Origin: a virus
Taxonomy: Duplodnaviria > Heunggongvirae > Uroviricota > Caudoviricetes
Virus record (IMG/VR): IMGVR_UViG_2617270940_000005
Location: 1 to 31,295 of that record
Strand: one strand, 5' to 3'
DNA: 31,295 bases
In this document: positions 1 through 31,295 of the stretch, one piece after another
Layout: each line of letters opens with the position of its first letter
Numbering within the stretch: position 1 is the first letter of the stretch
Notes under the pieces: model-generated
Told to the model about the DNA's origin: nothing
Seen by the model: the letters and a program-made list of their open reading frames with translations, nothing else
The model's database searches: none
Program-made: the position numbers and the translations under genes

Positions 1-1
1 C

Positions 2-2701
2 AATATAGTTAAATGCGATGTTTTTGACGGTGTTTTCCGCGTTACCAGCAGCGTTAACGGTGATGGTATGTCCATGTGAACCAATCGCAACGGAGTGCGT
101 ATGAGCACCAATACCGACAGTATGTGCGTGTGCACCTGCGCTTGCAGCAGTACCCGATACAGAGTGCGTATGAGCGCCTGCAGAAGAAGTGTTAACACTG
201 TATTTAGAATAATCAGGTGATCCACTTCCCGGAGCACCACTGGAACCACCTGAAACAAATGTCATCGAATGGGTATGTGCACCGGCTGAAGCAGCCGTAC
301 CGCTAACACTATGGGTATGCGCACCAGTGTTATTCGTGGATTTAGTGCCGTAATCAAACGACGATGTGGTTTTCGTCCCCAAATCCGTACTGGATGCGCT
401 GGCGCTGTGGGTGTGCGATTTAATGCCGTCCTGTTCCTGAGACAATACGGCACGACCACTGGCGGGCTTGCCCTTAATCGTCCAGCCACGCATATCAGGG
501 ATCACGCCTGACGGATACGCAACCGCAAGCAGGGGATAGGCTGCCTTATCAAAAGCCTGCCCCTGCATAATGGCATAGCCTGTAGGTACTGAATCAGAAG
601 GCCACGGAATCGCCGCACCTACCGGAAATGAATCCTGCGGCGTCCAAGGTGTCCAGCCACCCGTTGAATACTGGCTGCGGGTATAGCTTCTGGATGTGTT
701 ATACACATAGTAAATTTGTGTTATTCCGGCATTTTTAAGCACAACCAGAGTGCCCGCAAGGTTCTCCGGGTATTTCAGCGATGCGCTTGCATTCGCATTC
801 AGTGGCTGATGGTACAGCCCCGGCGTTTTGTAATTATCCAGATTCTGGTTTGCACCAATCTCAATACTCTGACTGTTAAAAATATCCTGCGATGTAACAT
901 TGACATCATTGGTCAGTGGTTTGCCATTGACCTTACGCTCGCCAGGAACGCGCCCGTTTGCATTATCATTAGCTGCTTTCACTGCTTTCGGTGTCGCGGC
1001 AAACGTTTCAGATGCGCTGTTGGTTGCACTACTGAGCTGGACAATTCCTTTTTGTGCTGTCGTAGCGTCCTGAGCAGTATATTTCCCGTTAGCAAGGTCA
1101 TAGGCTGCCTTTACCGACTTTGGCGTTGCCGCCAGCATTTCAGATGTGCTGTTGGTCGCGTTGCTAAGCTGAACTATCCCTTTCTGTGCTGTCGTTGCAT
1201 CCTGTGCGGTGTATTTCCCGTTAGCCAGGTCATACGCGGCCTTAACGGCTTTTGGTGTTGCCGCCAGTGACTCGGAAGTACTGTTGGTCTCACTGCTAAG
1301 TTGTACTATTCCCTTATTCGTCGTGCTTGCATCCTCAAGCGCCACGGCGGATGCAATATCCTCTGCCCGTTTTGCCGCTGTCTCAGAGCGTGTTGCCGCG
1401 GATTCTGCCGCATTTTTGCTCTGCGCAGCCGCCGTCGCACTGTCTGCCGCTTCCGTCGCCTTCGTTGATGCCGTTGTCGCACTCTCTGCTGCCGCTGACG
1501 CCTGGCGAGCGGCCTCATCTTTTGAAGATGACGCCGAGGAAGCTGAAACAGAGGCAGAGCTTGCAGATTCGGCTGCTGTCTCCTTAGAAGCAGCGGCATT
1601 GTTTTCTGAAGTCTTTGCATTGGTTTCAGAAGATTTTGCCGCCTCTGCTGACTTTTCCGCAGCTGTTGCCTGTTCCGTCGCCTCTGTCGCTTTAGCGGTG
1701 GCATTTGCCGCAGATAACGAAGCGCTTTCCGCAGACTTTTCTGCCGACGTTGCACTTGATGAAGCACTATCCGCGCTTATTGAGGCCGCGCTCGCTGACG
1801 TTTCTGCCGCAGATTTAGAACTGTTTGCAGACAATGCACTCTGTTCGGCAGCAGCTTCAGACGCTTTTGCGTTTGTCTCTGATGCTTTTGCTGCCTTACA
1901 TGAATTTGCAGCTTCTGTAGCTGATGATGCTGCCGCGTTTGCACTCGATGAAGCGTTAGTCTCTGATAATTTAGCCGCATCCTTAGATGCAGAGGCACTG
2001 GACGCTGATGTGGCTGCCTCCGATGCTTTAGTCGACGCCACAGATGCTGATTTTGCTGCCGCTTCTTTTGCCGCTTCTGCGTTTGTTTCAGATTTTTCCG
2101 CAGCAGCTGCACTCTCACTCGCCGCACTTTGTGAAGATACCGCAGCGGATGCACTTTGAGATGCCTGAGAGGCTTTTTCTACAGCAGTGTTGGCACTTTC
2201 TGCCGCAGCGACAGCACTGGCCGCCGCCTCCCGAGCTTTGTCTCCAGCGGCCTCAATCGCATCGGTGTTATTTTTATACCACTCAACGTTTTCGTTATGC
2301 TCGTTGACGATCTGCATTAGCGGCTTAACGGTCACTTCTGTACCGTCTTCACGCTCGATTGTCACATCATCCAGAGCGGTCAACCAACTGCGCATGGACT
2401 TGGAATCAGCCGACATACGCGACATTAGTGCAGTAAAGCGCGCACTAAACTGAGTTAAGTCGCCTTCATAGGTCGTAATGATTCGGCACGGAACTTTAGA
2501 TTGAGTTTCGCCGGTATAAGGTTCTGAGAGGACAATGACCGTATCACTGGTTACGCGCTTGACCTCATACAACTTATTGTCAGGACCAATGACAATCATG
2601 CCCGGTAACACGCCGTTTTCGGTCAAATTCCAACGTGTTCCGATGCCTGATATTGTGTCGCTTCCTTTTGTAAATGTAACAGTACCTTCTCTGTACCACA
2701 T
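2..2701 (-). CDS. stf: Side tail fibre protein, lambda Stf-like; C-terminal few residues lie beyond the window start
   Basis: Not in the ORF track because it has no stop inside the window. ATG at 2701-2699 with AAGGAG upstream. Translation reads [21 protein letters not shown]..., an Ala/Ser-rich coiled region, three 44-aa repeats ([39 protein letters not shown]), then [57 protein letters not shown] and His-rich [29 protein letters not shown], which match the lambda Stf C-terminal half as I recall it. Frame checked at both ends and mid-gene. Confidence 0.85.
949..1340 (-). repeat. Three tandem ~132-bp direct repeats inside stf (44-aa fibre repeats)
   Basis: Units at about 949-1080, 1081-1212 and 1213-1340 are visibly similar at nucleotide level (e.g. 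atttcccgttagc[a/c]aggtcata..gccgccag..ctgttggt..ctgctaag). Confidence 0.8.
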
Positions 2702-2721
2702 GTTCTTTTTCACTCCTTGAA

Positions 2722-2743
2722 GTGTGGGCGTCCTTGCCCACAC
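2722..2743 (-). other. GC-rich stem-loop between J stop and stf ribosome-binding site
   Basis: gtgtgggc-gtcctt-gcccacac, perfect 8-bp stem; no U-tract follows on the minus strand, the stf RBS follows directly. Confidence 0.5.
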
Positions 2744-2755
2744 AAATAGGTATAT

Positions 2756-2765
2756 ACTTACTTAT
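2756..2765. repeat. Instance A of recurrent ACTTACTTAT / TAAGTA..TACTTA motif (half-site plus degenerate partner)
   Basis: acttacttat between J stop (2837) and stf start (2701). Confidence 0.5.
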
Positions 2766-2836
2766 TATCAATGATACAAAATCCTTTTGCACTAAGAAAA
2801 CACGCTATATACATTGCTGCTCATTATTCCTATCAA

Positions 2837-5800
2837 TTAACTGATGCCCGACATGGAAAATGCGCCACTTCCACGGCTGATTAGCATCACGGGCGAATAA
2901 ATATGTGTCTGTGATGAACTGGTCACTTTTACCGTAACAGCAACAGTTCTTGAGGTAACATTGTTAAAAGCAGCGTAAAGAGTGCCACCGACGCCTGTAG
3001 AACTTGTCGAATTAAGATCAGGGTCTCTGTATGTAGCCCCCTTACCAGTGGCTGCGGTCTTCGTCACTCCATTGCAGGTAAATTGGGCTGCAACAGGGCC
3101 GACGCCCCCCGTATATACATTTATTGCCACATAAATATTTTTGGGCAATGCAGACGAAGAAGAGTCTGTATATGTCATTGTATATGTGCCGCTGTTACGA
3201 ACTGAGAAGTCATTGCCCACATACATGTTAGCGACATCGCCTACGAAGTGATCTGCTTGTACCGTGCCTCTGAATGTTCCGCTGGTAGCCTGTATTTCTC
3301 CTGTGAATTTGCCATTCGTTGCGTAAACGGTGCCTCTAACAGTTACATTGTTAAACTCTGAGTTCCCGTTTTTATTAATATGCCACCCCGTCATTCCGCT
3401 TGAGTAATCGTTGGACTGAATGAAGTTGCCTATTTTGGCGTTATCAATGGTGCCGTTCTTGATATAAGCTCCGTTCATATAAGCCACACCGGCATCAATA
3501 ACGAATGGCGTTGTAATTTTCCCATTAACGGAGTTCACCAAACCAAAGCGATCTGCCTGCACCAAAAACTGCGATAGACCTGTTGTGTCGATGCCCAACG
3601 CTATGCCGGCAACATATTTTTGGCCTCCGCTGGTGGAGGTTTCCATTTTCAGCGTCCAGGCTGTTGATACCTTCTTGTTCGTATCAGCAATAGCTGTGGC
3701 CTGTTGTTGAATTGTTGCTGTATTTCCATCTACTGATGCTTTTAAGGTGTCAATTCTCCCACTTAGTGCATTGTCGGCGCTTGTACGCGTAGTCGCTTCA
3801 GATGTAATCGCAGCATGAATATCTTTGCTCGTTTGAGCCTGTAGATTAGTGATATTAGAAGCCAAAGCGGAATCAGCATCAGTTCTGGCTTTCGTCTCTT
3901 TAGCTACAGCCGCCTTAATATCCTTGCCCGTTTGACTCTTCAATGTAGTTATCTGTTGTGCCAAAGATTCGTCGGCAGTTGCTCGGGCGTTTTTTTCTTC
4001 AGATATAGCGGCACTAATATCGCCTTCAACTTTGGCTTGTAACGATAGGACTTCTTTTGAAAGTGCTTCATCGGCACTGGCTCGCGCCTCTTGTTCACTC
4101 ACAATTGCGGCAGAAATGTCATCGTTAATCTTTGATTCAAGTTTGGTGATTCTGCTTCCAATAGCATTATCCGCATCTACACGAGCCGTAGTCTCTTCAG
4201 TGATTGAAGCTCTGATATCCTCATTTATTTCAGCTCTAATCTCTTCCATTTTCGTAGCCATTGCGGACATATCATCTGCAAAAGCCTTCTGAGTTGTGGC
4301 GATCCTGGCATTGCTCACCATCTGTTTGTGCTGGTCTTCATCCTGACGCAAAGCTAAATCGATGTTTGTTTTAGCCAATGCCTCAATGTTTGTCGTCACT
4401 TCGGCACTGGAGTGCTCGACTTCAGCCACGGTTTTTTTCATCTCTTCAATGGTGGCCAAACTGCTATCTACAGTTGACTTCATTGCCTCGATTTCTTTCG
4501 CGTTCGCCAAGTCGCCTTCGACTCGTGCCTCACGTTCCTCCGCAACTAAAGCCGATGAATTGTCCAGTGCTGCATTCGCGGCCTCAACCGCTCCAGCAAC
4601 GACCTTGTCTTGCTCTGAAACAGTTTCCTTCAACTGAATTAATGCGGCATTTGAGTTTTCAACCTCCTTAAGAGCCTCTTCCACCTTGCTGACAGTATTA
4701 GAAACTTCCGTTCTAAGAACGTTTTGGGCTTCTTCAATCCGTTGATCGGTCTCAGTAAATTTGTCATCAAGGCTTTTCAGGCTTTCTTCCATCTGCTTGT
4801 TGATTGCGTCGACGGCTTCCTGCGAGGCTTTGGTGTCGATTTCCTCAAGCAGTTCCTGCCCCAATTCCGAAGAAGTGATCTTCCCGGTCAGGAAAGACAG
4901 AACATCTTTCGTCATCGCCTCAGTGCCCAAATTGGAGTTGGGCTGGCTCAACATTCCGCGTTTGTTTGCTGCACGAACCCAATAGAACCAAGTTTCGCTA
5001 TCTCCAAGACCTGCGTGCGTAAAGGTGGTACTGGCTGCTTCGGCAATTAGTTTTGCAGTATCCAGGTTGTTGGTCCGGGATGCATACACGTTGATGTGAT
5101 CGAGGTCGATTGAGTCCGGGTTAACCCAATTCAGAATCACATTGCGGTAGTCGCCCACGGCCGTCAGTGCAGTCGGTGCATCCGGCGGCGTCATCGTCCC
5201 CTGAACTTTGTAGACGGTGCTGATAATTTCTGTTTTTTTACCGTTGAATGAAACCGCATACAGTTGGAAGTCGTAGCGTCCATTCTCCGCGACATTAACG
5301 ATTTCGTATTGCTCTTCGGTTACACGCGCCGATTGCCAGTTCGATACATTGTTTGCATCAGAACGTCGCCAACTGATCCAATACTCTGGAGATTTCCCTT
5401 CCCATGTTGCAGTCAGTTTTACTGACAGGTTGCCCGGGCTTGAGAGATAAGTCCCTTCAGTGATTTGCAAATTAGACGGCTTGGAGTAAGTCGGGTCCAA
5501 TACCGTCGTATTCTGCGGGATAAGCGTTGCACCATTGTCGATCGCCTCATATTTAGACGGATTGTTTTCAACAGCGGTGATGTCAAAGCTACCCGACGTT
5601 TCCCCCTGAGCGATGTTAACGATGCGAACGCGCATAGGTTCGAGATCTGGTTCTGTAATTGTCCAGACACCGTTCAAAACAGGCGTTTCCGCTGACGACA
5701 GGGCTTTTGAAAACGTAACTTTTGTTATATTTTCGCCAGTTTCAAGAACATCGCGTTCAACGATTTTGCCTTCCTGATTCAGTATTCGAATAAAGCAGCC

Positions 5801-7417
5801 GCCTTTGGCTAACGACACAGGCGCATCGAGTGTGACGCTGTTTTTGGTAAACGCCACAATTCGACCTGAGTTACGTTTGCCTGCGCGATATTTGTTCTGA
5901 ATCAGAACGGTTTTACCAGGCATCAAAAATGACGCGTCTAAGCCGGCAGTAAATGTAATTACATCCGACTCCATTCTGGCGGTATATAAAAGCCACAAAC
6001 CAACTCGGTGAGCCTGCCCTCGGCTTGTACAGCCAAATGCTACGACTTCTGTCTTACGCTCACCATAACGGTGCATTGCGTCCTGATCTTCAACGTACTC
6101 GATGTTTTGCTTATAACCGTCCTCCTTGTTGTTGTAGGTTACGAGCGCAACGGATGGGCGATCTTTACGCGCAGAACCTTTATAGGTAAACAATCCATCT
6201 TTGACGTTAGAGTTGGTAAACATCATTACCGGATCTGATGGGCTATCCTGCATGATGTTAACCATCCCACCAGCCCAAAACACCATACCGCGGAATGCTC
6301 CAGCAATATCCTGAATTAGCCGGTATGCGTCCTGTCGACTGGTGATCTGCGTATTGATTGCAAAGCGTTTCTCTTTGCCACCAAAGCCATCATCGACCTC
6401 TTCGTCACAATATCGACCAATCTGGTACAACTGGCCAAGGTCAATCATAGATTCCGACACATACTGGCCAAGGCCATATCGAGCATTGGTCAGCAAATCA
6501 AAGAGAATCCACGCAGGGTTTGAAGAAGACAACAGCTTAAAAGTACCGTCCCATACGCCGACATAAGTATTGGTGTATTCGTTGTAGTTTGACGGTACTC
6601 GGATTTTGATACCGCGCACCAAATACGAACGGGAAGGCATTGTGCTACCAAACTGCTCTGAATTGACCTTCAAGCCAACAAGAGCAGAGTTAGGGTAGTT
6701 CATTGGCGTGTCGACAATTTCCCCGATGGAATCCACCCATGTATCGTTATAGAGATACTGAGTTTTGCTGTCGTCGGTTAGACGTATGACACGAACCTTA
6801 TATGCACGGCCAGGTTTCGGCAGTTTGAGTTCATAGCTGCGGTAGTAAACACCTGTCTTCTTCGCTGTCAGTGCAATTTCAACGTCTTTCTCACCTTCAG
6901 CAACGACATCGGCAAATGTTCCATCGCCATTGGCAATCTGGAACTTGTATTTGACTGTTGTACCGTTGGTGTCGCCGGATTTCTTATCCACGGAACGTAG
7001 AGAGGGGAATTTGAGAATGAGTCGAACGCGGTCAGCTTCATCGTTATCGATGGAGACCGTGACATCATGCGTCTTTTTCAACTGAATGTTGATGGACTTC
7101 GGCGTCTCGACGAAATCAAAACCGGCCATAGGCGTCTGATCTTGCGAACCATCGCGAAAATCCCATGTAATACCGCTGTAGTTTGCAGAGCCGTCTTCAT
7201 TGAGGATCGGCAGGTCGTCGATAAAAATCGACTTTGCTCCGTCGACAAGACCGCCAATAACGCCTTCCCCGAGCAAGTCGAGGATGGACGCCATAGCACG
7301 CGAGTTAACGGTATCATCGGCTTCAACCGGCGTGCGGCTGGAGCTGCTGCTTTTCTTGCCGCCTGCACCTGCGATCAGGAGAGGCAGTCTTTTCTTCTTG
7401 AACTGTTCCATGTTCAA
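2837..7417 (-). CDS. J: Tail tip / host-specificity protein, lambda gpJ-like, with a long coiled-coil insertion
   Basis: 1526 aa. Blocks matching lambda J as I recall it: N-terminal ILDLLGEGVIGGLVDG, NSALVGLKVNSEQFGS...RVPSNYN...GVWDGTFK, AFGCTSRGQAHRVGLWLLYT, FLTGKITSSELGQELLEEID, GQKYVAGIALG...LSQFLVQADRF. Lambda J is 1132 aa; the extra length here is a coiled-coil stretch. Confidence 0.85.
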   Translation of the reverse strand: MNMEQFKKKRLPLLIAGAGGKKSSSSSRTPVEADDTVNSRAMASILDLLGEGVIGGLVDGAKSIFIDDLPILNEDGSANYSGITWDFRDGSQDQTPMAGFDFVETPKSINIQLKKTHDVTVSIDNDEADRVRLILKFPSLRSVDKKSGDTNGTTVKYKFQIANGDGTFADVVAEGEKDVEIALTAKKTGVYYRSYELKLPKPGRAYKVRVIRLTDDSKTQYLYNDTWVDSIGEIVDTPMNYPNSALVGLKVNSEQFGSTMPSRSYLVRGIKIRVPSNYNEYTNTYVGVWDGTFKLLSSSNPAWILFDLLTNARYGLGQYVSESMIDLGQLYQIGRYCDEEVDDGFGGKEKRFAINTQITSRQDAYRLIQDIAGAFRGMVFWAGGMVNIMQDSPSDPVMMFTNSNVKDGLFTYKGSARKDRPSVALVTYNNKEDGYKQNIEYVEDQDAMHRYGERKTEVVAFGCTSRGQAHRVGLWLLYTARMESDVITFTAGLDASFLMPGKTVLIQNKYRAGKRNSGRIVAFTKNSVTLDAPVSLAKGGCFIRILNQEGKIVERDVLETGENITKVTFSKALSSAETPVLNGVWTITEPDLEPMRVRIVNIAQGETSGSFDITAVENNPSKYEAIDNGATLIPQNTTVLDPTYSKPSNLQITEGTYLSSPGNLSVKLTATWEGKSPEYWISWRRSDANNVSNWQSARVTEEQYEIVNVAENGRYDFQLYAVSFNGKKTEIISTVYKVQGTMTPPDAPTALTAVGDYRNVILNWVNPDSIDLDHINVYASRTNNLDTAKLIAEAASTTFTHAGLGDSETWFYWVRAANKRGMLSQPNSNLGTEAMTKDVLSFLTGKITSSELGQELLEEIDTKASQEAVDAINKQMEESLKSLDDKFTETDQRIEEAQNVLRTEVSNTVSKVEEALKEVENSNAALIQLKETVSEQDKVVAGAVEAANAALDNSSALVAEEREARVEGDLANAKEIEAMKSTVDSSLATIEEMKKTVAEVEHSSAEVTTNIEALAKTNIDLALRQDEDQHKQMVSNARIATTQKAFADDMSAMATKMEEIRAEINEDIRASITEETTARVDADNAIGSRITKLESKINDDISAAIVSEQEARASADEALSKEVLSLQAKVEGDISAAISEEKNARATADESLAQQITTLKSQTGKDIKAAVAKETKARTDADSALASNITNLQAQTSKDIHAAITSEATTRTSADNALSGRIDTLKASVDGNTATIQQQATAIADTNKKVSTAWTLKMETSTSGGQKYVAGIALGIDTTGLSQFLVQADRFGLVNSVNGKITTPFVIDAGVAYMNGAYIKNGTIDNAKIGNFIQSNDYSSGMTGWHINKNGNSEFNNVTVRGTVYATNGKFTGEIQATSGTFRGTVQADHFVGDVANMYVGNDFSVRNSGTYTMTYTDSSSSALPKNIYVAINVYTGGVGPVAAQFTCNGVTKTAATGKGATYRDPDLNSTSSTGVGGTLYAAFNNVTSRTVAVTVKVTSSSQTHIYSPVMLISRGSGAFSMSGIS
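3695..4186 (-). repeat. Five tandem 33-36-aa repeats within the J coiled-coil region
   Basis: Protein repeats of the form AR.-ADxAL-...I..L.S....DI.AAI..E.., residues about 1078-1241; visible as ~100-bp periodic similarity in the nucleotide sequence. Confidence 0.7.
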
Positions 7418-7427
7418 AAAATCCTTA

Positions 7428-8021
7428 TTACATAAGCTGGTCGATGGTGATAGAAGAACTCACAACCTGCGAGCCAACCAAAATTTCCTCTCCATAGATC
7501 AGCTGCACCGGGTTTCCCTGGTTAGTGGTGTTCTGCGGCCCATCGAAATAGAACGAGTCGGAGTTATCTGCCTGTCTTACACTTTCGTTAGTGGCTTGCG
7601 GAGATATGATTTGCGCTATACCGCCCATCATCAGTGACAAACCGAGAGGTGCTAAAGCAGGCATCATTACCGCCGATACAACCAACAAAGCGGCTCCTAC
7701 TACCGTCTGAAACCACCCAAAAGCAGAACCGCCGCTTCCTCGCGGAACAGGGGTAATGCGGATTTTGGCTATGTTGTCAGACTGCCCCATCATCTGATAT
7801 TCACTCTCGTCCACAGACCACTTGTGGCCCTGTTTATTGGTGATCTGGATGTGGTATCTGTCATAGGTTTTGATGTTGCGCTTCATCCATGCTTTAAACC
7901 CAGGCTTGTTGGCCGCAATTAAATCCAGAGCCTGCTTGGTGTTGCGAACTTTCAAATGCCAGTGACGACCAAAATGTTTGGCCATAGGGCCGCCAAGTTG
8001 CACATGAACTAACTCAGACAC
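7428..8021 (-). CDS. Tail assembly protein, lambda gpI-like (assigned mainly by position and size)
   Basis: 197 aa between the K-like and J-like genes; hydrophobic central segment; 3' end overlaps the K-like gene. Confidence 0.55.
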   Translation of the reverse strand: MSELVHVQLGGPMAKHFGRHWHLKVRNTKQALDLIAANKPGFKAWMKRNIKTYDRYHIQITNKQGHKWSVDESEYQMMGQSDNIAKIRITPVPRGSGGSAFGWFQTVVGAALLVVSAVMMPALAPLGLSLMMGGIAQIISPQATNESVRQADNSDSFYFDGPQNTTNQGNPVQLIYGEEILVGSQVVSSSITIDQLM

Positions 8022-8833
8022 TTTTCATCTCCCTTGAGTAAGTCTCTGTGACGCAGATGGTGCGTCGTATGTTTCTGGTACATGCCGCCGTAATAAGCGC
8101 GACAACTCAGGCGGTCGATTTGGTGATGCAGGATCATGCCGTCTCCGATATACACCGCGCAGTGATCAGGCATTTTCCCGTACTGGATGAAGAAGACATC
8201 GCCGCGCTGCGGCTCCGTCCCTGGCGCAAGACGCACAAGCCCTTCATTTCGATAGTTATGGTCGAGAATGTCATCATCACCCGTGTACCATGACGGAATA
8301 TGCAGATGCGCATTCGGGTTCAGCTCGACACCAAACTCTCGTTTCAGATAGTCGCGACAAAGCATCCAGCAGTCGAAGACGCCGAACACATAGGGTCGGC
8401 CCAGATAAGGCATCTCAAAGCCGTCTGGGGTGATTACATTCATTTCACTGAAGTGAAATGGCGCATCGCCCTCGATGTTCTTGCGAACAGCCAGAATCAG
8501 CCACGGAACTTCCGTTGCCTCACATCCGGCGCGGTCGGCGTCTGACGCATCAGCAGATTCGTCAGTATGGGAGTGCCAGATGGCAACCACGTCTCCCGCA
8601 TCTTCCGCAGTGATAATGTCGTCAGCGTGCATAACAAACGTGTTTTCCGGGTGCTCCGACACGTTCCGGGCTTCAATGAAGCGATATTTCTCGCCAGTGG
8701 TACGCACCAGAAAGCCACACGCTTCGTTCGGGTAACGTTTAATGGCTGTCAGATAGATTTCCTGCATAACGTCCGAACCAAGCTCCGGGAATACTCTATT
8801 GCCCATAACGCGTTGCCCCAATGAACCCGCCAA
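8009..8833 (-). CDS. K: Tail tip assembly protein, lambda gpK-like (JAMM/MPN plus NlpC/P60 domains)
   Basis: JAMM-like motif EACGF...HSHTDESADASD and Cys-containing DCWMLCRDYL. The track start at 8833 is TTG; in-frame ATGs at 8806 and 8767 are alternative starts. Confidence 0.7.
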   Translation of the reverse strand: MAGSLGQRVMGNRVFPELGSDVMQEIYLTAIKRYPNEACGFLVRTTGEKYRFIEARNVSEHPENTFVMHADDIITAEDAGDVVAIWHSHTDESADASDADRAGCEATEVPWLILAVRKNIEGDAPFHFSEMNVITPDGFEMPYLGRPYVFGVFDCWMLCRDYLKREFGVELNPNAHLHIPSWYTGDDDILDHNYRNEGLVRLAPGTEPQRGDVFFIQYGKMPDHCAVYIGDGMILHHQIDRLSCRAYYGGMYQKHTTHHLRHRDLLKGDEKCLS

Positions 8834-9497
8834 AGTGGATTACGCCATTGGCAAAGTAGTTGCGCCGTGCGTTGCATGAGTCGTAACGTTTCGTGCAGCA
8901 ATCCGCTCCTGACATGGTGGTTTGCTGGTTGTTTTTGTCGAAGTACGGACCGGTGTAGCCGCACTCTGGTCCGCGGTATCTCCACGGGCATGTGTTTTTG
9001 ATGATCTGGCGGTACGGCAGCTGCACGCCCATCAGGTCGAACACACTCGACAGCTCAAACTCGACGACCTCATGGGTTTCGAGAGTCTTCTGTTCGATGA
9101 ACCACATTTCATCCGGGAAGTGCTGATTTGGATCTGCGGTTGGATTCCCGTCTTTGAAGTTGGCCTCGTCGAGAAAACGCGCCAGTGTCATCTTGCGGAT
9201 GATGCGACAACCTACCAGATCGTCGTTTGCCTGAACTTCAGCGGAGACAGTTCCGGCAAAGTTGGAGACCTGGATTTTTGGACGAGGCAAAGTACCCTGA
9301 CCAGTCTTATCAAAGCCTGACGCTTTGATTGGCCACGGTTCGTAGGACACGCCTTGCCAAACAACCGGCTCCATCAGCTCGTTTGTACCAGCGTGGAAAT
9401 ATAGCTTGCCTCCAGAGGTGGTGTTCGACATATCAAGTTCGAACAGTTCAATGAGCGCGGAGGGCGACAAGCTCTGAATATCAGCTTTAATACCCAT
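8796..9497 (-). CDS. L: Minor tail protein, lambda gpL-like
   Basis: Blocks shared with lambda L as recalled: WQG..Y.P.PI..SGF, TCPWRYRGPECGYTGP, FGGF. Start refined to ATG at 9497 (AAGGAAG RBS); the track start at 9530 lies inside the terminator hairpin. Confidence 0.8.
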   Translation of the reverse strand: MGIKADIQSLSPSALIELFELDMSNTTSGGKLYFHAGTNELMEPVVWQGVSYEPWPIKASGFDKTGQGTLPRPKIQVSNFAGTVSAEVQANDDLVGCRIIRKMTLARFLDEANFKDGNPTADPNQHFPDEMWFIEQKTLETHEVVEFELSSVFDLMGVQLPYRQIIKNTCPWRYRGPECGYTGPYFDKNNQQTTMSGADCCTKRYDSCNARRNYFANGVIHFGGFIGATRYGQ

Positions 9498-9510
9498 TGT
9501 TTCTTCCTTG

Positions 9511-9542
9511 AAATAAAAAGGCGCCAACATCCTGTCAGCGCC
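9511..9542 (-). terminator. Intrinsic terminator-like hairpin plus U-tract between M and L
   Basis: Minus-strand RNA GGCGCUGACA-GGA-UGUUGGCGCC (10-bp stem with two G-U pairs) followed by UUUUUAUUU. Confidence 0.6.
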
Positions 9543-9550
9543 ACAATGAT

Positions 9551-9571
9551 AGTAAATTAGTACTTACTTAT
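9551..9571. repeat. Instance B of TAAGTA..TACTTA motif
   Basis: agtaaattagtacttacttat, between M stop and the terminator. Confidence 0.5.
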
Positions 9572-9579
9572 CCAGATGC

Positions 9580-9915
9580 TTAAGCCTCAAATACTTGTCT
9601 GAATGTAGCAGTTAAGACACAGTACCCCTGATATCGCTTGACCGTATGACTGTCACATACAACTACAATCTGCTTGCCTCTTGGATTAACCCAATAGAAC
9701 GATTCAACGCCTGATCGCTCAGTCAGGAAGTCATCGATTGCATTAATTTCGTTGTATGATCTGGTAAAGGTTAACGACCATTCTTCTTTAATACGATTAA
9801 GACCTTGAGCCTGTCGCTGCTCGTAGTCATCACCAAAATTAAGTACCGTTACATTCGGTTTTACGCTTTTTTCAGATTCGTAATCTGGATACCAATTAAA
9901 CGTTTGTCTTTCCAT
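9580..9915 (-). CDS. M: Tail tip protein, lambda gpM-like
   Basis: 111 aa; pattern FGDDYEQRQAQGLN...WSLTF...FL.ERSG..SFYW resembles lambda M (FGDGYSQRAPAGLN...); sits between tape measure and L. Confidence 0.7.
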   Translation of the reverse strand: MERQTFNWYPDYESEKSVKPNVTVLNFGDDYEQRQAQGLNRIKEEWSLTFTRSYNEINAIDDFLTERSGVESFYWVNPRGKQIVVVCDSHTVKRYQGYCVLTATFRQVFEA

Positions 9916-9931
9916 CTCACATCCTTGTGAG

Positions 9932-9951
9932 ACTGCCCCGGTCGGGGCAGT
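9932..9951 (-). other. GC-rich stem-loop between tape-measure stop and M ribosome-binding site
   Basis: actgccccg-gt-cggggcagt, perfect 9-bp inverted repeat; no U-tract. Confidence 0.5.
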
Positions 9952-9957
9952 CGATAG

Positions 9958-12900
9958 TTAGTTACGTGGAGTGTTTGGGTTGAGTGATCCGCCAGGGCGT
10001 TTCTCTTGAGCGATAGTCTCAAGCGCGATTGCTTTCATCCGTTGAGCGGCATTGTTCCATATGCTTTCTGTATCGCCGGATTCAGTTGTGCTACCGTCAC
10101 TATGGACGTTGATCTCAATTGATACCGGAGAAAGAACATTTCCTCCTCCACTCATACCATCGGTACTGAGCGTTACAGGGATTGTTCGACCATCAGGCAA
10201 TGGAACATACGCCTCATTCATAGAACCTTCCCCAAACAACGCTAATTGAGGCGAGTTAGCAATACCGCCTTTCTGGTATGCCCGGAGCGGGATCACGCCG
10301 TCTTTTCCGAATATTCCTCCATTTGCAAACTTCGGTATTGCAGGAATGCCTTTAGTTCCGTCAGCCACACAGCTGGTTGCGGTTTTAGCAGAGCTTGATG
10401 CCACGCTGTCGAAACCACCGCCAGCCCAAGCTGAAACAAGACCAGATGCAACCGTTGCTCCAAAACTCAACCACTTATTACCAGAGCCGGAAGCATTAGC
10501 TCCAAGCATTGCAAACGCGGCAGACAGCGCGCCGGTAACAGAGCTGAGGTTCTGCATCGAGAAGATGGAGTCCTTCACGGCTTTTGTCTCGGCATCTTTG
10601 GCTTCAGTGCTATCAAATAGCCCTGATACCCAGCTACCAATCGCATTTGTTGCAGTGCCAATTGCGCTGGTGGTCTGCTGTGTTGTTTGCCCCAATCCAG
10701 TTACCGAACTGGACGTCTCCTTCGTGGCTTCTCCTACCGACTTGTCGCCATTGACCGCATTCATCCGGACGCCTTGGTTGGCAACCGCTGACGCGACACC
10801 AGAAAGAAGATTGCCGCTCTGAGAGCTGCCCGCTGCCGTCGTTCCCATACCCAGCATGTTCATGAGAGGCAGAGTGATCTGCGTCTTCACAACCATGTTG
10901 GTGATGTCGCGGAGAATGGATTCTGCCAGACTGGAGAAGTCCATTTTCCCCTTCATAACGAAGTCGGTCAGCGTATCCGTCATGTTGCTGAACAGGTTGC
11001 TCCAGCTGTTTTCCAGCTGATCGGCCAGATTCTCGTACTCAAGCGCCAGCTTCTGTGTCGCCGTACCCGTCTCTTTGATGAGCGCGGTGTTGCCTGCCGC
11101 CACCAGCTGGTTAATCTGCTTAGTGTACAGCGCCACGATTTTCGGGTCTGAAGCCCGGTCACGCAGATCCATCAACGCTTTCAGGTTACGGTTGTAGGTG
11201 TCTTCGAAATCAGCAACCTTCTCTTCACGAGACGGCTTGTAACCCGCGCTAATGATGGAATCGGATTCCGGCGCCCAGGTGGAGATCATCTGCTCGACGT
11301 TGCGGCGGTTGAACATCTCGCGATATTCAGGTGTCGCATTTTTGAGGTCTTCAAGACGTTTTTTCGCCTTGTCGATCATCTCTTGAGTGATGAACTCGTT
11401 AGGAACCGCATTAGCCAAATCAGTTAGCGATTTTGTTGTATCGCGAAGAGACTGATCAAACGATACCGTAGCCTTAGAGCTTTCACCCATTTGCCCCATA
11501 AGCTGATCGGCTTTATCCAGAGCCTTCTGATATCCGGCCGCCAGTTTCTGTTGCGCTGCCTGTTCTTTCTTGGTCGCACGCTGAGAAGCATTGGCTGTAC
11601 GTCGCCCGGCTTTTTCCGCTGCTGCGGCATCCTGTTCGCGCGCTTTGGTCAGCGCGGCAATGGCTGCGGCGCGTTCCGCATCGCTCATTTTCTCCAGAGA
11701 GCTGGCACTGGATGCTTTCTGCAAATTAAGCTGCGTCTTGAGTTGTTTAGGCCCAATAATCGGCTTACCTTCGAAGTCCATCATCGGAGTGCCGTCAGGA
11801 AAAGTACGCTGATAAGTCGCAGAATCCATCTGGTTTCGCATATATTGCGCCAGAGCTTTCTGGGCCGCCTTGTCGCTCGTACCAAGCCCCAACACGGTTC
11901 CCTGGTTGGACATGACGTCCTTACCAGTTTTGGCGGCGTTATCACGCTCAAATTCGGCCTGAGTCAACTCCTGAGCGACAGCTTCCAGATGCACCTGATA
12001 GCCTAGAATACTGCCTTGTATCTTCTGAACCTGCTCGGTATTGCCCTCTTTCTTCGCCTTTTCGAGCAGATCGTTGTAGTGAGCAATCTGCTTCTCGGTC
12101 GCGTTTTTACGAGAGGACAGGGAATCAACCAGTTTTTGCGCAGGCTCCAGATAGCTTTTGTTTACCGTTTCACGTAACGGTGCCAATAGCTTGTTCTTTT
12201 CGTCATCTGAAAGTGAACCGTCATCATTGATTTTCTGGATCTTATCCAGAGCCTCCTGCCGGGCTTTCACGAATGTTGCCGCGAAAATCTGGTTTTCCGC
12301 TCGAATTTTCTCAATCTGAGATTCGGCAGCCTCTTTAGCCAAACGCTTTGCTACAGCGCCGTCACCAAGAGCTATCGTGCCGGTTATCTTTTGATACTCT
12401 TCCTGATTTTTTTTCAGGCGTGCTTCGATGTCAGCCTTCGACTCTTTGTGAGTAATAACACCGGCAGAGTTAGATACGTAATTAACACTCTCACCAGTTT
12501 TTAATGCTCGTTGATCAGCAAGAATCTGCTTTTCGAGCTTTTCTGCGCGGTCGGCCATTTGTGCACGTTTGGCCGCCGTCATCGCCTCTGGTATTTTCCT
12601 AATCTCGTCAACAACCTTTGAAGTTTCGCTTCGGAGCATGGTCATGTACGTGATTAGGCCAGCAACAGCTACAGTGGCAACTGTAAATGCTGCCCCTATA
12701 GGGTTTGCTGCAATGAACGCCGTTAATCCAGCAAAAGCGCCTTTAAGCCCCGTAATCGCCCCACGGATGGCGAAAATAAGAGAGGGGATCGGAGCCAGCC
12801 CCATACGTGCCGCACGATTGAATCGAGTTACTGCTGTAGCGCCGAGGTTAAATGGAGTCTGTATGGCGGTCGCCATCGTGGCAAAGGTGCTAACCATCTG

Positions 12901-14541
12901 GCTCCCAGCGCCAACTACCCCCATGATCCCTGCTCGCATCAGTTTGAACGCAACCATCGCGGCCACGACCTTACCAAGATTAATTACCAGCTCTTGGTTC
13001 TTTGCTAACCATTGAGCAAGCTGACGCAACCCATCGATTGCCGTCGTTAACCCCGAACCTAAAGAATTAGCAAACGAAATTCCTTCTGCGCTATTCATGA
13101 TGGAGGCTAGTTCTTTCATTCCCTTAGAGAGAGAATCCAGATAGCCCGTCTGACCGACACGATCGGCGAACAACGTAAAGGAGGTTTGTAGTTGCGCCAG
13201 CGCACCGGTGTAGGTTTGCATCATGTCTTTGGCGGCGTTTTCGTTCTCTGCACGCAGACCAACGAACATCAGCGATAACGCCTGTTTCGCTTCCACAGTA
13301 CCGCTGGAGACTGCTTTGGTCAGTTCCCCCATAGTAATGCCGGCAGCGTCTGCCATCGCTTTCATCGCGTTAGGAACGGCTTCACCTAATTGCTGACGCA
13401 GTTCTTCCATCGAAACAACGCCCTTACCGGACATCTGCTGGACGGCCACGGCTGCGCGTTTTAGCAGTTCACTATCGCCGCCGAAGCGTGCAACAGAGTC
13501 CACCAATGCTTTCAGCGATCCGTCAGTAGGATCGAGACCTGCCGAGCGAAATTTAACGAAGGAATCGGTCAGAGCCTGCATCGCAAACGGAGCATTTTGC
13601 GCCATATCCACGATGTACTGCATATCCTCTGCGGCTGCTTTGCCCGGGTTGGCCTTGTCCTTGTTCAGCCCGCGCAACATGACACGCATACGCTCCATTT
13701 CGGAGGCGGCTTCAATGATTGGCTTCTGCCAGCCGAACAGGATGTCTGTTACCGTTCTTGCCGCATCACCAATCTCACCAAGCAGGAAAATGTTGCCGCG
13801 CAGACCAGAGAAAACGCCGTCTTCAGCACCGCGCCCACCGTTGCCATAGGAACCGCCGTGTCGACTGCCACCGCCATTACCTCCGCTCTCACCGTAGCCG
13901 CTGGTGCGCACACGTACCGGCTTGCTGATCAGTTGCTGGCGGCCAATCACCGCATCCATCTGATCGCGGACTTTCTTCAGCCCCTCGGCAGCCTGGTTCG
14001 TTGTGACGCCCCAATTACTGAGACGCTTCGTCGTGGTGTTAAGGCGCGTATTCATACCACTCACGGATGTAGAGGCTTCTTTTACCTCCGTACCGAAGCG
14101 GCTGGCGCTCTTACCAGCGAACGTTGCCCAATCGGAAAACTCATTGAGTTCAGACTGAACCTTGCGCAACGATGTGGTGAGCTTATTAACGGAAGAGGTG
14201 GTTGTGTCGATGCGCTCAATCAGGGTTTTGAGACCTGAATTGAGGCTGGTAATGTTGCCTCGCGTCTTGCGCGAAACATCAGACACAAGTTCGAAGCCGG
14301 CAGCTACATCCTGTAGTTTGTCTGCCGTGGCATCGAGCTTGGACTCCAGAACGCCGATGATGCGGGAGACCGAACCCAACGAGCGTTCCAGATTGTTAAT
14401 TTTCTGAGCTGGTTTTGTGGCCTGCTCCCCGAATCTGGTAAGTAGCTTACCCGCCCGGTCGATTGACGCTGTAAACTGCTTGTCTTCCAGCGACAGGACA
14501 AACTCTACGTTTTGTGACATTCCCTTGTCATCCTCTGCCAA
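9958..14541 (-). CDS. Tail tape measure protein
   Basis: 1527 aa, largely helical with Ala/Gln/Lys-rich heptad-like sequence, a Gly-rich segment (GYGESGGNGGGSRHGGSYGNGGRG) and hydrophobic segments; located between the G/T chaperone pair and M as in lambda. Confidence 0.85.
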   Translation of the reverse strand: MAEDDKGMSQNVEFVLSLEDKQFTASIDRAGKLLTRFGEQATKPAQKINNLERSLGSVSRIIGVLESKLDATADKLQDVAAGFELVSDVSRKTRGNITSLNSGLKTLIERIDTTTSSVNKLTTSLRKVQSELNEFSDWATFAGKSASRFGTEVKEASTSVSGMNTRLNTTTKRLSNWGVTTNQAAEGLKKVRDQMDAVIGRQQLISKPVRVRTSGYGESGGNGGGSRHGGSYGNGGRGAEDGVFSGLRGNIFLLGEIGDAARTVTDILFGWQKPIIEAASEMERMRVMLRGLNKDKANPGKAAAEDMQYIVDMAQNAPFAMQALTDSFVKFRSAGLDPTDGSLKALVDSVARFGGDSELLKRAAVAVQQMSGKGVVSMEELRQQLGEAVPNAMKAMADAAGITMGELTKAVSSGTVEAKQALSLMFVGLRAENENAAKDMMQTYTGALAQLQTSFTLFADRVGQTGYLDSLSKGMKELASIMNSAEGISFANSLGSGLTTAIDGLRQLAQWLAKNQELVINLGKVVAAMVAFKLMRAGIMGVVGAGSQMVSTFATMATAIQTPFNLGATAVTRFNRAARMGLAPIPSLIFAIRGAITGLKGAFAGLTAFIAANPIGAAFTVATVAVAGLITYMTMLRSETSKVVDEIRKIPEAMTAAKRAQMADRAEKLEKQILADQRALKTGESVNYVSNSAGVITHKESKADIEARLKKNQEEYQKITGTIALGDGAVAKRLAKEAAESQIEKIRAENQIFAATFVKARQEALDKIQKINDDGSLSDDEKNKLLAPLRETVNKSYLEPAQKLVDSLSSRKNATEKQIAHYNDLLEKAKKEGNTEQVQKIQGSILGYQVHLEAVAQELTQAEFERDNAAKTGKDVMSNQGTVLGLGTSDKAAQKALAQYMRNQMDSATYQRTFPDGTPMMDFEGKPIIGPKQLKTQLNLQKASSASSLEKMSDAERAAAIAALTKAREQDAAAAEKAGRRTANASQRATKKEQAAQQKLAAGYQKALDKADQLMGQMGESSKATVSFDQSLRDTTKSLTDLANAVPNEFITQEMIDKAKKRLEDLKNATPEYREMFNRRNVEQMISTWAPESDSIISAGYKPSREEKVADFEDTYNRNLKALMDLRDRASDPKIVALYTKQINQLVAAGNTALIKETGTATQKLALEYENLADQLENSWSNLFSNMTDTLTDFVMKGKMDFSSLAESILRDITNMVVKTQITLPLMNMLGMGTTAAGSSQSGNLLSGVASAVANQGVRMNAVNGDKSVGEATKETSSSVTGLGQTTQQTTSAIGTATNAIGSWVSGLFDSTEAKDAETKAVKDSIFSMQNLSSVTGALSAAFAMLGANASGSGNKWLSFGATVASGLVSAWAGGGFDSVASSSAKTATSCVADGTKGIPAIPKFANGGIFGKDGVIPLRAYQKGGIANSPQLALFGEGSMNEAYVPLPDGRTIPVTLSTDGMSGGGNVLSPVSIEINVHSDGSTTESGDTESIWNNAAQRMKAIALETIAQEKRPGGSLNPNTPRN

Positions 14542-14890
14542 AAATTTGCATCAGTTGCTCTTTGGCGTCAGAGTCTGCCTTATCCTTGCGCGGATCGTAG
14601 ACTTTATCGGTTACGACTGGTCTTCCAATCCTGAGTTGCAAACCCTCCATGAACGCCTTCACGCCCTCGCCATCTGCCTGGGCAGCGCGAGCGACTTGCA
14701 GGTTGCGGACATCCTCTTCCGCACGTAGACGGTCGATGTTGCGACTGAGCATCCAGAACATCGTTAGAGGGACGCCCAGCAGCTCTAATGGCGACACGGC
14801 GTAGTGAGCAACTACACGACTGAAATAGAATCCGAGATCTATCGATACGGTCTTTACCCCGGATTCATCGCGGGAAATTACTTTGCCCCT
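14528..14890 (-). CDS. T-frame ORF of the tail assembly chaperone pair, probably made only as a G-T fusion by -1 frameshift
   Basis: This frame is open from 14890, is -1 relative to G, has no start codon or RBS near its 5' end (track start is an internal GTG at 14797) and overlaps the tape measure start. Candidate slip site is the last G codon, GCA_AAG_TAA at 14886-14878. Confidence 0.55.
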   Translation of the reverse strand, partial: RGKVISRDESGVKTVSIDLGFYFSRVVAHYAVSPLELLGVPLTMFWMLSRNIDRLRAEEDVRNLQVARAAQADGEGVKAFMEGLQLRIGRPVVTDKVYDPRKDKADSDAKEQLMQIFGRG

Positions 14891-15195
14891 TCACCAGCCG
14901 CTTTTTCGTTCTCTTCATCAATCACTTCCATAGCGAAGGTGAAGATTTGCTGAAGCTGCGGAACAGTCAGTTTTTCCAGTACAGTGTCCGGCACGGATGG
15001 GATGACCTTGCGAACCAGGTCGGCGTAAGCAGTAACCTGCTCTACAGGAGACATGTTCTGAAGATCTTTGCCTTCCATCTGCTTGATGGAGACGAACAGA
15101 CCAACTGTCATTTCAACGATGGGGTATTCCTGACCGCCGAACTTGATACTTTTCTTCGGAGGTAGAATGGAGTCGAGATCGAGTAATTTGGTCAT
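14878..15195 (-). CDS. Tail assembly chaperone, lambda gpG-like
   Basis: 105 aa, acidic C-terminus, directly after the major tail gene and before the T-frame ORF and tape measure; AAAAGGAT RBS. Confidence 0.65.
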   Translation of the reverse strand: MTKLLDLDSILPPKKSIKFGGQEYPIVEMTVGLFVSIKQMEGKDLQNMSPVEQVTAYADLVRKVIPSVPDTVLEKLTVPQLQQIFTFAMEVIDEENEKAAGEGAK

Positions 15196-15200
15196 TGGTT

Positions 15201-15237
15201 AAAATCCTTTTAAAAGAGAGGCTCTTCCTGAGCCTCT
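15201..15237 (-). terminator. Terminator-like hairpin after the major tail protein gene
   Basis: agaggctc-ttcct-gagcctct, 8-bp stem, followed on the minus strand by CUUUUAAAAGGAUUUU. Confidence 0.5.
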
Positions 15238-15254
15238 GCTTAGTCACGTCACGA

Positions 15255-16001
15255 TTATTCGGCAGAATTAACCGTTACAGCTTTGGTCGCTTTCTTGCCG
15301 CCGCTATTGCTGGTGAAGGAGATATTTGCCGAACCTTCAGCTACTCCGCGAACCAGACCAGTCTGATCAACGGTAGCCTTCTCCTGATTGTCGGACTCCC
15401 ACACACCGGTTTTGTCGCCGGCATCTGCAGGTGTGATCTGGGCTGCCAGCTGCACGCTCTCACCGGCTTTAACTTCCGGAGAATCCGGAGAGATAGAGAC
15501 GGATTTAACCGGCTTTGGGCCGCTCATTTTCCCCAGAATACCGTCGTCATCCGGGTAAGCGGTGAACTGAACCGAGAACACGCGAACATCATCAGACTGG
15601 TAGGTCATGGTGAAGTTACCTGCGGTCGCAGCTTTCGGGATGGTCAGAACGTAGTCGGTGGTATCCTGCGGGGTCAGAACCAGCTCTTTAGCTACGTCGA
15701 TCAGGTTGACGCCCTGTGCGGAAGTGATGGTCACAGAGTTATCTTCTTCACTCAGGGTAGAACCCGGCATCAGATCGACCATATTCTGCAACACAGACTC
15801 GGCCAGCGGCGCAGTGATAGTGATGTTACGGCCCTGTACCAGCTCGGAGATGGTGGTTTGCCCTAGCTGGTCTACGGTAACTTTCAGAGTTTCGGTCGCA
15901 ACCTCAACCTGAACACCGCCTTTGGTGTAACCCAGATCAACACCACCAAACGACACTTTGCAGGCGCCAAGTTTGATGTTTTTTACATGGGTATTGGACA
16001 T
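15255..16001 (-). CDS. Major tail protein with C-terminal Ig-like (Big_2-type) domain
   Basis: 248 aa with AAGGAG RBS, directly upstream of the chaperone pair; C-terminal ~90 aa (VKSVSISPDSPEVKAGESVQLAAQITPADAGDKTGVWESDNQEKATVDQTGLVRGVAEG) looks like a bacterial Ig-like domain, as in lambda gpV. Confidence 0.7.
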   Translation of the reverse strand: MSNTHVKNIKLGACKVSFGGVDLGYTKGGVQVEVATETLKVTVDQLGQTTISELVQGRNITITAPLAESVLQNMVDLMPGSTLSEEDNSVTITSAQGVNLIDVAKELVLTPQDTTDYVLTIPKAATAGNFTMTYQSDDVRVFSVQFTAYPDDDGILGKMSGPKPVKSVSISPDSPEVKAGESVQLAAQITPADAGDKTGVWESDNQEKATVDQTGLVRGVAEGSANISFTSNSGGKKATKAVTVNSAE

Positions 16002-16050
16002 TGTTGGAAAACTCCTTTTTCCGTTTAATCAGCACCTTCATGGCGCCAAT

Positions 16051-16071
16051 AGTAAGTATATATTTACTTAT
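16051..16071. repeat. Instance C of TAAGTA..TACTTA motif
   Basis: agtaagtatatatttacttat, in the gap upstream of the major tail gene. Confidence 0.5.
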
Positions 16072-16075
16072 TTTG

Positions 16076-16459
16076 TTAATTCAACAAATAGCCCGCAAAT
16101 TCAATCGGGATGCCCGCTTCAATCAACGAGCCTTCGTTTTTTGGATAAGTTATCGGCATCGACATTGGTCGTACCAACCGGAAGTAAACGCCATCTGACA
16201 CGGTTTCCTCGACCGGAAACATGTCCATGATCTTATTGGCTTTCGCCACCGCCTTTGTGATCGTCGCATTACGCACGATGACGGTAAAAGAGTCGTGATA
16301 AAAACCTTTTAACTCATGGTCAATGGCGATCCCCGTATTAGGAGTAACCAACAGGATGCCGGACTTCACATTGGCTGGCATGTAGTGACAGAAAATGTCA
16401 GTGCCGAGTGTGCCGATCTTCGCCTTCTGCATCAGGCTCGCAAATGCTTCAATAAACAC
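16076..16459 (-). CDS. Tail terminator / tail completion candidate (by position only)
   Basis: 127-aa ORF immediately upstream of the major tail gene; no recognisable motif. Confidence 0.4.
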   Translation of the reverse strand: MFIEAFASLMQKAKIGTLGTDIFCHYMPANVKSGILLVTPNTGIAIDHELKGFYHDSFTVIVRNATITKAVAKANKIMDMFPVEETVSDGVYFRLVRPMSMPITYPKNEGSLIEAGIPIEFAGYLLN

Positions 16460-16460
16460 A

Positions 16461-16934
16461 TCAACCTCTCGTAAAACCTGCTTTCCTTGCTGCTTCAGCT
16501 ATCGTCTGAGCGAACTGTTTCTCACTGACCTGTGCCGCTCTTTCAAGGAACAAAGGCCCAACGCGTGGCTTCACACCAGCAACTGGCGGGTTGGTGACGC
16601 TCTTCATGCGGGAGAGATAGCCGAGACGATACTTGCCCAACTCCATGTACTCCGCATAATCGCCAACCTCAACACCAGGGTTCCCTTCGCGCGGTTTAGC
16701 CCCAGACACCGATAACTCAATACGCAGCCCCGTATAGCCCTCTTTGACAACTCTCGCGAAAATCGCGCTTTCGAGTGAGCCAGTCTCCAGCGGAGCCATT
16801 GCCCGCGCCAGACGCTCAACCAGACGCGCCAGCTTCTCCATGTCACGAATGAGATAACGCTTAAAGGCTTTCTGGCTGTTATTGAGTCTGTCGCCAGCAC
16901 GCTTAAACTGATGCGAGTCATACTTCAGGCCCAT
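16461..16934 (-). CDS. Neck / tail-completion protein, HK97 gp10-like candidate
   Basis: Start refined to ATG 16934 (track 16982). TGSLESAIF...VEVGDYAEYMELG resembles the HK97 gp10 family signature as I recall it. Confidence 0.45.
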   Translation of the reverse strand: MGLKYDSHQFKRAGDRLNNSQKAFKRYLIRDMEKLARLVERLARAMAPLETGSLESAIFARVVKEGYTGLRIELSVSGAKPREGNPGVEVGDYAEYMELGKYRLGYLSRMKSVTNPPVAGVKPRVGPLFLERAAQVSEKQFAQTIAEAARKAGFTRG

Positions 16935-17269
16935 ATGTTTGCCCCTACTTCCAGATGACCAGGGCGTCCACGTAACCCCCAACGACGATGCACACTGGAT
17001 ACCTTCAGCTTTAGCCCCTCCAGAATAAGAACGTCATCAAGTTGCACTGCGGCCTCAAGTGGGACCACCAGAACGACATCGAACAATTCCATATTGGCTT
17101 TTCCGCGACTGCCGGAGCTGTCCGCACGTACCGATGACTTCTCATTACTTTGTTCAAACTTAACGACACCGACGTTCGTCTTCCTGACGAACTGCAATTG
17201 CGCTTCACCGTAGACATTCTTCGAACCCAGACGGTAAATCGCCATCTCTGCTTGCCATGAAATGTTCAT
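16925..17269 (-). CDS. Head-tail joining protein candidate
   Basis: 114-aa ORF from ATG 17269 (MNISWQAEMAIYRLG...); the track start at 17383 would overlap the upstream gene. Confidence 0.35.
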   Translation of the reverse strand: MNISWQAEMAIYRLGSKNVYGEAQLQFVRKTNVGVVKFEQSNEKSSVRADSSGSRGKANMELFDVVLVVPLEAAVQLDDVLILEGLKLKVSSVHRRWGLRGRPGHLEVGANIWA

Positions 17270-17366
17270 GCACTCTCCCTGTGGTTGGCATCCGCACGCA
17301 TTACCAGGCGAAGGCGCGATTGTGCGTCTTGAGCCTTTCGACCAGAAGTAAATAATGCGACTGGCG

Positions 17367-18200
17367 TTACGCACGGCGAACAATCATGCGGTTGTTGATG
17401 TAGCTGACCAGCAGTCTCCAGGTACTGCGAGCCACATGTAAATTTGCCGCTTTGCCGGTGCGGTACATATTTGTCGTTTCACCAATGGATTCAGACAGGA
17501 TGCCGTCCTCGCGAGCTGCCGCTACGTCATTGCCGTTAGCGATTTCGCAGGCTTCATTAACCACGGCCAGCATTAATGTCTGTTTGAAGTAGTCAGGGAA
17601 TTCGTCGAATTTATCCTGCGTCATCTTCTCCCAATCAATCAGATCGTGACGATATGCCCCGTCAGCACCCCACGGTACGTCATATACGTTCAGCATGTTT
17701 TGTGGACGGTCGTACCGATCGAAATCGATACGAAGGACTTTGCGGATTGAAAACGGCAGCGTTTTGACGCGTCTGGTGGCCTCAATGAGACGTTTGCGCA
17801 TCAGCCCGTCACCATCAGCCAACAGAGTGTCGCCGTTCAGCATGTCGATGGCTTGCATCTGGGCGTCTGCGACCGTTGCGAATGACTGGCCTGGGATAGA
17901 CAGCTCGAAGCTATTTAGCAGAACGTACATCTTGCGCTCTTCATGCGTCAGACCGGATGCCACTGCTTTGACGAGGACGTAACGCAGATCGCGCTCTTTG
18001 TCGGCAAGCAGGTTGTGTTCGGCCGACACGACAACCGGAATGGACATCTGCCCCTCAGTAATATCGAGAGGTTCGTTATCAACGATGATCGAACCCGCGC
18101 CATCTCTGACGGTATACGTTGCCGACTCAATATCCAGAACGTTAAATGCAAACGACAGGGAAACGGCTTCCCCGCTACGGTACGTGTCGATCTGTGCCAT
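17367..18200 (-). CDS. Hypothetical morphogenesis protein (277 aa)
   Basis: Start ATG overlaps the upstream stop (TAATG); sits in the head-tail connector region. Confidence 0.5.
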   Translation of the reverse strand: MAQIDTYRSGEAVSLSFAFNVLDIESATYTVRDGAGSIIVDNEPLDITEGQMSIPVVVSAEHNLLADKERDLRYVLVKAVASGLTHEERKMYVLLNSFELSIPGQSFATVADAQMQAIDMLNGDTLLADGDGLMRKRLIEATRRVKTLPFSIRKVLRIDFDRYDRPQNMLNVYDVPWGADGAYRHDLIDWEKMTQDKFDEFPDYFKQTLMLAVVNEACEIANGNDVAAAREDGILSESIGETTNMYRTGKAANLHVARSTWRLLVSYINNRMIVRRA

Positions 18201-18634
18201 TACTCACCGCCCTGTGCTTTCAGGATACCCTCGATCATTTCAACGATGCCTTTGGCTTTCACGCCAATTTGGTTGCCGATCTGACGAAGACCCGCAATAC
18301 CTTCACAGTCCGCAATCGACTCCAGTTCTTCACGAGTAAAGCGCTGTACCGGTTTGGGCTTTGTTTCAGCCGCACCACGTTTCATTGGCACAATATCCGG
18401 GGCTGGCGTCTCGACAATGTCTTCCGCAGTCAAGTTATTGCGGCTACTGTACGCGGCAGAAGGAGATACATTTTTACCTTCAACGGTAGTCGCACGCATG
18501 GAAGCACAAATCCGCTGCTGATCGACGAATGGCAGTTCAGCAACTGAGATACCGTCTACAAACTTGATACCGCAGAGAATCCCCGTGTACCCCAAAAATT
18601 GAGGCTCCAATAAACGAATTTTTGCTGGTTTCAT
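18200..18634 (-). CDS. Hypothetical head-associated protein with a Rho-N/SAP-like C-terminal helix pair
   Basis: Start refined to ATG 18634 (track GTG 18646). C-terminus REELESIADCEGIAGLRQIGNQIGVKAKGIVEMIEGILKAQ resembles the Rho_N/SAP motif seen in phage proteins. Confidence 0.45.
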   Translation of the reverse strand: MKPAKIRLLEPQFLGYTGILCGIKFVDGISVAELPFVDQQRICASMRATTVEGKNVSPSAAYSSRNNLTAEDIVETPAPDIVPMKRGAAETKPKPVQRFTREELESIADCEGIAGLRQIGNQIGVKAKGIVEMIEGILKAQGGE

Positions 18635-18677
18635 TTTTCTTCTCACTTAATGGACAGCTATGCTGCCCATATGTTGG

Positions 18678-19106
18678 TTACGCAGCCGGTGCTGCGGTCA
18701 CTTCAACGGTCGCAGTCGCTTTGTGACTGCCATCATGTGAAGCCACTTCAATGGTTGCCGTACCAACGGCTACGCCAACTACGTTACCGTTCTGATCCAC
18801 GGTCGCTTTGTCGCTATTTTGAGAAGTCCAGGTGACTTTTTGATTGGTTGCGTTTGACGGTTGCACATCAACTCGCAATTTGACTGACTTCCCCTTCTCA
18901 ACAGAGACAGAATCAGGAGTCAGAGCAACAGACTCCACGCTGACAGACTGCGTGAACGGAACTGTCCGGAAGCAAGCCGCAAGATGGTTCTGCTGGCGCT
19001 CGCTCAGAGGCTCGTTGGAGACGGAGTTGGTGAATCCGGCACGGCACATATGCCCTGTGAAATCCGCAAACGTCTCCTCCATGATTTTCATCTTTTGTTC
19101 TGGCAT
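18678..19106 (-). CDS. Ig-like (Big_2-type) domain protein, probable head decoration/accessory protein
   Basis: AGGAGCG RBS; C-terminal ~85 aa (SVESVALTPDSVSVEKGKSVKLRVDVQPSNATNQKVTWTSQNSDKATVDQNGNVVGVAVGTATIEV) typical of bacterial Ig-like domains. Confidence 0.65.
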   Translation of the reverse strand: MPEQKMKIMEETFADFTGHMCRAGFTNSVSNEPLSERQQNHLAACFRTVPFTQSVSVESVALTPDSVSVEKGKSVKLRVDVQPSNATNQKVTWTSQNSDKATVDQNGNVVGVAVGTATIEVASHDGSHKATATVEVTAAPAA

Positions 19107-19117
19107 TTATCGCTCCT

Positions 19118-19144
19118 ACAAAAAAGGTGGGCGTATAGCCCACC
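19118..19144 (-). terminator. Intrinsic terminator after the major capsid gene
   Basis: ggtgggc-gtata-gcccacc, perfect 7-bp GC stem, followed on the minus strand by UUUUUUG. Confidence 0.7.
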
Positions 19145-19149
19145 CATAT

Positions 19150-19167
19150 TAAGTAGATAACTACTTA
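19150..19167. repeat. Instance D of TAAGTA..TACTTA motif
   Basis: taagtag-ataa-ctactta, perfect 7-bp arms; between capsid stop and the terminator. Confidence 0.6.
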
Positions 19168-19180
19168 CCTAGTATTCTGA

Positions 19181-20056
19181 TCAAATTTTTACATTGGTCA
19201 GCGCGGCGATAGCTTTGTCGTGCTTGTTCGCCAGAGAGCAGTACCACTTAACGCGGGTACGGGTTGCGTCTTTGTTCTGAACAGTACCGATGTTCTCAAC
19301 AACGATACCAGCGTTTTCACCGCCATACAGACCGGTCACACCGTTCTCTTCGGACAGGTGCAGACAATAGATGCTTGCTTTGCCCGCGTCAGTCGGGATG
19401 AAGTCGTTCACGATGAAAGGTACACCGTTGTGGCACAACATCGGTCGACCGAAGTTTTCCATCATAATTTCGGACGGGCCGATATTAACGGTACGCAGCA
19501 GAGCGCGATAAGCACGCAGATGCTCGGAGCGCATCATGATGCAGTCCGCACCCAGATCTTTCACCGCGTCGACCAGTTCGTCGAACATGGAGAAGGTCAT
19601 GGAAGCGCCTTCGATGTCGATCTTCTGATCGTCGTGCATCAGTTTCGGAATACCGTCGAACGCTTTGGTGTTGGTGCTGGAGTCGCCCAGAATCAGGTTG
19701 CGGCGGAATGCGCGAGCCAGACCTTTCACCTTCTGACGAACCTGGATTGCCAGCTGGTTGTTGGTGTCGGACATAGTGGTCGCCAGGAATTTGTCGACGT
19801 CTACGTCGCCTGCCAGGATACGTAGCTTCGCAACGTGTTCGCTGAAGGTTGCTGCGCCTTCAGTGATGGTGTCGTTCACATCAATGAAGGTAGCTTCGCT
19901 CAGGGTAGCTTCGCGGTTGTAAAGGTATGCCTTAGAATTAATCTTCATGAAAGGCAGAATAGCGAACAGGTCATCGCGATCGATGATGGTCTCGATCACA
20001 CCCTGCTCAAGTTCGTTATTAGACAGCTTTTCAGCTTCATCACGCAGTAATGGCAT
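19181..20056 (-). CDS. Major capsid protein candidate
   Basis: 291-aa ORF between scaffold-like and Ig-like genes; followed by a strong terminator, as expected for the most abundant structural protein. Assigned by position and size. Confidence 0.6.
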   Translation of the reverse strand: MPLLRDEAEKLSNNELEQGVIETIIDRDDLFAILPFMKINSKAYLYNREATLSEATFIDVNDTITEGAATFSEHVAKLRILAGDVDVDKFLATTMSDTNNQLAIQVRQKVKGLARAFRRNLILGDSSTNTKAFDGIPKLMHDDQKIDIEGASMTFSMFDELVDAVKDLGADCIMMRSEHLRAYRALLRTVNIGPSEIMMENFGRPMLCHNGVPFIVNDFIPTDAGKASIYCLHLSEENGVTGLYGGENAGIVVENIGTVQNKDATRTRVKWYCSLANKHDKAIAALTNVKI

Positions 20057-20082
20057 CTTTCATTTCCCTATGATTTAAGATG

Positions 20083-20979
20083 TTACTTGAGTCCGATTTT
20101 TCCCAGACCGGAGGTCAACTTATCCATAGTCGACTTGCTCTTCGGCTGGCTTACTTTGTGGGTCGGTTTGCTATTGGAACCAGCACCCTGCTTGGCTTCG
20201 CTACGCAACAGTGCGTCAGCTTCCGGATCTGCACGCAGAATGCGCTCAATCGCGGATTCGAACGGTAACGGCTTGCCTTCACCGTCAACCAGAACTGCAC
20301 GTTCTTTCTGACCGGCTGGCTTATCAAAGCCCACAACACTACCGTCTTCACCCACTTCGAAATGAGAGCCGTAGATAACGCGTGCCTTAGCCGGAGTCAT
20401 CAGAACTTTGTCACGCAGGAAAGCAGAACTGCTGAAGGAAACACCAACAGTCATTTCGACCAGTTGAGCCTTCAATGCGGCGTTCTCGCTCTCCAGAGCG
20501 GAGTAGCGTTCGTCGCGCTGTGCCAGTTCAGTCTGGTGTGCTTCGATCATCTGCTTTTTCACAGCATCGAACTCACCACGACGTTCCAGTTCAGCCTGCT
20601 CCGCCTCCCGACGTGCGGTTTCTGCGGCTTGTTCAGCTTCGAGAAGCTGACGAGCACGCGTCGGGTCAATATCACCGTACTGAGCCAGCTGATCGGCCAA
20701 TGTGCGCTCTTTCTCCTTACGCTTCATGTTCTCTTTCAACAGATCAGCACCGGCTTTCTTAGACTTACGCAGTTCTGCCAGCAACTCTTCCTGAGTCATA
20801 CCGGCATACTCGTCGTCGTCACCCTTCGGTTGCTCTTTTTGCTCGCCCTGTTTGCCTGGGTCTTGAATGCTCTGCTCATTGTCTCCAGCAGGAGCACCGC
20901 CACCAGCGCCGCCGCGCTCATGCGCTTCGGCTACATCCATCAGGCCACGACGGGCCATAAGCATTTGCCACAGATTCAT
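20083..20979 (-). CDS. Scaffolding-like coiled-coil protein
   Basis: 298 aa, Glu/Ala/Arg/Lys-rich helical region (ARQLLEAEQAAETARREAEQAELERRGE...), between portal and capsid. Confidence 0.5.
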   Translation of the reverse strand: MNLWQMLMARRGLMDVAEAHERGGAGGGAPAGDNEQSIQDPGKQGEQKEQPKGDDDEYAGMTQEELLAELRKSKKAGADLLKENMKRKEKERTLADQLAQYGDIDPTRARQLLEAEQAAETARREAEQAELERRGEFDAVKKQMIEAHQTELAQRDERYSALESENAALKAQLVEMTVGVSFSSSAFLRDKVLMTPAKARVIYGSHFEVGEDGSVVGFDKPAGQKERAVLVDGEGKPLPFESAIERILRADPEADALLRSEAKQGAGSNSKPTHKVSQPKSKSTMDKLTSGLGKIGLK

Positions 20980-21001
20980 AGAAATACCTTTTCGTTACTT
21001 A

Positions 21002-22576
21002 TCACTCGGTCTCTTGAGTAGATGAGTCCCCATTCCCTCGGGGTTGATCTTGTCCGCTTTCTTGGACTGTATCGCGATCATAAGTAAGTACTGACTTATT
21101 TTCAAGGGCGCCAGGAGCATTTTTTAGAGGAAATTTCAAGAGATCTTTTTTAAATTCCTTTTGCATCGCTTCGGAAATATTCGGGAAGATCTTTTCTATG
21201 AGCATTTCCATCTGATGACGACGTACAGAATCAGGCGCCTGTAACAGCGACAATTTCTCAGCGACGGCAAATTCGTCAGTCAGACCACGAATATCGAAAC
21301 TCTCCGGGTAAGCGATCAGAGAGTGGTCTTCATCCAATTCGATGCCCATCCATTTCGCAGCCAACTCCATCATTTGGCGTTCTGCCCTTTCGAGGCGCTC
21401 TGCTTTTGTCACCAACAGACTGTTAATACGTTGGAAGTCGTACATCTTCGCTGCCCCCGAAGAGTTGTCGATACCCTGCGCGTTATCCTGCTTGGTTCGC
21501 TCACCAGCCACACCAACGGAATGGTAGATCTCATTAATCACCGTCTTAATCGTGGTGATGATCATCTGAGCCTGTTTCGGGTCTGGAGACAGATAGAATG
21601 GCTGATTACCGCTCTCAGAATCGAAGGTGAAGACACGTTTTGTCCCCATTTCGAGCACTTTGGTGTGGTTTTCATCGCCCGGCAGCAGGGACTGAACCGG
21701 AATCGCTAACTGGCTGAATGTCTGATCCTGAATAATCGCGTCAAGGTTCGACAGGTAGTTGGCCACGGCGCGATCAAGATAGGCAATATCGTCAATCAAC
21801 GACGGGCTAAAATACGGAGACTCGCTTTCACCAATGCAATCCACCGGGAACACCGGCACCACGCCCAGATTATGCTGGCCGCTATCCTCCAGAACGACTT
21901 TGGCCTGACGGCGACCGCTATTTCCGGAACCCTTCTTCACTTCTTCACGGAACAGATACCACTCGTTTTGCGTCCACAGACGGTAACGCTGGTATTCCTG
22001 CCCGGTTGAAGTGAACGGATCTTCGTCGTCGCGCGCGATTTCAACAATCAGCGCCCACAACATATTGCCGTCTTCATCCCAGGCAACATCAAGCAGCTGC
22101 TGCGGCGAAATCCAGTAAGCGTAGGCACGCGCATCATTTTTCTTCTCGTCTGCAACAGACTCAACATCGACGTTCATCGTGCTATCCACGACAACCCAGA
22201 TACGGCCATAAATGGATGATTGCAGATCGATAGCCGCCATAAACGCATCGATGGAGGCGTTCTGGCGCGTGGCTCGCTTCCAGAAATTGCGGATCTGCTC
22301 CGGTGCTTCATCAGTGTTGCGGTGAATGACCTCTTTGAAGAGGTATTTGTTGATGAGGTTTACCACTTCGCGCGTATGATTGAAGCGATAAGCGCGTTCC
22401 AGGCGCTCTTTGAACTCCTGATCGCCCTCTTTGAAGTAACGGAAGATATTGTCGTTGAACCAGGCACGCCCGCCAGCATAGGTGCTGGCGAGGAAGTCCC
22501 AATGTTCTTTTTTCTTCTCATATTCAGGGTGGCGTCGTGCCACAAGGTCTTTGATTTGCTTATCAGTCAATTCCAT
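21002..22576 (-). CDS. Portal protein candidate
   Basis: 524 aa immediately downstream of the large terminase with a 30-nt gap; acidic C-terminus; assigned by position and size. Confidence 0.6.
   Translation of the reverse strand: MELTDKQIKDLVARRHPEYEKKKEHWDFLASTYAGGRAWFNDNIFRYFKEGDQEFKERLERAYRFNHTREVVNLINKYLFKEVIHRNTDEAPEQIRNFWKRATRQNASIDAFMAAIDLQSSIYGRIWVVVDSTMNVDVESVADEKKNDARAYAYWISPQQLLDVAWDEDGNMLWALIVEIARDDEDPFTSTGQEYQRYRLWTQNEWYLFREEVKKGSGNSGRRQAKVVLEDSGQHNLGVVPVFPVDCIGESESPYFSPSLIDDIAYLDRAVANYLSNLDAIIQDQTFSQLAIPVQSLLPGDENHTKVLEMGTKRVFTFDSESGNQPFYLSPDPKQAQMIITTIKTVINEIYHSVGVAGERTKQDNAQGIDNSSGAAKMYDFQRINSLLVTKAERLERAERQMMELAAKWMGIELDEDHSLIAYPESFDIRGLTDEFAVAEKLSLLQAPDSVRRHQMEMLIEKIFPNISEAMQKEFKKDLLKFPLKNAPGALENKSVLTYDRDTVQESGQDQPRGNGDSSTQETE
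21080..21099. repeat. Instance F of TAAGTA..TACTTA motif (inside the portal 3' coding region)
   Basis: ataagtaagt-actgacttat, 20-bp palindrome with one mismatch; a half-site gttacttatcac at 20994-21005 overlaps the portal stop. Confidence 0.5.
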
Positions 22577-22592
22577 TTGCCTTTCTTCCGTG

Positions 22593-22612
22593 TTAAGTAA
22601 GCACTTACTTAT
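22593..22612. repeat. Instance G of TAAGTA..TACTTA motif
   Basis: ttaagtaag-ca-cttacttat, overlaps the large terminase stop, ~17 nt upstream of the portal start. Confidence 0.6.
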
Positions 22613-23865
22613 CTAGATCCACCAAGAATAACACGATTTTTCACTGGATACCTACGATGAACCGGATACCCCAACGCATCCGCACTGTGCTCGACGCCGC
22701 CTGTCTTATCCATATCGCGTGAGCCTGGCTTGTAGATCACCTTCTCCAGCGAGTCGATGAGGTGTTTGCACTTCGGATCGACGTACAACCGGGTTTCGCC
22801 CGAGGCACTCATCAACATGCGGTTCACGGCGTTCACACGGTCTGCGATCGGTGGGTGTTTCTTCGGATAGTCGACTCGAAGGAAACCTTTCTCTTTGAAG
22901 ATGTCGACGTCAGATTCGCCGCGTGCGTGCTGGCGATACGCACCTGCCGGGTCAGGAAAGATAGTGACCTGAGATTTCCAGCGCCAGTATCGACGCTCCA
23001 GCTCGTCACACACTTCAGCCGTGTTAGAAGAGAACAACACCAATTCGTCCACAGCCCACAGTTCACCATTTGGCTGCGGTTGCAGGATGACCGAGGACAT
23101 AGGGTCAATGTTGAAGTCCTGACCAACCCAGATCGGAAGTTTCGGGTTGAACTGGAGTGGCTTCACATGCACATCGCGATCGAACGGGTAATAAACGCGT
23201 CCGGACATGTTTTCGAAGCTGGCCAGGTATTCCTGTGCGAACGATTTAGGGTCCATATCGTTCTTCGCTGCTTCGATTTCCGCGCTCGGTACGAACGGAG
23301 AATCGGCCGTAACGAACTGCCAGCTCTTCCACTGCCCCTTGCGTTGCAAATCTTTGTTCTGACCGATAGTCCACAGCTTGTGGAACTCGGAGAAGCCTTT
23401 TGGCGTACCGATGATCAGCGCACCGCCACGGGTGGAGGACAGTGTCGGACGCAGTACCTTGTACCAGGTGTCAGGCTTCATATCCTGAAATTCATCGAGC
23501 ACCACAAAGTGCAGTGCCACACCACGAAGCGTATCGGGCTTATCCGCACCTTTCAGCGCGATTTCAGAGCCGTTCTTCAGCACGATGGTCATCGTGGTGT
23601 CGTTTTTCTTACGAACCCATTTGCGCGGCAGAACTTCCTGCAGGTCATCCCACAAGATCTGGCGAGCCATCTGGTAAGTCGGTGCGACATACCAGACACG
23701 TTGCTTCTTCTCTTTGGCTGCCGCGCGGATGATGGTGGAGATCGACAACCGGGATTTACCCCAGCGTCGACCCGCACACACCACTTTGAAACGATGTGGC
23801 GACTGGAAGACTTGCATCTGCCCAGAATGCAGCTGTACGAGACTCAGAGACGACGGGATGGCCAT
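22609..23865 (-). CDS. Terminase large subunit
   Basis: 418 aa; Walker A VVCAGRRWGKS, Walker B HFVVLDEFQD, nuclease-domain motif WVGQDFNIDPMSSV. Confidence 0.85.
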   Translation of the reverse strand: MAIPSSLSLVQLHSGQMQVFQSPHRFKVVCAGRRWGKSRLSISTIIRAAAKEKKQRVWYVAPTYQMARQILWDDLQEVLPRKWVRKKNDTTMTIVLKNGSEIALKGADKPDTLRGVALHFVVLDEFQDMKPDTWYKVLRPTLSSTRGGALIIGTPKGFSEFHKLWTIGQNKDLQRKGQWKSWQFVTADSPFVPSAEIEAAKNDMDPKSFAQEYLASFENMSGRVYYPFDRDVHVKPLQFNPKLPIWVGQDFNIDPMSSVILQPQPNGELWAVDELVLFSSNTAEVCDELERRYWRWKSQVTIFPDPAGAYRQHARGESDVDIFKEKGFLRVDYPKKHPPIADRVNAVNRMLMSASGETRLYVDPKCKHLIDSLEKVIYKPGSRDMDKTGGVEHSADALGYPVHRRYPVKNRVILGGSR

Positions 23866-23867
23866 AG

Positions 23868-24509
23868 TCAGACGCTCCCATCACTTTCATCACCAGACGC
23901 GTCAGAATCGCCCTCAGCTTCGCTCAGTGCTTCCTCTTCGAGTGACTCAAGCAGATCGTCATCAATCAGATCCGGCTCATCATCTTCCTTACGCAGCTGC
24001 GCCACCTGGGAAGGCGTAAGTTCGCCAAATACCAGGTTCGGGATTTCGTCTTCTTCGTTCTCAGCGCGATCCATACCGAGCGCTTTCGACGATATTTCGA
24101 AGCACTTAGCGAGTGTTCCGCTGGCACGCTGGAGACTCTTCAGGTCATCTTCGATGGCTGCCAGTGGCCTGCCGTCCTTCTTGGCTGTGGCCACCTCATG
24201 CATCACCATACGACCGAGTGCGAACGCCCAATCGTCGTAACGAGTCCGGCGCTCTTCGATTTTCTCTGCACGCGCCTTCGCACGCAGCTCTGCGTCGGAT
24301 TTGAGCGACTCGCGCACCATCTTCCCAACGGAGTCCGCGCCTTTCTCTAATCCACGCTTTTTGAAATGTCTGGAGAGCGTTTCACGACGAATGCCGTACT
24401 CTTCCTCCAGCCTGGAGAGTGTGTATTCGCCGGAAGTCCACTTCGCTTCAGCTTCTGCCCACCCAGCTGGTGTCAGGCGAGTTTTGCTCTCGTCTTTTTC
24501 TACAGTCAT
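23868..24509 (-). CDS. Terminase small subunit candidate (HTH N-terminus, acidic C-terminal tail)
   Basis: 213 aa immediately upstream of the large terminase; helix-turn-helix-like TLSRLEEEYGIRRETLSRHFKKRG; AGAGGGA RBS. Confidence 0.55.
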   Translation of the reverse strand: MTVEKDESKTRLTPAGWAEAEAKWTSGEYTLSRLEEEYGIRRETLSRHFKKRGLEKGADSVGKMVRESLKSDAELRAKARAEKIEERRTRYDDWAFALGRMVMHEVATAKKDGRPLAAIEDDLKSLQRASGTLAKCFEISSKALGMDRAENEEDEIPNLVFGELTPSQVAQLRKEDDEPDLIDDDLLESLEEEALSEAEGDSDASGDESDGSV

Positions 24510-24610
24510 AGATCCCTCTAAAACACTCAGAGCGCATCCTTGCGCTTCTAAACAACTTGTTTAATTCAGTGCCTAACCAATTTGTTTTCTTGGTGTTTAA
24601 AACCGGGCTG

Positions 24611-24696
24611 GGGAGTATTCAGAACCTGCTTCCGTATATATTTAATAAGTCACTTAGTATTTATATATACGGAAGCAGGCTCTCAAACTGACTCCC
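24611..24696. promoter_or_regulatory. Long dyad-symmetry element: 17-bp perfect inverted repeat with central TAAGT-C-ACTTA palindrome
   Basis: cctgcttccgtatatat (24625-24641) and atatatacggaagcagg (24663-24679), flanked by gggagt/actccc (24611-16 / 24691-96); spacer holds taagtcactta (24646-24656). Lies between the six-gene operon and the small terminase gene. Confidence 0.6.
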
Positions 24697-24704
24697 AGAC
24701 CGAC

Positions 24705-24971
24705 TTACATCACCAGTAATTTGGCTCTGGCACGACCTAACGTGGTCAGTCCCAGCGTGCGACGGTGGTAGCCGGAATCACCGCGCTGGCGGCACATTCC
24801 TTTCTCCACCAGCCCCTTTTTCACCAGTGCGCGGATAGAGAACTGCATACTCTGTTTGGTCGTTTTGTACGGCAGCACTTCAAGCAGCTCGTCCAGATCG
24901 AGCAGATGCCCACGCTCATGGCCTAAATTGATGGTTTTGATGATGTCTTTTTGTTTGTCGGTCAACGTCAT
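24705..24971 (-). CDS. Small basic protein, possible winged-helix DNA-binding protein
   Basis: 88 aa; last gene of the coupled operon; KQSMQFSIRALVKKGLVEK looks like a recognition helix. Confidence 0.4.
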   Translation of the reverse strand: MTLTDKQKDIIKTINLGHERGHLLDLDELLEVLPYKTTKQSMQFSIRALVKKGLVEKGMCRQRGDSGYHRRTLGLTTLGRARAKLLVM

Positions 24972-24980
24972 GGCAAATCC

Positions 24981-25880
24981 TTATGCCGGTAATGCAATTT
25001 CAAGAGGTTTATTCAAAGGCTGTTTGTCGAATGCCAGCAGTGGCAGCGTGTCCGGCAGCTGACGACCAAAGTCCGGGTTTCGGTACACGCCATACAGCGG
25101 AGACGTGAAGCTCAGGTTGTGAATGTCCTTGAGCAGCTTCACGATGCTGGCCTCGTCCACCAGGCTGTCGGCAATGTCCTGAATCGTCGTGCCACGATTA
25201 CGCCCGGCTTTGGCCAGGGAACTGTTCTTGTGGTAGTCAGCGACCAGATCACGCAGCGCACGACGACGGCGAGACTCACTCATGGCGAACAGCTCTTTGA
25301 CGATCGCTTCGTTGTCGCCAGGGTCAGAACGGAAATGACGCTGGAAGACGCGCAACGCACTCTCATAGCTCTTCGGACGCTCCGGACGGATGAATTGGAA
25401 CCCTGCTTTCATGGCGAACGGGTTGTATTTGCTCATCGACGACTGGATCTCGATGATTGGCCGGTCGTGCATCCTGCTAACCAGGTTAATCATTCGATAG
25501 GAGACGCCGACACCGCGGTACTGAGTGTCAACAACGGAACGGCTGATCACGGCAAAGTTGTTGTTCACGTACCGGCCCCAATACTGGTTGGCCACGGTGG
25601 TATTGGTGGTTGGCTTCAGCTTAGGAAACATGCGATGGCGAGGCGCCAGCAGCAGTTTCGGGTAAGCCATAACCACGACGCCCACCAACCGGTCGTCCAG
25701 TTCGCAGCGATAATACGTTGGCGCGAACGGCTTACCATCCGTCTTGTAGTGCAGCGACTTCAGCGCGTGCCAGTCTTCAACCGTGCCTTTGGTAACGGTC
25801 ATACGCTCCAGAAAGTTCAGATGACGCGGGAACTCTTCCGGGCGGTAGCGTTTGATGATGATGCCTGTCATGTCGATCAC
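24981..25880 (-). CDS. Hypothetical protein with possible GNAT-like acyltransferase fold
   Basis: 299 aa; VISRSVVDTQYRGVGVSYRMINLV resembles GNAT motif A (R/Q-x-x-G-x-G/A). Track start is GTG overlapping the upstream stop; alternative ATG at 25871. Confidence 0.3.
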   Translation of the reverse strand: MIDMTGIIIKRYRPEEFPRHLNFLERMTVTKGTVEDWHALKSLHYKTDGKPFAPTYYRCELDDRLVGVVVMAYPKLLLAPRHRMFPKLKPTTNTTVANQYWGRYVNNNFAVISRSVVDTQYRGVGVSYRMINLVSRMHDRPIIEIQSSMSKYNPFAMKAGFQFIRPERPKSYESALRVFQRHFRSDPGDNEAIVKELFAMSESRRRRALRDLVADYHKNSSLAKAGRNRGTTIQDIADSLVDEASIVKLLKDIHNLSFTSPLYGVYRNPDFGRQLPDTLPLLAFDKQPLNKPLEIALPA

Positions 25881-26131
25881 CTGCGCTCGATATTGGCATT
25901 GATGAAGTCCAGGCGAAGCGATTCCATCGCCCCAACCATGACGTATGGACGCCCACCGTTATGCCAGCAATCCATAACATTGCCGTCGTTGTCGATCATC
26001 AGCAGAGCCAGGCTCTGACTTTTGCCTTCTCTTGCGTACTGGAGTGCTTCTTCCAGCAGGCGGATGACTTCAACGTTGTTGTTGTCAGTCTCTTTCGATG
26101 GCTTCAGCTCTACGATCTTCAAATCAGGCAT
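25877..26131 (-). CDS. Hypothetical 84-aa protein
   Basis: Overlaps the ATPase gene end by 8 nt and the downstream gene start; no recognisable motif. Confidence 0.45.
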   Translation of the reverse strand: MPDLKIVELKPSKETDNNNVEVIRLLEEALQYAREGKSQSLALLMIDNDGNVMDCWHNGGRPYVMVGAMESLRLDFINANIERR

Positions 26132-26762
26132 ATTCCACCTTCACACGTTCTTTGTAGTGCTTGGTGATCTGCATATCCGGGCGCAGCGCGTTCTTCAGAT
26201 CTTCGTGGGTCGTCGCCACCATTACCGTTGCGCCGACCTTACGAGCAGCACGTTGGAGGTTTGACGCCACAACCTGAGCGGTTACCCGGTCGAGAACAGC
26301 ACCAAATTCGTCTGCTGCCCAGACTTTGGCGCCGGACTCGATCAGCTTGGCGATCTTGAGACGGTATTTCTGGCCGTCAGACATCTCGGATGGCTTGCGC
26401 ACAAAAAGATAGGCGTCATTCAATCCGGCCATAGACAGCAAGCCCAGCGCTTCACTGGTGGTTTTGCCCAGCTGGTCGATGACGTTAACCTCATTGTCGA
26501 AATTAAAATTATCGATGGAGGCCACAGAAAGCCCTTCATCTTTCATCTGGCGTTGTAGCTCGCGCAGAACAACAGATTTACCTGAACCGGATTGGCCGGT
26601 GATGTACACCACATCGCCCTGCTTCACTTCCAGCTCCAGATTGTCGTAAAGCGTCCACTCTTTTTCGTCCAGGCCAAGACCGAACGATTCGGCAATCTCC
26701 AGCGTGCGCGTGGTTTTGTTCACGCGAGTCTGAAACGATACATTGATGGTGTATTTGCTCAT
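26124..26762 (-). CDS. Small ABC-type ATPase (nucleotide-binding domain only)
   Basis: 212 aa; Walker A GQSGSGKS, signature-like MSDGQKYRL, Walker B/D-loop KVWAADEFGAVLD, H-loop VATTHEDL; start ATG overlaps the upstream stop (ATGA). Confidence 0.8.
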   Translation of the reverse strand: MSKYTINVSFQTRVNKTTRTLEIAESFGLGLDEKEWTLYDNLELEVKQGDVVYITGQSGSGKSVVLRELQRQMKDEGLSVASIDNFNFDNEVNVIDQLGKTTSEALGLLSMAGLNDAYLFVRKPSEMSDGQKYRLKIAKLIESGAKVWAADEFGAVLDRVTAQVVASNLQRAARKVGATVMVATTHEDLKNALRPDMQITKHYKERVKVEYA

Positions 26763-27427
26763 GCAGCCAGCTCCCCAGAGGAAACTTTCTCCGCATACGC
26801 CACGAAAGCGTCTACCCCGCTTTCTCCCGTAATTTCTTCCATGTGGGCAAGCAAATCCCCAACCACAATGGCAGAGCCAGCAGGGAGCGTTTTAAAGCCC
26901 AATACGTCGATGACTCGGACTTCTTCAGAGGCTACTTCGCGACTGATCCCGGTGTGCTCTTCTTTCTGGCGTTCCGTCTCTTCACCCAGATCGAGCACCA
27001 GAGAGCCTGTTTCCATCTCTTCGGTCATGCTGCCAACAAGCACGTTCAGCTCTCGCTCTTCAAAACCAAAGACCTCAACGTCACCCAGCACCAGGGACTC
27101 CAGTTCCTGCTGCAATTTGATGGCGTCGTAGTCAATACTGGCCAGGCGGTTGTCTTCAAGACGCTTCGCCTTCACTTCTTCTTCGCTCAGATCGTCGCGA
27201 ACGATGACAGGCACACGCTCCAGACCAGCCAGAAGTGCCGCCTCGCGACGACCGTGACCAGTAATGATGACGTCGTGCTTGTCGACCGTGATCGGCTGGT
27301 CAAAACCGCGCTTTTTGATGGCAGCCGCCAGGTCGCGGATCTGCTGTTCGTCATGTTTTTTGGCGTTCATCTCATACGGGATAAGTTCTGCCGGGTTTCG
27401 ATATACGATTTCAAAGTTCTTGGTCAT
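26759..27427 (-). CDS. ParB/Srx-like N-terminal domain protein (second of tandem pair)
   Basis: Start refined to ATG 27427, overlapping the upstream stop (TAATG). ParB-type motif ITGHGRREAALLAGLERVPVIV; acidic helical C-terminal half. Confidence 0.75.
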   Translation of the reverse strand: MTKNFEIVYRNPAELIPYEMNAKKHDEQQIRDLAAAIKKRGFDQPITVDKHDVIITGHGRREAALLAGLERVPVIVRDDLSEEEVKAKRLEDNRLASIDYDAIKLQQELESLVLGDVEVFGFEERELNVLVGSMTEEMETGSLVLDLGEETERQKEEHTGISREVASEEVRVIDVLGFKTLPAGSAIVVGDLLAHMEEITGESGVDAFVAYAEKVSSGELAA

Positions 27428-28107
27428 TACATACGCTCCTTGTAGTAGTCGACCAGCCACACCAAGGCTTCCCCGGCGTTCTCCATTTCGTTACCGGTAT
27501 TGATTCCCTGCTCTTTGATGATGGTTTTGATGGTATCGGCGACGCGATCTGACGCATCGAACGTCACTTTGAAGCGCATCGTCTGGTGTTCAGCACCGAC
27601 TCGCTCGATTTTCTCGCGTTTGTCCTCACCGATCGGCTCGTCATCGCCGCGGGAGAGCGCTTCCAGCGCTTCAAGATCGATAACGGATGCTTTGGCGAGC
27701 GTTGCCGCCATTTCGTCGTCATACGGGGCGATATCAGACAACCGGTAGTCAATTTCAGACTGAATTTCTTCGATTAAGCGTTGCAAAGCGATCTGATCGT
27801 CTTCGCCGTAGCGCTCGTTATCGACGAGAGACATCTGTTTGGCCACCAGGTCGTTAATTTTTCCCACCGAGATGACGGGAACCGTTGAAATGCCCTGCTC
27901 CATCGCGGCACGCCAGCGATGTTCGCCACCGAGAATCTCAAAAATGCCGCCGTCCAGCTCTCGCGCCAGAATTGGCTTAAAAAAGCCCAACTTTTCGATG
28001 GAACCTTTCAGTTTTTCGAAGTTTTGCGCCCCAACGGAGTTGGTATTCCAGGGGTTCGGACGCAGGTTCGCGACTTCCACCTGTAGAATCGTAATTTTCA
28101 CATCCAT
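27427..28107 (-). CDS. ParB/Srx-like N-terminal domain protein (first of tandem pair)
   Basis: 226 aa; LRPNPWN...ILGGEHRWRAAMEQGISTVPVI matches the ParB N-terminal domain arginine-rich motif; first gene of the operon. Confidence 0.75.
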   Translation of the reverse strand: MDVKITILQVEVANLRPNPWNTNSVGAQNFEKLKGSIEKLGFFKPILARELDGGIFEILGGEHRWRAAMEQGISTVPVISVGKINDLVAKQMSLVDNERYGEDDQIALQRLIEEIQSEIDYRLSDIAPYDDEMAATLAKASVIDLEALEALSRGDDEPIGEDKREKIERVGAEHQTMRFKVTFDASDRVADTIKTIIKEQGINTGNEMENAGEALVWLVDYYKERM

Positions 28108-28189
28108 ATTTTTGATACAATCTATTGTGTAAGTACTTACTTAACATAATAGCCAATTACCATACAAAAGGCACGAAGGAAAGAGGTTT
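28108..28189. promoter_or_regulatory. Divergent intergenic control region between the ParB operon and the helicase operon
   Basis: 82-bp AT-rich gap between divergent starts, containing the motif palindrome and possible -35/-10-like hexamers (TTGATA, CATAAT) with non-ideal spacing. Confidence 0.5.
28129..28140. repeat. Instance H of TAAGTA..TACTTA motif (perfect 12-bp palindrome)
   Basis: gtaagtacttac, followed by ttaacat. Confidence 0.65.
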
Positions 28190-28528
28190 ATGACTGTTCG
28201 GATTGTATCAAATGCAGTCAATGCGCTGATTTCTGGCGCTGATGACAACGTGAAACGGCTCGTTCAGGAGATGTTGAGCTATGAAGTGGAGGCTGGTGAC
28301 TGGAAAGGGACCAGCACGATGTTCAACTGGAGTAAAAACGCGTTCCCGGCTGGGTTTGCGAAGCCAGTTGCGACCAATCTTCTGAAAGCTGGCATCAAAT
28401 GCGTGCATGTTCGCAAGGAAAAGCTCCCGCGCTGGGTAAGCCGAATCCGGTGGTTAATCCATTCCCGTATAACCCGGACTACGCGTATCAGGATCAGACA
28501 GTGGAAACACTGGTGCGCGAAGGGATGA
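28190..28528 (+). CDS. Hypothetical protein; possibly the N-terminal segment of the helicase separated by a frame change
   Basis: ATG 28190 with strong RBS AAGGAAAGAGG. The first ~78 codons look protein-like; after ~28420 the frame becomes Arg/Trp-rich, while the helicase frame opens at 28336 with its only start at 28399. Confidence 0.5.
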   Translation: MTVRIVSNAVNALISGADDNVKRLVQEMLSYEVEAGDWKGTSTMFNWSKNAFPAGFAKPVATNLLKAGIKCVHVRKEKLPRWVSRIRWLIHSRITRTTRIRIRQWKHWCAKG

Positions 28529-29748
28529 TGATTGCCCAGATTGCGACGGGTGGCGGTAAATCGAACGTAGCGTGTAAGGCAGCAGCTCGCATTGGTCGTA
28601 TGACGCTGTTTTTAACCACGCGCTCGGTTCTGATGTTCCAGATGGCAGAAAACTTCCAGAAATCCATCGACTACCGCGCGAAGAATGGCGAGCCGTGGCT
28701 GAAAGGTCAGAAAGTTGGGGTGATTGGATCTGGTGAGTTCCAGGTATCGCGCCATATCAACGTTGCCACGGTTCAGACCCTGGCTAGTTTTCTCGAAGAG
28801 CCGTCGCGCGACGCATCTCCAGAGAAAAAAAAGTATCACCTGAAACGCCGAGAACTGGTTAAGCGCTTCCTGTCCAGCGTTTCTCTGCTGATTCTGGAAG
28901 AAGCGCACGAATCATCCGGCTCAAACTTCTACGATATAGCCCGGTTGTGTACCAATGCCGACTACCGTCTGGCGCTGACAGCTACGCCGTTCATGAAGGA
29001 CTCGACTGAAGCAAATATGCGTCTCATGGCCGTTGCGGGTCGCATCGAGATAAAAGTAACGGAGAAATATTTGATCGACAGAGGTATTTTAGCGAAACCA
29101 TACTTTTTATATCATAAAATCGCGTACACTCCAGATGAGGCGCGGATTAGAGCCGAACTTGCTTCAAAACACCTGAATTTTAGGGTTGGAATGAGCACGG
29201 CTTACCAGAAAGCCTATCAGTTAGGTATCGTCTATAATCTGGGCCGCAACGAAGCTATTGTGCGTGAAGCGCTAATGTACAAGAGTCACGGTCTGAACTG
29301 TATGACATTGGTTCGTCTGAAGCGTCATGGTCAGATCTTGATGGAAATGATGAAAGAGAGTGGCCTCAAGGTCGATTTCATCTACGGAGAATCAAACCAG
29401 ACTACCCGACAAGCAAAACTTAATAGTCTGGCGGCAGGCAAGATAGATGTTCTCATTGGTTCAACCATTCTGGATGTTGGTGTCGACGTTCCAAGCGTAG
29501 GCGCGGTGATTCTGGGTGGTGGCGGGAAAGCAGAAGTTGAAATGAGACAGCGTGTCGGTCGTGGCTTACGAGCCAAGAAAAATCAGGCTAACGTGTGCTT
29601 TATTACCGACTTCATCGACGTGAGCAACAAATACCTCATGTCGCATTCATATGAGCGGAAACACATTATCGACACGACGCCTGGGTTTGCCGAGGGGGTC
29701 TTGCCGGTTGGCAGCACATTCGATTTCACTGTTTTGGATAGAGAGTAA
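28399..29748 (+). CDS. SF2 helicase (DEAD/DEAH-type core)
   Basis: Motif I IATGGGKS, motif II LILEEAHE, motif III LTATP, C-terminal helicase motifs (GSTILDVGVDVP, QRVGRGLR). Weak RBS; start sits 130 nt inside the upstream ORF. Confidence 0.85.
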   Translation: MRACSQGKAPALGKPNPVVNPFPYNPDYAYQDQTVETLVREGMMIAQIATGGGKSNVACKAAARIGRMTLFLTTRSVLMFQMAENFQKSIDYRAKNGEPWLKGQKVGVIGSGEFQVSRHINVATVQTLASFLEEPSRDASPEKKKYHLKRRELVKRFLSSVSLLILEEAHESSGSNFYDIARLCTNADYRLALTATPFMKDSTEANMRLMAVAGRIEIKVTEKYLIDRGILAKPYFLYHKIAYTPDEARIRAELASKHLNFRVGMSTAYQKAYQLGIVYNLGRNEAIVREALMYKSHGLNCMTLVRLKRHGQILMEMMKESGLKVDFIYGESNQTTRQAKLNSLAAGKIDVLIGSTILDVGVDVPSVGAVILGGGGKAEVEMRQRVGRGLRAKKNQANVCFITDFIDVSNKYLMSHSYERKHIIDTTPGFAEGVLPVGSTFDFTVLDRE

Positions 29749-29750
29749 GC

Positions 29751-30029
29751 ATGAGCGAGAAACGCGCTATTAACTGCCAGGTTAAGTTAACCGAAAAAGC
29801 AAACGATAAACTAGAGACCTTTCAGAATCGACTGCGTGAACGCAGCATAAAACTGTCAAAGGCAGACATCATCAATCTGGTGCTGTCCAATATGACGATG
29901 GGTGATTTTGATAAGATAGCTACGTCATTAGAGACTACTGCAAAGGCTCGTGAAAAGGTCATGAAGATTTACGAAAACTCGGGTATGACCAAAGAAGATC
30001 TGGCCGATATTCTAAAACGCCTCGATTGA
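29751..30029 (+). CDS. Hypothetical 92-aa protein
   Basis: ATG 3 nt after the helicase stop (translational coupling); charged helical protein; followed by a terminator. Confidence 0.5.
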   Translation: MSEKRAINCQVKLTEKANDKLETFQNRLRERSIKLSKADIINLVLSNMTMGDFDKIATSLETTAKAREKVMKIYENSGMTKEDLADILKRLD

Positions 30030-30034
30030 GCATT

Positions 30035-30060
30035 ATGGCGCCTTGAGGCGCCATGATTTT
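30035..30060 (+). terminator. Intrinsic terminator after the helicase operon
   Basis: atggcgcc-ttga-ggcgccat, perfect 8-bp stem, followed by gatttt. Confidence 0.7.
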
Positions 30061-30088
30061 CGTAAAGATAAGGATTTTGTTCGGTACA

Positions 30089-30511
30089 ATGAAACACGTA
30101 TTACTTCCTCTGGTTGCTGCCTCCGCGTTACTTATCACTGCATGTCAATCTCGTCCTATTCCTGTCTCTGAGGCAAAGCCAGCACCGCAGGCCAGAATAT
30201 TCAAATACCAATCTCCGGCGGCATCGACGCTGGTGGTTATGAGAGATAAAAGCATGGTGGGCGCCGGTTGCGACGCATCGATCTTCATCAATGGCGAAAC
30301 CGTTGCAAAACTGGAAACAGGTGAAAAAGTCACTTTTCATCTGGATGCCGGAGAATGGATTGTTGGCGCCTCACTCGAAGGCGCTGGGCTGTGCGCACTG
30401 AATCCTGCTCGTCAGGAACGCGAGACGATTACCAAAGCTGGCGAGACGAAAGTCTTCCGGGTGTTCACCAGTAATGCTGGTGACATCGACATCTTACCAA
30501 CGACACTGTGA
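30089..30511 (+). CDS. Lipoprotein (signal peptide with lipobox), function unknown
   Basis: Start refined to ATG 30089 (track 30053 lies in the terminator hairpin). MKHVLLPLVAASALLITAC is a lipoprotein signal peptide with lipobox LITA-C. Confidence 0.65.
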   Translation: MKHVLLPLVAASALLITACQSRPIPVSEAKPAPQARIFKYQSPAASTLVVMRDKSMVGAGCDASIFINGETVAKLETGEKVTFHLDAGEWIVGASLEGAGLCALNPARQERETITKAGETKVFRVFTSNAGDIDILPTTL

Positions 30512-30515
30512 CGAT

Positions 30516-31028
30516 ATGACGAATATTACTGACATCACCTACGGCATACAGGCTGAAGTCTGGCCGCGAGACTACGAACATGCTGAAAACATACTTATGT
30601 TCTGGCGGAAGAACAACATTCCTGTAAGAGTCACGCTTGAAGACGGTCAGGTGTTTTGCATGTACGTCTACGGGCTATTGAGCGCAAGAAATAAGCTGAA
30701 CCTCACACCAGATCCGCTTAGCAATACAAATCGTGTAAGGCTCCCTCTTGAGCGCATTAGCACAATTGAGTCAGGCATAGAAGAGGTTGACACTTCATTC
30801 ACAGGTCGACTAACGCTGAACAATGAACAGATGGTTAATCAGCCATCACGCCGTGACTTTTTTGCGATATGTCGCAAGGCTTATCAAAACGACCAATCTA
30901 TAAGGGTCTACATGGCAGACGGTCGTGAAATAGAAGGGGTATCAAGAGGCGTTGATGCTTGCCAGGTCACTCTTAAGTTAGAAGACGGCAGAAAAATACT
31001 TGTTTTCTTCGATTGGGTTGAACGAATC
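30516..31028 (+). pseudogene. Gene with an internally duplicated small domain, 3' end truncated by the IS1 insertion
   Basis: Reading frame runs straight into the IS1 terminal repeat at 31029 (...DWVERIG then IS1-encoded residues to a stop at 31109). Two related segments: NIPVRVTLEDGQVF and QSIRVYMADGREIEGV...ILVFF. Alternative in-frame ATG at 30474. Confidence 0.5.
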
Positions 31029-31295
31029 GGTAATGACTCCAACTTACTGATAGTGTTTTATGTTCAGATAATGCCCGATGACTTTGTCATGCAGCTCCAC
31101 CGATTTTGAGAACGACAGTGACTTCCGTCCCAGCCTTGCCAGATGTTGTCTCAGATTCAGATTATGTCGCTCAATGCGCTGAGTGTAACGCTTGCTGATT
31201 ACGTGCAGCTTTCCCTTCAGGCGGGATTCATACAGCGGCCAGCCATCCGTCATCCATATCACCACGTCAAAGGCCGACAGCAGGCTCAGAAGACG
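31029..31295 (-). mobile_element. IS1 insertion sequence, terminal 267 bp (insB end), continuing beyond the window
   Basis: ggtaatgactccaacttactgatagtgttttatgttcagataatgcccgatgac is the IS1 terminal inverted repeat region; the minus strand encodes the InsB C-terminus. Confidence 0.9.
31044..31295 (-). CDS. insB: IS1 transposase InsB, C-terminal part (5' end beyond window)
   Basis: Translation ...[69 protein letters not shown] matches the InsB C-terminus as I recall it. Confidence 0.85.

What the first reader, a model, noticed from the sequence alone, without database searches (positions are those of the whole stretch)
2756..28140. Recurrent palindromic AT-rich motif TAAGTA(N0-5)TACTTA at operon junctions
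At least eight sites carry the same dyad-symmetric motif: 2756-2765, 9551-9571, 16051-16071, 19150-19167 (taagtag-ataa-ctactta), 21080-21099 (ataagtaagt-actgacttat), 22593-22612 (taagtaag-ca-cttactta), 24646-24656 (taagt-c-actta) and 28129-28140 (gtaagtacttac). Almost all sit in the short gaps between gene stops and the next start. That is far more than chance for a 12-20-bp palindrome in 31 kb, and the motif does not look like a sigma-70 promoter or a GC-rich terminator. It is most simply explained as the operator or promoter element for a phage-encoded regulator (late activator, repressor or alternative sigma/RNAP), or a site for a DNA-acting enzyme. In three cases (A, B, D) the order is gene stop, then motif, then GC hairpin, then next gene, suggesting a composite regulatory unit.
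Basis: seen in the sequence. Interest (0 to 1): 0.72.

Follow-up and report, generated by a model that had tools for sequence, protein, structure and literature searches.

The report
Repeated palindromic operator in a phage-plasmid
A 20-base palindrome recurs at about 28 gene junctions of an SSU5-type E. coli phage-plasmid and its relatives; it is most likely the binding site through which one phage regulator, probably the prophage repressor, gates each block of lytic genes.

Summary
The element is a 20-bp palindrome, ATA(A/G)GTAAGTACTTAC(C/T)TAT, read on the gene-sense (minus) strand. The eighth (24646-24656) is the loop of an unrelated 24-nt-arm inverted repeat.

The window comes from an SSU5/pHCM2/pLF82-type phage-plasmid. 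Whole genomes of this type carry 27-29 sites, against about 0.1 expected by chance. In SSU5, 25 of 27 are not fully inside annotated coding sequence. They stand before early genes as well as late ones.

Sites stay at the same junctions in relatives down to 68% portal identity. The outer arms stay constant, and in one clade the inner bases change in both halves.

The two halves are no more complementary than independent conservation predicts. This points to a dimeric DNA-binding protein, not an RNA hairpin.

About a quarter of sites fill the spacer of near-consensus sigma-70 promoters. Published RNA-seq shows those promoters silent in a lysogen and partly on under stress. In the late region the motif is followed within 3-14 nt by an intrinsic terminator.

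Best reading: a genome-wide operator of a phage regulator, probably a repressor. The strongest candidate is an XRE-type HTH protein encoded outside the window. It is a new member of a known kind, of moderate interest.

The parts
2746..2765 (-). Motif site A (ATAAGTAAGTATATACCTAT). It lies 71 nt after the stop of the 1526-aa tail protein gene and upstream of the tail-fibre gene (start 2701).
   Evidence: Scores 26.3 bits. TTGATA lies immediately upstream, at 2771-2766. Orthologous to SSU5 21937 and Cyrano 22448. Tail-fibre CDS taken from the annotation of pEC21Z137-115K.
2722..2743 (-). GC-rich hairpin GTGTGGGCAAGGACGCCCACAC, 2 nt after site A, with no T run.
   Evidence: Sequence read. It did not pass the terminator criteria.
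9552..9571 (-). Motif site B (ATAAGTAAGTACTAATTTAC), 8 nt after the stop of the gene at 9580-9915.
   Evidence: Scores 24.3 bits. Overlapped by the sigma-70-like pair TGGATA-17-TATCAT, 9574-9546.
9520..9542 (-). Intrinsic terminator 9 nt after site B (10-bp stem, then TTTTTATTT). The minor tail L gene follows.
   Evidence: -14.0 kcal/mol.
16052..16071 (-). Motif site C (ATAAGTAAATATATACTTAC), 4 nt after the stop at 16076 and 50 nt before the ATG of the Ig-domain tail protein gene (16001).
   Evidence: Scores 22.6 bits. Sigma-70-like pair TTGAAT-18-TATACT at 16084-16055. At the orthologous Cyrano site 9018 the RNA level steps up by 2.5 log2 units.
19153..19172 (-). Motif site D (CTAGGTAAGTAGTTATCTAC), 8 nt after the major capsid gene stop (19181).
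   Evidence: Scores 16.7 bits. Orthologues are SSU5 5471, Cyrano 5443 and L049 13411.
19125..19145 (-). Intrinsic terminator 7 nt after site D (GGGTGGGCTATACGCCCACCT plus TTTTTG), followed by a ribosome-binding site and the ATG at 19106.
   Evidence: -14.9 kcal/mol. The arrangement is conserved in all clades.
21077..21105 (-). Near-consensus sigma-70 promoter TTGAAA-17-TATGAT inside the 3' end of the portal ORF. Motif site E (21080-21099, ATAAGTCAGTACTTACTTAT) makes up its spacer.
   Evidence: A 10/12 hexamer match; motif 27.2 bits. The -35 and -10 are kept in three clades while the spacer and the encoded amino acids change.
22593..22612 (-). Motif site F (ATAAGTAAGTGCTTACTTAA). It overlaps the TerL stop codon and lies 16 nt before the portal ATG (22576).
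   Evidence: Scores 26.4 bits. SSU5 has G4/C17 where the window has A4/T17, a symmetric double change.
28125..28144 (.). Motif site H, in the 82-bp divergent region between the ParB-like gene (start 28107, minus strand) and the UvsW-like helicase operon (start 28190, plus strand). A -10-like CATAAT follows it on the plus strand.
   Evidence: Scores 17.4 bits. Sequence read. In Cyrano the helicase-side operon is expressed in the lysogen and the ParB side is silent.
24618..24686 (.). NOT a member.
   Evidence: The repeat recurs three times per genome in SSU5 and Cyrano.
24705..24971 (-). 88-aa winged-helix protein just upstream of the small terminase gene.
   Evidence: AlphaFold pLDDT 83.5. Foldseek matches MarR, MepR, MexR and PadR at TM 0.72-0.76, E about 3e-4. 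The predicted recognition helix is invariant across clades. At background in the lysogen.
29751..30029 (+). 92-aa conserved protein in the operon that starts at site H. A second candidate binder.
   Evidence: Its Cyrano homologue CYRAN_117 is 12-fold above background in the lysogen. Found only in SSU5-type elements. No DNA-binding fold could be shown.

Best explanation
The motif is the operator of a phage-encoded, two-fold-symmetric (dimeric) DNA-binding regulator.

One 20-bp palindrome is placed at about 27-29 junctions around the roughly 105-115 kb phage-plasmid. Its outer arms ATARGTA / TACYTAT are constant; the inner bases are specific to each clade.

At these junctions it occupies the -35/-10 spacer of sigma-70-type promoters, or sits directly upstream of a -10-like hexamer. 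A bound dimer would therefore occlude host RNA polymerase at the start of each lytic transcription unit.

I think the regulator is most likely the prophage repressor that keeps the plasmid-prophage silent. The best candidate is the XRE-type HTH protein encoded next to the integrase, outside this window.

In the late region the operator-promoter is fused to an intrinsic terminator 3-14 nt downstream. Transcripts coming from upstream would end there. Transcripts started at the local promoter would begin inside the 5' arm of the terminator stem and so escape termination.

What is shown:
- The motif exists, is strongly enriched, lies at junctions and is conserved.
- Complementarity between the halves is only weakly above what independent conservation predicts.
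- A subset of sites coincide with strong sigma-70 hexamers.
- Those promoters are silent in a lysogen, and RNA levels step up after several sites under stress.

What is inferred:
- That a protein binds the motif.
- The sign of regulation.
- The identity of the binder.
- The position of the transcription start inside the terminator stem.
For: ENRICHMENT
- SSU5: 27 sites of at least 14 bits against 0.04 expected. 25 of 27 are not fully inside annotated coding sequence, in a genome that is 88% coding.
- Cyrano: 27 sites of at least 12 bits at orthologous junctions.
- pEC21Z137-115K, 99.6% identical to the first 9 kb of the window: 29 sites against 0.12 expected.

CONSERVATION
- Sites are kept at the same junctions across 80 IMG/VR loci, down to 68% portal identity.
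- Clade B changes the inner bases in both halves, to roughly ATAGGTRGTT-RRCTACCTAT. Clade C keeps only the arms, as 7-N6-7.

PROTEIN SITE RATHER THAN RNA
- Watson-Crick complementarity between halves is 1048, against 1029 +/- 10 in column-preserving shuffles.
- G:T pairs (123) are not favoured over A:C (96).

PROMOTER LINK
- 6-7 of about 24 sites per genome coincide with forward sigma-70 scores above the 99th percentile, with the palindrome forming the spacer or part of it. Examples are TTGAAA-17-TATGAT, TTGAAA-17-TATCAT and TTGATA-17-TAACAT.
- In the portal 3' end the hexamers are kept in three clades while the spacer and the encoded amino acids change.

EXPRESSION (supplementary RNA-seq table of PMC9928086)
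- Genes behind these promoters are at background in LF82 lysogens.
- At 6 h in macrophages, 6 of the 12 largest step-ups fall on the 23 of 101 junctions that carry the motif.
- Motif junctions show larger discontinuities: median |delta log2| 1.7 against 0.87, one-sided p = 0.023.

TERMINATOR COUPLING
- 46 distinct contexts have a strong terminator 3-14 nt after the motif.
- The gap often holds a -10-like hexamer, including TATAAT in clade C.

CANDIDATE REPRESSOR
- The XRE-type gene next to the integrase is 10-fold above background in the lysogen.
- It is found in about 830 SSU5-type plasmids.
- It is absent from the free phage isolate SSU5, which keeps all the sites.
- It carries a conserved TTTACA-16-TAATAT promoter followed by the core palindrome GGTAAGCACTTACC in four genera. 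Moellerella has a full motif instead.
Against: - No binding or transcription-start data exist.
- Forward and reverse sigma-70 scores around the sites do not differ overall (Wilcoxon p = 0.5), and most sites lack a recognisable -35. Many sites may therefore not be promoters at all.
- Five sites lie only 1-17 nt from the next start codon. That leaves no room for a normal leader if transcription started there.
- In several units the predicted start would fall at the first bases of the terminator stem, so termination might still occur.
- Silence in lysogens fits equally well with promoters that need an absent activator, or with H-NS-type silencing of AT-rich DNA.
- The HTH assignment of the candidate repressor is weak: one Pfam hit below threshold (E 8e-4) plus RefSeq product names.
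- The site at the candidate's own promoter has only the inner core of the motif.
- Site H sits at a promoter that is active in the lysogen.
Confidence: 0.55

Rival explanations
1. Activator-dependent promoter element. The palindrome would be bound by a lytic-phase activator, for example the 88-aa winged-helix protein upstream of terS. The activator would substitute for the missing -35, as Lpa does at the 9-bp inverted repeat of the 11 P1 late promoters.
For: - Most sites lack a good -35 but are followed by TAT(c)AT-like hexamers.
- P1, another phage-plasmid, uses an inverted repeat as its late-activator site (PMC10695390).
- The 88-aa protein has a MarR/PadR-like winged-helix fold and lies immediately upstream of the small terminase gene. 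That is where Gram-positive phages keep late activators such as RinA, according to the abstract of PMC3152322.
- Its RNA rises in macrophages together with the genes behind motif sites.
Against: - Several motif-bearing promoters are already near-consensus (TTGAAA-17-TATGAT or TATCAT) and yet silent in lysogens. This calls for repression rather than missing activation.
- The palindrome fills the spacer, where a bound dimer competes with RNA polymerase.
- The sites precede early as well as late genes.
- From my own knowledge, MarR-fold proteins are mostly repressors.
Confidence: 0.2
2. Pure elongation roadblocks. A repressor bound in short intergenic gaps would stop read-through, independently of any local promoter, as at the stoperators of Cluster A mycobacteriophages.
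For: - More than 25 sites lie in very short gaps, some overlapping stop codons or lying 1-17 nt from the next start.
- The sites occur in both early and late operons.
- L5-type repressors act at more than 20 such sites (PMC9283540).
- The isolate SSU5 lacks the candidate repressor but keeps the sites. From my own knowledge, this parallels phage D29.
Against: - Stoperators are asymmetric 13-mers bound by a monomer, and they depend on orientation. This site is a 20-bp palindrome with only weak flank asymmetry.
- Intrinsic terminators already sit beside many sites.
- A quarter of sites carry conserved promoter hexamers.
Confidence: 0.12
3. Binding sites for a chromosome- or plasmid-organising protein rather than a transcription factor. 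This could be host SlmA, or one of the two phage ParB-like proteins acting like KorB or a dispersed centromere.
For: - The consensus core GTAAGTACTTAC obeys the published SlmA rules: G, T, A and G at positions 1, 2, 4 and 5, any purine at position 3 and any pyrimidine at position 6 (PMC3020112).
- Two ParB_N-domain genes head the late operon, just beside site H.
- From my own knowledge, KorB and N15 SopB use palindromes dispersed around their replicons.
Against: - Only 2 of 7 window sites, 3 of 27 SSU5 sites and 1 Cyrano site satisfy the full SlmA rule. The SlmA-critical positions are less conserved than the outer arms, and clades B and C break the rule.
- No HTH domain was detected in the ParB-like proteins.
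- The ParB-like genes are silent in lysogens.
- The plasmid has a separate ParA partition module.
Confidence: 0.07
4. An RNA-level element. The palindrome would fold as an AU-rich hairpin in polycistronic mRNA and serve as a processing or stability signal.
For: - The element is transcribed as part of inter-cistronic regions.
- It often lies just 5' of a second hairpin.
- Positions 4 and 17 covary as A-T or G-C.
Against: - Overall complementarity is only about 1.8 sd above the shuffle control, and G:U is not preferred over A:C.
- Many sites have 3-5 mismatched pairs out of 10.
- Conservation is of specific bases in each half, and clade C keeps the arms but not the pairing of the inner bases.
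- There is no Rfam match.
Confidence: 0.04

Closest known systems
Dispersed operators of the phage P1 C1 repressor (own knowledge), and the P1 late promoters with an Lpa-bound 9-bp inverted repeat (PMC10695390)
   Same: Both are plasmid-prophages of enterobacteria. In both, one regulator acts at many short sites spread over a genome of about 100 kb, each at the head of a separate transcription unit. P1 has at least 45 units.
   Different: The C1 operator is an asymmetric 17-mer. The Lpa sites are restricted to 11 late promoters. The SSU5-type site is a single 20-bp palindrome used before both early and late genes. I did not test for a C1 or Lpa homologue.
Stoperators of Cluster A mycobacteriophages (L5, TipsytheTRex; PMC9283540)
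   Same: There are more than 20 repressor sites per genome, both at promoters and in short intergenic gaps of the early and late operons. Site consensus varies between immunity groups (PMC6550527, title and abstract only). SSU5, a free phage isolate, lacks the candidate repressor but keeps the sites.
   Different: Stoperators are 13-bp, asymmetric, bound by a monomer and dependent on orientation. The SSU5-type site is 20-bp and palindromic, in a Gram-negative host, and often fused to an intrinsic terminator. An elongation block has not been shown here.
Classical lambdoid, P22 or 434-type palindromic operators that overlap promoters (own knowledge)
   Same: A dyad-symmetric site of 14-20 bp lies within or over the -35/-10 region. 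The presumed binder is an HTH dimer. The regulator's own promoter carries a site.
   Different: Lambdoid operators cluster in one immunity region of 2 x 3 sites. Here there are about 28 single sites around the genome and no tandem arrays.
SlmA-binding sequence of E. coli (GTGAGTACTCAC; PMC3020112)
   Same: The inner 12 bp of the consensus (GTAAGTACTTAC) fit the published specificity rules.
   Different: Few actual sites fit. The outer arms, which SlmA does not need, are the best conserved part.

Membership tests
Repressor operator overlapping a sigma-70 promoter | A dyad-symmetric site with each half conserved independently, as expected for a protein dimer | tested here: met
   The consensus is a 20-bp palindrome. 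Complementarity is only about 1.8 sd above the column shuffle. Clade B changes the inner bases in both halves.
Repressor operator overlapping a sigma-70 promoter | The site lies within or over the -35/-10 elements of a promoter | tested here: inconclusive
   Met at 6-7 of about 24 sites per genome and at 3 of the 7 window sites. The remaining sites have weak hexamers or none.
Repressor operator overlapping a sigma-70 promoter | The controlled promoters are silent in the lysogen and come on at induction | tested here: met
   Re-reading of the PMC9928086 supplementary table. Expression is at background in LB. There are step-ups after Cyrano sites 3527, 9018, 57446 and 59399 at 6 h in macrophages. 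The data were not designed for this purpose.
Repressor operator overlapping a sigma-70 promoter | A cognate repressor expressed in the lysogen, with a site at its own promoter | tested here: inconclusive
   The XRE-type candidate is 10-fold above background and has a core palindrome at -48 to -29 from its ATG in four genera. Whether it binds is unknown.
Repressor operator overlapping a sigma-70 promoter | Demonstrated protein-DNA binding | not testable with these tools
   Needs EMSA or ChIP.
Mycobacteriophage stoperators | More than 20 sites per genome, in short intergenic spaces of early and late operons | tested here: met
   27-29 sites per genome. In SSU5, 25 of 27 are not fully inside annotated coding sequence.
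Mycobacteriophage stoperators | An asymmetric 13-mer bound by a monomer, with orientation tied to the direction of transcription | tested here: not met
   The site is a palindromic 20-mer. The flanks are nearly symmetric (aWR...YAt), with only a modest excess of A upstream.
Mycobacteriophage stoperators | Blocks transcription elongation | not testable with these tools
   No assay is available. RNA levels drop at several junctions, but terminators sit there as well.
P1 Lpa-type late promoter | An inverted repeat plus a -10, restricted to late genes | tested here: not met
   Sites also precede the SSB, nrdA, thyX, dam and sbcD genes and helicase-region genes.
P1 Lpa-type late promoter | An Lpa homologue is encoded | not tested
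   No Lpa sequence was compared.
SlmA-binding sequence | GTRAGY-RCTYAC with G, T, A and G at positions 1, 2, 4 and 5 | tested here: not met
   Only 2 of 7 window sites, 3 of 27 SSU5 sites and 1 Cyrano site comply. Clades B and C do not comply.
ParB/parS or KorB/OB-type sites | A ParB-family protein with a sequence-specific HTH domain, and a centromere-like function | tested here: inconclusive
   Only the ParB_N domain was detected in the two ParB-like proteins. Both genes are silent in lysogens. Binding was not testable.
Structured RNA element or Rfam family | Pairing kept through compensatory change, or a match to a known family | tested here: not met

The most novel reading that the evidence does not exclude
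SSU5-type phage-plasmids may silence and then release their whole lytic genome through one palindromic operator copied to about 28 junctions.

In the late region the operator would be built into a three-part insulator: operator, -10, then a terminator whose 5' stem arm contains the transcription start. Read-through from upstream would be terminated, while locally started and regulator-gated transcripts would escape.

This would be a Gram-negative, symmetric-site counterpart of mycobacteriophage stoperators, with a promoter-embedded terminator design that I did not find described in the searched literature.
Probability: 0.3. Interest if true: 0.65.

Novelty: new member of a known kind. Interest (0 to 1): 0.45.

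Why it matters
SSU5/pHCM2/pMT1/pLF82-type phage-plasmids are very common. More than 800 PLSDB records from Klebsiella, E. coli, Enterobacter, Yersinia pestis and Salmonella carry the linked genes.

Their regulation appears essentially uncharacterised. My full-text searches found no description of this motif.

A defined operator gives three things:
- A map of the probable lytic transcription units.
- A short list of candidate regulators to test.
- A possible reason why the isolate SSU5 grows as a free phage: it lacks the candidate repressor but keeps the sites.

It would also give a handle for predicting immunity groups among these plasmids, using the clade-specific inner bases. Finally, it offers compact parts that might be re-used: repressible promoters fused to terminators.

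Tried and rejected
- The literal pattern TAAGTA-N0-5-TACTTA gave one hit only. I replaced it with the 20-mer and a weight matrix.
- RNA hairpin: rejected on the complementarity and G:U tests and the lack of any Rfam hit.
- Directionality: forward and reverse sigma-70 scores are not different overall. The upstream A-tract is mostly the mirror image of the downstream 'cat'.
- SlmA sites: the consensus fits, but the individual sites do not. tblastn with SlmA, using a sequence recalled from memory, found no phage homologue.
- FljA-like protein (30474-31109) as the regulator: more likely a host-directed flagellin repressor. It is absent from clade C, which keeps the motif.
- Recombination between motif copies as the cause of the deletions in IMG/VR contig L007: the deletion endpoints are not at sites.
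- Finding the binder by covariation across clades: the 88-aa recognition helix is invariant while the 92-aa protein diverges fast. Neither pattern is decisive.
- A 2026 bioRxiv preprint on an SSU5-type phage-plasmid, which mentions promoters many times, could not be opened.

Full report
WHAT THE WINDOW IS

The window is about 95% identical to Salmonella phage SSU5 and 81-82% identical to E. coli and Klebsiella phage-plasmids such as Cyrano (pLF82). Its first 9 kb are 99.6% identical to E. coli plasmid pEC21Z137-115K, and 894 PLSDB plasmids share this region.

Coordinates 2837-28107 carry the structural and packaging genes on the minus strand. In order these are: two ParB_N proteins, two ABC-type ATPases, an 88-aa protein, TerS, TerL, portal, capsid and tail genes. 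The tail-fibre gene runs off the left end. From 28190 a divergent operon runs on the plus strand: a UvsW-like helicase, a 92-aa protein, a lipoprotein and an FljA-like protein.

CHECKING THE OBSERVATION

The pattern as written matches only once. The eight sites nevertheless share a longer element. On the gene-sense strand it reads ATAAGTAAGTACTTACTTAT.

- With up to 3 mismatches it occurs 4 times against 0.00 expected.
- Its core TARGTA-N6-TAYYTA, with up to 1 mismatch, gives 17 strand-hits at 7 loci against 0.22 expected.
- A weight matrix recovers seven sites: 2746, 9552, 16052, 19153, 21080, 22593 and 28125.

It is the loop of an inverted repeat with 24-nt arms.

The motif-then-hairpin order is real at 2746, 9552 and 19153. 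Two of these hairpins are textbook terminators.

SCOPE BEYOND THE WINDOW

The motif is not a feature of this window or of late genes.

- SSU5 has 27 sites of at least 14 bits against 0.04 expected. 25 of these are not fully inside annotated coding sequence, in a genome that is 88% coding.
- Cyrano has 27 sites of at least 12 bits at the same junctions.
- pEC21Z137-115K has 29 sites against 0.12 expected.

Sites stand before the genes for portal, scaffold/capsid, major tail protein, minor tail L, tail fibre and holin. They also stand before the SSB, sbcD, nrdA, thyX and dam genes and the region of the replicative helicase. Several overlap the stop codon of the upstream gene or lie only 1-17 nt from the next start codon.

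CONSERVATION

In 80 IMG/VR loci centred on the portal gene, the sites persist at orthologous junctions down to 68% portal identity.

The outer arms ATARGTA / TACYTAT are constant. The inner bases are AAGT|ACTT in the SSU5/Cyrano/Klebsiella clade and change in both halves to roughly RGTT|RRCT in a second clade. They are unconstrained in the Moellerella-type clade, where the site is 7-N6-7.

DNA SITE OR RNA HAIRPIN?

I compared 149 distinct sites. The two halves are Watson-Crick complementary at 1048 positions, against 1029 +/- 10 when right halves are shuffled among sites. G:T pairs (123) are not preferred over A:C (96). Only positions 4 and 17 covary.

This is the signature of two independently conserved half-sites, which means a dimeric protein. 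It is not the signature of a selected hairpin. There is no Rfam match.

RELATION TO PROMOTERS

The palindrome is not itself a sigma-70 promoter. Promoter scores around the sites are the same in both directions overall, and the flanks are nearly mirror-symmetric.

However, 6-7 of about 24 sites per genome coincide with forward -35/-10 pairs above the 99th percentile of the genome. In these, the palindrome forms the 17-bp spacer or part of it. Examples:

- TTGAAA-17-TATGAT in the portal 3' end (window 21105-21077).
- TTGAAT-18-TATACT (window 16084-16055).
- TGGATA-17-TATCAT (window 9574-9546).
- TTGAAA-17-TATCAT and TTGATA-17-TAACAT elsewhere in the genome.

At the portal-internal site the hexamers are kept in all three clades, while the spacer follows the clade-specific motif and the encoded amino acids change. 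The constraint there is on the DNA, not on the protein.

EXPRESSION DATA

I re-read the per-gene table for Cyrano in E. coli LF82 (PMC9928086, supplementary file 2).

In LB-grown lysogens, genes behind motif sites sit at background. This includes the genes behind the near-consensus promoters (CYRAN_4/5 and CYRAN_56).

At 6 h in macrophages, RNA levels step up directly after the sites that carry strong hexamers:

- +1.2 log2 units at 3527.
- +2.5 at 9018.
- +3.6 at 57446.
- +3.7 at 59399.

Six of the 12 largest step-ups fall on the 23 of 101 junctions that carry the motif. Motif junctions also show larger discontinuities, with a median of 1.7 against 0.87 (one-sided p = 0.023).

Consensus-like promoters that are silent in the lysogen argue for repression. 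The palindrome is the only conserved element on them.

COUPLING TO TERMINATORS

In 46 distinct sequence contexts, a strong hairpin-plus-T-run begins 3-14 nt after the motif, and this holds in all clades. The gap often holds a -10-like hexamer: TAACAT, TATTAT, TAATAT, and TATAAT in clade C.

With such a -10, transcription would start inside the 5' arm of the terminator stem. Local transcripts could then not form the full hairpin, while read-through transcripts from upstream would. It remains an inference: in some units the predicted start falls at the first bases of the stem.

WHO BINDS?

The candidates inside the window:

- The 88-aa protein (24705-24971) models confidently as a MarR/PadR-like winged helix (pLDDT 83.5; TM about 0.75 to MarR, MepR and MexR). 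Its predicted recognition helix is invariant across clades. Its gene is at background in the lysogen.
- The two ParB_N proteins are also at or below background, and no HTH domain was detected in them.
- The 92-aa protein (29751-30029) is 12-fold above background in lysogens and is confined to this plasmid family. No DNA-binding fold could be shown for it.

The best candidate lies outside the window. It is a 128-aa XRE-type HTH protein next to the integrase, annotated as the putative repressor in Cyrano.

- It is 10-fold above background in the lysogen.
- It occurs in about 830 SSU5-type plasmids and in 9 of the 12 SSU5-like phage records.
- It is missing from the free phage isolate SSU5, which keeps all the sites.
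- Its own promoter, TTTACA-16-TAATAT, is followed by the core palindrome GGTAAGCACTTACC. This is conserved in E. coli, Klebsiella, Yersinia pestis and Enterobacter lineages. Moellerella has a full motif upstream instead.

This looks like negative autoregulation at a weaker site. The HTH call itself is weak (Pfam E 8e-4, below threshold).

ALTERNATIVES

- An activator model of the P1 Lpa type (PMC10695390) is not excluded. It would suit the many sites without a -35.
- A stoperator-like roadblock (PMC9283540) fits the distribution of sites but not their symmetry.
- The consensus core fits the SlmA specificity rules (PMC3020112), but only a few actual sites do.
- I found no description of this motif in the searchable literature. 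One possibly relevant 2026 preprint could not be opened.

VERDICT

This is a real, highly non-random, family-wide cis element. It is most probably the operator of a phage regulator that gates about 28 lytic transcription units.

- Confidence about 0.75 that it is a regulator-binding site tied to transcription initiation or boundaries.
- Confidence about 0.55 for the full stated model with negative control.
- Confidence about 0.4 that the XRE protein is the binder.

It is a new member of a known kind. Its multi-site layout is unusual for an enterobacterial phage, and the fusion to terminators is distinctive.

Noticed in passing
window 24618-24686; SSU5 (L001-L003) about 33450-33510, about 78300-78360 and the two record ends; Cyrano about 31160 and about 78080: A long inverted repeat, CCTGCTTCCGTATATAT...ATATATACGGAAGCAGG, with 24-nt arms (RNA fold -36 kcal/mol). 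It recurs three times per genome at module boundaries: before terS, before the replication-helicase block and after dam. The SSU5 GenBank record is linearised exactly inside its loop. It could be a strong terminator or insulator, or related to the packaging end.
   Followed up: partly
window 30474-31109 (+): The protein matches Pfam Flag1_repress (FljA, repressor of phase-1 flagellin) at E 1e-69. It is probably a host-directed gene that shuts off host flagellin. It is absent from the Moellerella-type clade.
   Followed up: partly
window 28190-29748 (+): The UvsW-like helicase gene is split by a frameshift near 28420-28429. Residues 1-80 are in frame 2 and residues 78-519 in frame 1, relative to SSU5_124. 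This is either a pseudogene or a sequencing error.
   Followed up: yes
window 28129-28140 and 22597-22608: These two motif cores (GTAAGTACTTAC and GTAAGCACTTAC) satisfy every published specificity rule for the E. coli nucleoid-occlusion protein SlmA. The plasmid might therefore bind SlmA at a few places, even though this does not explain the motif family.
   Followed up: yes
window 24981-25880 and 26124-26762 (-), with 26759-28107: A conserved block lies upstream of terS: ParB_N, ParB_N, an ABC ATPase, a small ORF in some lineages, and a 299-aa protein that PHROG 886 labels an ABC transporter ATP-binding subunit and Cyrano annotates as an ABC-type ATPase fused to an acetyltransferase domain (no Pfam hit). 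The two ATPase-like proteins are 75-81% identical even where the portal is only 68% identical. Their function is unknown.
   Followed up: no
SSU5 78890-79021 (L002 28890-29021); Cyrano 78657-78791 (CYRAN_81): A 44-codon ORF is 98% identical between genomes that are 81% identical overall, and is 12-fold above background in the lysogen. It may be a small regulatory RNA rather than a protein. It has no Rfam match.
   Followed up: partly
SSU5 38178 and 84178; Cyrano 34730 and 84620; pEC21Z137-115K 33811 and 93610: At two sites outside the window, the motif is followed 5 nt later by a box resembling an extended -10: TGTAAGAAT at most of these sites, with TGAAAGAAT at pEC21Z137-115K 33811. The gene behind one of them (CYRAN_34) is 4-fold above background in the lysogen, so not every motif site is silent.
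   Followed up: partly
L007 (IMG/VR contig, 100% portal identity) against window 4006-18784 and 22870-24986: This contig lacks the tail gene block and the region from the 88-aa gene into TerL. It is either a defective derivative or a misassembly. The deletion endpoints are not at motif sites.
   Followed up: yes
pEC21Z137-115K 26353-26790 (L088); Cyrano 42188-42622: An XRE-type regulator gene and an integrase gene form a pair that is present in almost all SSU5-type plasmids but missing from the phage isolate SSU5. The regulator's promoter carries the core of the motif.
   Followed up: yes

What the first reader, a model, noticed from the sequence alone, without database searches (positions are those of the whole stretch)
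2837..7417. J-type tail tip protein with a ~390-aa coiled-coil insertion and a non-lambda C-terminal domain
The protein keeps the lambda gpJ-like N-terminal and central blocks but is 1526 aa. Between the conserved FLTGKITSSELGQELL block and the conserved YVAGIALG...LSQFLVQADRF block there is a long Ala/Glu/Lys/Ser-rich helical stretch ending in five tandem 33-36-aa repeats. The last ~285 residues (Gly/Thr/Ser/Asn-rich) do not resemble the LamB-binding domain of lambda J as I recall it. This suggests an extended central fibre and a different receptor.
Basis: partly seen in the sequence, partly recalled or inferred. Interest (0 to 1): 0.5.

Follow-up and report, generated by a model that had tools for sequence, protein, structure and literature searches.

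The report
Long-shafted phage central tail fibre
This is the central tail-fibre (J) gene of an SSU5-like phage-plasmid of E. coli: its long helical shaft is a feature already known in this family, and only its small receptor-binding tip is a rare variant whose receptor is unknown.

Summary
The ORF is real. It lies on the minus strand at 2837-7417 and encodes 1526 aa from TTG, or more likely 1524 aa from the ATG at 7411. It is the lambda-J-type tip attachment protein of an E. coli SSU5-like phage-plasmid (99.8% identical to pGS04EC-1).

Compared with lambda J, about 370 aa (862-1231) are inserted exactly at lambda's short alpha-helical shaft. The stretch has no proline. AlphaFold2 predicts two 181-residue helices. 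It ends in five exact 33-aa repeats.

This is not new. SSU5 gp20 is 88% identical across the whole shaft. Phage Cyrano has 11 repeats, and other phage J proteins have longer proline-free stretches. The distal repeats are homologous to the F-type pyocin fibre, whose coiled coil was shown in 2026 to refold into a beta-prism on receptor binding. The published 11-residue switch motif recurs here in strict alternation.

Residues 1232-1418 align with lambda's beta-prism. Only the last ~130 aa differ: a confidently predicted jelly-roll knob, one of at least five swappable tip cassettes. It occurs in 19 of 5426 complete E. coli genomes, and its receptor is unknown.

The side fibre's N-terminus resembles the F2-pyocin side fibre, which docks on the shaft.

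Verdict: new member of a known kind; modest interest.

The parts
2837..7417 (-). Whole J (tip attachment / central tail fibre) gene. 1526 codons from TTG at 7417; the likely start is the ATG at 7411 (1524 aa); the stop codon is at 2837-2839.
   Evidence: ORF list and translation. Annotated CDS in the 99.8%-identical plasmid pGS04EC-1. SSU5 gp20 begins MEQFKKK. AGGA lies 10 nt upstream of the ATG.
4886..7417 (-). aa 1-844: baseplate-hub domains plus two fibronectin-III domains, homologous to lambda J 3-820.
   Evidence: Pfam PF24801, PF13550 and fn3. BLASTP to lambda J, 32% identity, E 9e-122. PDB hits: lambda J 8iyk, F2-pyocin fibre 25vf, 9l9p_S and 23gd_D.
4325..4885 (-). aa 845-1031: proximal helix ('helix A') of the shaft, with heptad-like periodicity. 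Residues ~862-955 lack the switch motif.
   Evidence: AF2 helix at model residues 12-192. Hydrophobic period 3.54. Motif scan. No PDB homologue.
4238..4417 (-). aa 1001-1060: conserved island spanning the predicted helix break (1032-1038) and the acidic patch D1026-E1027-D1028. Candidate docking site for the side fibre.
   Evidence: pLDDT below 50 at model residues 188-199. 80-90% identity to Cyrano J here against 40-50% in the flanks. The function is inferred by analogy with F2/F7 pyocin (PMC13455828, PMC12874032).
3761..4303 (-). aa 1039-1219: distal helix ('helix B'), with hendecad periodicity. Candidate fold-switching segment.
   Evidence: AF2 helix at model residues 200-380. Hydrophobic period 3.66 = 11/3. 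Residues 1136-1233 align with F2-pyocin fibre 970-1068 inside an E 1e-28 match.
3746..4240 (-). aa 1060-1224: five tandem 33-aa repeats (consensus L.A..xGDI.AAI..E..AR..AD.AL...I..). Each carries one reverse and one forward copy of SxSxxMxxLxS, with Arg four residues before the Asp.
   Evidence: No DNA-level tandem repeat by TRF, so the copies are old and diverged.
3236..3745 (-). aa 1225-1394: central straight fibre (beta-prism), Pfam Phage_Tail_Tip / DUF1983, followed by the GTVYATNGKFTGEIQATSGTFRGTVQA turns.
   Evidence: PF09327, E 1.4e-45. Aligns with lambda J 841-1026 and with 8xcj, 9wca and 9ze4. AF2 gives strands from aa 1224 onward. Shared by 1630 phage records.
2840..3235 (-). aa 1395-1526: C-terminal receptor-binding knob, an all-beta jelly-roll sandwich. 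A rare allele of a hypervariable tip family with the framework FVGDVANM...TYTDSS.S...NG..K...SP..I.RGSGxF.
1..2701 (-). Side tail fibre gene, starting at the ATG at 2701; its 3' end runs off the window. The N-terminal ~108 aa resemble the shaft-docking N-terminus of the F2-pyocin side fibre.
   Evidence: Annotation of pGS04EC-1. Pfam Phage_fiber_2 and Collar. PDB match to 25ve_A, E 1.5e-4. No match to the lambda Stf N-terminus.
7428..14541 (-). Upstream lambda-type tail-tip module: tape measure (9958-14541), M (9580-9915), L (8796-9530), K (8009-8833) and I (7428-8021).
   Evidence: Pfam Phage_min_tail, Phage_tail_L, and Prok-JAB + NlpC/P60. Plasmid annotation.

Best explanation
The gene encodes the trimeric tip-attachment / central-fibre protein (J) of an SSU5-like temperate phage-plasmid of E. 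coli.

Proposed layout, from proximal to distal:
- Residues 1-844 form the lambda-like hub and the two FNIII domains that close the tail tube.
- Residues 845-1219 form a very long alpha-helical shaft. It has a proximal heptad segment, then a conserved acidic break (~1026-1038), then a distal hendecad segment built from 33-residue units.
- Residues 1225-1394 form the beta-prism 'straight fibre' shared with lambda.
- Residues 1395-1526 form a jelly-roll knob that binds the terminal receptor, probably an outer-membrane protein.

Proposed mechanism (inferred, not shown). The shaft has two jobs. First, its conserved break/acidic island is where three side-fibre trimers dock through their OB-like N-termini, as in F-type pyocins. 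Second, the motif-bearing part (~956-1231) is a metastable coiled coil. When the knob engages its receptor, this part would refold onto the pre-existing beta-prism seed, each 33-residue unit becoming one beta-hairpin. That would shorten the fibre, shed the side fibres, pull the FNIII domains apart and open the tube for tape-measure and DNA exit.

The tip knob is an exchangeable host-range cassette joined at a conserved (V/I)GD(V/I) junction.
For: Shown by tools:
- Identity and context: 99.8% to plasmid pGS04EC-1, with gene order H-M-L-K-I-J-stf.
- Hub homology to lambda J and to solved J-like proteins.
- The insertion maps exactly to lambda's helical shaft (with PMC11101478 for the lambda domain map).
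- The shaft is helical: AF2 gives two 181-residue helices, there is no proline at 827-1303, and the periodicity is 3.54 then 3.66.
- Residues 1136-1352 match the F2-pyocin fibre at 970-1185, E 1e-28.
- The published switch motif SxSxxMxxLxS (PMC12874032) occurs 23 times against 12.5 +/- 3.3 in shuffles.
- The motif also occurs as strictly alternating reverse/forward pairs at 956, 988, 1037, 1070, 1103, 1136, 1169 and 1202: 8 pairs against 0.11 expected, with a maximum of 2 in 2000 shuffles. Arg lies four residues from the Asp/Glu at the M position, as that paper describes.
- The same paired motif is present in 13-16 units in Cyrano, mEp021, phiPMW and ZDD2 J, and is absent from lambda.
- Side-fibre residues 2-108 match the F2-pyocin side fibre 25ve_A, E 1.5e-4, not lambda Stf. 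This N-terminus is 78-91% conserved among SSU5-like phages, while the shaft island 1001-1060 is 80-90% conserved amid 40-50% flanks.
- The knob is a confident all-beta model with jelly-roll/TNF-C1q-like matches.
- Cassette swapping of tips is seen among relatives.

From the literature: the F7 pyocin coiled coil (163 aa) switches to a beta-prism and mutations blocking this abolish killing (PMC12874032). F2-pyocin side fibres dock on the shaft (PMC13455828).
Against: - No trimer model, alternative-conformation prediction or experiment was possible. The fold switch here rests on homology and a motif.
- My residue classes for the motif and the +15 spacing were chosen after looking at the sequence. 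Internal repeats also make the occurrences non-independent.
- The side-fibre match to 25ve_A is weak (25 bits). The same domain also matches a distal-tail-protein decoration (23gd_B, E 6e-5), so it could dock elsewhere.
- The F-pyocin docking kink contains a Gly; the break here has none.
- Lambda and T5 open without a large switch, so a long shaft need not switch.
- The shaft here is about 100 aa longer than the F7 pyocin's. The proximal 95-140 aa have no solved homologue.
- SSU5 host recognition has been attributed to the side-fibre adhesin gp22 (cited in PMC12312913), so the J tip may matter less than assumed.
- The receptor is unknown.
Confidence: 0.6

Rival explanations
1. Static spacer. 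The coiled coil is a rigid, permanent stalk. It only sets how far the receptor-binding knob projects, for example to reach the outer membrane through O-antigen or capsule, or to match the reach of the long side fibres. Opening of the tube would be triggered as in lambda, by twist transmitted through the fibre without large refolding.
For: Copy number of the 33-aa unit varies (5 here and in SSU5, 11 in Cyrano), as expected for a length-tuning spacer. The proximal 862-955 lacks the switch motif. The heptad periodicity of 862-1059 is that of a conventional stable coiled coil. Lambda and T5 open without a large switch (PMC12874032 discussion).
Against: The distal shaft is homologous to the pyocin segment that does switch. 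It carries the motif in regular alternation. The small residues at exposed positions and the R-D pairs are hard to explain for a purely static coil. It is also unclear how a twist signal could be transmitted through ~55 nm of coiled coil.
Confidence: 0.25
2. Side-fibre scaffold only. The main role of the extra shaft is to carry and space the three side-fibre trimers. The J tip knob would be an accessory or vestigial adhesin, with host recognition done by the side fibre and its assembly/adhesin partner, as reported for SSU5.
For: SSU5 and Cyrano J lack any knob, having only a 32-aa stub after the beta-prism, yet SSU5 is infectious. SSU5 core-LPS binding is attributed to gp22 (PMC12312913, citing Kim 2014). 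The side-fibre N-terminus resembles the pyocin shaft-docking domain. The docking-candidate island is the best-conserved part of the shaft.
Against: The knob is intact and confidently folded, and it is kept at >=95% identity in 26 plasmids. Relatives carry at least four other knob cassettes at the same junction, including a lambda-like one. That is the signature of selection on receptor binding, not decay.
Confidence: 0.1
3. Antiparallel six-helix bundle. The two equal-length helices (181 + 181 residues) fold back on each other at the break, giving a stalk half as long (~27 nm) with the beta-prism brought back near the tail tip.
For: The AF2 monomer gives two helices of identical length separated by a low-confidence 7-12-residue break.
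Against: In Cyrano J, helix A is the same length but the distal helix has 11 rather than 5 repeats, about 190 aa more. The two arms are therefore not length-matched across the family. The model's pTM is 0.28, so the arm arrangement is not predicted with any confidence. The F-pyocin shaft is a parallel three-stranded coil (PMC13455828).
Confidence: 0.05

Closest known systems
Salmonella phage SSU5 gp20 (SSU5_020, YP_006906652, 1385 aa) and the J proteins of SSU5-like phage-plasmids (Escherichia phages Cyrano, PhiR41_1, CMS-2020a)
   Same: 88% identity over residues 3-1356. This covers the hub, the FNIII domains, the whole ~370-aa shaft, the five 33-aa repeats and the Phage_Tail_Tip domain. Gene order is the same and the side-fibre N-terminus is the same.
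   Different: SSU5 and Cyrano J stop 32 aa after the beta-prism domain and have no terminal knob. This protein continues for ~170 aa with further prism turns and a jelly-roll knob. Cyrano has 11 repeats instead of 5.
F-type pyocin central fibre protein (F7 CFP; F2 PyoF10, PDB 25vf) of Pseudomonas aeruginosa
   Same: Hub homology, E 5e-163. An extended three-stranded alpha-helical shaft lies between FNIII-2 and the beta-prism. The distal shaft plus prism align at E 1e-28. The 11-residue switch motif and R-D pairs are present. The side-fibre N-terminus is related to the F2 side fibre that docks on the shaft.
   Different: It is a phage protein, not a tailocin protein. The shaft is ~370 aa, against 163 aa of resolved coiled coil plus ~100 aa of 'spine' in F7. 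It carries its own C-terminal knob, whereas the pyocins lack one and are thought to use separate proteins PyoF11/F12. No small genes lie between J and the side-fibre gene here. The fold switch is experimentally shown only for F7.
Bacteriophage lambda gpJ (NP_040600; PDB 8iyk, 8xcj/8xck)
   Same: Same domain order: hub, FNIII-1/2, helical shaft, beta-prism straight fibre, then a cis-encoded C-terminal receptor-binding domain of ~130 aa. 32% identity over the hub and 28% over the prism. Same H-M-L-K-I-J-stf gene order.
J tip of Escherichia phage vB_EcoM_PD328 (Nonagvirus, UVK80401) and of enterobacterial prophage 'DUF1983 / phage tail tip fiber' proteins (e.g. P0016, P0028, P0034)
   Same: Same terminal-knob family. 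The alignment runs end to end over prism plus knob at ~40-44% identity, and 34.5% over the knob itself. The framework motifs are conserved and the ending ...SP..I.RGSGSF is the same.
   Different: PD328 J is 1047 aa with a short shaft and no 33-aa repeats. The interior loops of the knob are hypervariable, so receptor specificity probably differs. No receptor is known for any member that I could find.

Membership tests
Lambda gpJ-type tip attachment / central tail fibre protein | Baseplate-hub domains homologous to gpJ (Pfam FNIII-A_GpJ PF24801, Phage-tail_3 PF13550) | tested here: met
   PF24801 E 2.7e-29 and PF13550 E 1.7e-33. 32% identity to lambda J over 840 aa, E 9e-122. phmmer to 8iyk_J, E 7.6e-134.
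Lambda gpJ-type tip attachment / central tail fibre protein | Position in a tape measure-M-L-K-I-J tail-tip gene module | tested here: met
   Upstream ORFs match Phage_min_tail, Phage_tail_L and JAB+NlpC/P60, and there is a 1527-aa tape-measure ORF. The annotation of the near-identical plasmid agrees.
Lambda gpJ-type tip attachment / central tail fibre protein | Beta-prism straight fibre (Phage_Tail_Tip / DUF1983, PF09327) after the helical shaft | tested here: met
   PF09327 E 1.4e-45 at 1235-1370. Aligns with lambda J 841-1026. AF2 gives strands from residue 1224.
Lambda gpJ-type tip attachment / central tail fibre protein | Cis-encoded C-terminal receptor-binding domain homologous to lambda's Ig-like, LamB-binding RBD | tested here: inconclusive
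Lambda gpJ-type tip attachment / central tail fibre protein | Binding of an outer-membrane protein receptor that triggers tube opening | not testable with these tools
   Needs adsorption or binding experiments.
Long-shaft, fold-switching central fibre proteins (F7/F2 pyocin CFP type; He et al. 2026, PMC12874032) | Long alpha-helical coiled coil between FNIII-2 and the beta-prism | tested here: met
   AF2 monomer helices at 851-1031 and 1039-1219. No proline at 827-1303 and periodicities of 3.54 and 3.66. The trimeric state itself was not modelled.
Long-shaft, fold-switching central fibre proteins (F7/F2 pyocin CFP type; He et al. 2026, PMC12874032) | Sequence homology of the distal shaft to the pyocin coiled coil | tested here: met
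   Residues 1136-1352 align with F2-pyocin fibre 970-1185, E 1e-28, with the last three repeats opposite pyocin 970-1068. The equivalence of F2 and F7 numbering is my assumption.
Long-shaft, fold-switching central fibre proteins (F7/F2 pyocin CFP type; He et al. 2026, PMC12874032) | SxSxxMxxLxS motif in alternating orientation, with Arg four residues from an acidic M position | tested here: met
   23 motif matches against 12.5 +/- 3.3 in shuffles. Eight reverse+forward pairs against 0.11 expected. R20/D24 and E16/R20 are present in every repeat. The residue classes and spacing were set by me.
Long-shaft, fold-switching central fibre proteins (F7/F2 pyocin CFP type; He et al. 2026, PMC12874032) | Coiled coil converts to beta-prism on receptor binding | not testable with these tools
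   Needs trimer, alternative-conformation prediction (AF3 or CF-random) or cryo-EM of two states. Only monomer AF2 was available.
Long-shaft, fold-switching central fibre proteins (F7/F2 pyocin CFP type; He et al. 2026, PMC12874032) | Side fibres dock on the shaft through an OB-like N-terminal domain and stem | tested here: inconclusive
   Side-fibre residues 2-108 match the F2-pyocin side fibre 25ve_A at E 1.5e-4, but also the distal tail protein gp20 of 23gd at E 6e-5. There is a conserved acidic island in the shaft. No direct test of binding was possible.
Long-shaft, fold-switching central fibre proteins (F7/F2 pyocin CFP type; He et al. 2026, PMC12874032) | No cis receptor-binding domain; separate tip proteins (PyoF11/F12 homologues) encoded just downstream | tested here: not met
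   This protein has its own 130-aa knob. The 135-nt gap to the side-fibre gene holds no plausible gene: only a 70-aa minus-strand ORF (2580-2792) that overlaps the side-fibre start, with nothing annotated there.
SSU5 gp20-type J of SSU5-like phage-plasmids | High identity over hub and shaft, in an SSU5-like ~100-110 kb IncFIB phage-plasmid backbone | tested here: met
   88% identity over 1354 aa. The window is 99.8% identical to the 106-kb plasmid pGS04EC-1, and 720 related plasmid records were found.
SSU5 gp20-type J of SSU5-like phage-plasmids | Short 32-aa C-terminal stub after the Phage_Tail_Tip domain | tested here: not met
   SSU5, Cyrano and many relatives end ...NGNSGGNGRLVINGQRIDVYDDNNVLRVRIGLL. 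This protein diverges at residue ~1356 and continues for 170 aa.

The most novel reading that the evidence does not exclude
The 33-residue unit is a dual-coded module: three hendecads of coiled coil that can become one beta-hairpin of a prism. Its copy number (5 here and in SSU5, 11 in Cyrano, 13-16 related units in other phages) would tune the stroke and stored energy of a fold-switch 'spring'. In this element the spring is fired by a cis-encoded knob of a tip family with no known receptor, after release of side fibres docked on a conserved acidic break in the shaft. If so, SSU5-like phage-plasmids would offer a natural length series, in a genetically tractable E. coli system, for testing how non-contractile tails generate force.
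Probability: 0.35. Interest if true: 0.55.

Novelty: new member of a known kind. Interest (0 to 1): 0.3.

Why it matters
How non-contractile phage tails get the energy to breach the envelope is a live question. The 2026 F7-pyocin work proposes a coiled-coil-to-beta-prism switch and predicts it in phages, but it has not been shown in a phage.

This J protein combines three things:
- a shaft homologous to the switching segment, with very regular repeats;
- a lambda-style built-in receptor knob;
- pyocin-like side fibres.

It sits in an E. coli phage-plasmid family that is widespread (720 plasmid records) and easy to manipulate. It could therefore serve as a test bed.

On the practical side, the tip is one of several swappable cassettes, which bears on the host range of SSU5-like elements; I did not check resistance-gene carriage in these elements. 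None of this makes the gene itself unusual. The long shaft is family-wide and already described.

Tried and rejected
- Reading the given coordinates on the + strand gives only stops. The gene is on the minus strand.
- TRF found no DNA-level tandem repeat in the gene. The protein repeats are old and diverged, not a recent duplication or an assembly artefact.
- The last 127-132 aa alone gave nothing by tblastn in the phage collection, even at E 10. The 5.8-billion-protein search gave only a 97%-identical fragment. HMMER against 1.84 billion representatives gave two remote true relatives. Relatives appeared only when the conserved prism was included in the query.
- Foldseek of the knob against the PDB gave no convincing match (best E 2e-3, TM 0.43). 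BFVD gave only weak C1q/TNF-like and J-tip hits. I therefore do not claim a specific fold family or a receptor.
- The weak matches of the proximal helix to influenza HA2 (E 0.1-0.5) are compositional coiled-coil resemblance. I rejected them as homology.
- I looked for a Cor-type exclusion gene downstream as a receptor clue, since SSU5 has one. In pGS04EC-1 the corresponding genes are lysis genes, so there is no clue.
- The TolC-type C-terminal J extension mentioned for Drexlerviridae in the BASEL paper is not detectably related. Only PD328 and BHUENT2 cover the knob among 50,697 phage records.
- I rejected the fold-back hairpin model of the two equal helices because Cyrano's arms are unequal.
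- Kim et al. 2014 on the SSU5 receptor is not in the held library. It is cited only second-hand.
Full report
**What is at the coordinates**

The finding's coordinates hold one uninterrupted ORF on the minus strand, 2837-7417, of 1526 codons from a TTG. The plus-strand reading is full of stops. The near-identical plasmid record and phage SSU5 both start two codons later, at the ATG at 7411. That ATG has an AGGA 10 nt upstream, so 1524 aa is the likelier product. I keep the 1526 numbering below.

The window is 99.8% identical over its first 8 kb to E. coli plasmid pGS04EC-1 (106 kb, IncFIB), and 720 plasmid records match at lower identity. The closest named phage is Salmonella phage SSU5. The source is therefore an SSU5-like phage-plasmid.

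The gene sits in a lambda-type tail-tip module:
- tape measure, 9958-14541
- M, 9580-9915
- L, 8796-9530
- K with JAB and NlpC/P60 domains, 8009-8833
- I, 7428-8021
- J
- a side tail fibre gene starting at 2701 and running off the left end of the window.

**Checking the observation**

The hub is J-like. Pfam finds FNIII-A_GpJ (103-237), Phage-tail_3 (359-522), fn3 (646-729) and Phage_Tail_Tip/DUF1983 (1235-1370). BLASTP against lambda J gives two blocks. Residues 22-861 match lambda 3-836 (32%, E 9e-122), and residues 1232-1418 match lambda 841-1026 (28%, E 8e-15). About 370 residues (862-1231) therefore sit where lambda has four.

According to the lambda structure paper, this point lies in the alpha-helical shaft (AHS), between FNIII-2 and the beta-prism 'central straight fibre' (PMC11101478).

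The inserted stretch is Ala/Glu/Ser/Thr/Lys/Asp-rich. The proline-free run spans 827-1303. It ends in five copies of exactly 33 residues at 1060-1224. The identity autocorrelation peaks at lags 33 and 66, and xRxxADxxL recurs every 33 residues. TRF finds no repeat at the DNA level, so the copies are old.

The claim that the last ~285 residues are non-lambda is too broad. About 175 of them are the lambda-like prism. Only ~1395-1526 lack similarity.

**Is it a coiled coil?**

Hydrophobic periodicity is 3.54 residues for 862-1059 (heptad-like) and 3.66 for 1060-1231 (11/3, hendecad).

An AlphaFold2 monomer model of residues 840-1300, built on a 47-sequence alignment, gives one helix at 851-1031. 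A low-confidence break follows at ~1027-1038, just after D1026-E1027-D1028. A second helix spans 1039-1219, and beta strands start at 1224 (mean pLDDT 77.7).

Trimer state could not be modelled. If the shaft is a continuous coiled coil, my calculation gives ~55 nm.

**It is not unique**

SSU5 gp20 (1385 aa) is 88% identical over residues 3-1356, including the whole shaft and all five repeats. The J proteins of Cyrano, PhiR41_1 and CMS-2020a align over 98-99% of the insertion at ~55% identity.

Cyrano J (1575 aa) has 11 of the 33-residue units, so its shaft is ~560 aa. The J proteins of mEp021, phiPMW and ZDD2 (1727-1922 aa) have proline-free stretches of 581-827 residues.

Solved J-like proteins also carry related repeats:
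- F2-pyocin fibre, 25vf
- 9l9p_S
- gp24 of 23gd
- 9ze4_N

**What the shaft probably does**

Two 2026 papers bear directly on this.

He et al. (PMC12874032) show that the F7 pyocin central fibre, a J homologue, has a 163-residue trimeric coiled coil. On cell binding it refolds into a triangular beta-prism, opens the tip and ejects the tape measure. Mutations that block the prism abolish killing. An 11-residue pattern, SxSxxMxxLxS, marks each strand, often with Arg four residues from an acidic M position. About 100 residues upstream form a non-switching 'spine'. Similar switches are predicted in 21 of 24 phage fibres.

Gu et al. (PMC13455828) show that three F2-pyocin side-fibre trimers dock on a negatively charged kink of the shaft through an OB-like N-terminal domain and a positively charged stem.

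Three results connect this protein to that work.

First, residues 1136-1352 align with the F2-pyocin fibre 970-1185 (E 1e-28). The last three repeats lie opposite the distal pyocin coiled coil.

Second, the motif is enriched: 23 matches against 12.5 +/- 3.3 in shuffles. It also occurs as a reverse copy followed 15 residues later by a forward copy, at 956, 988, 1037, 1070, 1103, 1136, 1169 and 1202. That is 8 pairs against 0.11 expected, with a maximum of 2 in 2000 shuffles. Each 33-residue unit thus reads as three hendecads of helix, or as one beta-hairpin. Every unit has R20-D24 and E16-R20.

The same paired motif appears 13-16 times in Cyrano, mEp021, phiPMW and ZDD2 J, and never in the lambda fibre. 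Residues 862-955 lack it, which parallels the pyocin 'spine'.

Third, the side fibre's first 108 residues match the F2-pyocin side fibre (25ve_A, E 1.5e-4) and not lambda Stf. That N-terminus is 78-91% conserved in SSU5 and Cyrano. In the shaft, residues 1001-1060 are 80-90% identical to Cyrano, against 40-50% on either side. This island spans the predicted break and the acidic patch.

I therefore propose, as inference, that the shaft is both a docking platform and a metastable spring.

Caveats:
- My motif classes and the +15 spacing were chosen after seeing the data.
- Repeats are not independent observations.
- The side-fibre match is weak, and the same domain also hits a distal-tail-protein decoration.
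- No trimer or two-state prediction was available.

**The tip**

A 37-sequence alignment gave a confident AF2 model of residues 1370-1526: pLDDT 85.5, pTM 0.79, all beta.

Structure searches were not specific:
- Foldseek against the PDB found nothing below E 1e-3.
- BFVD gave weak hits to C1q-like and J-tip domains.

So the tip is a compact beta-sandwich knob in the place and of the size of lambda's RBD. Specific homology to lambda's RBD is unproven.

By sequence, the knob alone is rare:
- 26 of the plasmid records, all >=95% identical;
- 19 of 5426 complete E. coli genomes, all on plasmids;
- nothing in 50,697 phage records;
- two remote relatives among 1.84 billion representatives.

When the prism is included in the query, many enterobacterial prophage 'DUF1983' proteins align end to end at ~40%. 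They share the framework FVGDVANM...TYTDSS.S...NG..K...SP..I.RGSGSF, with hypervariable interior segments. Among phages, only Nonagvirus PD328 and Enterobacter phage BHUENT2 do so.

SSU5-like J proteins carry at least five different endings at the same (V/I)GD(V/I) junction:
- a 32-aa stub (SSU5, Cyrano)
- a Yersinia pestis type
- a lambda-like type in Citrobacter
- another ~100-aa type
- this one.

This is ordinary host-range cassette exchange.

No receptor could be inferred. There is no Cor-type gene nearby, no relation to the TolC-type extension noted in BASEL, and no studied relative. SSU5's core-LPS specificity is attributed to the side-fibre adhesin gp22, not to J (PMC12312913). The original paper was not available.

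**Comparison and verdict**

In function and membership, this is a lambda-J-type central fibre protein of the long-shaft class now exemplified structurally by F-type pyocins. Within that class it is the SSU5 subtype.

It differs from the pyocins and from SSU5 in carrying its own knob. It differs from lambda in the ~370-aa shaft and the unrelated knob sequence.

It is a mosaic of known modules, so I rate it a new member of a known kind.

The residual value has three parts. The repeat architecture is very clean. The repeat copy number varies naturally (5 versus 11), which could test the fold-switch idea in a phage. The tip family has no known receptor.

Noticed in passing
window 1-2701 (minus strand), side tail fibre: The side fibre's first ~108 aa resemble the N-terminus of the F2-pyocin side fibre (25ve_A, E 1.5e-4) and the OB-like decoration of a distal tail protein (23gd_B, E 6e-5). 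They do not resemble lambda Stf's collar domain. The middle of the protein shares Ala/Ser/Glu-rich repeats with lambda Stf (63% over 153 aa). The C-terminus has GAHTHS-type His repeats and a Collar domain.
   Followed up: partly
plasmids CP057716 / CP057895 (69.9 kb) and proteins P0001, P0008: Chimeric ORFs fuse a ParB-like nuclease domain (PF02195) to a C-terminal part of this J: in P0001 only the last 63 aa of the knob, in P0008 (500 aa) the Phage_Tail_Tip region and knob. The 69.9-kb plasmids keep only the second half of the knob. These look like deletion derivatives of SSU5-like elements that have lost most of the tail genes.
   Followed up: no
L004 1921-6648 (Escherichia phage Cyrano J): Cyrano's J has 11 tandem 33-aa units (one of 32) where this gene and SSU5 have 5. 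This gives a shaft of ~560 aa with an otherwise conserved proximal helix and docking-candidate island.
   Followed up: partly
window 4238-4417 (aa 1001-1060): There is an island of 80-90% identity to Cyrano J inside a shaft that is otherwise 40-50% identical. It coincides with the only predicted break in the helix and with the acidic triplet D1026-E1027-D1028.
   Followed up: partly
relatives P0010, P0012, P0013; L003; L004: SSU5-like J proteins end in at least five unrelated C-terminal cassettes. These include a lambda-like one in a Citrobacter element and a distinct one in Yersinia pestis. SSU5 and Cyrano have only a 32-aa stub and therefore no built-in knob.
   Followed up: partly
window 4600-4885 (aa 860-955): The proximal helix gives a long list of weak phmmer hits to the influenza haemagglutinin HA2 coiled coil (E 0.1-1.7). 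I judged this to be compositional resemblance between trimeric coiled coils, not homology.
   Followed up: no
window 7428-8021 (minus strand): The gene in the position of lambda I (197 aa, annotated 'tail assembly protein') matches no Pfam family at E 1e-3, although its neighbours M, L and K all do.
   Followed up: no
window 1209-2159 (+) and 1306-2154 (-): Long spurious ORFs, Ala-rich or Arg/Gln-rich, appear in other frames across the repetitive Ala/Ser/Glu-coding part of the side-fibre gene. They are frame artefacts of the repeat composition, not genes.
   Followed up: no

What the first reader, a model, noticed from the sequence alone, without database searches (positions are those of the whole stretch)
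14878..14893. G/T chaperone -1 frameshift apparently placed at the last sense codon (A_AAG then TAA)
The T-frame ORF is open only from 14890 and is -1 relative to G, so frameshifting must occur within the last four G codons (GAA GGG GCA AAG TAA). The only position where tRNA re-pairing works is tRNA-Lys slipping from AAG to AAA at 14884-14882, with the stop codon in the A site. This is a minimal slippery site compared with lambda's G_GGA_AAG, and stop-codon pausing may drive it. The predicted fusion junction reads ...EGA-K-VISRDESG...
Basis: partly seen in the sequence, partly recalled or inferred. Interest (0 to 1): 0.5.

Follow-up and report, generated by a model that had tools for sequence, protein, structure and literature searches.

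The report
Tail chaperone frameshift at stop codon
In this SSU5-type phage-plasmid, the two small genes between the tail-tube and tape-measure genes are almost certainly joined by a -1 ribosomal slip on a minimal A_AAG site that sits directly against the stop codon, a known kind of phage trick in an unusually pared-down form that no database record annotates.

Summary
On the minus strand, a 105-codon G-like gene (15195..14878) ends GAA GGG GCA AAG TAA. The next ORF is in the -1 frame and is open only from 14890, so any shift must fall within the last four G codons.

Comparison with about 105 related loci in roughly 8 lineages (G down to about 50% identity) supports the interpretation:
- NNA_AAG plus a stop codon is invariant, as [GCA|GTA] AAG TA[A|G].
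- The synonymous third-position A is never replaced, although neighbouring four-fold sites vary freely.
- The 104 nt after the stop vary like T-frame coding sequence (positions 1/2/3: 16/5/29 variable columns) but hold no conserved start codon.
- Distant homologues in Pseudomonas, Rhizobium and Stenotrophomonas phages carry canonical heptamers at the same place.
- Some relatives have a second site, C_CCA_AAG plus a stop, joining the tail tube to its Ig domain.

The predicted product is a 222-aa G-T fusion, ...EGAK/VISRDESG....

Two points are unresolved. It could instead slip in the A site on a GCA_AAG hexanucleotide, as in IS1222 and cdd.

This is a new variant of a known mechanism, of modest interest.

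The parts
15255..16001 (-). Major tail (tube) protein with a C-terminal Big_2 Ig-like domain, the gene upstream of G.
   Evidence: Pfam Big_2 at 2.8e-26 on residues 164-242. PHROG 1280 and major tail protein PHROGs. Annotated as an Ig-domain or tail protein in SSU5 and Cyrano.
14878..15195 (-). G-like tail assembly chaperone ORF, 105 aa plus TAA.
   Evidence: ORF list and translation. PHROG 893 at 8e-49. It lies between the tube and tape-measure genes. The AlphaFold model (pLDDT 72) finds phage tail assembly chaperones as its best BFVD matches (E 8e-4, TM 0.64). Homologous to the G genes of Nickievirus ZY21 (E 1e-8) and Stenotrophomonas phage ANB28 (E 9e-6).
14891..14893 (-). TGA in the -1 (T) frame. 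It sets the 5' limit of the region where a shift can occur in this window.
   Evidence: Translation of the -1 frame. It arises from the GGT Gly codon and is absent in the GGC variants.
14881..14886 (-). Shift site GCA_AAG. The A_AAG tetranucleotide is 14884-14881, and tRNA-Lys re-pairs from AAG (14883-14881) to AAA (14884-14882).
   Evidence: Invariant as [GCA|GTA]_AAG in about 105 loci and about 8 lineages. The third-position A of the penultimate codon is synonymous yet never varies, whereas the Ala, Ala/Ser and Gly codons just upstream take 3-4 different third bases. The terminal Lys is invariant.
14878..14880 (-). G stop codon TAA, immediately 3' of the shift codon.
   Evidence: It is always adjacent to AAG in relatives, as TAA or TAG. 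The same layout, C_CCA_AAG followed by TAA, TAG or TGA, occurs at the tube/Ig junction of relatives.
14528..14881 (-). T-frame segment: 117 codons from GTA at 14881, plus the TGA stop. It is translated only as the C-terminal part of the 222-aa G-T fusion.
   Evidence: PHROG 1131 at 4.9e-40. Variable columns by codon position in the first 104 nt are 16/35, 5/35 and 29/34 for positions 1, 2 and 3. There is no conserved start: the GTG at 14797 is GTC or ATT in other lineages, and ATT at 14878-14876 is GTT, GAA or GTA elsewhere. Annotators begin it at different internal codons, giving products of 74-89 aa.
14828..14866 (-). Conserved hairpin core. GAAUCCGG(GGU) pairs with (AUC)UCGGAUUC, giving 8 invariably paired bp plus 3 more. 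It starts 14 nt 3' of AAG.
   Evidence: Predicted fold -14.6 kcal/mol. RNAalifold recovers it. The 8-bp helix is 100% paired in 14 sequences, with compensatory U-A to G-C in Photorhabdus. Only 3-11% of synonymous recodings keep 8/8 pairs, 36% for Photorhabdus.
14815..14872 (-). Possible lower helix, CGCGAU (14872-14867) pairing with GUCGUG (14820-14815). It encloses the core hairpin and would bring the structure to 8 nt from AAG.
   Evidence: Present in the minimum-free-energy fold of the window. It is 88% paired across 14 sequences, shows no covariation, and is broken in the L092/L094/L097 lineage. Weakly supported.
9958..14520 (-). Tape measure protein gene, downstream of T. The ATG is at 14520.
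   Evidence: ORF list, sequence, annotation in SSU5 and Cyrano, and TMP_3 / Tape_meas_lam_C domains in relatives.

Best explanation
This is the G/GT tail-assembly-chaperone recoding site of an SSU5-type phage-plasmid.

Most ribosomes translating G terminate at UAA (14880-14878) and make the 105-aa chaperone. A small fraction slip one base backwards on A_AAG. The single enterobacterial tRNA-Lys (anticodon mnm5s2UUU) leaves AAG and re-pairs with AAA (14884-14882). Decoding then continues with GUA AUU UCC..., producing a 222-aa G-T fusion, ...AAGEGAK-VISRDESGVKTVSIDLGFYFSR....

By analogy with lambda gpGT, the G part of the fusion would hold the tape-measure protein and the T part would recruit the tube protein.

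The slippery element is reduced to an NNA_AAG hexanucleotide in place of the usual X_XXY_YYZ heptamer. Because such a site is barely shifty on its own, I infer that stimulation comes from two flanking features that are conserved with it. These are the abutting stop codon and a hairpin that begins 8 nt (lower helix) or 14 nt (core) downstream.

Shown here:
- the frame layout;
- conservation of the motif, the stop and the hairpin;
- the coding signature of the start-less T region;
- canonical heptamers in distant homologues.

Inferred:
- that shifting actually occurs, and at what level;
- which ribosomal site the Lys-tRNA occupies when it slips;
- that the stop and the hairpin stimulate the shift.
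For: Layout:
- The gene order tube, G, T (-1 frame), tape measure is seen.
- The shift window is bounded by TGA 14893-14891 and TAA 14880-14878.

Conservation of the site:
- [GCA|GTA] AAG TA[A|G] is invariant in about 105 loci, with G identity down to about 50%.
- The synonymous A before AAG is fixed, while adjacent four-fold sites vary.
- In-frame A_AAG is rare, at 0.32% of codons.

Evidence that T is translated without its own start:
- The 104 nt after the stop vary at codon positions 1/2/3 in 16/5/29 columns in the T frame.
- The T N-terminus KV[IVE][ST]R[DE]E..SID[LF]GFYFSR is conserved.
- No start codon is conserved.

Distant homologues keep T in the -1 frame and carry canonical heptamers near the G 3' end: C_CCA_AAG (ZY21, nickie), G_GGA_AAC (RHph_Y2_11), G_GGA_AAG (B1VFA) and A_AAA_AAA (ANB28).

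A second 'AAG + stop' site, C_CCA_AAG-TAA/TAG/TGA, joins the tube to its Ig domain in relatives.

G's predicted fold best matches tail assembly chaperones.

Literature:
- A_AAG is the most shift-prone tetramer in E. coli.
- NNA_AAG sites are used by IS1222 and occur in cdd, and shift better when the 5' codon's tRNA wobbles freely.
- From my own knowledge, GCA and GUA are both read by cmo5U34 tRNAs.

The hairpin is supported.
Against: - There is no direct evidence for the fusion protein, and no record annotates slippage, PGAP included.
- A_AAG without a stimulator was at background in reporter assays (0.15% against 0.11%), so the site depends on stimulators that are only inferred here.
- The hairpin core lies 14 nt from the shift codon, outside the usual 5-9 nt spacing.
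- The lower helix that would correct this spacing is not kept in one lineage and shows no covariation.
- Hairpin conservation is partly forced by the conserved ES-G and GF peptides.
- MFE z-scores against synonymous recoding are modest, from -0.2 to -2.25.
- UAA-U is, from my own knowledge, a strong termination context, which is not what a 'slow stop' model would predict.
- G and T have no Pfam or NCBIfam hit, and no solved structure matches the G model.
Confidence: 0.85

Rival explanations
1. P-site 'shifty stop' version. Peptidyl-tRNA-Lys slips from AAG to AAA while UAA occupies an empty A site. The G:GT ratio is then set by competition between release factor and Val-tRNA reading the -1 frame GUA.
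For: - The stop abuts AAG in every lineage, switching between TAA and TAG while the T-frame residue changes among I, V and E.
- The tube/Ig site of relatives has the same adjacency with all three stop codons.
- P-site re-pairing of tRNA-Ala or tRNA-Val is impossible (GGC, AGC, AGU, CGU) and is not conserved, so a tandem shift gains nothing from the P site.
- With AAG in the P site, the lower helix would start at +12, at the mRNA entrance (own reckoning).
- Stops adjacent to shift sites are known stimulators.
Against: - The product is identical to that of an A-site shift, so sequence data cannot separate the two.
- The tube/Ig site has a full heptamer, which implies tandem A/P slippage with the stop merely downstream.
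- In Nickievirus homologues the stop is one codon further on.
- Adjacency could simply reflect the conserved T-frame K-V dipeptide (AAA GUA), which contains UA.
- UAAU is an efficient terminator (own knowledge).
Confidence: 0.4
2. A-site hexanucleotide version. Lys-tRNA slips on GCA_AAG while tRNA-Ala (cmo5UGC) sits in the P site and releases the third-position A, as at IS1222 G_CGA_AAG and B. subtilis cdd A_CGA_AAG. The downstream hairpin stimulates the shift, and the stop codon is incidental.
For: - NNA_AAG sites are documented, and their efficiency rises with the wobble capacity of the tRNA reading the 5' codon.
- Only GCA and GUA are seen here, and CCA at the tube/Ig site and in Nickievirus. 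All are read by cmo5U34 tRNAs (own knowledge).
- A conserved structure begins 8 nt after AAG if the lower helix forms.
- Distant relatives have hairpins 5-8 nt after their heptamers.
Against: - The lower helix is weak and is lost in one lineage, which leaves a 14-nt spacer.
- This version does not explain why the stop is never displaced in any lineage.
Confidence: 0.4
3. T is made on its own, without a frameshift. It would start at an internal codon (GTG 14797 or ATG 14749-14747, as annotators assume) or at a non-canonical AUU/AUA close to the G stop, possibly by termination-reinitiation.
For: - All database records annotate a separate 74-89-aa protein.
- In the window, AAGGGG lies 7 nt upstream of ATT 14878-14876, a spacing like that of a ribosome-binding site.
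- The L079 and L103/L105 lineages have an ATG 9-12 codons into the T frame.
Against: - The about 31 codons upstream of the annotated starts evolve as coding sequence and are highly conserved as protein.
- GTG 14797 is GTC or ATT in other lineages, and the Met of MFW is Thr elsewhere.
- ATT after the stop is GTT, GAA or GTA in others, and the AAGGGG is GAAGAAG or GAAGACG.
- Homologues in other hosts have canonical slippery heptamers at this place.
Confidence: 0.08
4. In some relatives the shift occurs further upstream, on the A-run GAA_AAA_GCG (A_AAA). A_AAG-stop would then be only one of two usable sites.
For: - In the GGC variants the -1 frame is open back to TGATGA and includes GAAAAAG.
- A metagenome protein, P0003, reads ...EENEKSGWRRGKVISRDES in exactly that frame.
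Against: - In this window, in SSU5 and in most divergent lineages a TGA blocks that route.
- The A-run is absent where the sequence is GAA GCC GCN.
- P0003 is more simply explained as an assembly indel.
Confidence: 0.05

Closest known systems
Lambda gpG/gpGT and the conserved tail-assembly-chaperone -1 frameshift of long-tailed phages (Levin et al. 1993; Xu et al. 2004, as cited in the review read).
   Same: - The gene order is tube, G, T, tape measure.
- T is in the -1 frame, has no start of its own, and overlaps the G 3' end.
- The expected products are abundant G and rare G-T fusion.
- The second codon of the site is AAG, as in lambda G_GGA_AAG.
   Different: - There is no X_XXY_YYZ heptamer, so the P-site codon cannot re-pair.
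- The overlap is only 4 codons.
- The shift codon is the last sense codon, directly followed by the stop.
- G and T have no detectable sequence similarity to Pfam or NCBIfam chaperone families.
NNA_AAG hexanucleotide / A_AAG tetranucleotide -1 sites: IS1222 G_CGA_AAG, B. subtilis cdd A_CGA_AAG, IS3 C_CAA_AAG.
   Same: - tRNA-Lys re-pairs alone from AAG to AAA.
- The 5' codon ends in A and is read by a tRNA with broad wobble.
- The intrinsic efficiency is low, so a stimulator is needed.
   Different: - Those sites use pseudoknots or SD-like elements at standard spacing, and their stop is not adjacent.
- Here the stop abuts the site and the best-conserved structure is 14 nt away.
- The biological context is phage tail assembly, not transposase or an incidental product.
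'Shifty stop' recoding (Weiss et al. 1987; prfB CUU_UGA +1; antizyme), as cited.
   Same: A stop codon lies immediately 3' of the codon on which the peptidyl-tRNA can re-pair.
   Different: - The classic cases shift +1 and use a poorly recognised stop.
- Here the direction is -1, and the stop is UAA-U or UAG.
Ig-like domains appended to phage structural proteins by frameshifting (own knowledge: Fraser et al. 2006).
   Same: Relatives L092, L094, L095, L097 and L103/L104 have the tube gene ending C_CCA_AAG-stop with the Big_2 domain in the -1 frame. This is the same 'AAG + stop' design as the G/T site.
   Different: In this window the tube and the Ig domain form one continuous ORF. That site has a full heptamer.

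Membership tests
Tail assembly chaperone G/GT programmed -1 frameshift | Two small ORFs located between the major tail (tube) gene and the tape measure gene. | tested here: met
   Tube+Big_2 is 16001-15255, G is 15195-14878, T frame is 14890-14528 and TMP is 14520-9958. The order is the same in SSU5, Cyrano and other relatives.
Tail assembly chaperone G/GT programmed -1 frameshift | The second ORF is in the -1 frame, overlaps the 3' end of the first, and lacks a conserved initiation codon but is under protein-level selection. | tested here: met
   Codon-position variability is 16/5/29 columns. No start codon is conserved.
Tail assembly chaperone G/GT programmed -1 frameshift | A canonical slippery heptamer X_XXY_YYZ in the overlap. 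| tested here: not met
   Only A_AAG is present, within G_GCA_AAG, or A_GCA / A_GUA / C_GUA in relatives. Canonical heptamers do occur in distant homologues.
Tail assembly chaperone G/GT programmed -1 frameshift | The G protein is related to known tail assembly chaperones. | tested here: inconclusive
   No Pfam or NCBIfam hit and no PDB match. The predicted fold (pLDDT 72) has tail assembly chaperones as its best BFVD hits, at E 8e-4, probability 1.0 and TM 0.64.
Tail assembly chaperone G/GT programmed -1 frameshift | G and G-T fusion proteins are produced at a ratio of roughly 30:1, and the fusion is required for tail assembly. | not testable with these tools
   Needs proteomics or genetics.
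NNA_AAG hexanucleotide / A_AAG tetranucleotide -1 frameshift sites | A_AAG with AAG in the zero frame, allowing cognate re-pairing of tRNA-Lys on AAA. | tested here: met
   Positions 14884-14881, invariant in all relatives.
NNA_AAG hexanucleotide / A_AAG tetranucleotide -1 frameshift sites | The 5' codon is read by a tRNA with extended wobble. | not testable with these tools
   Only GCA and GUA are observed. That both are read by cmo5U34 tRNAs is my own knowledge. The rule itself comes from the review read.
NNA_AAG hexanucleotide / A_AAG tetranucleotide -1 frameshift sites | A stimulatory RNA structure about 5-9 nt downstream, or an SD-like element 10-14 nt upstream. | tested here: inconclusive
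   The conserved hairpin core is 14 nt downstream. The lower helix, 8 nt downstream, is only 88% paired and is lost in one lineage. The upstream AAGGGG is too close and is not conserved.
Shifty-stop (stop-stimulated peptidyl-tRNA slippage) | A stop codon immediately 3' of the slip codon. | tested here: met
   TAA 14880-14878. TAA or TAG is adjacent in all lineages.
Shifty-stop (stop-stimulated peptidyl-tRNA slippage) | Shift efficiency depends on the stop codon and on release-factor activity. | not testable with these tools
   Needs reporter assays with stop-to-sense mutants and RF titration.

The most novel reading that the evidence does not exclude
The SSU5 group may have settled on a stop-dependent -1 'shifty stop' as a reusable module. 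Peptidyl-tRNA-Lys would slip on A_AAG while a release factor competes for the adjacent stop, so that the G:GT ratio (and, in relatives, the tube:tube-Ig ratio) is set by termination kinetics, not by a classical heptamer with a closely spaced structure. The conserved hairpin 11 nt beyond the stop would act on the terminating ribosome and not on an elongating one.
Probability: 0.3. Interest if true: 0.55.

Novelty: new variant of a known kind. Interest (0 to 1): 0.38.

Why it matters
1. Annotation. The G-T fusion is missing from every record I examined: SSU5 RefSeq, Cyrano, PhiR41_1, the Klebsiella phages, and PGAP annotation on the SSU5-like plasmids found in 232 of 5,426 complete E. coli genomes. 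T is instead given arbitrary internal starts. The same omission affects the Nickievirus, Rhizobium and Stenotrophomonas phage homologues, which have textbook heptamers.

2. Prediction tools. Frameshift predictors that require a heptamer-like motif would miss this site. It is a natural, deeply conserved example showing that a bare NNA_AAG next to a stop can serve an essential phage function in Enterobacterales, whose only tRNA-Lys pairs weakly with AAG.

3. Mechanism. The group offers a natural series for testing what the stop codon and the oddly spaced hairpin contribute to -1 shifting: heptamer + stop at tube/Ig, hexamer + stop at G/T, and heptamer + hairpin in distant homologues.

Tried and rejected
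Searches that gave nothing useful:
- Pfam and NCBIfam on G, T and the fusion gave no usable hit.
- Foldseek of the G model against the PDB gave nothing significant.
- Rfam on 14400-15300 gave only a sub-threshold hit on the inter-genic hairpin.
- No tRNA genes were found in the window.
- Literature searches for SSU5 with frameshift or tail assembly chaperone found no description of this site.
- The primary paper on hexanucleotide motifs (Licznar et al. 2003) could not be read. I rely on its summary in the review read.
- The genome-contig scan added few new lineages.

Ideas considered and rejected:
- The upstream SD-like AAGGGG as a stimulator. It lies 1-2 nt from the site, a spacing expected to favour +1, and it becomes GAAGAAG or GAAGACG in relatives.
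- The small CCCG/CGGG hairpin I first saw 5-6 nt downstream. It is not conserved, for example in Photorhabdus and L092.
- AUU 14878-14876 as a start codon. It is not conserved.
- Slippage on GGG (A_GGG). That codon is GAG, GAA or GAC elsewhere.
- Transcriptional slippage. The longest homopolymer runs here are A3 and G4.
- A +1 shift. That frame closes after 9 codons.
- Sequencing error. The same frames are seen in more than 100 independent assemblies.
Full report
**What is in the sequence.** The genes in this part of the window run on the minus strand.
- A 248-aa tail tube protein with a C-terminal Big_2 Ig-like domain occupies 16001-15255 (Pfam 2.8e-26).
- It is followed by a 105-codon ORF at 15195-14878, PHROG 893.
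- A second ORF lies in the -1 frame, PHROG 1131.
- The tape measure gene then starts at ATG 14520.
- The first ORF ends GAA GGG GCA AAG TAA, with AAG at 14883-14881 and TAA at 14880-14878.
- The -1 frame carries TGA at 14893-14891 and is then open to 14528.
- The +1 frame closes after nine codons.

The window is 99.8% identical to E. coli plasmids and 96.7% identical to Salmonella phage SSU5, so it is an SSU5-type phage-plasmid.

**Is it more than chance?** In-frame A_AAG occurs at 25 of 7,935 codons in the window's long genes. That is about 1.3% for any four-codon stretch, and G is the only one of 23 ORFs that ends A_AAG-stop.

I collected about 105 related loci from IMG/VR, GTDB genomes, GenBank phages and metagenome assemblies. 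They fall into roughly eight lineages, with G identity down to about 50%. Every one has [GCA or GTA] AAG followed at once by TAA or TAG, and the terminal Lys is invariant.

The third base of the penultimate codon is synonymous in G and is not read in the T frame if the shift happens here. It is nevertheless A in all lineages. The Ala, Ala/Ser and Gly codons just upstream take three or four different third bases. That points to selection on the tetranucleotide A_AAG itself.

**Is the downstream frame really translated from the junction?**
- In a 20-sequence alignment of the 104 nt after the G stop, variable columns fall 16/35, 5/35 and 29/34 on T-frame codon positions 1, 2 and 3.
- The encoded peptide KV[I/V/E][S/T]R[D/E]E..SID[L/F]GFYFSRV is conserved.
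- No start codon is conserved. GTG 14797 is GTC or ATT elsewhere. The Met used by the SSU5 annotation is Thr in other lineages. The ATT after the stop is GTT, GAA or GTA elsewhere.
- Annotators and gene callers therefore begin 'T' at different internal codons, giving products of 74-89 aa.
- No record, PGAP included, annotates slippage.

**Family-level evidence.** tblastn with the fusion found distant T homologues in Pseudomonas Nickieviruses, Rhizobium phages and Stenotrophomonas phages. Their G proteins are also homologous to this one (E 1e-8 and 9e-6). In all of them T is in the -1 frame, and a canonical heptamer sits, in frame, near the G 3' end:
- C_CCA_AAG in ZY21 and nickie, one codon before the stop;
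- G_GGA_AAC in RHph_Y2_11;
- G_GGA_AAG in B1VFA;
- A_AAA_AAA in ANB28.

Several of these have hairpins 5-8 nt downstream. The SSU5 group is thus a derived state in which only the A-site half of the heptamer survives.

G has no Pfam or NCBIfam hit. Its AlphaFold model (pLDDT 72) finds tail assembly chaperones as its best matches among viral models (E 8e-4, TM 0.64). Nothing in the PDB matches.

**A second site of the same design.** In the Raoultella-type and Klebsiella K4-41-type relatives, the tube gene ends ...GCC/AGC CCA AAG followed by TAA, TAG or TGA. The Big_2 domain follows in the -1 frame. This is a full heptamer, C_CCA_AAG, again abutted by the stop. So 'AAG + stop' recurs in this phage group.

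In the window, the tube and the Ig domain form one ORF. The heptamer C_CCA_AAG is still present in frame at 15519-15513. It is CCT_AAA in other in-frame relatives, so it is probably not functional here.

**How it most likely works.** According to the literature I could read:
- A_AAG is the most shift-prone tetramer in E. coli. On its own it is hardly above background (0.15% against 0.11%), and it reaches 5.6% with the IS3 pseudoknot.
- E. coli has a single tRNA-Lys, whose pairing with AAG is weak.
- NNA_AAG sites are used by IS1222 and occur in B. subtilis cdd. Their efficiency rises when the tRNA for the 5' codon wobbles freely.
- From my own knowledge, GCA, GUA and CCA are all read by cmo5U34 tRNAs.

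Two mechanisms give the same protein.
- The second is an A-site slip on the hexanucleotide, with tRNA-Ala or tRNA-Val in the P site.

The invariable adjacency of the stop favours the first. The documented precedents, the heptamer at the tube/Ig site and the restriction to GCA/GUA favour the second. I cannot separate them from sequence, and I give each about 0.4.

GAAUCCGG(GGU)...(AUC)UCGGAUUC at 14866-14828 folds at -14.6 kcal/mol. RNAalifold recovers it.
- The 8-bp core is paired in 100% of 14 representative sequences. Changes are wobble-compatible, and one is a clear compensatory change (U-A to G-C in Photorhabdus). Slid controls reach at most 71% of cells paired for the hairpin alone and 54% for the full two-helix structure.
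- Only 3-11% of synonymous recodings of the same peptides keep all eight pairs, 36% for Photorhabdus.
- Native folds are consistently, though modestly, more stable than recoded ones, with z from -0.2 to -2.25.
- The core starts 14 nt after AAG, further than the usual 5-9 nt.
- A lower helix (14872-14867 pairing with 14820-14815) would bring the structure to 8 nt. It is only 88% paired, shows no covariation, and is lost in one lineage.

I regard the hairpin as a candidate stimulator with atypical spacing. It is not a demonstrated one.

**Rivals.**
- Independent initiation of T is unlikely (about 0.08), for the reasons given above.
- Shifting on the upstream A-run GAAAAAG is possible only in the GGC variants. 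There the TGA is absent, and one metagenome protein (P0003) reads in that frame, most simply as an assembly indel. The TGA blocks that route in this window and in SSU5.
- SD-like stimulation, slippage on GGG, a +1 shift, transcriptional slippage and sequencing error were all considered and rejected (see 'tried and rejected').

**Verdict.** It is a tail-assembly-chaperone G/GT frameshift, a known kind of system. Its site is unusual for such systems: a bare NNA_AAG against the stop codon, deeply conserved, unannotated everywhere, and mirrored at a second site in relatives. Each ingredient has precedent, so a specialist would be interested but not astonished. I score interest at 0.38 and rate it a 'new variant of a known kind'.

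Noticed in passing
L092:1640-1760, L094:1640-1760, L095, L097, L103/L104 (tube/Ig junction); window 15519-15505: In several relatives the tail tube gene ends C_CCA_AAG followed immediately by TAA, TAG or TGA, and the Big_2 Ig-like domain follows in the -1 frame. This is a probable second programmed -1 frameshift, and it is not annotated. In the window the two parts are fused in frame, yet C_CCA_AAG is still present in frame at 15519-15513. A -1 slip there would hit TAA at 15507-15505 and give an Ig-less tube protein. Other in-frame relatives have CCT_AAA at this position, so the window's heptamer is probably a relic.
   Followed up: partly
L098 (ZY21) 1510-1522; L102 (nickie) 1495-1507; L099 (RHph_Y2_11) 1474-1480; L100 (B1VFA) 1471-1477; L101 (ANB28) 1483-1489: Distant homologues in Pseudomonas, Rhizobium and Stenotrophomonas phages have textbook slippery heptamers and a -1 T frame. 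In all five records G and T are annotated as two separate hypothetical proteins.
   Followed up: partly
window 14893-14895 versus L002/L003/L004 at the same position: A synonymous GGT/GGC polymorphism in G's Gly101 creates or removes the TGA that closes the T frame upstream. In the GGC variants the -1 frame is open back to TGATGA and includes the run GAAAAAG.
   Followed up: partly
P0003 (ENA metagenome protein, 139 aa): A G homologue whose C-terminus reads ...EENEKSGWRRGKVISRDESGTRTVSIDL. This is the -1 frame entered at the A5 run, and the tail of the protein diverges after that. It is most likely a 1-nt assembly indel and not a natural fusion.
   Followed up: no
window 15237-15211 (minus strand): There is a terminator-like hairpin between the tube gene and G: AGAGGCUC-AGGAA-GAGCCUCU followed by CUUUUA. 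The simple terminator scan did not flag it, and Rfam gave only a sub-threshold HIV-1_SL3 match there. It could lower G/T/TMP expression relative to the tube protein.
   Followed up: no
L097:2330-2345: One lineage has a 3-nt (GAA/GAG) insertion in the spacer between the G stop and the hairpin. The T frame reads REEESG and the spacer is 17 nt, so the spacing is not strictly fixed.
   Followed up: no

What the first reader, a model, noticed from the sequence alone, without database searches (positions are those of the whole stretch)
24611..24696. 86-bp dyad-symmetry element upstream of the small terminase gene: candidate pac/cos or master operator
A perfect 17-bp inverted repeat (cctgcttccgtatatat / atatatacggaagcagg) with outer gggagt/actccc arms encloses a 21-bp AT-rich spacer whose centre is a copy of the recurrent motif (taagtcactta). 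The element sits 8 nt after the operon's last gene and about 100 nt before the small terminase start, a position where packaging initiation sites are often found. As RNA it would form a long hairpin that could terminate the upstream operon.
Basis: partly seen in the sequence, partly recalled or inferred. Interest (0 to 1): 0.62.

Follow-up and report, generated by a model that had tools for sequence, protein, structure and literature searches.

The report
Conserved hairpin before phage terminase genes
The 86-bp palindrome is real and strongly conserved, but it is one of three sister hairpins in SSU5-type phage-plasmids; the other two look like ordinary transcription stop signals, so it is more likely a leaky stop or insulator before the DNA-packaging genes than a proven packaging site.

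Summary
A perfect 17-bp inverted repeat (24625-24641 / 24663-24679) flanks a 21-nt AT-rich spacer, with outer arms. It lies 8 nt after an 88-aa gene and 101 nt before the probable small terminase gene; all of these are on the minus strand. As RNA it folds at -51 kcal/mol (z = -8).

The window is an SSU5-like phage-plasmid, 99% identical to Salmonella phage SSU5. The element is not unique. Every SSU5-like genome carries three paralogous copies: A (this one), B (before the helicase/primase genes) and C (after the Dam methylase gene). B and C are followed at once by a T-run in 39 of 40 unique variants, as in classic intrinsic terminators. Copy A never is (0 of 20). In this lineage TTTT follows only the outer stem.

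My best reading (about 0.45) is a leaky terminator or RNA-end hairpin that insulates the late packaging operon. The better operator candidates are two 13-bp palindromes at 24550-24587.

The pac/cos reading survives (about 0.25), because the SSU5 GenBank record is cut inside the spacer (24642|24643). Four points weigh against it:
- The element has three copies.
- TerL is not of a cos type.
- No bases are duplicated or lost at the record junction.
- Distant relatives lack the hairpin.

Interest is moderate to low.

The parts
24663..24679 (-). 5' arm of the inner stem as transcribed (minus strand: CCTGCTTCCGTATATAT)
   Evidence: Perfect 17-nt inverted repeat. 65% of its columns are invariant across 47 unique relatives.
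24642..24662 (-). 21-nt AT-rich spacer or loop. It contains the mini-palindrome TAAGT-N-ACTTA (24646-24656). The SSU5 GenBank record is cut between 24642 and 24643.
   Evidence: 67% of columns are invariant. The central base is free to vary (G, C or A), as expected at a dyad centre.
24625..24641 (-). 3' arm of the inner stem as transcribed (minus strand: ATATATACGGAAGCAGG)
   Evidence: 76% of columns are invariant.
24691..24702 (-). 5' outer arm (minus strand: CGGTCTGGGAGT)
   Evidence: It pairs with 24603-24616 in the minimum-energy fold. It is present in copies A and C of SSU5. It is less conserved than the core.
24603..24616 (-). 3' outer arm (minus strand: ACTCCCCAGCCCGG)
24599..24602 (-). 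TTTT on the minus strand directly after the outer stem. This is the only T-run associated with this copy.
   Evidence: It is present in Salmonella-type lineages and replaced by TAATTAA in the Klebsiella and E. coli lineages.
24575..24587 (.). 13-bp palindrome O1 (AAACAAATTGGTT on the minus strand). It is a candidate operator.
   Evidence: The same motif lies at about +1 of at least 10 sigma-70-like promoter cassettes in SSU5. It is deleted in one E. coli lineage.
24550..24562 (.). 13-bp perfect palindrome O2 (AAACAAGTTGTTT on the minus strand). It is a candidate operator.
   Evidence: 80% of columns are invariant.
24530..24547 (-). Small hairpin in the 5' untranslated region before the TerS ribosome-binding site (AGCGC-AAGGAT-GCGCT)
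   Evidence: Relatives keep it through compensatory changes (GAGCAC/GTGCTC and CGGCGC/GCGCCG).
23868..24509 (-). Probable small terminase (213 aa; SSU5_001, annotated 'DNA binding domain')
   Evidence: It lies directly upstream of TerL and belongs to phrog_867. The AlphaFold model shows an HTH plus a coiled coil.
24705..24971 (-). Last gene of the upstream ParB-like/ATPase operon (88 aa, phrog_900, function unknown)
   Evidence: Its adjacency to TerS is kept even in Xenorhabdus and Morganella relatives.

Best explanation
The element is copy A of a three-member family of roughly 95-130-nt hairpin cassettes. These cassettes sit at major boundaries between gene groups in SSU5-like phage-plasmids.

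Proposed mechanism. The element is transcribed on the minus strand as the 3' end of the ParB-like/ATPase operon. The RNA folds into a 17-bp perfect stem, extended by the outer arms. In this lineage the extended stem is followed by UUUU. The element therefore acts as a weak, leaky intrinsic terminator and as a barrier protecting the RNA 3' end. It separates the upstream operon from the late packaging and head operon.

Tight control of read-through most likely comes from the two 13-bp palindromes between the hairpin and TerS. These are the same motif that overlaps the start sites of many other promoters of the phage.

What is shown: the structure, its conservation, the three paralogues, and the T-run contrast between A and B/C. 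What is inferred: termination, leakiness and the operator role.
For: - The hairpin is very stable (-51.2 kcal/mol, z = -7.95). It starts 8 nt after a stop codon, and all flanking genes are on the same strand.
- SSU5 has three copies: at its record ends, at 33458 and at 78304. All three loci are conserved in the Salmonella, E. coli and Klebsiella lineages.
- Copies B and C are followed at once by runs of 4-6 T in 39 of 40 unique variants (the other has 3), even though the surrounding sequence differs between lineages. The T-run lies only on the downstream, sense side. B and C therefore meet the definition of intrinsic terminators.
- Going by the SSU5 annotation, the three copies separate structural/lysis/partition genes, replication and nucleotide-metabolism genes, and accessory/regulatory genes.
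- No sigma-70-like promoter is found between 23800 and 25200. Read-through into TerS is therefore a real issue for the phage.
- In the window lineage TTTT follows the outer stem. In a more distant relative (L196, TerS 73% identical) copy A has GCAGGCTTTTAACC.
- Position 9 of the stem shows C-G, U-G and U-A states. G-U wobbles fall on the sense strand 8 times against 1 in copy A and 5 against 1 in copy B.
Against: - Copy A has no T-run of 3 or more after the inner stem in any of 20 unique variants. In the Klebsiella and E. coli lineages none follows the outer stem either. It therefore fails the U-tract criterion in most relatives.
- The 55-nt core is conserved as sequence, not only as structure. 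65-76% of its columns are invariant, against 16-20% in the flanks. The covariation term is only -0.33 kcal/mol.
- Copies A and B are identical within the Klebsiella lineage. A plain terminator needs neither a fixed loop nor fixed arms, so some sequence-specific partner or frequent gene conversion must be added to the explanation.
- The simple terminator scan did not call the element; its 21-nt loop lies outside that scan's 3-8-nt loop limit.
Confidence: 0.45

Rival explanations
1. Packaging site. The palindrome, alone or with flanking sequence, is where the SSU5-type terminase starts packaging or makes the genome end. This could be a pac site, the boundary of a terminal repeat, or a cos site with about 19-nt staggered cuts symmetric about the dyad centre at 24652.
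For: - The SSU5 record, which I presume was assembled from virion DNA, ends at window 24643 and starts at 24642, 1 nt inside the spacer. By chance a cut would fall in this 55-nt core with probability of about 5e-4 (inference).
- That start point was not copied from pHCM2, whose record starts elsewhere.
- The element lies 101 nt upstream of the probable TerS, which has an N-terminal HTH.
- The core is conserved as sequence.
- Copy A systematically lacks the T-run that its paralogues keep, as if it had another role.
Against: - There are three near-identical copies per genome, and A equals B over 55 nt in the Klebsiella lineage. For a cos phage this would cut the chromosome into pieces. For a headful phage it is tolerable.
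- TerL matches Terminase_6N/Terminase_3. Its nearest outside relatives are Jersey-like, K1ind/Dhillonvirus-like and T5-like phages at 26-30% identity. From my own knowledge these are headful or terminal-repeat packagers, not lambda-, HK97- or P2-type cos phages.
- The SSU5 junction matches the circular sequence exactly, with no filled-in or lost overhang.
- The cut lies at the inner edge of the inverted repeat. That is where an overlap assembler would break a contig at a repeat boundary (inference).
- Cyrano's identical start may simply follow SSU5.
- Xenorhabdus and Morganella relatives have no hairpin there.
- No end-mapping was found in the literature.
Confidence: 0.25
2. DNA-level protein-binding palindrome. 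The inverted CCTGCTTCCG boxes flank a 35-bp AT-rich centre that melts easily. This site could be bound by a phage protein as an origin of lytic replication, as a roadblock, or as a recombination site. It would be present at three places in the genome.
For: - The arms and spacer are nearly invariant, while pairing is not always kept: G-A, A-A and C-A mismatches are tolerated.
- The central base of the dyad is free to vary.
- Copy B sits directly upstream of the hypothetical-gene / DnaB-like helicase / primase cluster. The hairpin with the start of that cluster (hypothetical gene and DnaB-like helicase) also occurs in a 61-kb Enterobacter plasmid.
- The architecture resembles palindromic origins with an AT-rich centre (my own knowledge; a lead only).
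Against: - The T-runs at B and C are one-sided and follow the direction of transcription. This points to an RNA-level role.
- All copies sit just after stop codons.
- No binding protein is identified.
- No promoter overlaps the element.
- The plasmid replicon typed for these elements is IncFIB. The only rep-type gene annotated in SSU5, the 'replication helicase' SSU5_069 at about 60 kb, lies far from all three hairpin copies. I did not test whether it corresponds to the IncFIB typing.
Confidence: 0.15
3. No specific function at copy A. It is a decayed duplicate of the terminator cassette that lost its T-run. It stays similar to its paralogues through gene conversion rather than selection.
For: - There is concerted evolution of A and B.
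- The phage encodes its own recombinase and exonuclease, according to the SSU5 annotation.
- TA-repeat length varies by slippage.
- The hairpin is absent in distant relatives.
Against: - The core of copy A is more conserved than the adjacent coding sequence across lineages whose flanks have diverged.
- The absence of a T-run is itself consistent across 20 variants.
- Copy A is retained in 46 of the 47 unique upstream sequences with full coverage of the region; a further sequence (L053) was cut by its contig end.
Confidence: 0.1

Closest known systems
Rho-independent (intrinsic) transcription terminators, for example lambda tR' or T7 T-phi
   Same: A stable stem-loop lies just after a stop codon on the transcribed strand. 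Paralogues B and C have the U-tract directly after the stem.
   Different: The stem is unusually long: 17 bp perfect, or about 38 bp with the outer arms. The loop and arms are fixed in sequence and shared by three loci. Copy A lacks the U-tract after the inner stem.
Phage packaging sites: lambda cos (cosN/cosB), and the SPP1 and P1 pac sites
   Same: It is an intergenic element close to the small terminase gene. It has dyad symmetry. A deposited virion genome starts inside it.
   Different: It is not unique in the genome. TerL is not of a cos type. No physical ends have been mapped. No overhang signature appears at the record junction. It has no GATC clusters of the P1 pac kind.
RNase III processing hairpins between phage T7 early genes
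   Same: Several related long hairpins separate genes within long transcripts that run in one direction. A perfect stem of 17 bp or more is close to substrate length.
   Different: No cleavage data exist. The internal loop typical of T7 sites is not evident. This resemblance comes from memory and was not tested.
Intergenic repeated palindromes of enterobacteria (ERIC/IRU, REP)
   Same: It is an imperfect palindrome of about 100 nt in a transcribed intergenic region. It shares a short TAAGTGACT-like core with ERIC (from memory).
   Different: It is confined to SSU5-like plasmids. 1336 of 1340 places in 5426 E. coli genomes are on plasmids, with three loci per element. It is not a dispersed chromosomal family.

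Membership tests
Intrinsic terminator | Stable GC-containing stem-loop in the transcript, downstream of a stop codon | tested here: met
   -51.2 kcal/mol, z = -7.95. It lies 8 nt after the stop of the 88-aa gene.
Intrinsic terminator | U-rich tract immediately 3' of the stem | tested here: inconclusive
   The inner-stem tail is UUCUGAAU, and 0 of 20 unique copy-A variants have a T-run of 3 or more. In this window UUUU follows the outer stem, but this is lost in the Klebsiella and E. coli lineages. Paralogues B and C meet the criterion in 39 of 40 variants.
Intrinsic terminator | RNA 3' ends and termination observed at the site | not testable with these tools
   No transcript data are available.
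cos site (cohesive-end packaging) | Virion DNA ends map to the site, with a defined overhang | not testable with these tools
   The only evidence is indirect. The SSU5 record is cut at 24642|24643 with no duplicated or missing bases. No end-mapping paper was found.
cos site (cohesive-end packaging) | Single copy per genome | tested here: not met
   SSU5 and all lineages have three copies. E. coli genomes show a median of 6 places each, which is 3 loci counted on both strands.
cos site (cohesive-end packaging) | Large terminase of a cos-type clade (lambda GpA, HK97 or P2 type) | tested here: not met
   Pfam Terminase_6N and Terminase_3. The nearest outside relatives are Jersey-like, K1ind-like and T5-like phages at 26-30% identity. 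Assigning those groups to packaging modes rests on my own knowledge.
pac site (headful packaging) | Lies in or next to the small terminase gene | tested here: met
   101 nt upstream of the probable TerS.
pac site (headful packaging) | Terminase binding or cleavage here, and permuted, terminally redundant virion DNA | not testable with these tools
   This needs virion read data or biochemistry.
Operator of a transcription regulator | Palindrome overlapping a promoter, repeated at other regulated promoters | tested here: not met
   No promoter-like site lies in 23800-25200. The other two copies follow genes rather than precede promoters. The 13-bp palindromes at 24550-24587 do match a motif that sits at promoter start sites elsewhere.
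Dispersed intergenic repeat or MITE (ERIC/REP-like) | Many copies spread over host chromosomes at variable loci | tested here: not met
   Only 4 of 1340 places are on chromosomes. The element is found in 260 of 5426 E. coli genomes, on plasmids of about 100-115 kb, at three orthologous loci.
Known RNA family (Rfam) | Match at or above a family's gathering score | tested here: not met
   Only generic hairpin (microRNA precursor) matches appeared, far below gathering score.

The most novel reading that the evidence does not exclude
The hairpin is the site where the SSU5-type terminase initiates packaging or makes the chromosome end. The family would then use a terminator-like palindrome both as an RNA signal and as a DNA packaging signal. 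The two sister copies would be either extra start sites or decoys made inactive by their flanks. This would define the so far unmapped packaging site of a widespread group of phage-plasmids that includes pHCM2 of S. Typhi and the related region of Yersinia pestis plasmids.
Probability: 0.22. Interest if true: 0.6.

Novelty: new variant of a known kind. Interest (0 to 1): 0.35.

Why it matters
SSU5-like phage-plasmids are common in Salmonella, E. coli, Klebsiella, Enterobacter and Yersinia pestis, with 798 plasmid records matching here. Some carry resistance genes (PMC9600943). I found no description of their packaging site or of how their transcription units are organised.

Knowing that the genome is punctuated by three sequence-fixed hairpin cassettes gives concrete targets for experiments. 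So does knowing that the cassette before the terminase genes is the only one without a T-run. If it is a packaging site, it would allow prediction of which plasmids can be packaged and transduced. If it is an insulator, it explains how late genes are kept silent in the plasmid state.

Tried and rejected
- Rfam at a permissive threshold gave only generic hairpin hits.
- Literature searches for SSU5 ends, cos, PhageTerm and headful packaging found nothing relevant. The SSU5 genome paper and the Gilcrease and Casjens D6 paper are not held.
- I looked for independent contigs or records ending in the hairpin:
  - IMG/VR loci, Logan and NCBI contigs read straight through it.
  - PhiR41_1 is deposited as circular and starts at a gene.
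  - pHCM2 starts elsewhere.
  - So there is no second witness for a terminus.
- The mobile-repeat idea is rejected, because the element is restricted to these plasmids at three fixed loci.
- The covariation test was uninformative: the arms hardly vary, and the covariation term is -0.33 kcal/mol.
- A first count of G-U pairs was symmetric, because palindromes were picked up on both strands. It was redone with oriented sequences.
- Confirming TerS by sequence or fold search gave no significant hit. Only the predicted architecture supports it.
- Pfam and PHROG searches of the genes next to copies B and C gave no functional clue.

Full report
**What the window is.** The region around the finding is 99% identical to Salmonella phage SSU5 (NC_018843). 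It is 82-84% identical to E. coli and Klebsiella phage-plasmids of the same group. 798 plasmid records from Klebsiella, Escherichia, Enterobacter, Yersinia, Salmonella and others match it. The window is the whole contig JNPB01000033.1.

All genes near the element lie on the minus strand. An operon of two ParB-like proteins, an ABC-type ATPase, an 84-aa protein, a 299-aa ATPase-like protein and an 88-aa protein ends at 24705. After the element come a 213-aa protein (24509-23868), TerL (Pfam Terminase_6N/Terminase_3) and the portal.

The 213-aa protein has no significant family or structure match. Its AlphaFold model shows an N-terminal three-helix HTH followed by a long coiled coil. With its position before TerL, this fits a small terminase.

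**The observation.** It is correct.
- The arms are 24625-24641 and 24663-24679, 17 of 17 complementary.
- The spacer is 21 nt.
- The outer arms GGGAGT and ACTCCC are part of longer imperfect arms (24603-24616 / 24691-24702).
- The gaps are 8 nt to the upstream stop and 101 nt to the downstream start.
- No shuffle of the window produced the arm even with three mismatches.
- The minus-strand RNA folds at -51.2 kcal/mol, z = -7.95.
- Rfam holds nothing like it.

The 'recurrent motif' needs a correction. TAAGTCACTTA itself occurs only here. The recurrent element is an 18-bp palindrome, TAAGTAAGTACTTACTTA. It has seven sites in the window and about 30 in SSU5, nearly all intergenic. The spacer centre is a variant with one extra central base.

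**The element is one of three.** A search of the whole SSU5 genome found three copies:
- Copy A lies at the record ends and is the one in this window.
- Copy B lies at 33458, between a DUF2971 gene and the hypothetical / DnaB-like helicase / primase cluster.
- Copy C lies at 78304, just after the Dam methylase gene.

A pattern scan of IMG/VR found the same three loci in the Salmonella, E. coli and Klebsiella lineages. In complete E. coli genomes the element is found in 260 of 5426 genomes. 1336 of 1340 places are on plasmids. The median of six places per genome is three loci counted on both strands. It is therefore specific to this phage-plasmid group and is not a dispersed repeat.

**The contrast between the copies.** Directly after the inner stem, B and C carry a run of 4-6 T in 39 of 40 unique variants; the remaining variant has 3. 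Examples are TCTTTTTC, TCTTTTAAAA, CTTTTTAAG and CTGTTTTG. Copy A has none in 20 unique variants (TTCTGAAT, CTTAGTAAG, CTCTTAAT).

The T-run lies on the downstream, sense side only. It is kept although the surrounding sequence differs between lineages. B and C thus meet the definition of intrinsic terminators.

In the window's lineage TTTT follows the outer stem of A. In the Klebsiella and E. coli lineages it is replaced by TAATTAA. A more distant relative (L196, TerS 73% identical) has GCAGGCTTTTAACC at copy A. Relatives in Xenorhabdus and Morganella (TerS 56-57% identical) keep the 88-aa gene and TerS side by side but have no hairpin.

**Conservation.** Across 47 unique sequences upstream of TerS, the share of invariant columns differs sharply by region:

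| Region | Invariant columns |
|---|---|
| 55-nt core (arms and spacer) | 65-76% |
| Flanks of the core | 16-20% |
| End of the adjacent coding sequence | 57% |

The arms hardly vary, so covariation is uninformative (covariation term -0.33 kcal/mol). Position 9 of the stem passes through C-G, U-G and U-A. G-U wobbles fall on the sense strand more often than on the antisense strand in A (8 against 1) and in B (5 against 1). However, G-A, A-A and C-A mismatches are also tolerated.

The loops of A and B change together between lineages. Both read AAATACTAAGT in the Salmonella type. In Klebsiella, A and B are identical over 55 nt. This indicates gene conversion or a shared sequence-specific partner.

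**Downstream of the hairpin.** Two 13-bp palindromes, AAACAAnTTGkTT, lie at 24575-24587 and 24550-24562. In SSU5 the same motif sits at about +1 of at least ten promoter cassettes of the form -35 / GATAAT / AAGAAAACAAnTTGTTTAA between 80 and 95 kb. These palindromes, rather than the 86-bp dyad, are the operator-like sites.

No sigma-70-like promoter was found between 23800 and 25200. A small hairpin in the 5' untranslated region (24530-24547) shows compensatory changes in relatives.

**The packaging question.** The SSU5 GenBank record ends at the base equivalent to window 24643 and begins at 24642. That is 1 nt inside the spacer. This is too precise to be chance. It was not copied from pHCM2, whose record starts elsewhere. 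Cyrano (OV696614) starts at the same point. However, it is a re-annotated plasmid that its authors compared with SSU5, and their paper reports no end mapping.

Two readings remain. The first is a true terminus. The second is a contig break at the inner edge of an inverted repeat in a 454 assembly. That is where an overlap assembler would see a repeat boundary, and the three copies are among the few repeats in the genome (inference).

Six points weigh against a cohesive-end site:
- There are three copies.
- The junction is exactly continuous with the circular sequence.
- TerL is of the Terminase_6N/Terminase_3 type.
- Its nearest outside relatives are Jersey-like, K1ind/Dhillonvirus-like and T5-like phages at 26-30% identity.
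- Distant relatives have no hairpin.
- No second independent record or contig ends there.

A pac site or a terminal-repeat boundary is not excluded. I found no publication that maps SSU5 ends.

**Verdict.** The most likely reading is that the element is the T-run-poor member of a family of terminator cassettes. It would act as a leaky terminator, an RNA-end hairpin and an insulator between the ParB-like/ATPase operon and the late packaging operon. The neighbouring 13-bp palindromes would provide the regulated block (confidence about 0.45).

The rivals are:
- a packaging site or terminus (about 0.25);
- a DNA-level protein-binding palindrome, such as a lytic origin (about 0.15);
- a decaying duplicate kept similar by gene conversion (about 0.1).

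The unusual features are the fixed sequence, the three paralogues and the systematic loss of the T-run at the terminase copy. They make this a variant of a known kind rather than a routine terminator. Nothing here is categorically new.

Noticed in passing
window 2747-2765, 9553-9571, 16053-16071, 19150-19167, 21081-21099, 22594-22612, 28126-28143: An 18-bp palindrome, TAAGTAAGTACTTACTTA, recurs in intergenic regions of the late operon. SSU5 has about 30 copies, mostly 17-70 nt before the next start codon. At 21105-21077 (minus strand) it fills the 17-nt spacer of a TTGAAA/TATGAT promoter-like site. It is probably the site of a phage-wide regulator.
   Followed up: partly
window 24550-24562 and 24575-24587; SSU5 (L008) 80-95 kb: The 13-bp palindrome AAACAAnTTGTTT occurs twice before TerS. 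It also lies at about +1 of at least 10 sigma-70-like promoter cassettes in the accessory-gene region of SSU5. It looks like the operator of a repressor.
   Followed up: partly
window 24530-24547: A small hairpin in the 5' untranslated region has an AAGGAT loop and lies just before the TerS ribosome-binding site. Relatives keep it through compensatory changes. Similar AAGGA-loop hairpins follow the 18-bp motif before other late genes (near 2700 and 9520).
   Followed up: partly
NC_018843 record ends = window 24642|24643: The deposited SSU5 genome is linearised inside the palindrome spacer. Cyrano (OV696614) starts at the same point.
   Followed up: yes
L200 (Photobacterium ganghwense NZ_PYMI01000008.1) 1-60: A 148-kb contig ends 282 nt upstream of a TerS homologue (47% identity), in a TA-rich stretch followed by TTGGAAGCAAGG. 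This resembles ATATATACGGAAGCAGG of the SSU5 arm. It could be another assembly break, or a terminus, at an equivalent element. The other contig end could not be fetched.
   Followed up: no
window 24981-28107 (minus strand): The operon upstream of the terminase genes encodes two ParB N-terminal-domain proteins and two ABC/AAA-type ATPases. This gene set is of unknown role and is conserved next to the packaging genes.
   Followed up: no
window 953-1348: Three tandem 132-nt repeats (75% and 61% identity to the first) lie in an ORF-rich region at the left end of the window.
   Followed up: no
L004 (NZ_CP062831.1) 5001-5055 and L005 (NZ_CP116350.1) 5001-5056: A hairpin of this family occurs outside complete SSU5-like elements. 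One is on a 141-kb conjugative IncF plasmid between IS elements. The other, a B-type copy, is on a 61-kb Enterobacter plasmid next to a hypothetical gene, a DnaB-like helicase gene and a third, unannotated gene.
   Followed up: partly

What the first reader, a model, noticed from the sequence alone, without database searches (positions are those of the whole stretch)
28190..28528. Frame break between an N-terminal ORF and the SF2 helicase core
A strongly initiated ORF (ATG 28190) overlaps the helicase ORF by 130 nt. The helicase frame has a single possible start (ATG 28399) with no Shine-Dalgarno sequence, and the upstream frame turns into low-complexity Arg/Trp-rich sequence exactly where the helicase frame opens. 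This fits (a) a single-base indel or sequencing error at the run ggaaaag (28417-28423) splitting one ~530-aa helicase, (b) a programmed -1 shift at A_AAG (28420-28423), or (c) two genuinely overlapping genes.
Basis: seen in the sequence. Interest (0 to 1): 0.5.

Follow-up and report, generated by a model that had tools for sequence, protein, structure and literature searches.

The report
One-base deletion splits phage-plasmid helicase gene
The two overlapping reading frames are a single, well-known 519-residue helicase gene of an SSU5-type phage-plasmid that has lost one A from a run of five in this one draft assembly; it is an ordinary frameshift lesion or base-calling error, not a recoding signal or a pair of genes.

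Summary
ORF 28190-28528 (112 aa) and ORF 28399-29748 (449 aa) overlap by 130 nt in different frames. The cause is a missing base. The window has GGAAAAG (A4, 28419-28422), while every relative examined has GGAAAAAG (A5) and one 1560-nt gene of 519 aa starting at the equivalent of 28190.

The window is contig JNPB01000033.1 of E. coli 2-052-05_S4_C3, part of an SSU5-like phage-plasmid. Across 2001 nt it differs from plasmid NZ_CP110979.1 only by that A. A conceptual -1 read-through gives a protein 100% identical to that plasmid's annotated helicase.

All 47 independent loci held here read through the junction in one frame. No A4 copy turned up in plasmid, E. coli, viral, genome or metagenome collections. 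The fused architecture holds down to about 40% identity.

The break falls at residue 78/79, just after a UvsW_N-like N-terminal domain (residues 1-75) and at the start of the linker to the SF2 core.

There is no slippery heptamer, no downstream RNA structure and no conservation of the split, so programmed frameshifting and "two genes" are rejected.

This is the only isolated indel in 31 kb, which mildly favours a real recent mutation over an assembly error. Only the reads can decide. Interest is low.

The parts
28176..28186 (+). Shine-Dalgarno-like AAGGAAAGAGG serving the true helicase start at 28190
   Evidence: Read directly. Relatives annotate the CDS start at the equivalent of 28190.
28190..28423 (+). 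Codons 1-78 of the helicase gene. They encode the N-terminal domain (model residues 1-75, UvsW_N-like) and the first residues of the interdomain linker.
   Evidence: Identical to residues 1-78 of WP_266059171.1. The AlphaFold model places a compact beta/alpha domain at 1-75 and an unstructured linker at 76-95. PF21241 UvsW_N scores above its cut-off in the 50%-identical homologues P0078 and P0086.
28419..28422 (+). A4 run: the lesion. One A is missing relative to the A5 run of all relatives.
   Evidence: Alignment A1. Regex tally: 40 loci with A5, and A4 only in the window's own contig. It is the only isolated indel against three relatives over 31 kb.
28424..28528 (+). Out-of-frame tail of the truncated product (34 Arg/Trp-rich codons plus a stop at 28526-28528). 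It is not a conserved coding sequence in this frame.
   Evidence: Translation. The exact 112-aa product is absent from the 15-billion-protein collection.
28399..28401 (+). Fortuitous ATG in the downstream frame, used by the depositor's annotation (KDV90401.1, 449 aa). It has no SD. In the intact gene it is out of frame.
   Evidence: In relatives this triplet lies inside codons 70-71 of the single ORF.
28423..29748 (+). Codons 79-519 plus the stop of the helicase gene, now in the -1 frame: the linker and the SF2 core.
   Evidence: Translation is 100% identical to residues 79-519 of WP_266059171.1. Pfam DEAD, ResIII and Helicase_C score above their cut-offs. Invariant motif I T120-G121-G123-K124 and motif II E237-E238-A239-H240.
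29751..30029 (+). Downstream 92-aa gene that starts 3 nt after the helicase stop. It is conserved in synteny and could suffer polarity from the upstream frameshift (inference).
   Evidence: The same gene follows the helicase in all relatives.

Best explanation
The region holds one gene, not two. It is the 519-residue UvsW/XPB-type SF2 helicase that SSU5-like phage-plasmids carry next to their ParB-ParB-ABC block.

In this contig (E. coli 2-052-05_S4_C3) one A has been lost from an A5 run, leaving A4 at 28419-28422. The likely mechanism is slipped-strand misalignment during replication, and I take it to be a real, very recent mutation in the sequenced DNA.

Ribosomes that start at ATG 28190 make the N-terminal domain, run 34 codons out of frame and stop at 28528. 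The helicase core (28423-29748) is then left without a proper start. It could be made only from the SD-less ATG 28399, from later internal starts, or by rare spontaneous -1 slippage of tRNA-Lys from AAG (28421-28423) to AAA (28420-22). That slippage would recreate the wild-type sequence exactly, but is expected at roughly 0.1% (the without-stimulator tetramer value in PMC4066793, barely above that paper's no-motif background).

The net effect is loss, or strong reduction, of helicase function.

Shown here: the deletion, its uniqueness to this contig, the single-gene architecture of relatives, and the domain position of the break. Inferred: that the deletion is in the DNA rather than in the base calls, and what it does to expression.
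For: Relatives have one 1560-nt CDS starting at the equivalent of 28190, and the only difference at the junction is A5 versus A4.

Window 27900-29900 has 0 substitutions and 1 missing A against NZ_CP110979.1, and the conceptual -1 product is 100% identical to that plasmid's helicase.

The restored protein finds a single place covering at least 80% of the query in 985 of 1024 plasmid records. All 58 sampled rows with full-length matches are one piece, down to 40-42% identity in Acinetobacter, Aeromonas and Raoultella.

All 47 independent loci read through residue 78/79 in one frame.

No A4 copy exists among 28 plasmid and 16 complete E. coli matches, nor among 11 viral, 3 genome and 7 metagenome contigs.

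Evidence favouring a real mutation over an artefact:
- It is the only isolated indel in 31 kb, although the window holds 86 homopolymer runs of 5 or more and 335 runs of 4 or more. The other 30 CDS are intact.
- The exact 449-aa product is on record from two sources (NCBI and Logan) and on two contigs of 20-50 kb. This suggests that an independent re-assembly gave the same allele.
- The same plasmid copy has an IS1 abutting the neighbouring regulator gene.
Against: The allele is private to one 2014 draft assembly and sits in a homopolymer, the classic site of base-calling and assembly errors.

The flanking 2 kb has no substitution relative to an intact copy, so nothing shows that the lesion has any age.

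The gene is intact in roughly a thousand plasmids, so its loss is presumably disfavoured.

I could not see the reads, and I could not display the second (presumably Logan) contig or confirm which sample it comes from.
Confidence: 0.6

Rival explanations
1. Sequencing or assembly artefact: the strain's DNA really has A5 and an intact 519-aa helicase gene, and one A was under-called in the consensus of this draft contig.
For: The lesion lies in a homopolymer. It is unique to this assembly among all collections searched. The surrounding 2001 nt are otherwise identical to an intact copy. Other assemblies yield scattered out-of-frame fragments of this same gene (P0002, P0004, P0006-P0010, P0013), so errors of this type are common in public data.
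Against: No other isolated indel appears among 86 runs of 5 or more nt and 335 runs of 4 or more nt in the 31-kb contig, and all 30 other CDS are intact. The assembly is therefore not indel-prone. The exact 449-aa product is recorded from a second source and contig (Logan), which argues against an error peculiar to one assembler, though not against a systematic read error.
Confidence: 0.33
2. Programmed -1 ribosomal frameshifting (or a tolerated 'saviour' shift) at A_AAG 28420-28423 joins the two frames to make full-length helicase in useful amounts.
For: A -1 slip of tRNA-Lys from AAG to AAA followed by GCU would give ...RKEKAPALG..., exactly the wild-type protein. A_AAG is the most shift-prone tetramer in E. 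coli when a strong pseudoknot follows it (up to 5.6%; PMC4066793).
Against: No relative uses two frames here (0 of 47 loci; 985 plasmid records with a single place), so nothing has been selected for recoding. The heptamer G_GAA_AAG is not X_XXY_YYZ. The 77 nt downstream fold at -17.6 kcal/mol against a shuffle mean of -19.2 (z = +0.55). Tetramers without a stimulator gave 0.147% against a 0.112% background (PMC4066793). The SD-like AAGGA lies immediately next to the site rather than about 10 nt upstream as in dnaX (spacing rule from my own knowledge).
Confidence: 0.03
3. Two genuine genes or a phase-variable switch: either a small N-domain protein plus a separately initiated helicase core, or ON/OFF switching of the helicase by length changes of the A run.
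For: The break falls almost exactly at a domain boundary (N-domain 1-75, linker 76-95). The two pieces could in principle fold on their own. In T4, a small separate ORF (UvsW.1) accompanies UvsW (Kerr et al. 2007, recalled from memory; cited in the reference list seen).
Against: No relative has a stand-alone N-domain gene. Hits to the 78-aa query are partial entries or fragments that go out of frame at different positions. Homologues of the core are 495-557 aa, meaning they carry the N-terminal extension. ATG 28399 has no SD and no promoter-like site lies in 27900-28700. A run of 5 is far shorter than known contingency tracts (my knowledge), and only one length other than A5 was seen, once.
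Confidence: 0.02

Closest known systems
The 519-aa DEAD/DEAH box helicase of SSU5-type phage-plasmids (e.g. SSU5_124 / YP_006906756.1; WP_266059171.1 of E. coli plasmid pYUXYEH3934-1; also on Yersinia pestis and Salmonella plasmids of this group)
   Same: Same locus and same synteny: divergent from two ParB_N genes and an ABC ATPase, and followed by a 92-aa gene. Nucleotide identity is 93.7% to SSU5 and 100% to pYUXYEH3934-1 apart from one base. The restored protein is 100% identical to WP_266059171.1.
   Different: The window copy lacks one A of the A5 run, so the ORF is split 78 + 441 codons across two frames. The depositor annotated only the 449-aa downstream ORF.
Bacteriophage T4 UvsW (PDB 2OCA) and archaeal XPB helicases (PDB 6P4W, 5TNU, 2FWR)
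   Same: An SF2 two-RecA-domain core preceded by a small N-terminal domain. A family profile finds UvsW as the best solved-structure match (E = 1.2e-26). Foldseek puts archaeal XPB and UvsW on top, with alignments spanning more than 500 columns. PF21241 UvsW_N is detected in 50%-identical homologues. UvsW acts on branched DNA and replication forks (PMC3778716).
   Different: Only 15-18% sequence identity. The window's own N-terminal 78 aa give no direct Pfam hit. No biochemical data exist for the phage-plasmid enzyme, and its role in SSU5-like elements is unknown.
Homopolymer frameshift pseudogenes and homopolymer base-calling errors in bacterial draft genomes
   Same: A single-base length change in a short mononucleotide run, private to one assembly, that splits a conserved gene into two overlapping ORFs.
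   Different: Nothing distinguishes this case from the generic one. The only notable coincidence is that the break lies at an interdomain linker.
Tetramer-type -1 frameshift sites (A_AAG) of IS elements and dnaX-type recoding
   Same: An A_AAG tetramer sits at the exact point where a -1 shift would restore the protein.
   Different: It lacks a heptamer, a stimulatory structure and evolutionary conservation of the two-frame layout. The expected efficiency is near background (PMC4066793).

Membership tests
SSU5-type phage-plasmid 519-aa helicase orthologue group | Colinear full-length similarity to the 519-aa protein | tested here: met
   After a conceptual -1 shift at 28423 the product is 519 aa, 100% identical to WP_266059171.1, with 9 differences from SSU5_124.
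SSU5-type phage-plasmid 519-aa helicase orthologue group | Conserved neighbourhood (ParB_N, ParB_N and ABC ATPase divergent upstream; 92-aa gene 3 nt downstream) | tested here: met
   Gene tables show the same order in the window and in 20+ other contigs.
SSU5-type phage-plasmid 519-aa helicase orthologue group | Uninterrupted reading frame | tested here: not met
   The frame changes after codon 78: tblastn gives two HSPs in frames 2 and 1. This is therefore a disrupted copy (or a mis-called one), not a functional member as written.
UvsW/XPB-like SF2 helicases | SF2 helicase core (motifs I, II; two RecA-like domains) | tested here: met
   Pfam DEAD 56.1 bits, ResIII 55.7 and Helicase_C 50.0, all above their cut-offs. 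Invariant GxGKS and EEAH. Model pLDDT 89.8.
UvsW/XPB-like SF2 helicases | UvsW_N-type N-terminal domain (PF21241) | tested here: inconclusive
   The window's residues 1-78 and P0015 give no direct Pfam hit. P0078 (34.2 bits) and P0086 (28.9 bits) pass the 25.3-bit cut-off, and they align with the window protein over the N-domain, with invariant W38, G40, F52 and G55. Foldseek alignments to 2OCA and XPB span the full length.
UvsW/XPB-like SF2 helicases | ATP-dependent unwinding, annealing or branch migration on branched DNA | not testable with these tools
   Biochemistry is needed. The function is known for T4 UvsW only (PMC3778716).
Programmed -1 ribosomal frameshift sites | Slippery heptamer X_XXY_YYZ in the 0 frame | tested here: not met
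   The 0-frame codons are CGC AAG GAA AAG CTC. The heptamer is G_GAA_AAG, and only the tetramer A_AAG fits.
Programmed -1 ribosomal frameshift sites | Downstream stimulatory hairpin or pseudoknot | tested here: not met
   28424-28500 folds at -17.6 kcal/mol against a shuffle mean of -19.2 (z = +0.55); 143 of 200 shuffles fold at least as well. Pseudoknots were not modelled.
Programmed -1 ribosomal frameshift sites | Two-frame organisation conserved among relatives | tested here: not met
   0 of 47 independent loci. 985 plasmid records match in a single place. Every locus whose sequence matched the junction pattern has A5 (40 loci).
Phase-variable homopolymer (contingency) loci | Long hypermutable tract, with both in-frame and out-of-frame lengths common in the population | tested here: not met
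   The tract is only 5 nt in relatives. 40 loci have A5, and A4 occurs only in the window's own contig. No A4 appears among the 28 plasmid and 16 E. coli genome matches.

The most novel reading that the evidence does not exclude
The A4 allele is real and the element still gets by. One route is low-level spontaneous -1 slippage of tRNA-Lys at A_AAG, which would regenerate exactly the wild-type 519-aa helicase (a 'saviour' frameshift). The other route is that the lesion happens to cut at the interdomain linker, so a free UvsW_N-like domain and an N-terminally truncated helicase core are both made and work in trans. This would be a natural domain-split experiment on a UvsW/XPB-type helicase.
Probability: 0.04. 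Interest if true: 0.3.

Novelty: already known. Interest (0 to 1): 0.05.

Why it matters
It matters mainly for annotation hygiene. KDV90401.1 (449 aa, 'DEAD/DEAH box helicase family protein') is the truncated reading of a 519-aa gene. The locus should be flagged as a frameshifted pseudogene or a probable sequencing error, and automated scans should not count it as a recoding candidate.

If the deletion is real, it shows that this SSU5-like phage-plasmid can persist at least briefly without its full-length UvsW/XPB-type helicase. That is a small hint that the gene is dispensable for plasmid maintenance, but one isolate does not establish it.

Tried and rejected
1. I looked for the A4 allele elsewhere and found none.
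- BLAST of a 71-mer against PLSDB plasmids and complete E. coli genomes.
- A gapped pattern that accepts either A4 or A5, scanned against viral, genome and metagenome contigs. Every match was A5.

2. I tried to find sibling isolates or the second contig that carries the 449-aa product.
- The look-up of encoding contigs shows only one of the two places.
- Look-ups with neighbouring proteins returned unrelated assemblies, all with an intact 519-aa gene.

3. I searched the paper library for the accession and for the strain name, hoping to learn the sequencing technology. Nothing relevant was found.

4. A search with the 78-aa N-terminal piece returned only short entries: partials plus fragments that go out of frame at scattered positions. 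It returned no full-length proteins, so it could not show the architecture on its own. The 449-aa query and tblastn did.

5. Pfam gives no direct hit for the window's N-terminal 78 aa. The UvsW_N assignment rests on homologues and on the structure model.

6. Programmed frameshifting, transcriptional slippage on A4 (the run is too short, from my own knowledge), an internal promoter for ORF2 (none), phase variation and a true two-gene arrangement were each considered and rejected, for the reasons given under the rivals.

Full report
**What is in the sequence**

The window carries ORF 28190..28528 (112 aa, ATG) and ORF 28399..29748 (449 aa, ATG) on the + strand. They overlap by 130 nt in different frames.

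ATG 28190 follows AAGGAAAGAGG at 28176-28186. The helicase frame opens after a TAA at 28333-28335. Its first start codon is ATG 28399, and the 20 nt upstream hold no SD-like motif. Later in-frame GTG/ATG codons exist at 28450-28528.

**Where the window comes from**

An exact look-up of the 449-aa product identifies the window as the whole of contig JNPB01000033.1 (31,295 bp) of assembly GCA_000703445.1. The product is annotated as KDV90401.1 of Escherichia coli 2-052-05_S4_C3.

The DNA is an SSU5-like phage-plasmid:
- 93.7% identity to Salmonella phage SSU5 over the 2-kb query.
- 503 plasmid records match at megablast level, from Escherichia, Enterobacter, Yersinia, Salmonella, Klebsiella and others.
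- About 97-98% identity to several E. coli IncFIB phage-plasmids over 25 kb.

**The cause of the frame break**

In NZ_CP110979.1, phage SSU5 and NZ_CP010244.1 the same stretch is annotated as a single 1560-nt CDS. It encodes a 519-aa 'DEAD/DEAH box helicase' starting at the equivalent of 28190. The matches in those records are 2002 nt long for a 2001-nt query.

The alignment shows one difference at the junction: relatives read GGAAAAAG and the window reads GGAAAAG. Window 27900-29900 has no substitution at all against NZ_CP110979.1, only the missing A. Translating 28190-28423 and then 28423-29748 (a conceptual -1 step) gives a protein 100% identical to that plasmid's helicase. It has 2 differences from NZ_CP010244.1 and 9 from SSU5.

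**How general is the single-gene form**

- tblastn with the restored 519-aa protein finds 1024 plasmid records. In 985 of them one place covers at least 80% of the query. All 58 sampled rows with full-length matches are single pieces, down to 40-42% identity in Acinetobacter, Aeromonas and Raoultella.
- Homologues of the core in the 5.8-billion-protein set are 495-557 aa, so they carry the N-terminal extension. The few shorter entries are partials.
- Twenty further contigs that share exact neighbouring proteins all have a 519-aa gene call.
- Over all loci held, 47 of 47 independent ones read through residue 78/79 in one frame. Forty are full-length single HSPs, six are cut by the end of the held DNA, and one covers residues 1-505 of 519 (its ORF is 517 aa).
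- The run is A5 in 40 loci and A4 only in the three loci that are the window's own contig.
- No A4 copy exists among 28 plasmid and 16 complete E. coli genome matches to a 71-mer, nor in 11 viral, 3 genome and 7 metagenome contigs found with a pattern that accepts either length.
- A search with the 78-aa N-terminal piece returned only short entries. These are partials, or fragments that go out of frame at different positions in other assemblies. None is a conserved small gene.

**What the protein is and where the break falls**

Pfam finds DEAD, ResIII and Helicase_C above their cut-offs.

A 45-sequence family alignment (47-90% identity to its first sequence, P0015) has invariant motif I (T120 G121 G123 K124) and motif II (E237 E238 A239 H240). 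It also has invariant residues inside the N-terminal region: W38, G40, F52 and G55.

A profile of that alignment finds T4 UvsW (2OCA) as the best solved-structure match (E = 1.2e-26), followed by archaeal XPB.

Two homologues of about 50% identity match PF21241 'UvsW_N' above its cut-off at residues 4-77 and 15-82. The window's own N-terminus does not match directly.

The AlphaFold model of P0015 (94% identical in the region shared with the window's 449-aa product) is confident: mean pLDDT 89.8 and pTM 0.87. It shows a compact domain at residues 1-75, an extended linker at 76-95, and the helicase from residue 96. Foldseek places archaeal XPB and UvsW on top, with alignments longer than 500 columns.

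The lesion at codon 78/79 therefore falls just after the N-domain, at the start of the linker.

**Real mutation or artefact**

I compared the whole window with three relatives of 97.6-98.2% identity. The A-run deletion is the only isolated indel. All other gaps are compensating pairs inside divergent segments, an in-frame 3-nt difference in the tape-measure gene, or intergenic.

The window holds 86 homopolymer runs of 5 or more nt and 335 runs of 4 or more. All 30 other CDS match their orthologues end to end in one frame. The assembly is therefore not generally indel-prone.

The exact 449-aa product is recorded from NCBI and from Logan, and on two contigs of 20-50 kb. This suggests an independent re-assembly with the same allele, but I could not display the second contig.

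On the other side, the allele is private to one draft, sits in a homopolymer, and has no accompanying substitutions.

I put a real, recent slipped-strand deletion at about 0.6 and an under-called base at about 0.33. Only the reads or a Sanger trace can settle it.

**Why it is not recoding**

A -1 slip of tRNA-Lys from AAG (28421-28423) to AAA (28420-28422) would restore the wild-type sequence exactly. Several points count against this being a recoding signal:
- The heptamer G_GAA_AAG is not of the X_XXY_YYZ type.
- The 77 nt downstream are no more structured than shuffles (z = +0.55).
- In E. coli, Z_ZZN tetramers without a stimulator gave 0.147% against 0.112% for non-shifty controls. A_AAG reached the top of the 0.26-5.6% range only with the IS3 pseudoknot (PMC4066793).
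- Above all, no relative needs a shift here.

No promoter-like site lies in 27900-28700, and ATG 28399 lacks an SD. There is therefore no sign of a separately expressed core either.

**Consequences (inference)**

- Ribosomes make a 112-aa product: the N-domain plus a 34-residue nonsense tail.
- The helicase core is produced at most at trace level.
- The roughly 1.2 kb of untranslated mRNA could reduce expression of the tightly following 92-aa gene (29751-30029) through polarity.

**Verdict**

This is an ordinary frameshifted copy, or a mis-called base, of a well-known and widely conserved phage-plasmid helicase gene. Interest is low.

Noticed in passing
window 31029-31295 (and gene 30516-31109): The contig ends inside an IS1 copy (InsB frame on the minus strand, 31044-31265). 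The IS1 abuts the 3' end of the Flag1_repress-type regulator gene. Relatives' 174/175-aa product aligns only up to 31028, so the last codons are replaced and the ORF runs on into IS1, giving 197 aa.
   Followed up: partly
window 30516-31028 (DNA 30576-30870): The regulator gene is a divergent allele: 69.8% amino-acid identity to the relative in L004, whereas neighbouring genes are 95-100% identical. The DNA here aligns only with many gaps. It looks like a mosaic or recombinant segment.
   Followed up: no
window 10761-10762: The tape-measure gene has an in-frame 3-nt deletion relative to three close relatives. The protein still aligns end to end (1521 aa, 97.2% identity).
   Followed up: no
L019 (JAEWTL010000044.1): A contig labelled 'MAG: Bacillota bacterium OH_SDB_141' carries this enterobacterial SSU5-type helicase sequence at about 98% protein identity. 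It is probably a mis-binned contig.
   Followed up: no
proteins P0002, P0004, P0006-P0010, P0013: Public protein sets hold many short fragments of this gene's 5' end that leave the frame at different positions. These are sporadic frameshifts or errors in other assemblies. Only P0013, from noisy contigs of 1 kb or less, is altered at the same A run (RKE-SPALG).
   Followed up: partly
window 26127-28107, minus strand: Two tandem ParB_N-domain genes (226 and 222 aa) and an ABC-type ATPase gene (212 aa) lie divergent from the helicase gene. The arrangement is conserved in all relatives examined. Its function in SSU5-like elements was not examined here.
   Followed up: no

Follow-up and report, generated by a model that had tools for sequence, protein, structure and literature searches.

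The gene that begins at position 30516 of the window, as we call the whole 31,295-nucleotide stretch of DNA analysed here, is shown by its sequence matches to code for FljA, the phase-1 flagellin repressor, in the version carried by SSU5/pHCM2-type phage-plasmids. Its extreme 3' end has recently been clipped by an IS1 element. The intact protein is predicted to be built from two tandem Hfq-like modules and, by analogy with characterised FljA proteins, most likely silences host flagellin post-transcriptionally. As an explanation of the whole locus, a tandem Hfq-like flagellin silencer of a phage-plasmid recently hit by IS1 is one we hold to be reasonably probable. The family is already known and annotated and a hit of IS1 on it is routine; the insertion event is in itself an ordinary one. 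The features to which the text refers are the following.

28190-30511, plus strand: upstream group of tightly spaced genes on the same strand, a DEAD/DEAH helicase (frameshifted), a 92-aa protein and a lipoprotein
29751-30029, plus strand: gene of the 92-aa protein in the upstream group
30053-30511, plus strand: lipoprotein gene (PHROG 890, weak DUF2846 match)
30474-30515, plus strand: spurious 14-codon upstream extension of the mechanically listed reading frame, overlapping the end of the lipoprotein gene
30516-31028, plus strand: native part of the FljA-family gene, codons 1-171 of 174 (PF03614, PHROG 1444 and the intact homolog)
30531-30575, plus strand: most conserved motif of the family, D-I-T-Y-G-x-x-A-E-V-W-P-R-D-Y, residues 6-20 (family alignment)
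30549-30551, plus strand: codon 12, CAG (Gln), which is CCG (Pro) in pYUXYEH3934-1 and in almost the whole phage-plasmid clade
30576-30773, plus strand: predicted Sm/Hfq-like module 1 (AF2, pLDDT 83-95)
30849-31028, plus strand: predicted Sm/Hfq-like module 2 (both models; sub-threshold Pfam Hfq/LSM match over residues 123-165)
31020-31028, no strand assigned: the 9 bp abutting IS1, GAACGAATC, a duplicate of which is expected at the other IS1 end if the insertion was a simple one
31029-31109, plus strand: 26 IS1-derived codons and a stop, which replace the native LPF and its stop (ORF list compared with the intact protein)
31029-31295, minus strand: partial IS1 of 267 bp, including the 3' part of insB (31044-31295) and reaching the end of the contig

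Identity of the gene and its neighbourhood

The protein matched the Pfam family PF03614 (Flag1_repress, 'Repressor of phase-1 flagellin') at 235.9 bits (E 3e-70), where the cutoff is 24. This match covered profile positions 1-170 of 170 on residues 6-171, and the same family was matched by all 44 of the 44 aligned relatives. A match to PHROG 1444 was also found. One relative, P0089, which carries the NCBI name 'phase 1 flagellin gene repressor FljA [Salmonella enterica]', was 36% identical over 170 aa (E 9e-37), and the phage-plasmid clade as a whole has 36-42% identity to characterised or chromosomal FljA proteins. The GenBank record of Salmonella phage SSU5 labels its own copy a 'putative repressor of phase 1 flagellin' and a copy of the pHCM2 type from Typhi bears the name 'flagellar synthesis: repressor of fliC'. 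The family has very few members, as a profile search retrieved only 32 proteins at E<=0.001 among 1.84 billion representatives. NCBIfam gave no match to the protein, and a sequence search of the PDB returned no relative but only noise (ferritin, E 0.16).

Like the FljA proteins of Salmonella enterica, of the flk-type loci of E. coli and of pBSSB1 in S. Typhi, to which its homology runs over the full length, the phage-plasmid protein belongs to the same length class (174 vs 179 aa), has a matching two-module layout over the aligned length and carries the same invariant motifs, TYG..E..PRDY, RDFF..C and DWVxRI. The positions that are invariant in the family are T8, Y9, G10, E14, P17, R18, D19, Y20, R113-D-F-F116, C119 and D166-W-V-x-R-I171. 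In contrast to those FljA proteins, the phage-plasmid protein falls in a separate clade and ends in a short LPF tail in place of the TSSDYAE-type tails, while the copy in the window is carried on a temperate siphovirus-like phage-plasmid, after helicase, small-protein and lipoprotein genes, and has a tail encoded by IS1 in place of its last 3 residues. Some members of the search results deserve a separate remark. P0115, a protein of 1,359 aa, had five separate weak matches to positions 25-69 of the FljA profile, that is to module 1 (E 7e-4), and is possibly a large protein with repeated Sm-like modules. Fragments of the phage-plasmid proteins P0081 and P0207 carry the labels Gemella morbillorum and Finegoldia magna in the source databases, which at 74-94% identity to the enterobacterial proteins is likely due to contamination or mislabelling.

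The remainder of the window belongs to an SSU5-type phage-plasmid, with 98-99% identity over 24 kb to E. coli plasmids of ~106-115 kb that are mostly non-mobilizable and encode tail, portal and terminase genes; the region of interest is 83% identical to that of SSU5. The FljA-like gene, whose ATG lies 4 nt past the stop of the lipoprotein gene, is the last of the helicase, small-protein and lipoprotein group, in which matches to PHROG 890 (lipoprotein) and PHROG 1466 were found, and it is followed by a hypothetical gene. The order of helicase, 92-aa protein, lipoprotein and FljA-like gene is common to the plasmids pYUXYEH3934-1 and pLAO18 and to SSU5. For the native downstream protein of 216 aa, the homologs found were at most 98% identical. 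In E. coli, Salmonella, Klebsiella and Enterobacter, homologs of the FljA-like protein are common on similarly sized contigs.

The canonical fljA gene immediately follows an alternative flagellin gene, in an operon of the fljBA type. No alternative flagellin gene was found next to the phage-plasmid gene, which has the helicase, small-protein and lipoprotein genes upstream and the hypothetical gene downstream. Since no flagellin gene is annotated in SSU5, and since a tblastn search with E. coli FliC against the window and SSU5 loci gave nothing better than E 0.8, the phage-plasmid copy is an orphan FljA with no partner flagellin gene, and it differs from FljA elsewhere in that neither the position upstream nor the whole element holds a flagellin gene. 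In the SSU5/pHCM2-type phage-plasmids examined the orphan sits at a fixed position.

Several other properties of the neighbourhood were observed. At 28414-28418, within the helicase gene, the window has four A's where pYUXYEH3934-1 has five (2375-2379 of its locus, L001), which breaks up the helicase of 519 aa into two ORFs, one of 112 and one of 449 aa; the cause may be either a true frameshift or a sequencing error in the homopolymer. The lipoprotein gene is intact in the window and SSU5 and is represented by two short ORFs in pLAO18 (L003, 4050-4472), where it is apparently disrupted. Divergent from the helicase and FljA-like group, on the minus strand at 26759-28107, are two adjacent genes with ParB_N domains and a gene for an ABC-type ATPase, an arrangement that is kept in SSU5 and related plasmids. 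At its other end (2-421, minus strand) the contig starts within a gene whose product has many His-x-His repeats of the G-A-H-T-H-S type and is annotated as tail fibre in relatives; this end, too, lies in repetitive sequence.

The IS1 junction and the fused frame

An IS1 terminal repeat had been placed at 31029 in the earlier note, and it does start exactly there. Positions 31029-31051 read directly as the IS1 terminal inverted repeat GGTAATGACTCCAACTTACTGAT of the insB-proximal end, and a degenerate IS1-IR pattern matched once in the window where 0 matches were expected (none in 100 shuffles). The minus-strand ORF at 31044-31295 matched the Pfam family DDE_Tnp_IS1 (PF03400, E 2.3e-44, profile positions 49-131 of 131), and the 267-bp tail of the window shares 94-98% identity with IS1 copies annotated in phage records. 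Both marks of IS1, the inverted repeat and an IS1-type InsB transposase, are present. The 3' part of insB is convergent with the FljA-like gene and reads towards it. Like IS1 insertions in other phage and plasmid genomes, for example the IS1 of phage P1, the element has the canonical inverted repeat, insB and a base-exact junction, but only one IS1 end lies within the window. Read directly against each other, pYUXYEH3934-1 has GGGTTGAACGAATC followed by CTTCCATTTTAA where the window has GAACGAATC followed by GGTAATGACTCC.

The mechanically listed ORF of 211 aa (30474-31109) had been taken for a fusion of ~171 native residues with residues encoded by IS1, and it proved to consist of 14 upstream, exactly 171 native (30516-31028) and 26 IS1-encoded residues, with its stop at 31107-31109. 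In the family alignment all but three homologs start near the ATG at 30516, within a few residues. The gene called on the contig begins at 30516 and has a product of 197 aa; no gene with a 211-aa product is on record.

Recovery of the intact gene from relatives that lack IS1, which the earlier note had proposed, was successful. The protein of pYUXYEH3934-1 has 174 residues and ends in ...FDWVERILPF, and the copies of SSU5 and pLAO18 have the same C-terminal ending. Because the intact gene ends 12 nt past the junction (three codons and the stop), IS1 sits at the very 3' end of the native gene and not in the middle of an open reading frame, as had been believed. The gene in the window keeps residues 1-171 and has the last three (LPF) swapped for the 26 residues from IS1, so that the description of the gene as truncated holds for 3 of 174 residues and for those only. 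It had also been stated that a natural end of the gene at this point in related genomes would speak against a truncation, and this is nearly what the relatives show. The junction falls immediately after I171, the last invariant residue of the family.

The insertion was suggested at the outset to be a recent event, and this agrees with the data. Over the 4,989 nt up to the junction, only two real differing positions separate the window from pYUXYEH3934-1, its closest relative, and the only substitution, at window position 30550, changes Pro12 to Gln. A search of 5,426 complete E. coli genomes and of PLSDB found no place with the same junction at >=80% query coverage. In a collection of 15 billion proteins, the 197-aa fusion protein (WP_148726026.1) is found on a single contig, that of the window, and the intact 174-aa protein (WP_121856464.1) on 79 contigs. 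Given the absence of the junction from the genomes and plasmids searched, the single contig with the fusion protein and the near-identity to pYUXYEH3934-1, the IS1 event is recent and private to the isolate. As a separate observation, the change of Pro12 to Gln lies inside the highly conserved N-terminal motif, at a position where Pro is near-universal in the phage-plasmid clade and not in chromosomal FljA proteins.

Predicted fold and the effect of the insertion

Two AF2 models were built, one of the 171 native residues (pLDDT 82.7) and one of an intact 174-aa relative (pLDDT 85.3), in which the C-terminal half is nearly identical to that of the window protein. The alignment behind them is shallow, with 44 sequences of one narrow family. 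In both models the chain forms two tandem modules, each of a helix and five strands. Module 1 has its helix at residues 21-32 and its strands at 36-41, 46-55, 60-64, 73-77 and 81-86. Module 2 has its helix at 112-124 and strands at 128-132, 138-147, 150-154 and 160-164, the fifth strand starting with the four residues VERI. The small beta-rich domains that were expected from the sequence are thus found in the models. The relatedness of the two segments, also part of that expectation, is supported as structure by their common helix-plus-five-strand topology, while in sequence it is marginal, with BLASTP giving E 0.011 over 14 residues and hhalign giving E 0.009 over 17 columns. The orientation of the modules relative to each other is uncertain, because the pTM is 0.54-0.60.

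The modelled modules have the features of the Hfq Sm fold, an N-terminal helix and a bent five-stranded sheet, and the best 50 PDB matches of a Foldseek search with the intact model were all Hfq. A search for viral folds in BFVD gave only single-domain Sm-like matches or matches of poor rmsd. In sequence, the Pfam Hfq family (PF17209) scored 17.6-18.6 bits against a gathering cutoff of 27, with such sub-threshold matches in 15 of the 44 family members, and hhalign of the N-terminal module with E. coli Hfq aligned the stretch R-x-x-x-[IV]-P-V-x-[IV]-x-L-x-x-G (E 0.003). One database source names a member of the cluster 'sRNA-binding regulator protein Hfq'. Since the tests made on sequence only, for the duplication, Rof and Hfq, are marginal (E 0.002-0.4), the statement on the fold rests on the models, which suggest that the FljA-like protein is a tandem of two Hfq-like Sm modules after an invariant N-terminal peptide. 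Residues 6-20 (DITYG..AEVWPRDY) have a pLDDT of 47-62 in both models, being modelled with low confidence or disordered, and could fit a segment that becomes ordered only when RNA or a partner is bound.

The likeness to Hfq consists in the helix-plus-five-strand Sm topology of each module, in a weak Sm1-like sequence signal and in the role in RNA binding that is known for the FljA family. Unlike Hfq, a single-module subunit, the FljA-like protein has two modules per chain and an extra invariant N-terminal peptide, and it stays below the Pfam Hfq gathering threshold (about 18 vs 27 bits). The relatives that are characterised have one specific mRNA target, whereas Hfq has a global role with sRNAs. 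FljA, a long-known regulator for which the search run found no sequence relative in the PDB, is confidently modelled as a tandem Hfq-like protein, and no publication stating such a fold for FljA was found in the literature searched.

In the models the junction lies within the last beta-strand of module 2, which it interrupts. The intact protein has a strand at residues 168-173 (V-E-R-I-L-P, pLDDT about 89), and in the 171-residue model no strand is formed at the 168-171 end and the pLDDT falls to 67. As the junction follows I171, the second half of strand 5 is replaced by G-N-D, and a largely hydrophobic 26-residue tail is added. From this position inside the last strand, the fusion allele is probably weakened or unstable. 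What follows D-W-V-x-R-I differs between family members both in length and in sequence (LPF, STL, TLS, LAFN, TSSDFVEK), and for this reason the C-terminus may be tolerant of change and the fusion allele could remain functional. The inactivation that had been suspected is accordingly weakened as a claim, as only 3 of the 174 residues are lost, and retains the predicted cut of strand 5 in its favour; loss of function by the insertion is plausible in the light of the models, at roughly even odds. The insertion also alters what follows the gene. Directly after the native stop in pYUXYEH3934-1 (L001, 5009-5042) folding gave a hairpin with a 14-bp stem (-16.2 kcal/mol, z -4.4), which was not called by a simple terminator scan. 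IS1 now parts the FljA-like gene from this hairpin, which adjoins the stop in intact relatives and the DNA of which is absent from the window.

Alternative readings and biological meaning

A complete IS1 is ~768 bp long, with about 9 bp of the target site directly repeated on its two sides. The window corresponds to contig JNPB01000033.1 of the draft assembly GCA_000703445.1 in its full length (31,295 bp) and ends 267 bp into IS1, before the second IS1 end; the contig stops there because the assembler could not cross the repeat, and the second end and the target duplication are for that reason outside the view. The junction might then mark the border of a deletion, inversion, composite transposon or cointegrate brought about by IS1, with non-native DNA beyond IS1. 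The window holds no native downstream sequence, and pYUXYEH3934-1, which is typed as mobilizable and at 188.5 kb exceeds the other close relatives listed, of about 106-117 kb, has a size that would fit a fusion or added DNA. Draft assemblies commonly break at IS copies, whatever lies beyond, so that the end of the contig inside IS1 is routine; the junction coincides to the base with the canonical start of the IS1 inverted repeat, and the data seen hold no sign of a rearrangement. In an exact-pattern scan of IMG/VR, the far junction predicted for a simple insertion (GAACGAATC-CTTCCATTTTAAATC after the left end of IS1) and the observed junction each had 0 matches. We regard an event other than a simple insertion as unlikely, and an assembly chimera as its least likely version. 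A reading that concerns the protein itself was the likeness to Rof/YaeO put forward in the earlier note, under which the FljA-like protein would be a Sm-like Rho binder that modulates Rho-dependent termination for the phage-plasmid. Rof has been described as a Sm-like homolog of Hfq (PMC11018626), the N-terminal module aligns in register with E. coli Rof over 53 columns (E 0.0018, at a probability of only 15%), and the two share a small beta-rich module with a first strand of the L-x-L-x-D-G type. The C-terminal module, in contrast, shows nothing against Rof (E 0.43, probability 0.1%), the Pfam family ROF (PF07073) matched neither the whole protein at E<=1 nor either half at E<=10, and Rof has one module where the FljA-like protein has two. 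A single Sm-like domain of about 85 aa with Rof as its closest structure was not found; the models are closer to Hfq, which is ahead of YaeO by about 3 Z units, and there is no Rof among the best 50 Foldseek matches. Together with the strong full-length match to the FljA family (E 3e-70), the characterised members of which act on fliC mRNA, this leaves of the comparison the Sm fold class but neither the family nor the implied binding of Rho, and makes a Rof-type protein very improbable.

The main rival to silencing of host flagellin accepts the family and disputes the target, as the protein could be a FljA-family RNA binder directed at mRNAs of the phage-plasmid or at other host transcripts, sharing with FljA the scaffold and not the target. 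The RNA target could differ because the fljB-fljA operon context is missing, and such a difference would agree with an element that has no partner flagellin gene, with an identity of only about 36% to characterised FljA, with a gene that ends a conserved helicase, small-protein and lipoprotein group holding no flagellar gene (in the window, L001-L003 and SSU5), and with Hfq-like folds being generic RNA binders. The invariant N-terminal and C-terminal motifs of FljA are, on the other hand, fully kept, and so narrow a family, at 32 representatives in 1.84 billion proteins, argues for one specialised function. It was also demonstrated that FljA-type proteins work across genera, as a plasmid with fljA(z66) turned motile E. 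coli non-motile (PMC2652032). A different target is in our view rather doubtful.

Silencing of host flagellin is thus the function we prefer for the intact protein. FljA-type proteins act post-transcriptionally by preventing the translation of fliC mRNA (PMC2652032), and a Hfq-like fold fits this known action on mRNA and not on DNA. Like canonical FljA, the intact protein would bind to the 5' leader of the host's fliC (flagellin) mRNA and keep it from being translated. As the element brings no replacement flagellin, flagellin production would be lowered or abolished in a lysogen that has the intact gene, while the IS1 fusion allele would be weakened or unstable. Nothing relevant on FljA in phage-plasmids, SSU5 or pHCM2 was found in the literature searched.

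A more far-reaching reading, which joins an orphan FljA that silences flagellin without replacing it, a FljA family that is a duplicated Hfq acting in rings, and an IS1 allele that restores motility, is put forward tentatively. If it is true, there would be a lysogenic conversion in which carriers of SSU5/pHCM2-type elements are non-flagellated, and such carriers could exclude flagellum-dependent phages or lower flagellin-triggered immunity. The FljA family would be a covalently duplicated Hfq, with Hfq-like rings specialised for a single mRNA leader, and the IS1 allele a natural loss-of-function or hypomorphic variant with motility regained. The IS1 allele and its near-identical intact twin in pYUXYEH3934-1 form a natural pair on which the silencing of flagellin may be tested. 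An orphan FljA at a fixed position gives rise to a simple and testable hypothesis, namely that SSU5/pHCM2-type elements may switch off the flagellin of their host.
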